A DNA stretch of 64,000 nucleotides from Kudoa neothunni (GCA_964304625.1 OZ199839.1:7976297-8040296); one strand, 5' to 3'. Shown: positions 1 through 64,000, counted from the first letter of the stretch. Notes: generated by a model from the sequence alone, not told the origin. Numbers and translations: made by a program.

Positions 1-2347
1 ACTAAAATTGAGCACAAAAACTTGTACACCGGTGAAATGTCCGATATTTTACAAGGATGTAAAATACCAGGAGGGAACAGTTAGGGGAAGTTGCACTGAA
101 AATATTGAAAGTGAATTGGAGTTTAATTTGATGATTCCACATTATGAAATGAAATGCGATAATTATCCTAGTTTCTTTTATACCCTGCAAAATAAATATA
201 CTCTATTAAACATTGATATTTATCAACCACAATATTACGTGACCTCTATTTCGAGTGCTACAACGAAATATATGCTAAAGTTTACAAACAAATTTCCCTT
301 CGAAATGTGTCTTTTCAGTATAAGAGATAAGTCAACGACCGAAAGTAACAATGAATACGAATCGAAATGTGGATCGGAAGGGAAAAAATGTCATGCACCT
401 TGTAATAATGTAGAACTGGAATATACGGCTTCTAAGTCTGTTGTTGAAATATTAATTCAAACTAGGCATGTATCGTTGGCTAAAAGTGCTAACAAATATG
501 ATGGATATATTCAGAAAAAATTCGGTATTTTATGGATATTTACTCATTTATAACCTTCTCCTAGTTGTCACAGAAACTACCGCCACTCCATTATTGTCAA
601 CATACTCGCCTACTGGCGTTACATTAAATGTTCAGTTGTTTAAGCCAGATAGTGCACCTAGTTTTTCGAGTTGTACTTTAACTTATTATGAAGCAGACAA
701 ACCTAAACCTGCTTCTCCTGAAATCCGAAATGTGAAGATGACAGTCAAACCTGTAGAACAGAGTGCACTACTGCTCTAAAGATTACCGAGCTTTCTAATG
801 GAAAACCATATATTCTTGAAATTGCAGCAGGAAATGGTAATGATATTCCTGCTAATTTTAAAGAACATATATTTTTTCGAACAGGTAATATAATATAAAA
901 AAAAATTTTTTAATAAATATATAGAAAAGAAACCTGGTTTTATCTATTCAACGACAACTCCGACAGTAACGGATACAACTGCATCAATTAGAGCAATAGA
1001 TAATAGCGAAGCACTCAACGCACAAGACAAGACTTGTGCTTACTATATAAGCCCTCATGGAAAGGATGTATATGTATGTGCCATGTGCGAAGATAGTTAT
1101 CCTTGCAGAGGTTTTTGCAAGGATTCTCAAAAAATTATTGGGTTAATGCCTGGAACTGATTATGACCTAAAGATAGTTGCACATGAGGATTATGGAGAAA
1201 AAAAACACAAAATTACAACGAGTATATAAATAATTGACCTCGAATTATATAATTAACTTTCTTTTAAGCATTTTCAACGCTCACACTAAAATCGGAATTT
1301 ATAGACAAAGGCTTTAAGGTGATAGGTGTACTGTCAACACCATATTCTACAGCTGTTTGTCACTATAAAGTAAACGTAAAAAAAGGGAATGAATCCAAGT
1401 TGGTCTACCAATGCCCACCATTGGCTTCTACAACAAACACTGGCCCATCCTCTAATGCACCCAAGACTTCTAAAATAGCGATATCTAGGGCAACTAATGG
1501 GCAACGACCACAGAATGTGCCTCCTCCAAATAAAAAAACAGAAATCACTCCATGCGCACAACCACCATTATGCACTGAAATTATATTCAGTGAAGGATAC
1601 GAAGCAGACAAGGAATATGAAGTTTTAGTTACTGCCGTCGGTAGATCGGCAGAAACTACCATCGAAATACCCATAAGTAATAAAACATCTAATTCTAAAT
1701 TCATATCTTTTATATTTTAATTAAATTTTTAAAATTATTAAAAATATGTACATTAATTCTTATTATACTAAATTTTAATTTAGATCCACAACCTTCCTCC
1801 AATAAGAATCCAATCAAATTAACTGTGGTGTTTACAAGAGAAGGCGATAACATAAAAGTTAAAACTTCTCTTCCTACAGGCGTTGATGAACAGTCGTTAT
1901 GCAAATGGGAATTGAAAAATTGGGATAATCCATCCAAACCAATCGTCCAAAAATGCATGGCAACTGGTGAACAAGGTTGTTCTGTTTTTCCATCGTGCAA
2001 GGAATTTACAATTTCCAATGTGGATAATACCAACAATTACCGTTTGATGTTATACCATAGTACCAATAACAATATCTCTGGTTTTGTCGAGATCCAGAAA
2101 GGTAATTGATTAAATATTATTTGTCATTATTTCTTATATTTTGATTAGATGATGAATCAAACAAATCCATGTAAACTAAAATTGTTAAATTCTAATTTAT
2201 TTATTTTAGGTCGAAAAATACTATGTACTTATTGATGGAGATATTTTATTAATCAACTATTTTAGAATTATTGCTGTAGTAGTTCCAGTTCTCATCATCG
2301 TTGTGGGTGCGGGATTCTATTTCGGATACTGGAAAAATAAAAACTAG
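1..2347 (+). CDS. Family A copy A1 (5' part outside window): multi-exon Cys-rich FN3-like type-I membrane protein; one 1-nt frameshift at ~721-723
   Basis: Homologous exon by exon to A3. GT-AG introns include 525-564 and 1677-1783. Micro-exons encode DDESNKSM/SKNT, then a TM exon IIIAVVVPVLIIVVGAGFYFGYWKNKN-TAG. In the exon-4 equivalent, cctgaaatccgaaatgt is one base short of the frame that continues KCEDDSQTCRTECTTALKIT. Confidence 0.85.
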
Positions 2348-2646
2348 ATTTTTATTTATGAATAATGCTTTCACAAATTGACTTACTGTTTAGCGACAGT
2401 ACTAATATTATATCATATGTATTAGTAATCCATCAGATTTCTTCATTACTTACTTTTAAATTCATAATTATTTAGTTTCATGAAAATTTATTTATTCGGA
2501 AATTGTATTTCTCTATTTTTTAATAAGGGAAATTAATATGATTTTTTCATGATATGAATACTTTATTTAATAGTAATAATCAACCTTTTTGGATGTATTA
2601 TTTTATCTTATTACTAGTTAGTTGCAAATCCTGATATCCGTTAACC

Positions 2647-4011
2647 CAGGGATTCTCAACCGGGGCAAAATATAAATGATATGGGGTAAATTAAATGACA
2701 TCAAAATTAGGCAGGGTGAATTTTTGCATTATGGATTTGTGACGTATTTCCAGACTTCTCACGAATTATATTATTCAGGGAAATTAAACTCAATAAGAAT
2801 TGGGAAAAAATTCTTAAATTATTTTTAGGAATAAGTTCTTAACATTTATTTATAAAATTATTCCCAGTCCTTTTTAACGCCTCGTTTATCTTTTAGTGGT
2901 GTAGCTTAATAATAATACTTAAAATGACTATTCTCATGATAAATAATATTCAAGTGTCGTTAGTTTTGACTATTTTTAATTATTTCTAGTCCGTAAGAGC
3001 GAAGGATTGGGGAATAATTAATTTGATTTAGCAATATCTAAAGAATAAAATCTGTATACAGATTGTGGGTGAGTTGATGGGATTAAAAATTGTCATTATG
3101 CAAGCATACGTGTTTTTTAGGACCAGAATTTACCCCTCAAATAAACTCTGTTGTATCTGAACGAGTACAAAACCTCAAGGCGGCGTTTCTCAATTTTTTT
3201 ATCGCGCCCCACTTCTTAAAAAGAAGTTAAGCATCTAATCTCTTTCAAAAGTATTGATTTTTTACTTAAACTGACGATAATTTTGAATAAAACTTCCAAC
3301 CACATAAAAATTTGAAAGCAATTAATATTTACATCTTATCTCATTAAAATTAAAATGTATTCGATCAGATCTGATTTAATTTATCGATGGACCTAATAAA
3401 TGAACATCTTTAGTTGTTCATTCCGTCCAAAACAGCATCAAGTGAGACTCGTGGAAATCCAACCTTCATTAAGAAATACTTTGGTGTATACAGAGCTAAT
3501 GGGCCGAAAATAAATAGTATAAATACAAAATCAATCAATATTATATAGGTTTAATCAAAAAAATGGATATATGATTCTAAATGAGACAAGATTGAGGTTT
3601 AAACCATTCTGATTCTATTCGGATAAGAGCACGTTAAATATTTTTATTCATTTGTATATAATTGATCATTGCATTTCATATTTTTTATGATATTAATCGC
3701 CACTCAATAATCAGCAATATCGAAAATCGCGATATTGGCTTTAAAGTACGTCATACTGCCAAATTATCTCACCACTATCCATGTCACACCAATACTCAGG
3801 ATTTTCCGCGTTACAGCAGAGTGGTTCATTAAACATTCAAAAATTTCGATGTCACACCAAAATTTTTTCATACCCACCGGTAGGGCGTGGAAATCACGTT
3901 GGGGAACATTGCTTTAAGGTAAATAAGGATTGAGCTTTCAAGTTAGAGGGTAATTTTAGATTTTTCATCAGACTCAAGGGGTAAATTTGAATAAATGGTT
4001 GAGAACCCCTG
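2647..4011. mobile_element. hAT-like non-autonomous element (MITE)
   Basis: TIRs CAGGGATTCTCAACC / GGTTGAGAACCCCTG. Approximate 8-bp TSD cgttaacc / ccttaact (ccttaacc in the duplicate copy). Confidence 0.75.
3181..3911. mobile_element. Second hAT-like MITE nested inside the first
   Basis: Left end CGGCGTTTCTCAA. Right end TTGGGGAACATTG (TTGAGAAACTCAG in the duplicate). Flanks cctcaagg / ctttaagg resemble an 8-bp TSD. Confidence 0.55.
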
Positions 4012-4017
4012 CCTTAA

Positions 4018-6294
4018 CTCATTCCGGGTTTTCATCCCCCTTTCGGTCCTTCATTATTGCCTCTCCAATAATGGTAATAATTCGTCAATGAATATTATTT
4101 CAATATATCACGTAATTATCCATTAGGAATGTAATTAAAAATTAAGATCCAATTATAAATTTATATCTTTCGAGATTACGTACTATACAATAATTATGGT
4201 ATACTGGGGTAGAAAAAGAAGACTAATTACTTAAAAATAGAAAATTTAGAATTAAAAAGATTAAATAAATGATATTGTTTCAAAATTTGTCAAATCGTCA
4301 TTGGAGGAAAAGAAACATAAGCAACATAGTGCGGTGCCCGAAAGGGAACGAAGAACCACCAGCGTGCAAAATTTCAATTAGTCTGTTACTCAGCTTTGTA
4401 CTTACAACGCTATAATGAGATACACAAATTTAATTGATGTCATCTATGATAATTAAAATGATGATGATTTTCTAAACCCATTTGATATGGTGACGTTACC
4501 TCCAGAAATGTTGATATTTTGGCTGATGAAGAAGGTCCCTTTGTTTCAAAAGATTGTGACAACATTGACATTGGAACCGTTCCAGAAATATGCGGTACAA
4601 TAGAACTTTCTCGTATATTCATAATGAACCATTAAATGATAATGTTTGTGCCACATGGTGTAAAATATCTCAATCAGATGATTCATCTGTAATTATCACT
4701 GAATGCCTACCAGTTCCTCAAAATAAATATACTATTATGCACGATGACTCAGTCATTAGATATGAATCCTACGAAACATTCTTAAAATTTTTCGATGAAA
4801 ATTTTCTCTTACATATTGTTAGAGGCATAATTACGCACAACAAAAGAATGATCACACGTTTCACTTAACCATAAAAGAACTTCAATTTTTTATTAGTATT
4901 TTATTATTATCGGGCTACAATCAATTATCTCAGCAACATATGTACTGGGAACTTCAGTGGATTCTGGGGTTGAAATCGTAAAATGGTTGATGACCTATAA
5001 AAGATTCTAGTTGATAAAACGACATCTCCACTTTAATTATAATTCAAAACACGATACAGACGATAAGCTGTTCAAGACCAATAATTCGAAAATTGAACGA
5101 AAATTTGGATATTTCCACGACAATTTGTCTGTTGATGAACAGATGGTTCCATATACTGGTCACCATTCCTGAAAAATGTAAATAAAGGGAAAACCCATCC
5201 GTTTCGGTTTCAAGAAGTGGGTTTGGCATCTTCTGATGGATATGTGAATAGTTTTAGTGTATACACAGGTAAGAATGAAATATACAACAAGAATTTTGGC
5301 CTAAGTAGAAGCATCGTATTAAATTTTGTCGATGAGCTAGAGGATAGAGGTATTTCCCGTGTCTACTTCGACAATTTCTACACCTCTTACAAATAATTGG
5401 CTGAATTGAATAGAATAGAAGAGTTGTTAATGCTATTGGAACAGTGAGGTTGAACCGAGCATCGAACGGTCCCTTGACGACTCCGTAATTAATGAGTAAA
5501 AACCACCGAGGCTACCATGAATATTTCAAAGATTCTACAAATGAATCAAGTGTATTCAATGGAAGGATACGAACACTGCTACTCTTCTTAATAACTTTCT
5601 TACTATTGAACCAATCCAAAATGTGAAGCGTTACTGCAGAACAAAAAAGCGCCATGTATCGATCGTGCAGCCTCAAATTCGTCGTATGTACAACAAGTAC
5701 ATGGGTGGTATTGATACCGTAGACAATTACTTATCTTGCTACAGAATAAGAATTCGCTCGAAAAATTAATTCATGAAGAATGTTTAATTATAAAAGCCAA
5801 GAGAAAATCATCTTATTAAATCACGTTAGATACATCGCAGCTAATTTGATCAGTATAGATGATTCTGAAAAACAAACCCCTCGATCATCCATCGTAAATA
5901 TTCATGTGCGTCATTGTGCAGTCGACCTATGATGAGTACTAATGCTGAGAAAAAGAGACGATGTGTTGCATATAAAAAAGAAGACCATCTACTTTTGTCA
6001 AGATTATCAAAATTATATTCGTGCTAAATGTTCGATAGATTTTCATAATCAACAATAATTTGCTCTCTTATCGATATGAAACCGTTTATTTTTCGCACGT
6101 TTTGTGACACAACGTTTATTCAGAAAATCGCACGCCTGTGGGTTTTCGTTCCCTTTACGGCCTCTTGGTAATTTTACCGTTTTCCTATAAAAATTTAATT
6201 TTTAATTAATAATACTTTAACGTAGCAATTAAAAGATTATTTTAAACGTTTATTTCCAATTTTAAGGAAATTAAAATATTGAACCCGGAGTGGG
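4018..6294 (+). mobile_element. Degenerate piggyBac transposon (transposase pseudogene)
   Basis: TTAA at 4014-4017 and 6295-6298. TIR C(T/C)CATTCCGGGTT / AACCCGGAGTGGG. Broken-frame motifs LSVDEQMVPYTG, KGKPIRFGFK, YFDNFYTS, YNKYMGGIDTVD, with many stops. Confidence 0.9.
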
Positions 6295-6298
6295 TTAA

Positions 6299-7050
6299 CC
6301 CTTCCTGCCCCTGGTGGGGTATTTGCCATACCCGATAGAAATATTTTTTGTTTTACTCAGAGCACGAGAATTTTTTCTCTGTAGAATTTTTAGAATGCTC
6401 CTACAAACTTATAAGGCTTTCATTTAAGAAAAAAATTTGTATTCGAAATTTTATAAACTAAAAATTATACATTTTTGCAAATCGAGAAATAATTATTTCT
6501 TGTATAATGTACAATGTACCGCAAATTTGTATTTGTATTTAATATATACTTTAACATCATTTAATAATTAAGACTCTTATATTAATGACCGGAAAAAACA
6601 TGTTTTCATCAAAGTAAAACTGATTGGGTATTTACCAAAGTTAATTCGATAATACTTTACTAATGTGATGACTTGCACGCAGTCTCAATTTGTATAAATT
6701 TTACATTCGTTGAGGTAACTTCTTGTTTTGAATTGATTAAAAAAACTTTTTAAAAATTAAGGAAACTTTTGGGATCACATTTAGTATAAGCTCCTAATCC
6801 TCAAATACATAATGGGGATTATTGTTTATTACGCCGTCATGTATGAGACTAGACCAAAAATTTGTCCTTACAATTTTTGAGGAAATTTTGATTCGTTACA
6901 GATGATGAGAGCAAATAAGATTTTTCGAGACCATTTTTGACAAAAGAAATTGAAAAAAAGCGTTAAAATTGGGGGCCACAAGCTCCACAATTACCCGTAA
7001 CTTCAGCCAATTGTTGTTGTTATTATTATCGCGCGTTTAACCCTCCTTCA
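6299..7050. mobile_element. Probable non-autonomous piggyBac-like element sharing a TTAA with the preceding element; right end uncertain
   Basis: Begins TTAA|CCCTTCCTGCCC, followed by the GGGGTATTTGCCATACCC palindrome seen in other piggyBac ends in this window. No clean right TIR found. Confidence 0.4.
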
Positions 7051-7490
7051 TTTTCAAATAGATATCTATTCTTTAATTTAAACCAACTCGATTTCTGCAA
7101 TTATCTATAATACTCACGCACAAGTGGATCCAAACCAGGGGGAGACTTAATCCATTTATTCCGATAAAATAAAAAGGGCCAGGAACTTGTGATGTTTCTC
7201 ATGAGCAACAATGTTTGCTAATAATTATGTATTCTTATGTTACGACCATATTGATTGATTCATTCATTCATGTGGTTTAAATCATTGTTTGGTTGAAAAA
7301 TAGGGGGATTGGTTGGTTGTACGCTCTTGTAGCTGCACTTTATTGTAGTTGCAATATTATCGTTTTATTTATTACAAAGGATAGAACAATTTCTCAATGT
7401 TAACGTCTATTAATATATATGTTCATGATAGTTTACATTATGTAGGCTCCGAAGGATTTAAAATTGACTAAGGCATATTTTTGCTGGGGT

Positions 7491-8577
7491 GGCTAACGTT
7501 TACCACATCCCAACACTCGGGTTTTTTGGTTACCTAGGTCATTTGGCTCTCAATAAACCACGAATGCTTCCCGCTATTTATTCAACTGATAATCTAGATG
7601 AACTAAACTTTGAAGAAATAATAAATTTCAAAGATAGGAAGGATGAACTGTTGAAAATTTTAATTGAAATTGGACTTTTTATTAGAGAAGGAATATAAAA
7701 TTGTGGATGTAGCATGATCATGGCGATTCGACCACGATATTCAGATGGATACAGTTTCAGATGTCATAATCGTGGTTGCCTAAAAGAACTATCTGTCAGA
7801 TATAATAATTTCTTGTACCAATCGAAACTCTCATATCGCATTTTAAAAATTATATATCTGTGGTGAAATGAAATGCAGAGCCAACGTAACCTCATGAAAG
7901 AATGCAGACTAGAGTCCACCAGGGCAAGATACGACTGGAAAAATTTCATGCGAGGCTTATATCTGAGCTATTATATCATGAACCCCACTAAAATAGGCGG
8001 ACCCGGAATAAAGATGCAAATTGTCGAAAGTCAAATTTGCAAAAGAAAGTTTCATGTTGGAAAGATTTTGCAAATTCAAAGTGTATGGATTGTCGGAGGT
8101 GTTGATGAAAACGGAGAGGTTTCCATGGTTCAAACTGAAATTAGAGATCAGCGGACATTAGAAGGGATTATTCTTCAATATGTTAATCAGTGTTCAATAA
8201 TACACACCGATGGATGGCCAACCTACGAAAACTTAGAATAGATTGGATACCAGCATGACGTAGTGATTCGTAAGTATGAATTCGTCAATGCCACTGGCAT
8301 TCACATTAACAGAATTGGAAGTTTGTCGGTAGCTTTAAACGTAAGTGTAGGAGTATAACAAACAAGAAAAAAGAGATGATTTCATCCTATATTTCTGAGT
8401 GGTGTTTTAAGAGAGGGCACAAAAATTAAATATTTTCTGAATTTATAAATGTAACAAAATTAGTTTTTAATTTTGAGGGTTAAAATGTACAGTTTTCAGT
8501 CTTTATGTTTTGCGTGGCATTTTGTTGATATTCGAGAACGAACAATCCAAGTGTTGCGGATGTGGTAAACTTTAGCC
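7491..8577 (+). mobile_element. Merlin (IS1595/ISXO2-like) DNA transposon, transposase pseudogene
   Basis: ~30-bp TIR GGCTAA(C/A)GTTTACCACATCC..AACACT. Motifs KIGGPGIKMQIVES, WIVGGVD, IIHTDGWPTY and an N-terminal Cys zinc-ribbon remnant. In-frame stops. Confidence 0.9.
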
Positions 8578-9578
8578 TGAAGGGTCGTAAGCATTAAGCT
8601 TAAGAATAATATTGTCCAAATGATGGGTCGGGGACATTTGGAGAGAATCAAGAATTTTCATTCTTTGAAAGATAAAATGGATATCACGTCATATTGTAAA
8701 AGAATGTTCAATGGGAAAAACAGATAACCTAAAATCCTCAATTATTATAGCTGGACATCTCCATCCTCCTTAATATGATTTTGGGTAATGAAGAATCCAT
8801 TATGATGGCTCATAATGAAATGAGAACTACAAATAACCACAAAACATTAAAAAATTAAAGTAAGGCCTCGATATAGCGGAATTAATGATTTTTCGGTGCT
8901 TTCCAACATAAAAAATTCAACAAATAACGTTAACTAGTGCGAACGGTAATGCAGGAATATCCACCTCTAAAAATCCGTCTTTTGTGCGCGCCCCCTTCTG
9001 ATTTTATAATAAATCGTCTGTTTACAATTTTTAAATATGGGATGATCACAAATATCAGTTTAAAAATATCAGTTTAAAAAATCAACCAAAATACAGCTTC
9101 GGCCATTATTGTAGCACGCGCTCAACTTTGCGCGTCCTCTTTTTTTGTTGTATTTCCCTAAGTTTCCACATATATAAACAACTTTGAGATGATTATTATC
9201 TCCTATCTAGTCCTGTTATAGTATTTTTGTGTAAAACCCATATCTAACTCAGTAGTAATAGATTTAGATAATTTGTTTGAATTTAAATTAACTTTTTCCC
9301 GGACAGAATTCTAAATATTAAAAGTTTTGTTGATTAGAAATGTCAAAACCAACTAACTTTAGTTTATCTAATCTTCTTAGTAGTTTATTTTTTAATGGTG
9401 CGAGATATTGTGATATTACTATGACCATAATATTTCCTATATTTGTAATACATTAGAAACTTATGAATTATTTAATAAATTATTGTACATGGAAAATACA
9501 ATAACTGGAATGATACGTTTGTAATTGTAATAATTGCTTTTGTATAAGAAAGTTATACCATGATCTTTAGTTCTAGAC

Positions 9579-11071
9579 CAGTGCGTTCCCTACAGAGGAT
9601 GCGAAAAGCCATCGTTAGGGGTGTGGGAGTTATTCAAGAATAAATTTAAAAATTAATCTTAGTTTATTCAATTAGTATTGTTCGTTAGTCCCCGATTAAA
9701 TCATGTAAGGACGTAATGCGTATAGTAATATTTTTGGTTGTATTGGTATCAATCAGTATCGGTTCAAATATGGGATTTGATAATTTATTTAATTTATAAT
9801 TCATTCTGTTTGGTTCTACGAAATAGCGCAGTAAGGTAACAGTTTATATTAGGCCTGTTCAGCGTATAAAATCTAACTATCGCTATTTTCATGTAAAATA
9901 GTTACTTTGTTATCTTTCAAAATAACATATTTATACGCTCTAGCTGTACTTAGGTTGTCAGCATTTTTATCTACTTAGGAATAAACTATATCCATAAAAA
10001 TAAAACCACGATGTAGTTATAACTTTGTCTCCTGTCTAAATTTGAGATCTATCATTTAATTACGTTGTTTTTATTGTTACATTTTAAGTTTTACTTTAAA
10101 ATTTTTACCTTGCTTCTGATATAAATATAAGTTAAATTGTTCTTGAAAGTATAGGTAAAACAAGGATCAAAGCATTCATTTATATACATAAATAAACGAA
10201 AACCAATTTTAACAATATATTAGTTATTTTATTCGAGTATATTTGAAGGCTTATTTTTTGAATTTTCGGAATTTTTCTTAACCCACTGCCCCAAAATTTA
10301 AATTAAAATATGACTCAATATAGAATAAGGAATTTGCTAGGTTTTTCTGTAGAAGATAGTATATGAAGCAAGTTTATCGACTTCATTATATACAAATAAT
10401 AAGTATCGGAATTCATTAAACCTCGGCAACGATTTTCATGTTTCATATTCCTACAAAATGTCCTGCTTTGAATTACTTATGATTCTCTAGCGGGGGCAAG
10501 AGAACCGCTAGATAAAATAAATACTGAATAAGAATTTATTTTGAAATAATGTATCTTGTGAACTATACGAATTGGCTATTTTTATTTGACTCATTTCATT
10601 TTTCACTTTTATGTATAGAATTTAATTATGGGACCATACCTTTCATAGTTTATTATTACGTTTATATTTATTTTTTAAGTCTAATATTCTGCAATAATTT
10701 TAATAACATTATTTATTACTTTACATAAAAATAGTATATATAAGCAGGAATGAATAAAAGCTCCAATCATTGGGTGTTAAATCATGAGGAGCGAAAAGAT
10801 AACGTCATCCTTTTTCAATTATACATAGCAAATTGAGTTAACCAAAATGTTTTGGTTTTAATTTATTTTAGAAGTAAACGAGAAAATTTGAGGTTAAATC
10901 TAAACTAAAATAGCAAAAATTTTAATTTGAAGACATTTTTCATTGGTATTATTATTTTCGTATTTAAATAAAAAGTATAATTGAGTCTTGACATTCATAT
11001 GGAGGAGGGGATACGAAGTGAACGTGGAATTTAGGATGGGGGTACGAGTGTAAAATTTGTAGGAAACACTG
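9579..11071. mobile_element. hAT-like MITE
   Basis: TIRs CAGTGCGTTCCCTACA / TGTAGGAAACACTG. Flanks ttctagac / ttttagag (6/8 match). Confidence 0.65.
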
Positions 11072-11077
11072 TTTTAG

Positions 11078-11424
11078 AGTCTCTATTTAAGAAGGTGGAA
11101 CTTGAGTATAAATGGACTGGCAATGATTTGAAAATAACAATAAAAATGCGGGTCAGGAGTGATAGAATTTGCGATGTTACCTTTGTGGAAAAAACCTAAG
11201 GAAAGGAAACAAAACTATTTGTTGTACACGACCAAACAAACAGCTGGAGTGAGTCATGAAACTCTATAATCATCCATTTTGATGGTCCTGAGTACAAATC
11301 AGCCATAGTGATTGTCTAACGCAGATATGACGGTGAGACAGTTGAGTTGGAACTCTTTATTACAGAGCCGGAAGCTGTCACAGCATTGACAACTGAAATA
11401 ACTGCTACCGCCACAAGCACCTAG
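11078..11424 (+). pseudogene. Pseudo-exon of a third (family C) paralog, homologous to the membrane-proximal domain exon of family B
   Basis: After a ttttag acceptor, phase 1 reads SLFKKVELEYKWTGNDLKITIKMRVRSDRICDVTFVEKT*GKETKLFVVHDQTNSWSES*NSIII..Y..V*RRYDGE. This aligns with B: WNNTDL..M..DQICDFTF..G..YDKTTGW..CNQEI..Y..VQARYVSE. It has three internal stops and a Thr/Ala-rich tail. Confidence 0.75.
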
Positions 11425-12100
11425 AAATACTTCTTAAAACTTAATTAGTTTTCAAATATCTTTCTCTTTGACTATCAACTAAATAGTTGACACGTTTTTT
11501 TAATTTTTCTTTCGTATTTATGAGAGTGTCTCTTTTTGTCCATAGAATATTATTTTTTATACTAATATAAAAAATTAAATTAATGTTTGACTGAATATTA
11601 ATGGAAGTTATTAATTTCTTACATTATAAGTTGTTTTTTCTATTAAACTAAATATTTTTATGAAATAGAAATTAATATTATTATATTAAAACTAAGAAAA
11701 TATAAAATATGTTTAAAATAAACTACTTTTAGAACAAAATATAATAATGATCTTAATTAGTAGTTCTAGAATTTTTAAAGGATTATTAAGTTTACATTTG
11801 ATTTCTTAATATGTTAATGAAAGAGAAATCTATCATAAATTTAGGAAAAACATCTTTTGTTATCCAAGTGAAGCGTTCTCACTTTAAAATAATTAATTTT
11901 ATGACATTAATTATGAGGCAGAAATGGATTTAATTTCGGATTTATTGCCATTTATCGACTCTCAATTGTATTGTTGAAATGCTATTCAGTCTCGTAGTTC
12001 GTACTTCAATTGTCTTGTTTCGTTCCTATTGTCATCTAGAGTTATTCATTTGTATAATTATTATTAAAATTAATAACGCCGTTATAATTAAGAACCAAAA

Positions 12101-14363
12101 ATGTTGGTCATTGCATTGTTAATCATTTCCCTCTGCTATAATGGTAAAATAAGCTGGAAGTGGGATTATCTATAATAGATATATTTAGTCCACTCACACA
12201 AATACTACGTTCAACGAGATCAAACCGAATTAGAGGATACAATCCATTTAAAACTTGAAGGAGTTTCTGGAAGTAAATGCAACGTTCAATTGTTGGAAAG
12301 AAACGAATTTTTCTATCACTATATTGGCAGTGAATCTGAAGGAAAACAGCTTAAGGATGTCCCTTGTGTCGGGAAATACACTATTCCAACTGGAGCTGCG
12401 TTTCCATTTTATTATGTACAGATAAGATCCGAATATGCAACTGAAACTCTTAAAATAATCCATAGTAATTCTATTTTTTGAATATTTTTTCTTAATTTTC
12501 TTGTAGTCACTGACAGTATTCCTCAAACTCAATTTAAAGTAAACGAAACCTCATCGAATTCACCACTAAAAATGTCTGCAGTCATCCTCAAACTTGTAAA
12601 CTAACAAGTGGTGACAAAGTCCTGGATGAGTTCACTCCAACCGCTGACACCGAATGCAACGCTGAAACCAAGCTCACGGGTTTTTTTGATTCAATCGGTG
12701 ATTCAGTCGAACTCTCTTGTGGTATCAACCAGCCAGAAATACACATGTATAGAAAAAATAACAAGGCTATGGAATTCAGTCCATTGGACAAACTTCCCTA
12801 TCACATCGAAAAGATCGGTACTGGAAACGATAAAATAAAAATTGCTTTTGATGAAGATATGAGAGATGAAATATGCAGATTTGAAATTAAAAATAAAGAT
12901 GATAATGATTATACATCAAGTTGTTCTGTCTCTACGGATACCACCAATTGCTATCAACTTTGCACAGACGTTGTAATGGATTTAAGTACTAGTGATACTT
13001 CAAAAAAAGATTTTAAAGTTAGAGTATCGACTAGAAATCATACGGGAGCAGAGAAAACTCTAAGAAGTAAAATCCTTGTTTAAATAATTTTATTTAAATA
13101 TCAATTAGTTGACAAAAGTAACCTAAGCGTAGCATCAAAAGAAACCAATGTAACTCTTTCTATCAATGCTCTTATAGATGATTTTGGGACTGCAACTTGT
13201 GCCATTGAGTTGAGAAAGAAGGAATTCCCTAAATTCAATATTGGCGTGAAATGCAATGCCGATTCAACTAAAGCATGCCCAACTGATTGTTCTAATGCTA
13301 CTATTCTTGATCTTGAGCCAAATACAAAATATATCGTCAAAGTGACTTACACAAAAAACGATGACAATTCTAAAACATATATTGCAGAAAAGTTATTTAA
13401 AACAGGTAATAAATAAAAATTAATTTATCTAAAATTTAATTAAGCTGACTACAATATAACGCAATTGCCTGAGATAAAAGCATATTACGAGCACGTAAAA
13501 ATGACTGTAGCACCGAACGTGGCTCTGTTTGACAGAGGTATACTGTAAAATTCAACAAAAAATGGTGGGCGAAACTGCTTTCAGTCCATCTGAATGCGAA
13601 GAATCGGTTGATTGTTCAGGTTTGTGTGGACAACCACTCACTATTAAAAACCTTTTTCACGATACTGAATACGAATTTAAATATTTATTCGGAAAGTACG
13701 TTAGTGACCTTGATAAAAACAAGGTGACAGTATCGACAAGTAATGTACAATATTAATTTCTCGATAACATTTATTAAGTTGCAACACTTCAAAAAATCAA
13801 TGTTACCCACACGTGGAATAACACCGATTTGATAGTCACAACAACAATGGAGCAGATGGACCCAGACCAAATTTGTGATTTTACATTCGCCCAAATAGTG
13901 GATGGAGTTGTCAAATACACTTACGGATTATATGATAAAACCACTGGATGGAAGGGAAAATGCAACCAAGAAATAACCTTTTACAACGCTGCTTCCTACA
14001 GAAGGGGCTCAATGAAAGTACAGGCCAGATACGTTAGTGAGCCGATCGTTGTGAGCCTTTGGGCTGGAGGAAATGAGGATAATTTTGATCCAAACTTTCC
14101 AGAAACTGGTAAACAAGGTAAATTGTATTAAATAACCATTAATAATAATCCTTTTTAGGCACTTCGAATAGGTAGGATAGTTTTATGTTAGAGTATTCAA
14201 TTAACTATTAACTTTAATTTAGCGCTAATGTTGGTGGAACCAAAATTCTGTACTATTATCTGTTCCCATACAGCTCTAATGATGATTTAGGTTGATTGTT
14301 GGTGGCGTTTTAATGGCACTGATGGTTTTCGCTATTGTTTTCTTGGTTTTGACAAAGAAATAA
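12101..14363 (+). CDS. Family B copy B1: Cys-rich FN3-like type-I membrane protein; two 1-nt frameshifts relative to B2 (pseudogene or assembly error)
   Basis: Signal peptide MLVIALLIISLCYNVHS. Same 8 introns as B2. TM ILLIVGGVLMALMVFAIVFLVL-TKK-TAA. tcatc vs tcaatc at ~12553 (-1) and gacagagg vs gacagag at ~13537 (+1). Confidence 0.8.
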
Positions 14364-15518
14364 ATCATATCTCATTATTCCATTGAATGAAATATTATTT
14401 GAATTTTTAGTATAATTAGCTAAGAATGAGATTTATGTTTGTGTTAAAATGATACATATTGGGTAATAAATGTTCATCGCATTTTATATAAAGACGCGCA
14501 TCAATTACAATGGTAAATTTTAGTATATTATCAAATATTTGTACCATTTGAATAAAGATAAGAATAAAATTAGTGTCACACAAGATTTAATAAATTACAT
14601 TAGTTTTGTACTATTTCTTTTCTTAAAAATGAAAAATAGAGTTATTTATTAGATAAATAAACACAAATATAATTTTTTTGTCATTAAATCTTATAGTTTT
14701 TAAAAATTTTAAGAGTATTTTATAGGTATGCTAGTAAATAGGAGGAAACAAATGTTTTTTAATACTTTAATTGAAACTAATATTTTACTATTATAAATTT
14801 GTTCATGTGATGTAATATTGATAAAATGAAATAAATTGATAACAGTTATTTATATTAATCGTTTGATTTCCTGGAGTTTTGTAGTACTCAGATTACTTTT
14901 TATTAAATGAAGAATTAAAATAAATTTGCATTAAGATAAAAATTCGCGACAAATTTTTATATGTAATAAATTAATGGGGATAATTAAAAAAACACCAATA
15001 TCAATAAAAGTTAATTTTATTGGGCTTGTGCAAGAAATATTACTTGGAATTTATGAAGTTGAATAATAAAGTTATTATATTTGACTGTGATTACTTTTTA
15101 CTTAATAAATATTTAATTAATTATCTACAATTTATGGTTAATAATTCTTGATTTTATTTTTGGATATTGGACCACTAAATTTGAACCTAAATCAAAAATA
15201 TATATTCATAATATATCAAATAGCCATTATGATCTTAAATAATTATCCCATCAGATAAAAAGAAATAACAACGTTCACTATTGGTTTGAGTCACTTTATA
15301 TATAATGATGTATGAATAGTTGGGTAGATACAAGTTATTTCCTGTTATTACCCACAATAAAACGCAAATTATCCCCGCAAAACTACATATGTAAAATCAT
15401 TCCTATCGCATCATAAAAAGATTATGCATATTTTTGTTAATCAACTTTTTAATTGGTACATGAATTAATGATACTTAATTTAGTATTTATATGTATGGAA
15501 TATTCTCATTTTTATATA

Positions 15519-15574
15519 CAGTCGAACTCCGTTTATCCGAAAATCGCGCTATCCGAATGATTTTTTAAAATTTA
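15519..15574. mobile_element. Truncated pogo/Tigger terminal inverted repeat at a rearrangement breakpoint
   Basis: TA|CAGTCGAACTCCGTTTATCCGAA is identical to 47958, but the sequence switches after ~55 nt to the inverted A4 flank. Confidence 0.7.
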
Positions 15575-17050
15575 ATATAAAAAAATGTTTAAGTGGTAAT
15601 GAAAGTTATAGGTCTAAGAAATCAAAATATTAGGAGAAATTCGCTTTCGTGGCAATTGACAGCCTCGACATGGGATTATTCGCTAGCGTGGTAATAGCCA
15701 CTGCCTAAATTAAATGGGATTAATTTTGAAGAGAAAAATGAGTTAATAATGTATAATGATAGTGCATTGAACGATACATGCATGCTATATAAAGTATGTG
15801 ATATAATTATTTAGTTTCATTTTGAATGAATAAAATATTAATTATTAATCCGGTTTTAATGTTATTCCCAAATCTAAAAATGTTTCTAACTATAGAATTT
15901 ATCCAGAAACTTAAAAATCAATTGAGAGTGCTTATATTGATAAATTTATCTATTTACTCATTTTAAGACACACGTGTACTACATGAAAATAATATTCGAT
16001 ACAACACTTGAATTTTAAATGACAATAAAAAGATTTAATGTTAGCCCATAAATTGTTGGTTTTCATAACATCAATTATTACGGCTTTGTAAACTTATCGC
16101 CTAGTTTAAAAACGATAAATATTTTAACGTATCTAAAAATTACTTTGAATATTAAATATGTGTAGTTTTAACTGATAAAATGATTTTCAACCTATAATCA
16201 GATAAAACAACCTAAACAAATAAGATTTATTATTACATTTAAATATAATTAATCGAATATTGAAAAAATTGGATTTTAGTTTTCCCATAATAAATGATAT
16301 AGAATAAAGACAGAAACAATTTTCGAAATAATAAATATGCATGAAAATACATATTCAGATTTTAAAAGTTATAGCTGAAGAAATACAATAGATAATTAAT
16401 ATCTATGATATTAATACTGTCTTTAAATCGAACGTCAGCTTGTGAAAGCATTCTTCTAAAATAAAAATCTAGTTTTTATTTTTCCAGTATCCGAAATAGA
16501 ATCCCACACCAACAACAATGATGAGCACTGGAACTACTACAGCAATAATTCTAAAATAGTTGATTAACAAGATATCATTATCAATAAGTACATTGTATTT
16601 TTCGACCTAAAATAAATAAATAAGCATTCAAAAATTTTATTTTACATGGATTTATTTGATTCATCATCTAATCGAAATATCAGAAATAATGACCAATAAT
16701 ATTCATTCAATTACCTTTCTGGATCTCGACAAAACCAGTGATATTGTTATCCGTGCTATGATACAACATTAAACGGTAATTGTTGGTGTTATCCACATTT
16801 GAAATTGTAAATTCCTTGCATGATGGAAAAACAGAACAACCTTGTTCACCAGTTGCCATGCATTTTTGGACGATTGGTTTGGTTGGATCATCCCAATTTT
16901 TCAATTCCCATTTGCATAACGACTGTTCATCAACGCCTGTAGGAAGAGAAGTTTTAACTTTTATGTTATCGCCTTCTCTTGTAAACACCACAGTTAATTT
17001 GATTGGATTATTAGTGGCGGTAGGCTGTGGATCTAAATTAAAATTTAATT
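15564..17050 (-). repeat. Inverted duplication of the A4 3' end and flank (~54735-56203)
   Basis: The reverse complement matches the last exons, introns, 3' UTR and ~0.9 kb of flank of A4. Confidence 0.9.
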
Positions 17051-19335
17051 AAAATATGAACGATATGAATTTAGAATTAGATGTTTTATTACTTATGGGT
17101 ACTTGGATGGTAGTTTCTGCAGATCTGCCAACAGCCGTAACTAAAACTTCATATTCCTTGTCTGCTTCGTATCCTTCCTTGAATATAATTTCAGTGCATA
17201 ATGGCGGTTGTGCACATGGAGTGATTTCTTTTTTTTTATTTGAAGATGGCACATTCTGTGGTTGCTGTCTATTAGTTGCCCTAGATACCGTTATTTTAGA
17301 TGGTTTAGATACGGAAGAAGGTGTCCCAATCTTTGTTGTAGAAGTCGGTGGTGGGCACTGATAGACCAATTCGGATTCTTGCCCTTTTTTTACGTTTACT
17401 TTATAGTGACAAAAAGCTGTAGGATATGGTGTTGACAGTACACCTGTCACTTTGAAGCCTTTTTCTATAAATTCCGATTGTAGTGTGAGCGTTGACAAAG
17501 CTTGGAACAATATTAGATATATAATTCGAGATCAATTATTTATATACTCGTTGTAATTTTGTATTCTTTTTCTCCATAATCCTTATGTGCAACAACCTTT
17601 AGGTCATATTCAGTTCCAGGCATTAACCCAATAATTTTTTGAGAATCCTTGCAAAAACCCCTGCAAGGATAACTATCTTCGCACATTGCACACACATATC
17701 CATCCTTTCCATGAGGGCTTATGTAGTAAGCACAAGTTTTGTCGGATTTTGTGATTGTTCCGCTTTCTCCTATTGCTTTAATTGATGCAGTTGTATCCGT
17801 TACTGTTGGAGTTGTTTCAGAAAAGGTTGGACCAGATTTCTTTGCTATATATTTATTTTAAACAATATTTTTTTCGATTATATTACCTGTTCGAAAGAAT
17901 ATATGTTCTTTAAAATCATTAGACATACCATTCGAATTCGGGGCTGCAATTTTAAGAATATATGGTTTTCCACTATCCAATCCTGTAATCGTAAATGCAG
18001 CACCACAATTCGCCTCACAGTCTATTTGGCCAGTTCCGCATTTTGCCTTTGCATCAACTGCAGGTTTAGGTTTGTCTGCCTCATAAAAAGTTACAGTACA
18101 AGTAGCAAATCTAGGTTCATTTTCTGGTTGAAAAAACGGAACATGTAGCTTAACACCAGTAAGTGAGTGTGTTGACAATAAGGTAGGATCGGCAGATTCT
18201 GTGATAACTATAAGAAGAATATAAATAAATAAAGCTTCATGTAATACCAAATTTTTTCTGAACATATCCGTCAAACGTGACGTCATTGATGGTCAATGGT
18301 AGATGTCTAGTTTGAATCAATATTTCAACAATAGATTTGGAGTCTTCAAATACGAGCTCAACATTATTACAAGGTGCATAACATTTATTCGTCGATCCAC
18401 ACACTGATTTGTATTCATTGTTACTTGCGGATGCTAACACTTCTCTTACACTGAAAAGACATATTTCAAACGGAAATTTGTTTGTAAACTTTAGCATATA
18501 CTTTGTCTTCACATTCGAACTATAGGTCACGTAATATTGTGGCTGATAAACATCAAAATTTAATAGGGTGTATTTATTTTGTAGGTTGTAAAAGAAGCTG
18601 GGATAATTATCGCATTTCATTTCGTAATGTGGAATCATCAAGTTAAACTCCATTTCACTTTCAATATTTGTAATGCCACTTCCCCCAGTTGTTCCCTCAT
18701 CATATTTCACGCCCTTGTAAAATATGGGACATTTCACCGAGTTACAAGTTTTGGTGCTAAATTTCAGTTTTTGGTCTTTTTTTGTTATTGTAACTTCCGG
18801 ATTGACCAATAATGCTAAGTGAAATTTACTGTAAATATCTGATGCTTCAATTACGCAACTCTAATCCAAATACAACCCCACGATTATTTTTTGCTGCAGC
18901 GGTTGCTGCTGTATTATCCGTAAAAACGGCAATATACTTTGTTTTCGGAGAAAACTTGTCAAAACCAAGCTTATTTCCACTTCTTGAGCATGCCCAAACA
19001 CATTGGTTAGTATTTGTTCCTTCAACATCACCAGGGCATTCGTTAATTTCAACAAGGTCAGTGTTTTCAGTATTAGATTTTTTGATATGGCAATTTTTCC
19101 CCGAAACATAATTATTTCCACCTAATATCAAATTAACCTCTAATTGATTATTCTGTTTCAAAAGTTTGTATTTTAAAGTATTTTCAGTATCAGCTGAATT
19201 TGGAGCATCTCGTTGGGCCACTTCTGTACTCATGAGCGGAGTGGAGGCTATATATAATTAGTTATATTTTTTGTGATTTTTATATATACATGAGAGGAAA
19301 GTGAAAATTCCTAAAAGGTAGACAAAGTCTTTCAT
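16469..19335 (-). CDS. Family A copy A2, apparently intact 10-exon gene
   Basis: ATG at 19335 (MKDFVYLLGIFTFLS). All domain exons I checked are open and in phase, with introns at the same positions as A3. TM exon ends WKNKN-TAG. Confidence 0.9.
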
Positions 19336-19850
19336 TATATTTTGCAAAAGATAAAAACGATAGCTGTCGTTCAATATGAAACTCAAAAAGTTGATCGGAT
19401 TATAATTCATATATTATATGTATACCCAGAATTAATGTTCGTCTTTAAACCAATGAAGCATCAATGCAAATATTCCGGAAATACTAATTCATCTTAACAA
19501 TTATTTTGACGGACAGTAATTTATTATCCTGAATATTAATTTAAAGTAATATTACGAAAATGAGAAACATTCATAATATCAGAAGGAAATCCAACCTCAA
19601 CTTTATCCCACACCATATATATCCATTCACACATTTCCAATAAAAAAGAAGAGAGGATATAATGTTTCCATGAAATTGATAATTTTATTAAGTTTCGTAA
19701 TCTTGGGAAATATTTTAAACAAAGTTCGATTGTTTTTGTGTACGTAAAAAATGTCTTGTCAATTCCAACGTATAGGCTCCATTAGATTATAAAGTAACTC
19801 AAACGTTAAATTCTACAAAATTTATTTTCTTAAAAAGGGTAAAATTAATC
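19336..19850 (-). promoter_or_regulatory. Conserved upstream region of family A genes (putative promoter/5' UTR)
   Basis: Alignable to 29850-30378 and 52080-52437, e.g. atatatggtgtgg-ataaa, ggatttccttct, tcatattgaacgaca-ctatcgtt, aaaatataATG. Confidence 0.5.
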
Positions 19851-20015
19851 TTCCTTTTATGTATAACCGGTAAGACAATTTTATATAAATCTATTAGAAT
19901 ATTCATAAAAAGCGTACTAAAAATTTGAACAAATATCTGTCCCCGAGCTTTTTTGAATATCTTATGAAATATTTTGTAGCATAATAATTTTTTACTTGTT
20001 GATGATTATTAATTA

Positions 20016-20375
20016 CTAGCGCAAAAGTCCCGCTTCTCTCGGGCTTCTTTGCCCAACCCAGTTAGGCTATGGTCTTTTAGAGTTCAAATTTAATGAAGTG
20101 TGCTTAGATAAATGGCACAAATATTACACCAAAAAATTAAATCTAATAGATTAACAAATGAACATAATCTTATTTTGTAGCGTTATAATAAACTTTTAGG
20201 AATTTTACATATGGTATACCATAAAATAATCCCTATTTAAATAGCACAAAAGTTACTCCAGACTTTATATAATATTAGTTTGATTCTATCAATATGATGC
20301 AGTCTTATTGATATAAGTATTAAATGTACATACACCTAAGGACACAAGAACTATATATATATATATATATATAGT
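20016..20375 (-). mobile_element. Short Helitron-like non-autonomous element
   Basis: Minus-strand 3' end: hairpin CCCG-agagaag-CGGG, 9 nt, then CTAG|T. The 5' end lies at the (TA)n tract at ~20352-20375. Confidence 0.5.
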
Positions 20376-22567
20376 CGATAGCATTAATACTGAGCTTTTC
20401 TCAGGGTTAGAATAACAGTTTACAGAGGCTCAATATTTTAGTTTTTAGGCGACATAATTTTATTAGAATTAAGGCAGGCAAAACGCTAAAAATTGTAATA
20501 ATAACAACAACATTGAATAGTAACACAGAAGTATAAGGGTTTTTATATAAAAAAGTAGTTTCGAAAAAATTTGTTTAGGTTTCCTTTAAATAATTTGAGG
20601 GTAGGATATGAAAAATCATTTGAATATGAAATATGATGAAGAATAAGTTGATTGTAAGGTATAATGCATATATTTATTGTGGAATATGAAGAATACGTAG
20701 ATTGTAGAATACGAATGAAAAATCAATTGGATTTCGCGTAATACGTTAATCGAATGTGAAGGAGGGAGGGGAGGAGGATGAAGAAAGAAGGGATTTGCAA
20801 ATTATGAAGAATTCAGTATAAATAATATTAAAAAAACAGATTACAAAATTAAAAACAACACTCAAAGAAACACGTAAGAAGAATGACAGCACTTAAAAGT
20901 AGCCATGATAAATCATTAGGTCAAACGTACCAAAAAAAGAGAGAGCAAAGGAAAGTAGATAGAAGAAAAATATGCTACGCCAACTGTATCGAACATCCAG
21001 AAAAACAGCGTCGAAAGACACCGAAAAGTTGATGGAAACACATTACGTCATTAGAATATCAGTTCCATCAAAAAGAAAACAAATGAAACGTTTGGTAGAA
21101 TAAAATGTGCCATGTCTAGAATTCTACCATAAAGAATGTTATTAAAGTAGCGCTAGTGGTAAAAATACTCATGACGTTGAATGTTTATAAACATGAGAAG
21201 AGTTAAGGTTTCTTGAGTTTTCATGAAAATTTGTCGGCTATACGAATCCCAGCTTGAAAGAGACATAACATGAAATGATACCAGTATTTTGAACAAGCAT
21301 AACGGTTATTTAGGCTCTAAAATATAATTATTCAGTTGCATATTTCAAAAAGATCTTATCTTAAGAATGTTTCGGTTAGTATCCACGTCTACCGAATAAA
21401 TTATACCGAAAAATAGAAGTCAGTAGTTATTCAGATTGAAAAAATTATCTGAAAAAGTAAAAAGTTAGTAAGCATGTTTGTCCGACCATTAAAGAAAGCT
21501 AATTGCATTAATGACCCTTTAAATTGAATTTGAGGACATATTTTGTATCAACTATACCTATATAATGAGTTAAAGAATAAATCAAGATTATGGCACATAA
21601 TCACTCTCTTCGCTTAGGTAGTTGAAAGTCATTTTTACCTTTAAAATGAATTTAAATAGAGCTGAGTGATAAGAAAAATATTGCTCAAAAAAGGAAAAAC
21701 TATCAATATTCTACATGTATGTTTATTCTTCTTAAAATAAAGAAATCGAAGCCAATGAGGAATTGCTAGAATATTTTAAACATTAAACAATTAGGATAAT
21801 AAGTAAAGTTAATTAATGCCAACATAATTTTTGTCAATCAAATGAGTTTAGCTCTACTCTTGAATTTAACAGAATCGCAATTTGAAAAATTAAAGTGAAC
21901 CTTATTCATTAAAATCTGCTCTTATCTTGTTACAAACAAGATTTCTCCTTAGGTTTCGCAGAAGAAACATAACTTTATTTGTTAAAAGTCGTAAATTAAG
22001 AAAAATCTTTAAAAGCACGATTATTTTTTATATTTAAGTGAAACATTCGTAGCATGTCTTTTAAAAAATACATCCGTTAGTATTTATAAAACTCATAAAA
22101 GTAAATTAAGCTTAATATAATTAATTAATTATACATCATTATAAAAGTATACGACCAATTTATTCGCCAGTTTACAGGTGATCTACGAAAAATTCTAGTT
22201 CTATCACCCGCCTATCCTCAAAAATAAGAGTCTATTTGACCTTTATATTGAACCTCAATGGGCTAAATTATTAATTTTTTATAATGTTAAACGTATTATA
22301 AGGAAAAGATGCGACATATATATAAGTTAGTAAAATTAACCAATCAAAGTTATTCCTATATGTATTGGTCGAGACAATTCACTAAAACACGTCTCGAATC
22401 TCTGTTTTAATGCGGATGACAAAATTAAATTAGCTATTGTGGGAACTCTTAAATATTAATGCTCTAATGAAGACACTTTTAATTGTAACTGTCCAACGTT
22501 TTATATGATAAGTAATTAATAGTCGTAATATATTATTACTCCCTTCATAGTATATAATGGAGGCTAA

Positions 22568-24855
22568 CCCTCTGGGACCATGGGGGATCTTTCGAGACCC
22601 AATTTTTCTTAAATCTGTGTTTTTACACATCAAAATTCTAAATTCTAGCTTATAGGTTCGTATGATCTCCTATAATTATGTCAAGTTTGTTTATATTAAC
22701 TTTCGTAAAAAAGAGACGGCATATATTCTGGTAAAAAATGTGTTCAATGTGTCGTCGGTTTATTAACACGCCTTAAAAACCATGCTTAAAGCGTAATATC
22801 AAATATTATCTTATTATATCGACATAAAGTAACTATAATGATACGAATGAATAAAAAATACAAGGATAACGTTATAGTTTTGATTTCCCTCATGTTGTAT
22901 AATAGGATTCCGATGATGTCAAAGGATAGTTCTAGGGATTCACGTTAATACTTACCAAAACGTGTTAATTTTCAATAATTAAGGACGGTATCATATTTTT
23001 GATGTTTTTATAGCTTTAATAAATGTTATCATTAATTTAAATATGATTCTTCAATTTTTCCTAGAATGCCTGTACATATTTTCTTTCTATATGCAGTATT
23101 ATCATAATGGATTAAATTATGCAATTTCGATTCAGTGTTGCAAACCGTGTCCGATATTTTCCATGTCGTATTTTGTCCGATTTTTACTCTTGTTCTTCGA
23201 AAGACTGAATAATCGCAAAACAAAGTTTCAAAGATACGGAATTTTTGTAAATTCACAAAGAATGGAATCTAATCGTTGCTGATTTCATTACGAGAAATCT
23301 TCGAGCAGAAAATTTTATACTTGGAACAATGCTTTATTCCAAATTAAAATGTCTGCAATAGAAGTTCACCAAGCACAAGATACAATTAAGAATTTTAATA
23401 ATTCTTAAAGCTCACGTAATACAAAAATTGAGCTTAGAAAAACATGCCAAAAATTTATCAAAATGAACACATTTCTAAGTTTTATATTCCTGTTAAGACC
23501 AATATTTTGGATTTTTTACCATTATTACCGGCAATACACAGTTTTATCATGACCATGAACCATTTTGGAATTATTACGAAGAGATTTTTGTGCTTGAATT
23601 TAAAAAGGACTGATGATGGTGATGGTGATGGTGATATCCAATTGTAATTTATCATTACAAGTGTTTGTTATCAATTTTCAAAAGATTCTAATTTTAGGTA
23701 TTACCTAAAAAAATGAAAATTTAACTAAATATTAACTACTTGATTAATTTTTCTTTATTTTGATGAATGAATGGACGCACATAAAAATGAAAACTCATCT
23801 AGGTATAGTTGTTACGTAAAATTCAAATGTCGAACGATAGACTGTAATAGAATTGTTTGAAATTAAAGGGATTGAATAGGCTCAAAAACAAAGTTTGTTT
23901 GACTAAATCATTACCAATCGCCTTTTTCGCCATTGTTTATCGGCAAATAAATTTAGATTCTATCGGAAAATACTGCACATCGTTATTTCCTCTAGCTCCG
24001 ATTAACGGTTCTCCGGAAAAAGTATTTTCTCCTCTGGAATTATCGAAATTATCACGAAAAATTGAATATTGTTCTTTACATTAGATAATCTTGTACTAAT
24101 GAGGAATTTTCTCAACACATTGACAAAATGATGTCATAAATTTGAGGTTTCTGAGTTAATTATAAATTAACGTAATATTTATACATATAATTAAATGTTA
24201 GTTCCTTCTTTACAAAAAACCTGATTTTGTCCGGCAAAAATTTTGCTGTATGTCCAATTTGGGTTGGCAATGCTGTTTCGATTCATCTTAAAATATTTAA
24301 TTAGTGTGGCGCAAAAGTAATTGAATGAAGAAAAGAATATATTAATTTTGAGTAAATATAACTTTATAAGAAAACCCCAAAAGTAAACATTAATTAAAAC
24401 TTGGACTATAACATACATTTTTATTCCGTGCAGTGAATTAGATCAAATATAATCCATCAATCAACGTAGAGACTACCGAGGTCAACTGTGTGTATAACCC
24501 ACGGGATGCATTATCGTTCGTGTTATTATTTGCGAAAAGAATATCCATGAAGCATTTATTTTATTTCCTATCGATCTAAAAGAATTTTAAGTATTTGTGT
24601 CTATCTTGTAACTTAGCAATAAGATAGATTGTAAGATATTATGTTGGTAATTCTTATTGAAATGTTCTTGAAATTTCCTATTGATTCACTTATTAATTTT
24701 ATTATTCGGATATCATTTTTAATAGTCATAAATATATTATTTAGAAATTTAAAAAATTAAGAGAAAATACAATCGTTATCATAGAAAACTTCTGGGGTAC
24801 CTGAGGTACCACCATGGTCACACGCGTAAGTTTTTTGAACACGGTCCTTCGAGGG
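22568..24855. mobile_element. Non-autonomous piggyBac-like element containing a hAT MITE
   Basis: Ends ctaa|CCCTCTGGGACCA and CGGTCCTTCGAGGG|TTAA. Subterminal GGGG..CCC palindromes. The motif CGCGTAAGTTTTT is shared (inverted) with the piggyBac end at ~58955. Confidence 0.5.
23133..24275. mobile_element. hAT-like MITE (CAGTGTTGCCAAC family)
   Basis: TIRs CAGTGTTGCAAACC / GGTTGGCAATGCTG. Perfect 8-bp TSD TTTCGATT. Close copy at 56292-57400. Confidence 0.9.
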
Positions 24856-25069
24856 TTAATGGATATAGGATCCGTGACATTAGCTATATATCATAGAATA
24901 AAATGACTATAAATACATACAATGTGTAAGTTTAAATAAATTATTTTTTTACAGATATTAATATTATTAAAAATTTACATATAAGCTTCCATCAAGAAAA
25001 AAATTCTCCACCCATGCGTAATTGCCTAAACGAACAAACACACACACGGACATTATTACTTTATATATA

Positions 25070-26251
25070 CTAGCCTGAACTGCCCAGCGTTGCTTGGGGA
25101 AGGTTTCGCCTAGAGGCGTTTTTTAATATCATTCAAAAAATATATTGAAATTTCGAATTAACCCATAGAGACAAAATAACTAAAAAATGTTCAGCAACAT
25201 TAACGATTTGGATTTCGAAATTTAAATCATGATCATTTCTGTGCAGGAGTGTATCAATCCTGGTTTTTAATTAACAATTTATTGTCCTGGCGTCAACGCT
25301 AAATAATTTATTGTCAGCGTCGTATTTTCTACATTTCAGAATTATTTAAATCTCGTTAAATGTTATCTAAAACGTTATTTTTTGGCCCAGGGGATTTTTA
25401 AAAGTAGAATTCTGGGCCTGCTCGGGAACTGTGTGCACCACTAAGTTTTTAAGAGATAATAAAATAGCAAAAGTAATAAAGATAGAAGATATCGTATGAA
25501 AATTAATTGATATTACTAAAATTAGCATCGTGTGGTCCGACATAAACATTAGTGCACTTTTACCGAACTGGCAGCTTAAAATCGCTTCAATATCGACAGG
25601 AATAATTTATATAATTAGAGAGAGTAAGCTTACAACCATCTTCATTGAATTTAATCATTGAAAGTACAACATATCGGACGATTTCAATGAAATCTACGGA
25701 CATCGTGCTTGTGTTATAAAGCTTCAATCTATCTGATTATAGAATTCCTTACCAAATCGCTGTTAATTATGCATACATAGACTTATTCTCATATTTTAAA
25801 CCATTAATAGAACTTCTAAAATATACTCAGAAAGTCAAATACGTTAAAACTCTACAAATAAAGAGTGTATTTGCACAAAACCCCAAATATACACGCCAAC
25901 ATTATATAAAAAGTCAGATGATATCTCTTAATTTAAATTTGACATAGTATATAAGGAGGAAAGTTAACTTCAACCGACCATCAGTAGGTCATAAGCAGAT
26001 GTTAATCTCGTTACTAGACTCAAGTAATCGAATAAACAAACTTTGAATCGACAAAATCATCATTTTTTAACACTTTTAGGGGCATTTGGTAGTGTGAAAA
26101 CGATTTAAAGATTTTTTGAAACATTGTGATTTTTAAAAAATTTTATAAATATCTCCCTATACGGAAAAAATTTGGGTGCACATGCGTACTTGCTGGCACA
26201 CACACGGACACTTCAGCTTTATATATATATATATAGTGGATAGTAGATAGA
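25070..26251 (-). mobile_element. Helitron-like non-autonomous element
   Basis: Minus strand 5' end: A|TCTATCTAC..(TA)nAAGCTGAAGTGTCCGTGTGTG. 3' end: hairpin CCCAAGC-aac-GCTGGG, then CTAG|T. Inserted between A and T. A second 5' end of the same family abuts it at ~25000-25069. Confidence 0.65.
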
Positions 26252-26696
26252 TTAATGTTTTTTTAATATAACAACAAGTATTTAAACATATAGTATGTTT
26301 ATTTATTTGTAACAACTTTAGTACAAAAATTATACTTTTTAAAATATTCAACCTAAATATAAGAAAATCAATCATTTAATTCAGGGATAAAATAAAATAT
26401 ATCCACACTAGGATAATATATAGCACCAGTTAGAAAATTTATGTTTTTATTAAAATTTTTAAATGAGGCAAACATTATTACTTCGTTAAATTATTTTTGC
26501 TTATAATTGTTTCATTAATTTTGGAGGTTCTGACAATATATAAATTCATTATTTTCCATCGGTTGTCATGAAGATCTAATTTTCTTAATTAAATACGTTA
26601 CGCAAAGTCAAAAATATGCTCAAAACATGCAGATACAAATTTATGTGCAATTCTATGTTATTTAAAATTATTCATTGACAACTTTTTTTTAAATTA

Positions 26697-28945
26697 CCCC
26701 TCCGATGACATGGGGTAGAATCTACCCCAATGCAATTTTAAAATTCATATATCTCCTTATGTTGGAAATGTTGGAATTTAAAATTCTATGCATTCCTGTA
26801 ACATACATTTATTTTTAATTTTAGTCGAAAATATTTTTTAAATACTATATATTAAAAAATTTATTACAGGTTTCTCTCCTAAAGTACTTTGGGTTAGAAA
26901 TTACCCTATCTATTCTTTTACGTTTAAATTAAAAAAAAATATAAAAAACTCTTTTAATTCATATATATATATATATATATATATAATGTTTTTATAGGCA
27001 CAATTGAAATAAATTTACATATCTCACGTCAGTTCATTGTGGTTTAATCTGCTCCATTAATAATTCATTATAAATCTGTATGACGTAATTGTATATCAGG
27101 GTTAGACGCATTCAAGTAATTAAATATAGTTTTCGGAAAAAACATTAATTTTGGGGAATATTTATTTTGAACAATCTAAATAACTGTTTGAAGAATGTAT
27201 TGGACAATAAAATTTGTAGCATTTATGGCACTATCTTGTAATTTTTGTCATTCTCTCGAGGAAAAACCTAACATCGTGCACTTTTTATGTTTACAGGTGG
27301 TTCCAGATGGGAAATATTTGCTTTACTGAGATTCCTTTTTGCTGGTACATGGGTAGAATGTTTGGCCAACAATAGTTTATATAGTTGCTCTGCAATCTCT
27401 CTTAAGAAGGTTCTTCCATTATTCGATTCACCAAATATTTCTTTATACAATGCAAAAACACCCACCAATGACAAGTCGACTATGCTAAAGAATACGAATA
27501 GGAGCCATCTCCTTGTAAATCAACGAACAAAAACCGATGCAAGCATCCTGTCGACGTTATCTACGCCGCCCTTAGTTTTATTATAATCCAATATTAATTG
27601 AGGTTTGAACTTAAGGTATTCTCCAGCAACATGATAATTCTGTTGCTGGAAGTTAGAAGAATCACGAATTTACCTTTTTTTCCACATATGATAACAACAT
27701 ATATTTATCGTGAAACAAAAAAATGATGGAATAAAGAGGCCTTTTTCTTGAAGGTTGAAGACAAGGTGGCACCTCATTTTTGTTTTTTCACACTGCTCCC
27801 AACAACTGCAACTTTCTTTCCAACAATTTCCCCGCAAGAGGCATCGATGTGAAGAAATTATCCGCGAGAACATTTCGGCCGTAATCAAACAAATGAGTTG
27901 TAAGGTTGAGTACGATGTTTTTACCTATGTTAGTTTGTTTGTTTGTCTCAGAATTATTGTTTCCCAAGTAAACGCTGGCATTACAAACGTGATTGGCGAT
28001 TGGATCAACCAGTAGAAAAAATTCTTACCATAGTTTGCCGGCATTATGGGCATATACTGTTGGAAACGACATCTTCCCCGGAACGGAACCAATTGTTCAT
28101 CGACGGTAACATCCTCGTTCGGAGAAAAATATTTAGGTAGCATTTCAACCCACTTCTCCCATATATCACGAATGGCACAGAATTTGTCCAACTTTTTACA
28201 TTCTACTCGTGTATTACAGTTATCGAAATGCATTGCTAGGGAAATATGTTTGAAGCGCCGAAGCGAAAATGATTGCCGATAGATTTCTCTTCCTTCCTTC
28301 TAACTGAACAACTCACCTATATGCTCCTCTCTATCCTTATGGATAGGTATGAAAATTGACAATCGTAAACATCCCCTAATTTCTATCAAATCAAGATCGT
28401 ACCATTGGTCGCCGAAATGAAGTTTTCCAAACATATTTGTAAACAAAACGATTTCGTTACTTATTTCATAATTTTAAAATAACAAAAAACGGTCCAGTAT
28501 GCTTTTTATTTTTGTTTGAGCGTAAGCAGTAGGTCCTGGGAGTGGATACATTTTACTCTCCAAACCTTTCTTTGTTGGACGAGGCTTCGAAGCGCTCCAT
28601 TGAATACTATCTTTACTCGTAAGAACGTCAATACCAATGTCGATTATTTCCATTTCGTCTGAAAATTTTTCATCTTCGGAAAGTGAGCGTGGAGGTCACT
28701 TTCCGAAGAACAGAATTCATCGTACAAATCATCCGAGCCGCTCATTGAAAAAATACACGCTCGCGCCAACAATAAATATATCACTTTATCGTGTGGTTAA
28801 AACTAAATCTGCCGGCTTGAAATCTGTTAGATTCTAATTTATAAAACTTTGTAATATGTTTCGTATTTTAAACGAAAAAAGTAGTTGGCGTATTTTTTTC
28901 CCCAAAATACTTTACACGTACATTGTTTTTGTCATCATCAAAAGG
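26697..28945 (-). mobile_element. Degenerate piggyBac transposon
   Basis: Ends CCCTCCGATGACA and TGTCATCATCAAAAGG|TTAA. Minus-strand fragments include MHFDN..DKFCAIRDIWE..VTVDEQLVPFRGRCRFQQYMP and YNKTKGGVDNVD. Frameshifted. Confidence 0.88.
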
Positions 28946-29099
28946 TTAATGAACTCAGGATGATTGCACTACCGAAAATTTATTCATCTTGAAACTTTTA
29001 AAAACTTACGAAAAATTAAGATAAGTAAATATCAGACAACACGTAAAATATGAATAAAATATAACCAGTAGTTTTAGAGATATTCATTCCTTGAGATAT

Positions 29100-29610
29100 A
29101 GACACTTCCAAAAATAAAACCTCCTCATCTAGATACAGTCGTTTAGTTTTATTCATAAATCGATCGAATAGGTTCAATCAAAATACTTTAAATTAAATGA
29201 ATTGAACAGACTCAATGACAAACTTTGATTAAATAAATTATCACTAATCGACTTTTTGAGTATTGTTTGTCAGAAAAATAGTTTTCATTCCATCGGAAAA
29301 CATACCGTATCTCTATTTTAACCAAATCTGATTAACGATTTCCGGAAAGAGTATTTTCTTTTGCTGGAACTATCCAAACCATCAGATGAAATAGAAATTG
29401 TACTCTACATTAGGTGCCCTTATTCGAATGAGGAAATTTTTCAACACATCGACAAAATTTTTGTTATAACTTTGAAGTTTTTGAGTCAATTATAAATTTA
29501 AATAATGTATATATAATTAAATATTATTTCGATTGTTGAAAAAAATTCTGATTTGTCCGATTTTGCCCGGCAAAAATTTGGCCGCATGTCCAATCTGGGT
29601 TGACAACGCT
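29100..29610. mobile_element. Diverged partial copy of the CAGTGTTGCCAAC hAT MITE
   Basis: Alignable to ~23780-24275 and ends in GGTTGACAACGCTG. Left boundary approximate. Confidence 0.65.
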
Positions 29611-29849
29611 GTTAAATATGCCATATTAGCACCAATGTCATCAGTTAACTATTTAAATTCATCAAAAATCTGCGTATACAAAATTATTATTCCTATGGGA
29701 TTAATGAAATATTCAGCTGTAAAATATTTCATTGGATTATCAAAAGACAATGATGTAGTGATACTAGCCAAAATTTTTCTTTCCTTATTTATGAATATGT
29801 TAATAGATTGTTTTTAAATAGATTTATCAGTAAAATTTCAAGTGAAGTA

Positions 29850-30378
29850 AAATGTTATCCTTCTTAAGAAAATAAACTTTTTTAATTCAACATTTGAGTT
29901 ATTTTGTACTCTAATGGATCCCATAATTTAGAGACGACAATGAATGGTTTTACGAGTCCAAAACCTGTTGAATTTTATTAAAAAGCTTACCAAAGATTAC
30001 ATAATTTAACAAAATTGTCAAGGTCAAGGAAAAAATGAATCCTCTTTTCTTTTTGTTTGAAAATAGGTGAATGGAAATATATGGTGTGGAATAAAGTTTA
30101 GGTCGGATTTCCTTCTGATTATTAAGAATGTATTTAATTTCCGTGATATTCCTTTAAATTAATATTCGGGGTAATAAATTACTATCCATCAAAACATTTG
30201 TTGAGATGAATTAATATTTCCGAAATATTTGTATTGATGCTTCATTAGGTTTAAGGCGAACATTAATTCATATATATATATATATATATATAAATATACA
30301 TATATGAATTATAATCCGATAAAATTTTTGAGTTTCATATTGAACGACAACTATCGTTTTTGTCTTTTGCAAAATATA
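29850..30378 (+). promoter_or_regulatory. Conserved upstream region of A3 with an expanded (TA)n tract
   Basis: Homologous to the A2 and A4 upstream regions. (TA)n at ~30270-30292 is longer than in the other copies. Confidence 0.5.
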
Positions 30379-33297
30379 ATGAAAGCTTTTGTCTACCTTA
30401 TGGGAATTTGTTCTTTATTATCATGTATATATCCAACTTCCAAAGAAATATTAATAATAACTTATAGCCCCTTATTTGCTTATATACACTCAAGGAGGTC
30501 AGGAAGATTCTCAAAATCCAGTTATTACTGAAGACTCTCTAACTTACAAACTTGTAAAAGCAGATAGTGATTTTAAGGTTAATTTAATATTAAATGGAAA
30601 TGGCTATCGCCCGGAGAAAAAGTGTCATATCAAAAAATCTAATGATGAAGAAACGAATCTTGTTGAAATAAGCGAATGCACTGGTAATAATCTCAGCACG
30701 GATAATAGCAAATGTGTTTGGACATGCTCAGTAAGTGAAAATAAGCTTGGTTTTGACAAGTTTCCTCCGAGGACAAAGTATGTTGCCGTCTTTACGGATA
30801 ATGAAGCAGGAACTGCAGAAACAAAAAATAGTGGTGGGGCTGTATTTGGATTAGAGTTTCGTAATTAAAGCATCTAGTATATTCAGTAAATTTTCTCTAG
30901 CATTATTGATCAATCCGCGAGTTACAATAACAAAGGAGGACAAAAAACTGAAATTTAGCACAAAAACTCGTAACTCGGTGAAATGTCCCGTATTTTACAA
31001 GGATGTGGAATTTAAAGAAGGAACATCTGGAAATACCTGCAATCATAATTGTGAAAGGGAAATGGAGTTTAATTTGATGATTCCATATTATGAAATGAAA
31101 TGCGATAATTATCCTAGTTTGTTTTACAACCTGCAAAATAAATACACCCTATTAAATTTTGATGTTTATCAACCACAATATTACGTGACCTATAGTTCGA
31201 GTGAGCCAACGAAATATATGCTAAAGTTTACAAACAAATTTCCATTTGAAATGTGTCTTTTCAGTATAAGAGATCCGTTAACAGAAATTACAGAGGCAAC
31301 TACCGACGATTACACATCTAAATGTGGTTCGACAGGGAAAAAATGTTATGCACCATGTAATAATGTTGAACTTGAGTTTTCGGCTTCCATTTCTGTTGTT
31401 GAAATATTGATTCAAACCAGGCACGTATCGTTGGTTAAAAGTGGCATCAAATATAGTGGATATATTCAGAAAAAATATGGTAATCCAAAAACATTTTAAC
31501 TATGATGATCTTCTTGTAGTTGTCATTGAAACTACTGCTCCTACCTTATTGTCGGAACATTCATCTACTGGTGTTAAGTTAAATGTTCCCTTGTTTCAAT
31601 CACAAACTAGTGTTAAATTTTCTGGATGTACTGTAACTTATTATGAAGCAGATAAACCTAAACCTGCTTCTGCTCCAACGGCAAAATGCGGAGGCGCCAA
31701 TCAAGATTGTGATGCAACGTGCACTCCCGCTCTAACGATTACAGAACTTGGAAGTGGAAAACCATATATTCTTGAAATTGCAGCAGGCAATACCGCTAAT
31801 CCTCCTCAAGATTTCAAAGAACATATATTCTTTCGAACAGGTAATTAATAGAAAACAAATATTTTTCAAAATAGGTGTATAGAGAAAAAAGGCACTTCTA
31901 CCTTTTCGGAAACAAAACCAATTGTGAAGGATACAAATGCATCAATCAAAGCAATAGATGTAATTGGTACAATTACACATGAAGACAAAACTTGTGCTTA
32001 CTATATAAGCCCTCATGGAAAGGATGTATATGTGTGTGCCATATGTGAAGATAGTTATCCTTGTAGGGGTTTTTGTAAGGATTCTCAAAAAATTATTGGG
32101 TTAATGCCCGGAACCGAATATGACCTAAAGATAGTTGCACATGAGGATTATGGAGAAAAAAAACATAAAATTACAACGAGTATATAAATAATTGACCTCG
32201 AATTAAATAACTAATTATGTTTCAAGCATTTTCAACGCTCATACTACAATCGGAATTTATAGAAAAGGGCTTCAAAGTGACAGGTGTACTTTCAACACCA
32301 CATCCTACAGCTGTTTGTCAATATAAAGTAAAAGTAAAGAAAGGGCAAGAATCCAAATTGGTCTATCAGTGCCCACCACCAGCTTCTACAACAAACACTG
32401 GCCCATCCTCCAATGCACCAAAAACTTCTAAAATAGCACTAGCTAGGACAACTAATGGACAACAACCACAGAACGTGCCGCCTTTAAATAAAAAAACCGG
32501 AATCACCCCATGCACACAACCTCCATTGTGCACTGATATTATATTCAATGAAGGATACGAAGAAGACAAGGAATATATAGTTTTGGTTACGGTTGTCGGC
32601 AGATCTGCAGAAACTACCATCAAAATACCCATAAGTAATAAAACATCTAATTCATATCGTCTTACTTTGGTTGAGTTTTTAAAATTATTAAAGATATGTA
32701 CATTAATTATTATTATACTAAATTTTAATTTAGATCCACAACCTTCCTCCAATAAGAATCCAATCAAATTAACTGTGGTGTTTACAAGAGAAGGCGAAAA
32801 CATAAAAGTTAAAACTTCTCTTCCTACAGGCGTTGATGAACAGTCATTATGTAAATGGGAATTGAAAAATTGGGATGATCCATCCAAACCAATCGTCCAA
32901 AAATGCATGGCAACTGGTGAACAAGGTTGTTCAGCTTTTCCATCATGCAAGGAATTTTCAATTTCAAATGTGGATAATACCAACAATTACCGTTTGAAGT
33001 TATACCATAGTACCAATAACAATATCTCTGGTTTTGTCGAGATCCAGAAAGGTAATTGATTAAATATTATTTGTCATTATTTCTTATATTTTGATTAGAT
33101 GACGAATCAAACAAATCCATGTAACATCAACTTGTTAAATTATAATTGATTTATTTTAGGTCAAAAAATACTATGTAATTATTGATGGAGATATTTTATT
33201 AATCAACTATTTTAGAATTATTGCTGTAGTAGTTCCAGTTCTCATCATCGTTGTGGGTGCGGGATTCTATTTCGGATACTGGAAAAATAAAAACTAG
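30379..33297 (+). CDS. Family A copy A3, intact 10-exon gene, 826-aa type-I membrane protein with tandem 4-Cys FN3-like modules
   Basis: Exons 30379-30424, 30468-30860, 30901-31479, 31520-31840, 31883-32179, 32227-32634, 32734-33051, 33099-33120, 33160-33174, 33216-33297 join into a 2481-nt open frame. FN3-like motifs IIGLMPGTEYDLKIVA and ITELGSGKPYILEI. C-terminal TM helix. Confidence 0.92.
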
Positions 33298-33596
33298 CTT
33301 TTTATTTATGAAGAATGCTTTCACAAATTGACTTACTATTTAGAGACAGTACTAATATTATATCATATGTATTAGTAATCCATCAGATTTCTTCATTACT
33401 TACTTTTAAATTCATAATTATTTAGTTTCATGAAAATTTATTTATTCGGAAATTGTATTTCTCTATTTTTTAATAAGGGAAATTAATATGATTTTTTCAT
33501 GATATGAATACTTTATTTAATAGTAATAATCAACCTTTTTGGATGTATTATTTTATCTTATTACTAGTTAGTTGCAAATCCTGATATCCGTTAACC

Positions 33597-34962
33597 CAGG
33601 GATTCTCAACCGGGGCAAAATATAAATGATATGGGGTAAATTAAATGACATCAAAATTAGGCAGGGTGAATTTTTGCATTATGGATTTGTGACGTATTTC
33701 CAGACTTCTCACGAATTATATTATTCAGGGAAATTAAACTCAATAAGAATTGGGAAAAAATTCTTAAATTATTTTTAGGAATAAGTTCTTAACATTTATT
33801 TATAAAATTATTCCCAGTCCTTTTTAACGCCTCGTTTATCTTTTAGTGGTGTAGCTTAATAATAATACTTAAAATGACTATTCTCATGATAAATAATATT
33901 CAAGTGTCGTTAGTTTTGACTATTTTTAATTATTTCTAGTCCGTAAGAGCGAAGGATTGGGGAATAATTAATTTGATTTAGCAATATCTAAAGAATAAAA
34001 TCTGTATACAGATTGTGGGTGAGTTGATGGGATTAAAAATTGTCATTATGCAAGCATACGTGTTTTTTAGGACCAGAATTTACCCCTCAAATAAACTCTG
34101 TTGTATCTGAACGAGTACAAAACCTCAAGGCGGCGTTTCTCAATTTTTTTATCGCGCCCCACTTCTTAAAAAGAAGTTAAGCATCTAATCTCTTTCAAAA
34201 GTATTGATTTTTTACTTAAACTGACGATAATTTTGAATAAAACTTCCAACCACATAAAAATTTGAAAGCAATTAATATTTACATCTTATCTCATTAAAAT
34301 TAAAATGTATTCGATCAGATCTGATTTAATTTATCGATGGACCTAATAAATGAACATCTTTAGTTGTTCATTCCGTCCAAAACAGCATCAAGTGAGACTC
34401 GTGGAAATCCAACCTTCATTAAGAAATACTTTGGTGTATACAGAGCTAATGGGCCGAAAATAAATAGTATAAATACAAAATCAATCAATATTATATAGGT
34501 TTAATCAAAAAAATGGATATATGATTCTAAATGAGACAAGATTGAGGTTTAAACCATTCTGATTCTATTCGGATAAGAGCACGTTAAATATTTTTATTCA
34601 TTTGTATATAATTGATCATTGCATTTCATATTTTTTATGATATTAATCGCCACTCAATAATCAGCAATATCGAAAATCGCGATATTGGCTTTAAAGTACG
34701 TCATACTGCCAAATTATCTCACCACTATCCATGTCACACCAATACTCAGGATTTTCCGCGTTTCGCCAGAGTGCTTCATTAAACATTCAAAAATTTCGAT
34801 GCCACATCAAAATTTTTTCACGTCCCACCGGTAGGGCGTGGAACTCATGTTGAGAAACTCAGCTTTAAGGTAAATATGAATTTGGCTTTCAAGTTAGAGG
34901 GTAATTTTCGATTTTTCATCAGACTCAAGGGGTAAATTTGAAAAAATGGTTGAGAACCTCTG
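33597..34962. mobile_element. hAT-like MITE with nested MITE (34131-34862); duplicate of 2647-4011
   Basis: Same TIRs. TSD cgttaacc / ccttaacc. Confidence 0.75.
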
Positions 34963-34968
34963 CCTTAA

Positions 34969-37291
34969 CCCATTCCGGGTTTTCATCCCCTTTTCAGCCC
35001 CTCATTGTTGTCTCTCTAAGAATGGTAATAATTCGTCGATGAGTATTATTTCAGTATATATCACGTAATTATCCATTAGGAATGTAATTAAAAATTAAGA
35101 TCCAATTATAAATTTGTATCTTTCGAGATTACGTACTATACAATAATTATGGTATACTGGGGTAGAAAAAGAAGACTAATTACTTAAAAATAGAAAATTT
35201 ATAATTCAAAAAGATTAGATAAATGATATTGTTTCAAAATTTGTCAAATCGTCATTGGGGGAAAGAAACATAAGCAATATATTGCAGTGCCCAAAAGGGA
35301 ACGAAGAACCACCAGCGTGCAAGATTTCAATTAGTCTGTTACTCAGCCTTGTACTTACAACGTTATAATGAGATACACAAATTTAATTAATTTCGTCCAT
35401 GATAATTAAAATGATGATGGTTTTCTAAACTCCATTGATTTTGTGACGTTACCTCCAGATAATGTTGATATTTTGGCTGATGAAGAAGGTCCCTTTATTT
35501 CAAGAGATTGTGACAACATTGACATTAGAACCGTCCCAGAAATATGCGGTGCAATAGAACTTTCTCGTATATTCATAATGAACCATTAAATGATAATATT
35601 TGTGCCACATAGTGTAAAATATCTCAATCAGATGATTCATCTGTAATTACCACTGAATGCCTACCAGTTCCTCAAAATAAATATACTATTATGCACGATG
35701 ACTCAGTCATTAGATATGAATCCTACGAAACATTCTTAAAATTTTTCGATGAAAATTTGCTCTTACATATTGTTAGAGACATATAATTACGCACAACAAA
35801 AGAATGATCACACGTTTCACTTAACCATAAAAGAACTTGAATCTTTTATTGGTATTTTATTATTATAGGGCTACAATCGATTATCTCAGCAACATATGTA
35901 TTGGAGAGTGTTAATGGATTCTGGGGTTGAAATCGTAAAATGGTTGATGACCTATAAAAGATTCTAGTTGATAAAACGACATCTCCACTTTAATTATAAT
36001 TCAAACACGATACAGACGATAAGCTGTTCAAGACCAATAATTCGAAAATTGAACGAAAATTTGGATATTTCCACGAAAACTTGTCTGTTGATGAACGTAT
36101 GGTTCTATATAATGGTCACCATTCCTGAAAAATGTAAATAAAGGGAAAACCCGACCGTTTCGATTTCAAGCAGTGGGGTTTGCCACCTTCTGATGGATAT
36201 GTGAATAGTTTTATTGTATATACAGGTATGCCTAAAATATACAACAAGAATTTTGGCCTAAGTGGAAGCATCGTACTAAATTTTGTCGATGAGCTAAATG
36301 ATAGAGGAATTTTCCATGTCTACTTCGACAATTTCTTCACCTCTTACAAATAATTTGTTGGATTAAAAAGAAGAGGTGTTAATGCTACTGGAACAGTGAG
36401 GATGAACCGAACGTCGAACCGTTCCTTGATGACTCCGTAATTAATAAGTAAAAACCACCGAGGCTATCATGAATATTTCAAATATTCTATGACTGAATCA
36501 ACTGTAGTCAATGGAAAGATACGAATCCTGTTACTCTTCTTAGTAACTCGCTTACTGTTGAAACAATCCAGAATGTGAAGCGTTTCTGCTGAACAAAAAG
36601 GCGCCATGTATCGATCGTGCAGCCTCAAATTTGTCGTACGTACAAGTATATGGATGGCGTTTATACCGTAGACAATTCCTTATTTTTCTACAGAATATGA
36701 ATTCGCTTGAAAAATTGGTATTGGTCTCTTTTTACTAACATGATATCGCTCGCAGCAGTTAATTCATGAAGAATGTTTAATTACCAAAGACAAGAAAAAA
36801 TCATCTTATTAAATAACGTTAGATACATCGCAGCTAATTTGATCAATATAGATGATTCTGAAAAAAACCCCCTCGATCATCCATCGTAAATACTCATGCT
36901 GCGTCATTGTGTAGTCGACCTATGATGAGCACTAATGCTGAGAAAAAGAGACGATGTGTTGCATATAAAAAGAAGACCATCTACTTTCGTCAAGATTATC
37001 AAAATTATATTCGTGTTAGATGCTCGATTGATTTTCATATTCAAAAGTAGTTTGCTCTCTTATCGATATAACACCGCTGATTTTTCGCACGTTTTGTGAC
37101 ACAACGTTTAATCAGAAAATCGCACGTCGGTTGATTTCCATTCCCTTTTCGGCCTTTTGGTAATTTTGCAGTTTTCCAATAAAAATTTAATTTTTAATTA
37201 ATAATAATTTAACATAACAATTAAAAAATTATTTTAAACGTATATTTCCAATTTTAAGGAAATTAAAATATTGGACCCGGCCCGGAATCGA
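34969..37291 (+). mobile_element. Degenerate piggyBac; duplicate of 4018-6294
   Basis: TTAA|CCCATTCCGGG ... CCCGGAATCGA|TTAA. Same broken transposase. It retains an RIRLKNWYWSLF segment deleted from the first copy. Confidence 0.88.
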
Positions 37292-38478
37292 TTAATCCTT
37301 CCTGCCCGGGGTGGGGTATTTGCCATACCCCTAAAGAAATATTTTTTGTTTTACTCAAAGCACGAGAATTTTTTCGCTGTAGAATTTTTAGAATGCTCCT
37401 ACAAACTTATAAAGCTTTCATTTGAGCAAAAAGATTGTATTCGAAATTTTATAAACTAAAAATTATACATTTCTAAAAATCGAGAGATAATTATTTCATA
37501 TATATCACTAATTTATATTTCTATTTAATATACACTTTAACATCATTTAATAATTAAAATTCCTATATTACTAACCGGAAAAACATGTTTTCATCAAAGT
37601 AAAACTGATTGGGTATTTACCAAAGTTAATTCGATAATACTTTACTAATCTGGCGGCTTGCGCGCAGTCCTAATTTGAATAAAGTTTTTACTTGTTGAGG
37701 TAACTTCTTTAATTGAATTAATTAAAAAAACTTTTCAAAAATTAAGGAAGCTTTTAGGATCACATTTAGTATAGGCCCCTCATCCTCAAATGCATAATGG
37801 GGATTATTGTTTATTACGCCATCACGTATGAGACTAGACGAAAAATTTGTTTTTAAAATTGTTGAGGAAATTTTGATTCGCTACAGATGATGATAAAATA
37901 TAAGATTATTCGAGACCATTTTTGACGAAAAAAAAATTGTAAAAAAACACTAAAATTGGGGTGCCACACGCTCCACAAATACCCCTAAGTTCAGCCTATT
38001 GTTGTTGCTATTATTATCGCGTGTTTAACCCTCCTTCATTTTCAAATAGATATCAATTCTTTAATTTAAACCAACTCGATTTCCGCAATTATCTATAATA
38101 CTCACGCACAAGTGGATCCAAACCAGGGGGAGACTTAATCCATTTATTCCGATAAAATAGGAAGGGCCAGGAACTTGTGATGTTTCTCATGAGCAACAAT
38201 GTTTGCTAATAATTATGTATTCTTATGTTACGACCATATTGATTGATTCATTCATTCATGTGGTTTAAATCATTGCTTGGTTGAAAAATAGGGGGATTGG
38301 TTGGTTGTACGCTCTTGTAGCTGCACTTTATTGTATTTGCAATATTATCGTTTTATTTATTACAAAGGATAGAACAATTTCTCAATGTTAACGTCTATTA
38401 ATATATATGTTCATGATAGTTTACATTATGTAGGCTCCGAAGGATTTAAAATTGACTAAGGCATATTTTTGCTGGGGT

Positions 38479-39566
38479 GGCTAACGTTTACCACATCCCA
38501 ACACTCGGGTTTTTTGGTTACCTAGGTCATTTGGCTCTCAATAAACCACGAATGCTTCCCGCTATTTATTCAACTGATAATCTAGATGAACTAAACTTTG
38601 AAGAAATAATATATTTCAAAGATAGGAAGGATGAACTGTTGAAAATTTTAATTGAAATTGGACTTTTTATTAGAGAGGGAATATAAAATTGTGGATGTAG
38701 CATGATCATGGCGATTCGACCACGATATTCAGATGGATACAGTTTCAGATGTCATAATCGTGGTTGCCTAAAAGAACTATCTGTCAGATATAATAATTTC
38801 TTGTACCAATCGAAACTCTCATATCGCATTTTAAAAATTATATATCTGTGGTGAAATGAAATGCAGAGCCAACGTAATCTCATGAAAGAATGCAGACTAG
38901 AGTCCACCAGGGCAAGATACGACTGGAAAAATTTCATGCGAGGCTTATATCTGAGCTATTATATCATGAACCCCACTAAAATAGGCGGACCCGGAATAAA
39001 GGTGCAAATTGACGAACGTCAAATTTGCAAAAGAAAGTTTCATGTTGGAAAGATTTTGCAAATTCAAAGTGTATGGATTGTTGGAGGTGTTGATGAAAAC
39101 GGAGAGGTTTCCATGGTTCAAACTGAAATTAGAGATCAGAGGACATTAGAAGGGATTATTCTTCAATATGTTAATCAGTGTTCAATAATACACACCGATG
39201 GATGGCCAACCTACGAAAACTTAGAATAGATTGGATACCAGCATGACGTAGTGATTCGTAAGTATGAATTCGTCAATGCCACTGGCATTCACATTAACAG
39301 AATTGGAAGTTTGTCGGTAGCTTTAAACGTAAGTGTAGGAGTATAACAAACAAGAAAAAAGAGATGATTTCATCCTATATTTCTGAGTGGTGTTTTAAGA
39401 GAGGGCACAAAAATTAAATATTTTCTGAATTTATAAATGTAACAAAATTAGTTTTTAATTTTGAGGGTTAAAATGTACAGTTTTCAGTCTTTATGTTTTG
39501 CGTGGCATTTTGTTGATATTCGAGAACGAACAATCCCAAGTGTTGCGGATGTGGTAAACTTTAGCC
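38479..39566 (+). mobile_element. Merlin transposon pseudogene; duplicate of 7491-8577
   Basis: Same TIRs. Motifs KIGGPGIKVQIDER, WIVGGVD, IHTDGW. Same stops. Confidence 0.9.
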
Positions 39567-40582
39567 TGACGGGTCGTGAGCGCTAAGCTTAAGAATAATA
39601 TTGCCCAAATGATGGGTCATGGACATTTGGAGAGAATCAAGAATTTTTGTTCTTTGAAAGATAGAATAGATAAAACGTCATATTATGAAATAATGTCCAA
39701 TGGGAAAAATAGATAACCTAAAATCCTCAATTATTTTAGCTGAAAATCTCCATCCTCCTTAATATGATTTTGGGTAATGAAGAATTCATTATGATGGCTC
39801 ATAATGAAATGAGAACTACATATTATTGCAAAACATTAAAAAATTAAAGTAAGACCTCGATATAGCGTAATTCATGATTTATCGGTGTTTTTCAACATAA
39901 AAAGTTCAACAAATAACGTTAACTATTGCGAACGGTGTTGGGGAAATATCCACCTCCAAAAATTCGTCTTTTTCGCGTGTGCAAACCTTCTGATTTTATA
40001 ATGAATCTTCTGTTTACATTTTTTAAATAGGGAGTAATCACAAATATCTTTAAAAATATCAGTCTAAAAAAATCAACCAAAATACAGCGTTGGCCATTAT
40101 CGTAGCGAGCGCGTAACTTTACTCGTTCTTTTTTTATGCTGTATTCCTCTAAGTTTCCACATATATATACAACTTTGAGATTATTATTATTATCTCCTAT
40201 CTAGTCTCGTTATAGCATTTGTGTGTAAAAACCATATCTAACTCAGTAGTCAGTAATAATAGATTTAGATAATTTGTTTGAATTTAAATTAACTTGTACC
40301 CGGACAGGACTCTATATATTAAAGTTTCGTTGAACAGAAATGTCAAAACCAACAAACTTTAGTTTATTTAATTTTCTTGGTGGTTTATTTTTTTAATGGT
40401 GCAAGATATTGTGATATTACTATGACCATCATAATATTTTCCATATTTATAATACATTAGAAACTTATAAATTATTTAGTAAATTATTGTACATGGACAA
40501 TACAAAAACTGGAACAATATATTTGTAAATGCAAGAATTACTTTTGTATAAGAAAGTTATATCATGATCCTTAGTTCTAGGC

Positions 40583-41848
40583 CAGTGTGTTCCCTACGGG
40601 GGATGCGAAGAGCCATCGTTAGGGGGGTGGGAGTCATTCAAGAATAAATTTAACAATTAATCTTAGTTTATTCATTTCGTATTGTTCGTTAGCCCCCGTT
40701 TAAATCATGTAAGGACGTAATGCGTATGGTAATATTTCTGGTTGTTTCGATTCAAAATGGGATTTGATAATTTATTTAATTTATAATTCATTCTGTTTGA
40801 TTCTACGAAATAGCGCAGTAAGGTAATAGTTTATATTATGCATGTTCAGCGTACAAAATCTAACTATCGCTATTTTCATGTAAAATAGTTACTTTGATAT
40901 CTTTCAAAATAACATATTTATACGCTCTAGCTGTACTTAGGTTGTCAGCATTTTTATCTACTTAGGAATAAACTATATCCATAAAAATAAAACCACGATG
41001 TAGTTATAACTTTGTCTCCTGTCTAAATTTGAGATCTATCATTTAATTACGTTGTTTTTATTGTTACATTTTAAGTTTTACTTTAAAATTTTTACCTTGC
41101 CTCTGATATAAATATAAGTTAAATTGTTCTTGAAAGTATAGGTAAAACAAGGATCAAAGCATTCATTTATATACATCAATAAACGAAAACAAATTTTAAC
41201 AATATATTAGTTATTTTATTCGAGTATATTTAGAAGGCATATTTTTTGAATTTTCGGAATTTTTCTTAACCTACTGCCTCAAAATTTATATTAAAATATG
41301 ATTCAATATAGAATAAGGAATTCGCTAGGTTTTTCTATACAAGATGGTATATGAGACAAGCTTATAGACTTCATTATATGCAAATAATAATTATCGGAAT
41401 TCATTAATCCCCGAAAACGATTTTCATGTTTCATATTCCTACAAAATGTCCTGCATTGAATTACTGATGAAAACTCAGCGGAAGTTAGAGAACCGCCCGA
41501 TCAAATAAATGCTGAATAACAATTGATTTTGAAATAATGTTTCTTGTGAACAATACGAATCGGCTATTTTTATTTGACTCATTTCATTTTTACCTTTAAG
41601 CACAGGACTTATTTAAGCGACCATACTGTTTATAGTTCAGTATTACGTTTATATTTATTTTTGACGTCTAATATTTTGGAATAATTGTAATAACATTATT
41701 TATTACTTTACATAAAAATGGTATATATAAGCGGGAATGAATAATAGCTCCAATCATTGAGTGTTAAATCATGAGGAGCGAAAAGATAATGTCGTCCATT
41801 TTCGATTATACATAGCAAGTTGAGTTAACCAAAACATTTTGGTTTTAA
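40583..41848. mobile_element. Truncated duplicate of the 9579 hAT MITE
   Basis: Left TIR CAGTGTGTTCCCTAC. The right part was removed by a ~1.1-kb deletion relative to unit 1. Confidence 0.6.
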
Positions 41849-42034
41849 AGTAGAAAAGTTTGTAGTTTTCGTTTTAATGCTATTTATCGGCTCTCAATTG
41901 TATTGTTGAAATGTTATTCAGTCTTATAGTTCGTGCTTCAATTACCTTGTTTCGTACCTATTGACATCTAGAGTCAAATTCATTATTATAATTTCTATTA
42001 AAATTAATAACGCCATTATAATTGAGAACCAAAA

Positions 42035-44296
42035 ATGTTGGTCATTGCATTGTTAATCCTTTCTCTCTGTTACAATGGTAAAATAAGCCGGGAGTGGGAT
42101 TATCCATAATAGATATATTTAGCCCACTCACACAAATACTACGTTCAACGAGATCAAACCGAATTAGAGGATACAATCCATCTAAAACTTGAAGGAGTTT
42201 CTGGAAGTAAATGCAACGTTCAATTGTTGGAAAGAAACGAATTTTTCTATCACTATATTGGGAGTGAATCTGAAGGAAAACAACTTAAGGATGTCCCTTG
42301 TGTCGGAAAATACACTATTCTAACTGGAGCTGCGTTCCCATTTTATTATGTACAGATAAGATCCGAATATGCAACTGAAACTCTTAAAATAATCCATAGT
42401 AATTCAATTTTTTGAATATTTTTTCTTAATTTTCTTGTAGTCACTGACAGTATTCCTCAAACTCAATTTAAAGTAAACGAAACCTCAATCGAATTCACCA
42501 CTAAAAATGTCTGCAGTCATCCTCAAACTTGTAAACTAACAAGTGGTGACAAAGTCCTGGATGAGTTCACTCCAACCTCTGAAACCGAGTGCAACACTGA
42601 AACCAAGCTCACCGGATTTTTTGATTCAATTGGCGATTCAGTCGAACTCTCTTGTGGTATCAATCAGCCAAAAATACACATGTATAGAAAAAATAATATG
42701 GCCATGGAGTTCAGTCCATTGGACAAACTTCCCTATCACATTGTTAAAGGAGATGCGGATAATAAGATAAAAATTGTTTTCGACGAAGATATGCAAGATG
42801 AAATATGCAAATTTGAAATTAATAAAAAGGATGGTGGAGCTCTGATATCAAAGTGTTCTGCCCCAACGAGTGAAGATAATTGTTATCAACTCTGCACTGA
42901 CGTTGTAATGGACTTAACATTTAATAAGGATTCGGAAAAAGATTTTAAAGTTAAAGTATCGACTAGAAATCATACAGGAGTAGAGAAAACTTTAAGAAGT
43001 AAAATCCTTGTTTAAATAATTTTATTTAAACGTCAATTAGTTGACAAAAGTAACCTAGAAGTTACTCCGAAAGAAACTAATGCAACTCTTTCTATCGCGG
43101 CCCTTAAAGATACAGATTTGACCTCTGCATCTTGTTCCATCGAGTTGAGAAAGCAGGAATTCCCTAAATTCAATATTGGCGTGAAATGCAATGCCGATTC
43201 GAAGACGCTATGCCCTACAAATTGTGAAAATGTTACCATTCTTGATCTCGAGCCAAACACAAAATATATCGTGAAAGTAACTTATACTAAAAATAGTGAA
43301 AGTACTCCAACCTATATTTCAGAAAAGTTATTTAAAACAGGTAATAAATAAAAAGTAATTGATCTAAAATTTAATTAAGCTGACTACAATATAACGCAAT
43401 TGCCTGAGATTAAAGCATATTACGAGCACGTAAAAATGACTGTAGCACCGAACGTGGCTCTGTTTGACAGAGTATACTGTAAAATTCAACAAAAAATGGT
43501 GGGCGAAACTGCTTTCAGCCCATCTGAATGCGAAGAATCGGTTGATTGTTCAGGTTTATGTGGACAACCACTCACTATTAAAAACCTTTTTCACGATACT
43601 GAATACGAATTTAAATATTTATTTGGAAAGTACGTTAGTGACCTTGATAAAAACAAGGTGACAGTATCGACAAGTAATGTACAATATTAATCTCTCAATA
43701 ACATTTATTAAGTTGCAACGCTTCAAAAAATCAATGTTACCCACACATGGAATAACACCGATTTGATAGTCACAACGACAATGGAGCAGATGGACCCAGA
43801 CCAAATTTGTGATTTTACATTTGCCCAAATAGTAGATGGAGTTGTCAAATATACTTACGGATTATATGATAAAACTACTGGATGGGAGGGGAAATGCAAC
43901 CAAGAAATAACCTTTTACAACACTGCTTCCTACAGAAGGGGCTCAATGAAAGTACAGGCCAGATACGTTAGTGAGCCGATCGTTGTGAGCCTTTGGGCTG
44001 GAGGAAATGAGGATAATTTTGATCCAAACTTTCCAGAAACTGGTAAACAAGGTAAATAATATTATATAAACATTAATTATAATCCATTTTAGGCACTTCG
44101 AATAGGTAAGATAGTTTATGTTAGAGTATTTAATTAACTACTAACTTTAATTTAGCGCTAATGTTGGTGGAACCAAAATTCTGTAATATTATCTGTTCCC
44201 ATACAGCTCTAATGATGATTTAGGTTGATTGTTGGTGGCGTTTTAATGGCACTGATGGTTTTCGCTATTGTTTTCTTGGTTTTGACAAAGAAATAA
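42035..44296 (+). CDS. Family B copy B2, intact 9-exon gene, 640-aa type-I membrane protein with 4-Cys FN3-like modules
   Basis: Exons 42035-42077, 42123-42398, 42441-42998, 43041-43340, 43380-43673, 43713-44051, 44093-44105, 44156-44182, 44224-44296 join into 1923 nt without stops. Motifs TILDLEPNTKYIVKV and LTIKNLFHDTEYEF. TM followed by TKK. Confidence 0.92.
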
Positions 44297-44697
44297 ATCA
44301 TATCTCATTATTCCATTGAATGAAATATTATTTGAATTTTTAGTATAATTAGCTAAGAATGAGATTTATGTTTGTGTTAAAATGATATATATTGGCTAAT
44401 AAATGTTCGTCGCATTTTATATAAAGACGCGCATCAATTACAATAGTAAATTTTAGTATATTATCAAATGTTTGTACCATTTGAATAAAGATAAGAATAA
44501 AATTAGTGTCACATAAGATTTAATAAATTACATTAGCTTTGTACTATTTCTTTTCTTAAAAATGAAAAATAGAGTTATTTATGAGATAAATAAGCATAAA
44601 TATAATTTTTTTGTCACATTAAATCTTATAGTTTTTAAAAATCTTAAGAGTATTTTATAGGTATGCTAGTAAATAGGAGGAATCAAATGTTTTTTAA

Positions 44698-46937
44698 CCT
44701 TCCAAGTAAAATGGGGTATTTTTATACCCCAGGCCTATTTAATATTTAATTTTTTACCTCAAATCTAAGTCTAAAATTTTTTATATTCCGTCTAACCTTT
44801 TGACGTTATATAATACATATTCTACCCGATACAATTTTTTTTTTGTAAAATAAAATATAACGCCAAAATACCCTCCAAGTAAAATTGGGGTATTTTTACA
44901 CCCCACATTTTTATTGATCTAAATTATTCCAAATACAAAATAATATTTTTTGGGGAAATTTGATACAATTTTATCAACAAATAGTACTGGTCATATTGTA
45001 ACGCACATGCGCTTCAGGACGTTAGGAATATGGGCTCGAGTGAGTATGGCGGCAGCTGCTCTGATACTGATTCTTCTGGCCTGGATTATTCCTTTACATG
45101 TGATACATCATCAGATAATTCGGAAGTTGAAACCAATGCTCCATCTGACTCTTTAATAGATAAGAATGGAACCTTATGGACAATTGAAAAACCCTCGACT
45201 TCTAGAACTGCGGCCGAAAATATTTTGACCAGTCGTGCTGGTGTTTCATCCTTCGTTTTGCAGAATGTAAATGAAATTCTTGATACGTTTAAAGTGTTTT
45301 TTTCGTCAGGAAATACATTATTTAATTTTAAAACATACAAATCAATACGGTAAACATTTTTTTGGTGATGCTTGGAAGCAATTAGATAGTGTCGAATTCG
45401 ATGGATTCATCGGATGTTTATTGTTAATGGGAATATTTGACGATAATCAACGACCAGTCAATGAATTGTTTGGGTTAGAAGAGGGAAGACAAGTTTATCG
45501 TGACCTATTTTCTTTAAATAGATTCCGACAAATCAAGAGAGCTCTTCATTTCGATGATTTCGAAACACGAGAGATAAGAAAAATGTCAGATAAATTCTGC
45601 CACATTCGTGAACTCTGGGATATCTGGGCCGACTCATTTATCCAGAGTTTTCGACCTTTTGAGGATCTTTGCGTCGATGAGCAACTCGTGGCTTTTAGAG
45701 GTCGTTGTAAATTCAAACAATATATGCCAAAAAAGCCTTCAAAATATGGCCTAAAGTTTTTTTTAATAATTGACCCAAAGTCAACTTTTGTTTGCAATGC
45801 AATTGTCTATTTGGGAAAACGATCTCAAAATGATACGAGGGCTGTGAATGTTGGGAGGAATATTGTTTTAAAGTTAGTGGAACCATTTGAACGTTCTGGT
45901 CGAAATGTCGTATGTGACAATTTTTTCACGTCTATTGAGTTAGCGGATGAATTGTTACAAAAAAAACTTACGATTGTTGGAACGATGCGTTCAAATAAGA
46001 GGGAGATACCACCATATTTGAGACCAGATAAAACGACTCCTCTTCATTCATCTCTTTTTGTTTTTAATAACAAAAAAATGATGCTAAGATATCTGCCTCG
46101 CAGAAATAATCCCGTTTATATGCTTTGTTACTCCTCAACAAACACCCAAATATCAACAGAAAGGCCACTAAAACCCGATGTCATAATGCATTACAATGCA
46201 GTAAAAGGCGGAGTTGATACGATTTCCAGATTATTGGCAGCAATAAATGTGAGACGAATATCTTGTCGTTGGCCGTTAATTGTTTTCTTTAACATGGTTG
46301 ATATCAGTCTGATTAATGCGTGTTGTATATACAAAAATTTATTCCCTTCCTCAAAATTATTCCGGAGGGAATTTTTGAAAATGATGGCAACCCAATTGAC
46401 ACATCGACTGCTTTTGAGACGGAAACAAAATATGACAGCTAGTGAAGATTCCTCTGTTATAATTGGACAAAATAGTTACGGGAGATGTCGATTTTGCGAT
46501 AGGAAGTATGATAGAAAACCAAAATAAAATGCGACGTTTGTGCTTCATCTTGCCGCAAATTCCATTCCAATCATATTTGTTTTATTTGTTTAAACCGATA
46601 ATTATATGTCAATTTTTTCTTATTCTTATTCTTTTGTTCGTTCATTTAACAAAATAATTCCAATGCTGCTTAAAAGCTTTCCTAAAATAGAATCTTAAAC
46701 GTATTGTCAATAAACACTCTACTTCTGCAATGTGATCAATTTTGATTTGTGCGCGTGCGCTATACATGCTTAGCTAGAAATATTGGTCTATGATTTCAAG
46801 TTTAATCGATAAAAATACTTCAAAATTTTCAAAAATAATTATTTTCAAATTCTTAATCGTTTGGTTTAAAAAAATGTGGGGTGTAAAAATACCCCAATTT
46901 TACTCGGAGGGTGTAAATTTTGCAGTGACTTAGAAGG
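44698..46937 (+). mobile_element. Young, nearly intact piggyBac transposon
   Basis: TTAA TSD (44694-44697, 46938-46941) with the empty site at ~14759 in unit 1. Terminal CCTTCCAAGT / ACTTAGAAGG. A ~40-bp internal inverted repeat at 44871-44912 / 46871-46911. Confidence 0.95.
45030..46601 (+). CDS. piggyBac transposase (DDD) with two homopolymer frameshifts
   Basis: Acidic N-terminus. Catalytic motifs CVDEQLVAFRGRC, VCDNFFTS, KGGVD. One extra T at 45297-45303. One missing A at ~46522-46525; restoring it completes the Cys-rich tail CRFC..KCDVC..C..H..C..C. Confidence 0.85.
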
Positions 46938-47291
46938 TTAATACTTTTATTGAAACGAATATTTTACTATTATAAATTTGTTTATATGATGCAATATTGA
47001 TAAAATGAAATAAATTGATAACAGTTATATTTATATTAATCGTTTGATTTCCTGGAGTTTTGTAGTACTCAGATTACCTTTTATCAAATGAAGAATTAAA
47101 ATAAATTTATATTAAGATAAAAATTCGCGACAAATTTTTATATGTAATAAATTAATGGGGATAATTAAAAAACCACCAATATCAATAAAAGTTAATTTTA
47201 TGGGGCTTGTGCAAGAAATATTTTATTACTTGGAATTTATGAAGATGAATAATAAAGCTATTATATTTGACTGTGATTACTTTTTACTTAA

Positions 47292-47540
47292 CCCTTAAAG
47301 GATAACCTTCAGTTCCATGCGCCCATCTTCATATTATTTTGTTTATAAATTTTGTTGTTATGCATGTTATATTTTGTGTATATTCGTCAGAATTTCATCT
47401 ACATTTTTAAATAAGCATTATCTACCGACCGACATAATAAAATAAGTTAATGGTTTGGCGAAATTACACAAATTATAACAGGTTTTACAACAAAATAATC
47501 GGGAGGTGGACGCGCGAATCCAATGGTTAGCCGTTAAGGG
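47292..47540. mobile_element. 249-bp TTAA-specific MITE (piggyBac-type)
   Basis: TIRs CCCTTAAAGGATAACC / GGTTAGCCGTTAAGGG. TTAA duplicated. Empty site at ~15102 in unit 1. Confidence 0.9.
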
Positions 47541-47957
47541 TTAATAAATATTTAATTAATTATCTACAATTTATGGTTAATAATTCTTGATTTTATTTTT
47601 GGATATTGGATCACTAAATTTGAACCTAAATCAAAAATATATATTCATAATATATCAAATAGCCATTATGATCTTAAATAATTATCCCATCAGATAAAAA
47701 GAAATAACAACGTTCACTATTGGTTTGAGTCACTTTATATATAATGATGTATGAATAGTTGGGTAGATACAAGTTATTTCCTGTTATTACCCACAATAAA
47801 ACGCAAATTATCCCCGCAAAACTACATATGTAAAATCATTCCTATCGCATCATAAAAAGATTATGCATATTTTTGTTAATCAACTTTTTAATTGGTACAT
47901 GAATTAATGATACTTAATTTAGTATTTATATGTATGGAATATTCTCATTTTTATATA

Positions 47958-50777
47958 CAGTCGAACTCCGTTTATCCGAAAATCGCGCTATCCGAATGAT
48001 TGTTTAAAATTTATTTGAAAATCATGTAGATTCTAAATAAAAAAATTGCGTTTAAGCAAAATTTCAGCAACCGCATTCCGAAACCTCTTTTTGCTGGAAT
48101 TTTCGGATAAAAATGTCTTGATGTCTGGATTAGTGTCAGGTTAAAATGGCACATACAGTTATTTTTTTGATACATACATTCGGTATTTATTCAATTTAAG
48201 TTTATGTTTGATTATCAGAAATAGCATAACGTAGATAATTAGTGTTTTATGTTCAAAATGCAACCATGTTCATGATGAACGAACAAATGTTGGGTAAATA
48301 CAAATTCCCTTATATCTTTTCATGGGTCATATAATATAAAAAATGGAATTTATAGGATTGCTTAATCACAAATTAGCAGTAACTTCATACGACCAATATA
48401 TCCACGGAGTTGACGCAATTCAACAATGTTCACACATCTGTATTATTCCCATAACATCACCACTTTTAGATCTTATTGAGTCGTAATAATCATTAACCAA
48501 TATAAAATTGTTGGAATAAGGCATGTCTTAATTAAAGAAGAAATTCTAAATGTCGTTATGGAGAAGTCTGAGAAAATACTCCTCATTGTCACTTTGTTAT
48601 TCATACCATCATTATTAGTACAGCTCGTAATGTCCAAATAGGGAAGAAATTATAAAAAAATTAATAACAATAATCCATTTTTTAGAATATAGAATGTATC
48701 ATTTTAATATGGCGCGGTGGCGTTGAGGTGGCACATATCGACAATACGCGTGCGCACACTACGTTGGATCTAGAACTACTGTACCTTAAATTAATGTTTC
48801 CACGTTGTCTTCACTAGTACAACCTATATAAAATAGGCAACCGATTTTGCATAATCCCTCCCGGACCATGAAAAAAATGTGCGAAATCGATCCAGAACCG
48901 ATTTTACACACGTTGGTACATGCGCAATCTCCATTTAAATCAGCGCTTCCTAACTAAAACTGGACTCGCACCCATTTGCATACGATAAAGTGTAACTGAC
49001 TTAAAATTTATCAAAAATTATTTTTAATTTTGATTGGATCTCGCACCATTTAAGACCAAAGTTCGCACCCCCAATTGGGAGCCCCTAATTTAAATATTAC
49101 ATTTTTAACACTTAAAAGTAAAATTTTAATTCTTAATCCCCGAGGAAACATGTTTGGATAAAGATGAGATGCAATATAATAAACTAGACTATATATTCTA
49201 ACATTTGAAAAAAATTTATTTTCGATTGTTTAATATTTTTCCACATGAAATCGTATAAGTCGTTCTCAAGATCTGAAAGAATTCTTAATCGATCATTGTC
49301 GTTGTTGAGAAAGAATTTTTTAAATTCGCTGATGGAATCAATAGCCTCTTTGAAATTCAGAACAGGGGTATCCTCAAATTTATCTTCAAGCATTTCCTTA
49401 TCAGATCCATCACCATTATTAAACAAATCTACTAAATTATCCCTACTATCTAAATCTAACGTAGAATGACCATTATATAGGCAAAAAATTCCATCCTCCT
49501 CCTGATGAAACATCTCCTTTATTTCACCATTAATTTGCTCTGGGCATATAATATCATTGCTTTCTCAATTAGATGCATTATTTATTATTAAATCCTCGCT
49601 TAGTGATATAGAGGACAATTCATCAATAGGAAAATAAGCTTTTTTAAAACAATTCCTAATTGTTTCTGGAGTAACCATACCCCAAGCATCCCTTATAAGA
49701 AACATTGCCTCTATTATGTTCGGAGGGATGGGCCAATACCTGTTTCAACACGAGCAATATATCGCTTAATCATAGCCCTTTTTTAGGCAGATTTAAACGG
49801 ATATATTATCCCCTGTTCAAGAGGTTGTAAAACACTCGTGGTTTTTGGGTGAGAAAAACCATTCTTATATTGCTCAAATTTTTTTTACAATGGCAGGATG
49901 TATTATCAAGAAACAATAACACATGCTTATTCCTTTTTTCAAATAATGGATTAAGCTTGGTTATATATCTCAAGAATACATCATTATTTATCCAACCTTT
50001 ATTATTGTTTTCATATGACACAGGAAATTTTTTAATATTCTTAAAACAACGAGGGTTTTTATGTTTGTCGATTATTAGTGGTTCGAGCTTTTCACCATTC
50101 ATTGAGGCACCTAACAAAATAGTTACTCGCTTCATAGATTGTTCGGTCCCCTTTAAACTCCTCTTTGATGAAACTACAAAACCTTTACCTACAAAATAAA
50201 TCAAAACGTTAAAAAAACTACATATACCTCTCTGTTGCTGGTAGAATAATGCAGATTCGTCGATATTATATGTACAATCTGAATTATAATTTTCACATGT
50301 CTTTAAGTTGTGGAATCCACTCTTCAACGACTGCAGAATCCACATCTGCGGCTTCGCCATGGAAATTAATTGTTCTTAGGTTAAATCGCTTTTTAAAACC
50401 CTTAAACCACCCAATTGTCACACTTCTGGCTTCTTATTTTCAACATAAAGCTCAATTCTTTTGTTGATGATATCAGAGGGGGTGATTTCGATTTTTTTAT
50501 CCCTCATCAAACAGATCAAATCACAAATACCTTGATCATAATTAATGCTTGATACGTTATGAATGTTCTTTCTTTAATTTTATGCTAATCCTCCTTCAAT
50601 AATAGAAATCATTTTCTCCTTCTTACGAAGAATCCCATTTAGGGTGGCAATATTCGTAATTTGGAAATGTTTTACTGTTGCTATTTGAGAATGTTTAAAG
50701 GGTAAACTTTCGAAATACTTTATTATTTTGAATTTCTCTTCCAAAGTTCTAACAACTTTAGCATTAGTTCTTGCCAT
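47958..50777 (-). mobile_element. pogo/Tigger (CENP-B-like) transposon, transposase pseudogene at 49184-50777
   Basis: TA|CAGTCGAACTCCGTTTATCCG TIR. HTH start RTLEEKFKII. Motifs GWLRGFKKRF..FHGEAADVD, YNIDESALFY, KRVTILLGASMNGEKL, LFLDNTSCH, LQPLEQGII, C-terminal KQSKINFF. Frameshifted. The second TIR was not found, and the link between this TIR and the ORF is inferred. Confidence 0.82.
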
Positions 50778-50819
50778 CTGTATTATTTAATTGATATCAA
50801 ACAAAAATTTAATCAACGA

Positions 50820-51290
50820 TTTTTTTTGTTTACAAGGTAAAACCCTTGACGCAACTTGTTAGGTTGAGGAATTCTGGTTGATCAGACCTCTTCCATTAAC
50901 GCTTTAGGCACCGCAGGACGTAACATGAAACCCCGTCGCTTATCTTTATGCGGTAGTGTGGGACTTTAACCCACAAAACATCCTCGTCTCAGGGCGACCA
51001 CCACCCCAAACCCTATCCCTTTAAGGACGTTGGCTCTGCGGGAACTGCAAATCATTTTGCCTTTCGATGGGTTCCGGAGATTTAAACTCCTATTCACGCT
51101 CACCCCACTTCACGCAAATCTGGCTGCCAGTGCATCCCACCCCACAGCGAGCGTACACGTTAATCACAGCTCCCAAATATGGGATAGAGACCCACCGACA
51201 CGGAAGCAGTAGTCTGACCACCGGCGGATTCGAATGCATTACCTCAAGGTTCTGAGTCCGAGTGTCACACCAATGTGCTATCTGTCCACG
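50820..51290 (-). mobile_element. tRNA-derived SINE
   Basis: GC-rich island. The minus-strand head has A-box TAGCACATTGG, an anticodon-like loop CTCAGAA and B-box ATTCGAATCC. The 3' end is GGGTTTTACCTTGT followed by an A-rich tail. Confidence 0.7.
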
Positions 51291-51299
51291 GCTCTTCTC

Positions 51300-51838
51300 C
51301 TTTCTTATATTGGATGAAGACTGCACCAATGTGGATATTAAATAGAGACAATTAACTCTCGAAAACTCAAATCTTTTTTCCATAAATGATCCCGACAAAT
51401 TTTGATTCGATGTATCAGAAAAAAGAATTGGCGATGTTCCTAAATATCCATTAATTTCAAAATTAATGATGAGCTTGCTCTCATTACCTTTCTTCTTCTG
51501 CTTGTTCCGAAAGAATAGTTTTCCAATTGAACATAATCAAAACGAAAAATAGATCATTATTGAAGATCGAAACATTAAACAACTTGATTTATTCTAAAAG
51601 TTTATTTTATAATAAACTTTGTACAAAATGGAATCTGCCTGAAAATTTAGTAACATCGTTCATAGAGAGAAACCTTTACGACGATAATTGTAATTACACA
51701 ATTTCATTTTATATAAATTAAAAAACATTTTAAATAACTACATTTTTTTTACGTTTTAATCTCTTTTTTGCGGCGATTAACTGTTGATACATTTTACTTG
51801 ATTTCGGTACATTTTTCATAAATCTGCTGACAACCCTG
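51300..51838 (+). mobile_element. 3' remnant of a hAT transposon (dimerisation domain + TIR)
   Basis: DPDKF*..KYPLISKLMMSLLSLP.SSA..ER..QLNIIKTKNRSLL. Ends in GCTGACAACCCTG. Confidence 0.75.
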
Positions 51839-52079
51839 GCTCGAGGGGACTCAACGGGTCGTGGGCACCTCGAACCCGATTCCTATTTTAGTGCTCACGG
51901 CCCGTCCGCCACTGTATTATTTAATGATATAATTTAAATAAAATGATTGTAGAATAATATCGTTGTATAAATTCGAAGGGACAAAATTTTTCCCTGCAGC
52001 GCTCGCGTGAAAAGTTCGAAAAATCGGTTACCTACTGTAGCACGCTCCCGAGGAAACCCGTAGTTTTCGTGCTAGTATT

Positions 52080-52437
52080 ACATAATTTAATAAAGTTATC
52101 AATGTCAAAAGAATCACATATATTCTTTTCTTTTTGACTGTATATATGTGAATAGATATATATGGTGTGGAATAAATTTCAGGTCGGATTTCCTTCTAAT
52201 TATAAAGAATGTGTCTAATTTCCGTGATATTCCTTTGAATTAATATTCAGGATAATAAATTATTATCCTTCAAAATATTTGTTAAGATCAATTAATATTT
52301 CCGAAATATTTGTATTGATGTTTCATTGGGTTTAAAGCGAACATTAATTCTGTGTATATATGTATTAATTATAATCCGGTTAAAATTTTGATTTTTATAT
52401 TGAACGAAAACTATCGTTATTTCTTTTGAAAAATATA
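52080..52437 (+). promoter_or_regulatory. Conserved upstream region of A4
   Basis: Homologous to the A2 and A3 upstream regions. Confidence 0.5.
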
Positions 52438-55303
52438 ATGAAAGACTCTGTTTACGTTTTAAGAGTTTGTACTTTTCTGGCGTGTATATACACACAAACG
52501 GTCCTGGGAGGTGCTTCAAATCCAACTGCTACTGAAACCCCTTTAATTTATAAACTTGTGGAAGAGAGCAATCAATTAAACGTTAATTTTATATTAAATG
52601 GAAATTATTATACTGGGGACAAGAAATGTCATATAAAAAAAGCTGATGATGATGGCACGAACCTTGTTGAAATTGCTACATGCCCCGGTGATGCTTATAC
52701 AACAGATGGTGAAAAATGTGTTTGGACATGTTCAGAAAGTACCAATAAGCTAGCTTTTGACAAGTTCTCCCCAAAGACTAAATATATCGCTATCTTTAGC
52801 GATAATGACGCAGCGACCGCGGCTTCGAAAAATAATAATGGGATTGTATTTGGATTGGAATTTTGTAACTAAAGGATCTAATGTGTTCGGTAAATTTCCT
52901 TTAGCATTACTGGTGAATCCGCGAGTTTCAATAACAAGGGAGGGGAAAAAACTGAAATTGAGCACAAAAGCTTGTAACTCGGTGAAATGTCCCATATTTT
53001 ACAAGGGCGTGATATATGATGAGGGAACAACTCAGAGAAGTGGCATTGCAAATATTGAAAGTGAAATGGAGTTTAATTTGATGATTCCACATTATGAAAT
53101 GAAATGCGATAATTATCCCAGTTTCTTTTACACCCTGCAAAATAAATACACTCTTTTTAACATCGATGTTTATCAACCACAATATTACGTGACCTCTAGT
53201 TCGAGTGCTCCAACGAAGTATATGCTAAAATTTACAAACAAATTTCCCTTCGAAACGTGTCTTTTCAGTATAAGAGAAGTGCCAACAGCAGGTAGTAACG
53301 ATGGATACACATCGAAATGTGGTTCAGCAGATAAATGTTATGCGCCATGTAATAATGTTGAACTTGAATTCACAGCATCCAAGTCTGTTGTTGAAATATC
53401 GATTAAAACCAGACACGTACCACTGACCATCAATAACATCCCTTATATTGGGTATATTCAAAAAAAATATGGTAATCCAAAAACATTTTAACTATGATAA
53501 TCTTCTTATAGTTGTCATCGAAACTACTGCTCCTACCTTATTGTCAGAACATTCATCTACTGGTGTTAAGTTAAATGTTCCCTTGTTTCAATCACAAGCT
53601 GCTGTTAAATTTTCTGGATGTACTGTAACTTATTATGAAGCAGACAAACCAAAACCTGCTGACCCTGTTCCTGATGGGGCGAAATGTGGAACTGGTAAAA
53701 CAGACTGTGGCAACGAGTGCACGACTGCTCTAGAACTTACAGGACTGGATAGTGGAAAACCATATATTCTTGAAATTGCAGCTGGTAATAACGCTAGCCC
53801 TCTTCAAGATTTTAAAGAACGTGTATTCTTTCGAACAAGTACTATAATCGAAAAAAATATTCTTTTAAATAAATATATAGCAAAGAAATCTGATCCAACC
53901 TTTTCTGAAACAACTCCAACAGTAACGGATACAACCGCGTCTGTTAAAGCAATAGATGTAACTGGTACAATCACAAAAGACGACAAAACTTGTGCTTACT
54001 ATATAAGCCCTCATGGAAAAGATGTATATGTGTGTGCCATGTGCGAAGATAGTTATCCTTGCAGAGGTTATTGCAAGGAGTCTCAGAAAATTATAGGATT
54101 AATGCCTGAAACCGAATATGACCTAAAGATAGTTGCACATAAGGATTATGGAGAAAAAAAACATAAAATTACAACGAGTATATAAATAATTGATCTCGAA
54201 TTATATAACTAATTATGTTTCAAGTTTTGTCAACGCTCACACTACAATCAGAATTTATAGAAAAAGGCTTCAAAGTGACAGGTGTACTGTCAACATCATA
54301 TCCTACGGCTGTTTGTCACTATAAAGTAAACGTAAAAAAAGGGAGTGAATCCGAGTTGGTCTACCAATGCCCACCATTGGCTTCTACAACAAACACTGGA
54401 GCAACCTCTAAAGTATCCAAGACTTCTAAAATAGCACTAGCTAGGACAACTAATGGACACCAACCACAGAACGTGCCGCCTCCAAATAAAAAACCAGAAA
54501 TCACTCCATGCACACAACCTCCATTGTGCACTGATATTATATTCAAAGAAGGATACGAACCAGACAAGGAATATGTAGTTTTGGTTACGGCTGTTGGCAG
54601 ATCTGCAGAAACTACCATCAAAATACCCATAAGTAATAAAAAATCTAATTCTAAATTCATATCGTTATATTTATATTTAATTTTTAAAATTATTAAAAAT
54701 ATGTACATTAATTCTAGTTATACTAAATCCTAATTTAGATCCACAGCCTACCGCCCACTAATAATCCAATCAAATTAACTGTGGTGTTTACAAGAGAAGG
54801 CGAAAACATAAAAGTTAAAACTTCTCTTCCTACAGGCGTTGATGAACAGTCGTTATGCAAATGGGAATTGAAAAATTGGGATGATCCATCCAAACCAATT
54901 GTCCAAAAATGCATGACAACTGGTGAACAAGGTTGTTCTGTTTTTCCATCATGCAAGGAATTTACAATTTCAAATGTGGATAACACCAACAATTACCGTT
55001 TAATGTTGTATCATAGCACGGATAACAATATCACTGGTTTTGTCGAGATCCAGAAAGGTAATTGAATAAATATTATTGGTCATTATTTCTGATATTTCGA
55101 TTAGATGATGAATCAAATAAATCCATGTAAAATAAAATTTTTGAATGCTTATTTATTTATTTTAGGTCGAAAAATACAATGTACTTATTGATAATGATAT
55201 CTTGTTAATCAACTATTTTAGAATTATTGCTGTAGTAGTTCCAGTGCTCATCATTGTCGTTGGTGTGGGATTCTATTTCGGATACTGGAAAAATAAAAAC
55301 TAG
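52438..55303 (+). CDS. Family A copy A4; lacks intron 1; 1-nt insertion at ~54754-54756
   Basis: MKDSVYVLRVCTFLACIYTQ runs directly into domain 1. The other introns are conserved. accgcccactaa vs accgccactaat in A2 shifts the frame at the start of the last domain exon. Confidence 0.85.
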
Positions 55304-56277
55304 ATTTTTATTTTAGAAGAGTGCTTTCACAAGCTACGTTCGATTTAGCGACCGTATTAATATCATAGATATTAATTATCTATTGTATTTCTTCAGCTAT
55401 AACTTTTAAAATCTGAGTATGTATTTTCATGCATATTTATTATTTCGAAAATTGTTTCTGTCTTTATTCTATATCATTTATTATGGGAAAACTAAAATCC
55501 AATTTTTTCAATATTCGATTAATTATATTTAAATGTAATAATAAATCTTATTTGTTTAGGTTGTTTTATCTGATTATAGGTTGAAAATCATTATACCAGT
55601 TAAAAGTACCCATATTTAATCTTCAAAGTAATTTTTAGATATGTTAAAATATTTATCGTTTTTAAACTAGGCGATACGTTTACAAAGCCATAATAATTGA
55701 TGTTATGGAAACCAACAATTAATGGGCTAACATTAAATCTTTTTATTGTCATTTAAAATTCAAGTGTTGTATCGAATATTATTTTCATGTAGTACACGTG
55801 TGTCTTAAAATGAGTAAATAGATAAATTTATCAATATGAACACTCTCAATTGATTTTTAAGTTTTTGGATAACTTCTCTAGTTCCAAGCATTTTTATATT
55901 TGGACAAAACTCTAAAACCTGATTAATAATTATTTTATTCATTCAAAATGAAGCTAAATAATTATATCGCGTATTTTACACAACATGCATAAATCATTCA
56001 ACACATTATCAATATACATTATTAACTTATTTATCTCTTCAAAATTAATCCCATTTAATTTAGGCAGTGGCTATTACCACGCTAGCGTATAATCCCATGT
56101 CGAGGCTGTCAATTGCCACGAAAACAAATTTCTCCTAATATTTTGATTTCTTAGACCTATAATTTTCATTACCACTTAAACATTTTTTTATATTAAATTT
56201 TAAATTTTCATGTTAAAATTTACCATCTAGATTTTACAATAAAGATCAATCTTTATGCTGGGTTTAACAAAAATCTG

Positions 56278-58449
56278 GGCTAAATTCCAGTCAGTGTCGC
56301 CAACCGTGTCCGATTTTTTCCATGTCGTATTTTATCCGATTTTTAGTCTTGTTCTTCGAAAGTCTGAATAATCGCAAAACAAAGTTTCAAAGATTGGAGT
56401 TTTTGCAAATTCCCAAAAAATGGAATCTAATCGTTACTGATTTCATTACGATAAATCTTCGAGTAGAAAATTTTATACTTGGAACAATACTTTATTTCAA
56501 ATTAAAATGCCTGCAATAGAAGTTCACCAAACACAAGACACAGTTAAGAATTTTAATAAGTCTTAAAGCCCACGTAATACAAAATTGAGCTTAGAAAAAC
56601 ATGCCAAAAATTTATCAGAATGAACACATTTTTGAATTTTATGCTCCTGTAAAGACCAATATTTTGGATTTTTTACCATTATCATTATTAACGGCAATAC
56701 ACCATTTTATCATGACCATGAACCATTTTGGAATTATTACGAAGAGATTTTTGTGCTTGAATTTAAAAAAGACTGATGATGGTGATATCCAATTGTAAGT
56801 TATCATTACAAGTGTTTGTTATCAATTTTCAAAAAATTCTAACTTTAGGTATTACCTAAAAAATGAAAATTTAACTAAATATTAACTACTTGACTAATTT
56901 TTCTTAATTTTAATGAATGAATGGTCGCACATAAAATCGAAACCTCATCTGGGTATAGTTGTTACATGAAATTTAAAAGTTGGACGATAGACTGTAATAG
57001 AATTGTTTGAAATTAAAGGAATTTAATAGGTTTAAAACAAGGTTTGTTAGACTATGTTATTAATAATCGCCTTTTTAGCCATTGTTTATTGGTAAATAAA
57101 TTTTAATTCTATCGGAAAATACCACATATCTTTATTTTCCCATGCTCTGATTAACGCTTCTCCGGAACTAGCATTTCCTCTTTTGGAATTATCGAACACA
57201 TCAGAAGAAATAGAATGTTGTGCTCTACATTAGATAATCTTGTTCTAATGAGGAATTTTTTCAACACATTGACAAAATGATGCCATAAATTTGAGGTTTC
57301 TGAGTTAATTATAAATTAACGTAATATTTATACATATAATTAAATATTAGTTTCGTTTTTACAAAAAATCTGATTTGTCCGATTTGCGTTGGCGGCACTG
57401 ATTTCAGTGACTGCGACACGCTTCGGAGATATTAGTAACTGGCCGTTATATTTGTGGCGCGGCTAATCTTAACAAGAAAATATATACTTTCGTGAACAGT
57501 AACGATGTCACTAATTTGGATTATGGTTATTTCCGCGATGATTTAGATTATAGAATAAAGACATAACAAAGTCTTGGGTTGATACCAAGTTTTTCTAAAT
57601 GTTTGTGTGGCGGTCAAAATTTTTTTGCTAAAAGAAAAGATACTGATGATGGATATCAGTATAAATACATTTTATGCAGAAAAAGATAGATTCAAAAGGG
57701 AACAATTTTTGAAATATCTAGACTTCTGTTGCGGAAGATCTTCATATTTATCGTTTCTATAATTCAGCACTCATCCATGACTTATGAGGAAATTTGAAAA
57801 ATATGTTGGAATATCATCCAATTCCACCATATGTGAATGGGAAAATGTAATATATGATTTTATGACCTTTAAATTGAATGAGGAATCTCCAAAAATTGGC
57901 GGACGGGGAGTTATCTTTCAAATTGATGAGACTGTCATATCTAAAAGAAAATACAACATGGGAAGGATTCTTCGTAATCAACAATATTGGATGGTTGGTG
58001 GTATCGACGAGAATGGATATTGTTTTTTACGCTTAACCCAACCAAGAAATAAAGACATTCCTGGAAGAATTATTCTCGACAACGTCGAAGAAAAGTCGAT
58101 CATTTGGACGGACAGTTGGAAAGGATATAATAGCTTGGCAGAGTTGAATTTTGTGCAGGGGTTAATTATTCACCGATTGAAGTTTGCTTCCTCCGATGGA
58201 ATACATTCTAACAAAATTAAAGCTATCTGGGGAGCTTTTAAGCGTAAATATCGGAACGCAACAAATAAACACCCAGAGACTCTTCCTCATTATGTGGCCG
58301 ATTTTATGTATCGATGAAAATATTCCGGCAAAGAATTATCAACATTATTTAAATATATAATGATTGACAATAATATATTTTAATTTTTACGATGTTTCTG
58401 AAGTTTGTCTATTTTACCCGGAGCGAGCCACAGTCATTGTAATTTAGCC
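56278..58449 (+). mobile_element. Second Merlin family element, pseudogene, left TIR interrupted by a MITE
   Basis: Removing the MITE gives left end GGCTAAATTCCAGTGACTGCGACACGCTTCGG; the right end (reverse complement) is GGCTAAATTACAATGACTGTGGCTCGCTCCGG. TSD aaaatctg / aaaatccg. ORF 57784-58317 has KIGG..QIDET, WMVGGID, IWTDSWKGY. Confidence 0.9.
56292..57400. mobile_element. hAT-like MITE (CAGTGTTGCCAAC family)
   Basis: TIRs CAGTGTCGCCAAC / GTTGGCGGCACTG. TSD attccagt / atttcagt. Homologous to 23133-24275. Confidence 0.9.
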
Positions 58450-58935
58450 AAAATCCGTGACTTAAAAATCTAAAATATCAGTTTATTTATATAAAAATAT
58501 GGCCGTTTAAATAATTTTTGATTTTATTTTATCACAATTAAGTATTTCTAGACTGTTTTGAGTCCTAATTCGATGATCTATCCTCAAATCGACTTAACTA
58601 AATCATATCTAAGTACACAACCTGTATATGCATATATATACATTTTCTTTGTTCATTAAAAGAAATTTAGTATCTAAATTTTTGGATTGCAATATTTACC
58701 TGATTTTTAGGATACTTTAAATGGATAACTCTGAAAAGGGTATAAGAGTGTTATGAAAATAAACTTACAAAACTTGTAATACTTATAATTATGAATTACG
58801 TTTATATGTTATATTTAACATTAATGATTATAAATAATAAATAATTTTGCCGAATTTATGTGATTTTTTTAAGATATTTATAATATGCGAGAATAAGAAA
58901 TAATATAAGGCAGTGCTGAGAATAATTTCTTTTAA

Positions 58936-61832
58936 CCCCCGGAAGCCGGAACTCAAAAACTTACGCGAGTGCCGGTGGGGGTAGTTCACTTACCCCAGAG
59001 ATTCTCAATGTTTCTGCGTTTATTTGATAAGATTTATTATTTCAAATAGTTGACAATCATATAAATTTGAATAAAACGACCTTGGAAGTGAAAATAATTT
59101 AATCATTTAGAAGAAAAATACAAGTGATCAATAATGGGTATTTCCATAAAAAAGGCACGGCAAAACATTATACTTTCCAGAAATATAGATTATGTGATAA
59201 AATGGACATCTATAAATTTATAGAAAATTTAATGCAAATTTCTAGTGAGTTTCTACCATTTTTACGAAACGGCCGACGGCAGCATCGTGATGAGATTACC
59301 CGACGATATTCGTTAATCTTACAATTATGCCGAGGATTAAACTAGCCGGGAAGCGATTTGAAGCAATCAATCTTAATAAACTAACTTCAAATTTGTATTA
59401 TTCCGATATAAATTAACTTTAATATCAAAAATAAATTTCTTAAAATAAAATAAACCTAAACTGATTATAAATTTGCAGGTTAACAGCCATTATATGTTAT
59501 TATTTCTAAGTAAATTTTCAACAAAATTCCTAAAGTAGTGTTTATAGTATAAGCTGCGAGAAACTAATTATTGTTCATAGATACGACCAATTTCTAAATG
59601 TAACAAAATATGTTGTATTATACGATATAATAATTTATCAATTCGGATTTAAATTGCAATGTGAACATTGCACAACACTTTTTTTAACTCGATGTGACAG
59701 ACACACAGGTTTTTTGCATACACTGCAAAAAATTCTGGTCAATAGTTCCAGGGGCAGTGGACACATCTTGAATGAGATCCCGTTGAAATTTCGTTGTTCG
59801 AGGTGGATAATTCATTATTTCCTACGTGGTTATTAAATATATCGAATGCAGATTTGAGGTGTACATGATAAGAATTGTTTAACATTTGTCGAAGCAAAAC
59901 ATTGGGTTTGATGAGTTCCGTCGCTAATTCACGAAGAAAATACTGCCTGCGACTTCGATCAGTTGATCGCCAATCTGGATTGTTTGACACCCAAATTATG
60001 TAAGCATTCAACGCCGACATGTCAATCAGGTCTATAAACATTTTTAAGGGCCATCTTCTTGTTGTTCGCGAACAGGTATAGAGTTGGGTCATCCGGTCAC
60101 CGTTATCAACACCTCCCTTCGTCTTATTGTGATGAACAATAATCTCAGGCCGTCTTCTTTCTGATTGTTCCACCGAGCTATCGTGATATTCCGTGGATAA
60201 TAGAAAAACATTACGATTCTTCTTTGGAACACACGACACAATTGTCAAGTCGTCAGAGAAACAAAAAGTTGAGGAGAGTTCATCACGATTAGCGTTGTTT
60301 CGGAGGATTTCAGGAATATATCTGTTATCTTTTCTTAGTGTCCCAGTCAAAGTTATATTTCTCTCCAACAAAAATAACGCCAAACGAACTGAGTTGAAAA
60401 TGTTTTCGGTGGTCAATCCTCGTTCACTACCATAAAACGGACTCATGAGATCCTTGACAATCCTTTCACCTTGCTTACTTTCTTTGACGTTTCCGATTTT
60501 TCCGGTGTATGGCTGAACGTTCAGCAAATATGACGTATTAACGTCAGCGGCAACCCACAATTTCATGCCAAACCGGATAGGCTTATTTTTCATATAAACT
60601 CGAAAGGGACATCTGCCATGGAAACCTACCATTCGCTCATCAACCGTTATATGCGTACCAGGCGAATAGTTTTTTTTTGAATGCTTCGTTAATTTGTTCA
60701 AAAATCTCACGAATTGGTTCAAATTTATCTCGAGAAGTGTAAAACCTTGACGCTCTTGTTAACCTGTCATCGAAACGAATGGTTCGGTAAATAAGACTGA
60801 ATCTATCTCTCGAAATAGCGGCTGAGAAGAATGCTTGCTTAAATAACGGATTCATTCCTCAAATGTTTCTCAATGATACTCTAGATCCATTACCACGTCC
60901 AGCTGCAATCAAAACACCCAGAAAAGCCATCAATTCCTCCATTGTTATTGCATTCATGCTGTTATAGCGATCAATGGATTGCCGAAACTTATTCGCATAG
61001 AATAATATTTTTTCTAATACAAAATTAGAAAAAAATAGCATGAACAATGACAAAATATCAGAGATATTGCTTGCGTCACCGATAGGGCCAGAATTAACAT
61101 TAACAAAATTGTGGAAATTGGTGCGTGTTTTGGATTTTAGATTACACCCCCACTGAAATCCCGATTTAGACGTCGATATTTCAATTGGGTTCCCATCATT
61201 GTCGTTATCGTTCATTTTTTGATTCTCCCAGTCCTCAGGATATTCCACACAATCCTCATAAAATGATTCATCTGATAAATGTCCTTCAAAATCTACGTCA
61301 CTATCAACATATGCTTCTTCACCGACAAAATCGCTGATGGGATCATCTGAATTATCTTCGTATGACATTTTTTTCTATAAAAATATTAATTTTTTGCAAT
61401 ATTTTCCAGAAATCGGCGTATACTTACAAGCCTGAATGATTAAAACGTGATTCGCGCGACTTTCTGGATAATCTCATATTAATACAATAATCCATCGGGC
61501 TCCGTCGGTGACAATTAAGAACTGACTGTTATTGGGCTCATTCGCCTTTTATTTATATTCTAAAATCTTTTTGGATATTTGTTATTATTTTTTTTATAAT
61601 AACAATATTATTTAAAAGAATTAGCACACGAAAATAAATAACTTCAAATTTAAAGATGCCTTATCTACGCTGAATTTAAAGGATATAAAAAACGTTTTCT
61701 AATATATACAAAGCATTAATTGTGTTGGAAGATTACCCGAAGCCAAATATGGTTCTTTAAAATTTTAAGAGGAAAATTTCAACAAATACATTCATTGGGG
61801 TGCACGAACTACCCCGCTTCGTCCCGGAAGGG
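58936..61832 (-). mobile_element. piggyBac transposon, transposase pseudogene (61368 to ~59640)
   Basis: TTAA|CCC at both ends. Subterminal inverted palindromes GGGGTAGTTCACTTACCCC / GGGGTGCACGAACTACCCC. Motifs TVDERMVGFHGRC and KGGVDNGD. The second catalytic D reads E (TENIFNS). Stop at 60859 and frameshifts. Confidence 0.92.
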
Positions 61833-62367
61833 TTAAGTAGAGAGATTTATTTCGTTTTATCAACTAGAAGATTCTTTAAAGTCATACGAAAAAAAATCAT
61901 TATGTAACTTAATAGATAGAGATTAAAAAATTATTTATGTCAAACTTGTTCTTTTCCAAAAAATTTAATGGAGAATTAAAATAATGTTACAATTAATACA
62001 TTTGTTATTTTGGCAACCATTATTTTAATAGAGCAAAAGTTGTAAGAGAGGCTAAAACTTTGTGAGGCACCTGCCAGACTCATTAAGGTAGGAGTCAGCT
62101 CCGCTGGAAAAAAACTTGAAGTAAAATTTTTACGCCTTGCAAATAACCACAGAAGAAGTCGTGTTTTCTTCAAATCTGTCGCCACAACGTAAATTAGACA
62201 GCAATAATAAATTAATATCAGAATTAATTTCTATGTTTGCCAATGAAAAAATGCTGCTATCTAAAATGCAAAAAGCAACGGGTGTAATAATTACTCTCAA
62301 GTCCATACATTACACGGAAAATATATTTTCATAACGTAATGGAATAAACTTTTTCTATAAGATTTTA

Positions 62368-62430
62368 ACCCTCTAAGTCATGAAAATTTATACCTTCCAA
62401 GTATAATTGGGGTCCAAAAGACCTCACGTT
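62368..62430. mobile_element. Probable left end of another piggyBac-like element
   Basis: TTAA|CCCTCTAAGTCA followed by the palindrome GGGGTCCAAAAGACCTC. No partner end seen. Confidence 0.35.
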
Positions 62431-62867
62431 TTTATTTTATAAAATATTTGAAAAAATAATAATATGTATTTTAGAAGTTTTTAAAATATTTGATCGATTA
62501 TATCTTCAGTAATTTCATAAATGACATCATGTAAATTACATGATGTAATATTGTGTACGCATGTGCAAATGATAAAGAAATATTTTAGCCACGGCGTATG
62601 TATTACTTTCGAGATCGCATATTTTCTATAAACATAACTCAAAATTCAGCTCATGTAGTAAAATTAATTCTTTATTTAATTTTTGCTTAAAGTAATCAAG
62701 AATATCGTAATCCCGGCATAGACTATTGCATAAAACAGGTAACGTAGATGCACTGGAAATTTTCATTAGGGCAGAAACGACGCTTAAAAAATCCACCTAA
62801 ATATGCCATAGTTCATCAACATGAAAACAATTTCCAGATTATTTTGTTATCTCAATATTTTCCATAC

Positions 62868-62900
62868 CAGGGATCGGCAACCGATATGGCTGAAAGAGCC
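62868..62900. mobile_element. Possible hAT-like TIR
   Basis: CAGGGATCGGCAACC resembles hAT termini. No partner found in the window. Confidence 0.3.
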
Positions 62901-64000
62901 AATTATTGATGGCGCGAAAAATTTTTTTACTTCCGGAATCACACATTCAATTTAGGATCGGAAATAAAAGTATTTAACTTTGAAACCAGGAATACATACA
63001 TTTCAGAAAAATATGGAGCAAATATCCAATTAGTCAATTTACGCGTGTTTCGATAACTAATTAACCTGTTATTTTTATTATTAGTATTTAAATGCATGGA
63101 GAAATAATAAAAATAAAAAAAATATACACTTGAATTTGTCTGATTATTTAAAATAATATTGTATTACGTTTTTGGAAATTTCTATTATGAAGAAATAGAT
63201 ATTTAACCATTGTCGCCTATACAACAAATATACCATATAAAATTCACTTTCATGAATGTTATTGTCAAAAAAAGAAAATTTCAACCATATAATTTAATCT
63301 TTTAAACTTGAAAGAGTTACTTACTTTCTAATGTATTTTCATGAATTTAATTACTTTTACGACATGTTATATGGGGGTTTCTTCGCATTAAAACTAAAGA
63401 ACGTTCAATACTAAAAGAAAATTCTTTCTAATGGATAAAATTTAATGAAAACGTACGTATAACTACATTTTTATGTAAAACGTTGATTAAACAAAATTTT
63501 TAAATTGGAAAAACTATCCACACTTTTATGAGTCTAATTTAAAGATTTAAAGAAGTTGTGCATATAAACAAATAGGATTTATTTTGTATAATATTCGAAA
63601 AATTTATTATTAAGTAGTTTCAGTTTAATAATAACCTTTTTATTAGGGAAAAATTTTTATTAACGACAAAATAATTTTTTGATTTCAAATCAGATAAAAT
63701 TAGGAACATTTCGAGTTATTTTGCCTCGTTAATTATTGCATAAGCATAGGACGATGTTCTATGAGGAATTTAATGTTTATATGTTATTTATTTTTGCTGA
63801 ATCTTTCCTTTCTATCTTTAACTTTTTAGTTGAAAATTAAGAGAATTAGTTCAAGTTGGTGAAACTGGAGTACCATACAATCATTTCACTACTCATATAT
63901 TTTCATTAAAAAGGATTTATGTCTGATGAAAATTTAGAATTTGAACGTAATAATGAGTTCAACGACTAGGAATTACATAATACCTTCGCGCTTTAACATT

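Follow-up and report, generated by a model that had tools for sequence, protein, structure and literature searches.

Why should neighbouring copies of one gene resemble different sisters at different points along their length? The question is raised by a 64,000-nucleotide stretch of the Kudoa neothunni genome (GCA_964304625.1, OZ199839.1:7976297-8040296; hereafter the window), which carries four copies, A1 to A4, of a multi-exon gene. An initial annotation described the four as segmental mosaics of each other, produced by recurrent short-tract exchange that extended to the inverted copy and generated new variants. Here we examine how far this holds, with which partners the copies have exchanged DNA, and what the process might mean for a parasite.

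The gene family and its setting

The window is part of a gene cluster on contig 2, roughly 220 kb long, in which a multi-exon gene of 2.9 kb occurs in at least 15 copies. Across the genome the family returns 45 matches and comprises about 40 related loci; at least 20 of the copies are near full length, with identities of 77-100%. DNA beyond the window is represented here by loci of 5.7-5.9 kb, which carry L numbers. Nothing like this family has been described for Kudoa in the literature that we searched; the family is undescribed, and the process of exchange itself is well known.

The published genome spans 40.2 Mb in three chromosomes with a circular mitochondrion, a GC content of 30.4%, introns of 49 nt and one TAAACC telomere (PMC12239612). 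The assembly was made from HiFi data with a k-mer coverage close to 7, haplotypic duplication was purged by hand, and no RNA reads mapped to the parasite (PMC12239612). The assembly consists of three large contigs and one of 18.2 kb, totalling 40,260,978 bases; COX1 is present on the 18.2-kb contig, which showed no tRNA. There is one (TAAACC)n array in the genome, about 3.9 Mb away from the cluster. Neither HSP70, which has no more than 78% identity to that of any animal, nor a piggyBac ORF pointed to a particular source organism.

The four copies in the window, with the exons of A3, are as follows.

<1-2347, + strand: copy A1, incomplete at the window edge; locus L008 places its ATG 568 nt upstream of position 1, and E3-E7, micro-exons and transmembrane (TM) exon fall inside the window
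16469-19335, - strand: copy A2, inverted, with exons E1-E7 all open
30379-33297, + strand: copy A3, every exon open
30379-30424, + strand: A3 exon E1
30468-30860, + strand: A3 exon E2
30901-31479, + strand: A3 exon E3
31520-31840, + strand: A3 exon E4
31883-32179, + strand: A3 exon E5
32227-32634, + strand: A3 exon E6
32734-33051, + strand: A3 exon E7, followed 3' by the micro-exons and then the TM exon, which ends in YWKNKN and a stop
52438-55303, + strand: copy A4, without intron 1 (E1 and E2 fused)

Two of the four have a broken frame, A1 through one missing base at about 723 in exon 4 and A4 through one extra base at 54753, at the start of exon 7. Among 15 copies there are no stops at ungapped codons, and reading frames are kept in most exons. 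All copies that we read are apparently full-length and each has its own signal-peptide exon, a pattern that does not suggest silent cassettes.

Conflicting ancestry along the gene

The four copies share 267 parsimony-informative sites, and these fall into all three possible groupings: 156 unite A1 with A3 and A2 with A4, 67 unite A1 with A2 and A3 with A4, and 44 unite A1 with A4 and A2 with A3. The groupings are clustered along the gene, with 74 switches of pattern observed against 151.9 ± 6.8 expected (10,000 permutations, none as low). The principal blocks are the following.

31129-31205, + strand: A1+A4 against A2+A3; 6 informative sites, 2 of them synonymous
31428-31450, + strand: A1+A3 against A2+A4 at the end of exon 3; 8 sites
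31455-31626, + strand: A3+A4 (the A1+A2 against A3+A4 grouping), shared also by L010; from the end of E3 through intron 3 into the start of E4; 25 sites, of which intron 3 contributes 8
53447-53618, + strand: the A4 counterpart of the preceding A3 block
32978 to beyond 33599, + strand: A1+A3 against A2+A4; 99 sites

The residue patterns from which the mosaic was originally proposed can all be read in translations and DNA alike. In mid exon 3, FYTLQ..NID..VTS in A1 and A4 stands against FYNLQ..NFD..VTY in A2 and A3; at the end of exon 3, A1 and A3 have HVSL.KS..KY where A2 and A4 have H.PLTIN; GDN in A1 and A2 contrasts with GEN in A3 and A4; and the 3' end and flank do group A1 with A3 and A2 with A4. 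One pairing needs amendment. From intron 3 to the start of exon 4, A3 and A4 share their sequence as described, but A1 and A2 are no real pair, being only about 76% alike there. The clade that joins A3 to the pair of A4 and L010 in this block has a bootstrap of 100, and in a copying model the corresponding A3 tract (31470-31626) spans 159 columns with 7 mismatches.

The pairwise homoplasy index (PHI) for the gene in the four copies is 0.470, against 0.644 ± 0.013 expected (z about -13). Without the 3' block it is 0.543 against 0.658 ± 0.013 (z -8.6), and for the 15 copies of the cluster z reaches -49. In approximately unbiased (AU) tests, each of five segments rejects the maximum-likelihood trees of the other four (delta lnL 96-645, p-AU <= 1.7e-4), and the nearest neighbour changes along each copy. 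With three clustered partitions and segment trees that are not congruent, the claim that a single duplication tree could not have produced these genes is borne out.

Shared tracts and their partners

Runs of identity of the kind sought by GENECONV were detected in 43 of 190 pairs at P <= 1/2001. Examples include tracts of 661 nt between A3 and L002, 641 nt between L005 and L003, 378 nt between L014 and L005, and 189 nt between A2 and A4. The site-permutation nulls take no account of a 5'-3' gradient in rate, and run lengths in the conserved 3' region therefore look more significant than they are; this does not concern the tracts of 661 and 378 nt. The tracts and flanks that bear most directly on the window are these.

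31949-32591, + strand: A3 tract 100% identical to L002 (outside the window, C2:8050092); 661 alignment columns with 300 family-polymorphic sites, covering E5, intron 5 and E6
16517-16700, - strand: A2 tract 100% identical to A4 55072-55255 (the 189-nt A2-A4 tract)
15733-20330, - strand: A2 with short flanks, a 4.6-kb unit common to L015; flanks without differences, 7-8 internal patches with 5-56 differences each
28889-29989, + strand: 5' flank of A3, without a difference from the 5' flank of L002; 1.1 kb
33374-34687, + strand: 3' flank of A3, without a difference from the 3' flank of A1 (2424-3737); about 1.3 kb

Within genes, identical tracts of 60-660 nt join copies that are otherwise 75-87% identical. 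Those between A3 and L002, A2 and A4, and L014 and L005, together with the patches in A2/L015 and A4/L010, are bounded on both sides by diverged sequence. The near-identical A2 and L015 show zero differences in 1.5 kb of flank, yet within the gene their differences are gathered into patches (variance/mean 7.6, dispersion P = 5e-45), and those between A4 and L010 are likewise patchy (dispersion P = 1e-42). One simple 50-kb segmental duplication is ruled out, as homology between A2 and L015 stops after 4.6 kb. Exchange involving the inverted copy is supported by the 189-nt tract: in the 246-column patch around it, A2 and its twin L015 disagree at 22 sites, and at 21 of these A2 has the base of A4.

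Sharing also occurs on a larger scale. The flank identity of A1 and A3 sits in a patchy duplication of more than 15 kb (1-15588 against 30947-48027), which carries the A gene, other DNA and a B gene and alternates blocks of 0% divergence with blocks of 5-13%. What A1 and A3 share at their 3' ends comes from long-tract exchange, unequal crossing-over or duplication of segments. Short-tract exchange, as first proposed, is supported by the doubly bounded tracts; it does not extend to the grouping at the 3' end and in the flank, which is of kilobase scale.

The four copies are not chiefly patchworks of one another. In the identity matrix, the nearest relative of each is found outside the window (A2 with L015 at 95%, A4 with L010 at 97%, A3 with L002 at 86%, A1 with L011/L009 at 87%). 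Under the copying model, each gene requires 5-15 segments, and mismatch is 12-14% when a copy is built from the other three in the window, against 1.7-5.3% when all 19 other copies are allowed. Most exchange partners are therefore outside the window.

The two halves of the gene differ in diversity: pi lies at 0.06-0.11 on the 3' membrane-proximal side, against 0.19-0.27 (with a pS of 0.3-0.45) on the 5' membrane-distal side. Introns match their neighbouring exons in diversity, those of the 3' half included. The best genome-wide partner of hypervariable 5' sequence reaches an identity of only 88-94%. As most hypervariable tracts have no near-identical partner, most of these exchanges are old, or the partners are absent from this assembly.

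The encoded protein

From its sequence, the product is predicted to be a type I membrane protein, with a signal peptide, six modules, two micro-exons, one TM helix and a 6-residue tail (YWKNKN). The modules are Cys-containing and beta-rich, each of 100-190 residues and encoded by one exon. Overall Cys content is 3.8%, there is one CxxC motif, and in the exon translations variable loops sit between invariant Cys-anchored blocks.

Homology searches and folding were run exon by exon. The best score to Pfam PF00041 (Fibronectin type III, FN3) was 21.5 bits, below the cut-off of 25 (E = 2.7e-4), and that to FN3_DSCAM C-terminal was 23.9, below its cut-off of 39. The AlphaFold2 model of exon 4 has six strands at a pLDDT of 52 and that of exon 3 a pLDDT of 38, both of low confidence and from a shallow family alignment. 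Nearly all of the top Foldseek matches of the low-confidence exon 4 model in the PDB are FN3 domains or monobodies (TM 0.5-0.68, E >= 0.13). Where anything can be said, then, the modules might be FN3-like. A HMMER scan of 1.8 billion representatives gave only 14 matches, mostly unnamed fragments of 70-270 residues from metagenome assemblies, and the ESM Atlas held nothing usable for the family protein.

How the mosaics may have formed

Judging from these sequences, at least 20 sister genes very probably trade DNA through ectopic homologous recombination. Along each gene the ancestry changes at intervals of 50-1000 nt, introns and synonymous sites included, and tracts are shared also between copies of opposite orientation. 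The doubly bounded tracts would represent non-reciprocal gene conversions. Kilobase-long blocks that end inside genes may reflect unequal crossing-over or long-tract conversion, which would also duplicate whole cassettes. Conversion in the 3' membrane-proximal half would be frequent enough to homogenise it, and the 5' membrane-distal half would keep old, diverged lineages, reshuffled into new combinations.

Recombination without conversion deserves consideration, as unequal crossing-over and segmental duplication alone could create chimeras wherever crossovers fall inside misaligned members. The copies do stand in tandem arrays, blocks of 100% identity begin or end inside genes and run kilobases into the flanks (in A3, the 5' flank equals that of L002 and the 3' flank that of A1), and the duplication of more than 15 kb takes an A gene, other DNA and a B gene with it. 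We nevertheless regard this as an unlikely account of the whole pattern. Many internal tracts are bounded on both sides by unrelated ancestry (the 7-8 A2/L015 patches; A3 31949-32591), 5-15 segments are required per gene, and A2 and A4 share a tract in opposite orientation without inversion of the intervening DNA. The duplication itself, moreover, mixes undiverged blocks with diverged ones. Convergent or parallel selection, in which a limited set of favoured residues was fixed independently at each hypervariable position without exchange, is extremely improbable. It would suit the variable loops between Cys-anchored blocks and the raised dN/dS of E2 and E4 (0.5-0.65, within a range of 0.25-0.65), but dN/dS is below 1 throughout except in one window and identical tracts reach 661 nt. 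Silent sites (synonymous, intronic and flanking) occur in all three partitions (19+9, 19+20+73 and 17+1+4), and because they share the same blocks, the pattern reflects DNA exchange and not convergent selection.

It is also very unlikely that the mosaics, or some of the copy number, were created by a low-coverage meta-assembly that joined paralogues, haplotypes or co-infecting genotypes. Coverage is indeed low, at a k-mer depth of about 7, and haplotypic duplication was seen and purged. Unitig depth in the flank identical between A1 and A3 is 8.3, not clearly twice the unique depth of 6-7, and the near-identical pairs A4/L010 and A2/L015 could be uncollapsed haplotypes or a second parasite genotype. 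Against this, switches are spaced far more closely than the length of a HiFi read, and single molecules should therefore contain each gene whole; copies that are 13-25% different cannot be collapsed. Unitigs from two source-sample runs match A3 at every covered base, at a depth of about 6-8; they show no read-level heterogeneity and a single branch (a loose end at 31984, where the A3-L002 tract has its edge). Two further runs under the same species label contained no read of this parasite, most probably because that label names the host. The preservation of frames in most exons of 15 copies and the recurrence of the same pattern in every pair of the family likewise speak against an artefact.

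Exchange among sister genes, the reading that we favour, operates at the level of the germline evolution of a multigene family. Its outcome is likely to be that the ectodomains displayed on the parasite surface form a combinatorially varied repertoire. That exchange generates new variants is a reasonable inference, though not supported as originally worded. We think it very improbable that new ectodomain mosaics arise during infection, with the frame-broken A1 and A4 as donors; if true, the antigenic variation reported in myxozoans would gain its first molecular basis, and no system of this type would have been known before from an animal parasite. In a milder version, the same repertoire could evolve in the germline under immune or host-binding selection.

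Comparison with known systems

Myxozoans are economically important parasites of fish, and Kudoa spoils the flesh of tuna and other species. Antigenic variation has been seen in a few myxozoans, its molecular basis being unknown (Sphaerospora molnari preprint, 10.64898/2026.02.11.705288). A large cluster of membrane-protein genes, hypervariable in their outer half and reshuffled there by recombination, makes an obvious candidate. Such clusters are also the least reliable places for a 7x assembly and for gene prediction from protein hints, and the copy number and gene models of the family consequently need long-read checking.

Several parasites possess mosaic families of variant surface proteins, including Plasmodium var/rif, Trypanosoma VSG, Pneumocystis msg and Giardia VSP. 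The Kudoa family resembles these in being large and clustered, in its hypervariable ectodomains and segmental recombination, and in having broken members among intact ones. Unlike them, its cluster is internal, about 3.9 Mb from the telomere array, rather than subtelomeric, and its modelled fold may be FN3-like. In systems of the VSG, vlsE or pilE type, one expression site is fed by silent cassettes and switching takes place in infection; the Kudoa sequences show no sign of an expression site, of mutually exclusive expression or of somatic switching.

Two comparisons lie closer in phylogeny. The VSP-like proteins of S. molnari are defined by more than 10% Cys, several CxxC/CxC motifs and, behind the TM helix, a basic signature at the C-terminus (10.64898/2026.02.11.705288); the Kudoa protein does not fit this description, with its low Cys content, single CxxC and YWKNKN tail. 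In Hydractinia, alr1 and alr2 are Ig-like transmembrane receptors in a gene complex, with chimeric alleles attributed to recombination (PMC3342096). The Kudoa family is like them in its cnidarian lineage, predicted type I membrane topology, possible beta-sandwich modules, hypervariable membrane-distal part and clustering, with no relation seen in sequence or fold, and unlike them its tail is of 6 residues and has no signalling motifs. Kudoa is a parasite that is not known to undergo colony fusion.

As a process, the exchange is like interlocus gene conversion and concerted evolution in tandem families, with incongruent trees, bounded identical tracts of tens to hundreds of nucleotides, introns homogenised with exons, and both direct and inverted repeats taking part. 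Unlike in usual concerted evolution, here one half of the gene is homogenised and the other keeps deep lineages that are only reshuffled.

Family A genes and their predicted product

A repeat scan of the window recovered a unit of 2.9-3.4 kb present in four copies, three direct and one inverted. These are the window's members of surface-protein gene family A:

<1-2347 (+), A1
16469-19335 (-), A2
30379-33297 (+), A3
52438-55303 (+), A4

The gene model, built from open reading frames, GT..AG sites and conservation, comprises seven main exons (E1-E7), two micro-exons and a transmembrane exon, with introns of 40-99 nt. The encoded protein is predicted to carry a signal peptide, six modules (100-190 residues, 4-8 cysteines each), one transmembrane helix and the tail YWKNKN. 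Pfam searches and folding were run exon by exon; the only Pfam matches were to FN3, all sub-threshold, and a low-confidence, all-beta AF2 model of exon 4 gave Foldseek matches that were nearly all FN3 domains, none significant. Intron presence is variable within the family, since intron 1 (43 nt in A1, A2 and A3) is missing from A4 (52438-52864) and its near-identical twin L010, where a single open frame covers the signal-peptide exon together with exon 2.

All exons are open in A2 and A3. Two copies are frame-broken as assembled: A1 is one base short near position 723, in exon 4, and A4 has an extra base at 54753, in exon 7. At loci L006, L009, L014 and L018 the frame is disturbed in several exons. 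The single-base breaks across these copies lie in otherwise conserved exons and may mark either true pseudogenes or consensus errors, the HiFi assembly having only 7x coverage.

Genomic context

The K. neothunni genome derives from yellowfin tuna HiFi reads, as part of a study recovering Kudoa genomes from fish data, and was published (PMC12239612) as 40.2 Mb in three chromosome scaffolds and a circular mitochondrion, with a GC content of 30.4%, introns 49 nt long, a k-mer coverage near 7 and a single (TAAACC)n telomere. The assembly searched here holds 40,260,978 bases in four contigs, and the window occupies C2:7976297-8040296. Contig 4 (18.2 kb) carries COX1, and no tRNA was found on it; HSP70 is animal-like, with at most 78% identity to any named sequence.

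With A3 as query, the genome returned 45 matches, 20 of them near-full-length (77-100% identity), and 15 of these 20 lie within C2:7.957-8.170 Mb. The cluster is not subtelomeric, being about 3.9 Mb from the genome's only (TAAACC)n array (C2:12039536-12040069, about 530 nt), which matches the single reported telomere. Relatives of the family exist in other samples, presumably from other myxozoans: two short metagenome contigs (L021, ENA ERZ28624939; L022, Logan SRR33849685) encode fragments 30-63% identical to exons 4-5. A second repeated element lies between the A genes (23123-24233, 29110-29613 and 56282-57381), its copies 73-89% identical.

Mosaicism among the copies

The initial annotation proposed that A1-A4 are segmental mosaics of each other, with pairings that change along the gene. 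Every motif grouping it quoted is found in the sequence, and all three possible pairings occur, the 267 informative sites splitting 156, 67 and 44. These sites are strongly clustered (74 switches observed against 152 ± 7 expected), and the PHI statistic falls 13 SD under its permutation mean, or 8.6 SD with the 3′ block excluded. Across the 20-copy alignment, maximum-likelihood trees of five segments reject one another (delta lnL 96-645, p-AU ≤ 1.7e-4). A GENECONV-like test found identity runs unmatched in 2000 permutations for 43 of 190 pairs, the longest being A3-L002 (661 nt, 300 polymorphic sites), L005-L003 (641 nt) and L014-L005 (378 nt); the A2-A4 run is 189 nt.

Mosaicism therefore stands, but the four copies are not one another's main partners. 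The closest relative of each lies outside the window, and in sliding windows each copy acquires a new nearest neighbour every 75-600 nt, from a pool of a dozen partners. A minimum-cost copying model with all 19 other copies as donors describes each window copy in 5-15 segments with 1.7-5.3% mismatch, whereas restricting donors to the other three leaves 12-14%. Direct links within the window were few in this model:

From about 32700 (A3 coordinates) into the flank, A1-A3
From about 32720 into the flank, and 146 nt in exon 3, A2-A4
159 nt around intron 3, A3-A4

Diversity is graded along the gene, with pi declining from 0.27 (E2) and 0.24 (E4) to 0.06 (E7), and pS from about 0.4 to about 0.1 (dN/dS 0.25-0.65). 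The membrane-proximal half is homogenised, while the distal half retains old lineages. Even the best genome-wide partners of three hypervariable A3 tracts are only 88-94% identical, so that these exchanges are either old or involved partners absent from this assembly.

Origin of the mosaic blocks

Synonymous, intronic and flanking sites are represented in all three partitions, and introns match neighbouring exons in diversity or uniformity; the blocks thus reflect exchange of DNA rather than convergence. Within-gene assembly chimeras are unlikely, as the ancestry switches are far shorter than a HiFi read and the copies differ by 13-25%. A3 is tiled with zero differences by unitigs from two source-sample runs, at a depth of about 6-8 in unique parts; one unitig branch point coincides with an edge of the tract shared by A3 and L002. 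No reads of this organism were present in two raw-read runs filed under the same species label, which fits a label denoting the host. Haplotypes could affect copy number and the twin pairs (A2/L015 and A4/L010).

Conversion is indicated by the twins. A 4.6-kb unit is common to A2 and L015; its flanks are without differences over 0.4 and 1.1 kb, but within the gene the two differ in 7-8 patches of 5-56 differences each (dispersion test, P = 5e-45). Across one patch of 246 columns, A2 carries the A4 base at 21 of the 22 sites where it differs from L015, despite the opposite orientation of A2 and A4, bearing out the suggested exchange with the inverted copy; a different patch of A2 agrees with L003 across 159 nt, with a single mismatch. 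The A4/L010 pair is similarly patchy. A3 is identical to L002 in its 5′ flank and an internal 640 nt and to A1 in its 3′ flank, but between these stretches is 5-34% diverged from both.

Exchange is indeed recurrent, as had been suggested, but short tracts are not its sole mode. A patchy direct duplication places 1-15588 on 30947-48027, and within it blocks of 0% divergence alternate with blocks of 5-13%, implying that long tracts or unequal crossovers also act on whole cassettes. The two copies of its neighbouring 'B' gene (12667-13414 and 42602-43349) show the patch pattern of family A: substitutions per 250 nt number 42-46 inside a single stretch with sharp edges, against only 5-11 on either side. 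The second copy of the duplication alone carries a 2.8-kb insertion (44697-47541; the first copy lacks it between 14762 and 15102), which was thus acquired after the duplication. It contains an intact piggyBac transposase ORF (PF13843; 45271-46527, +, 418 residues), whose best match is 64% identical and unnamed; named matches (35-41%) come from fish, a tardigrade and insects.

The genes of family A are genuine mosaics. The best explanation is that ectopic recombination, chiefly in the form of conversion, has recurred throughout this large and undescribed surface-protein gene family. The recombination process itself is ordinary; it is the gene family and the organism that make the case moderately interesting.
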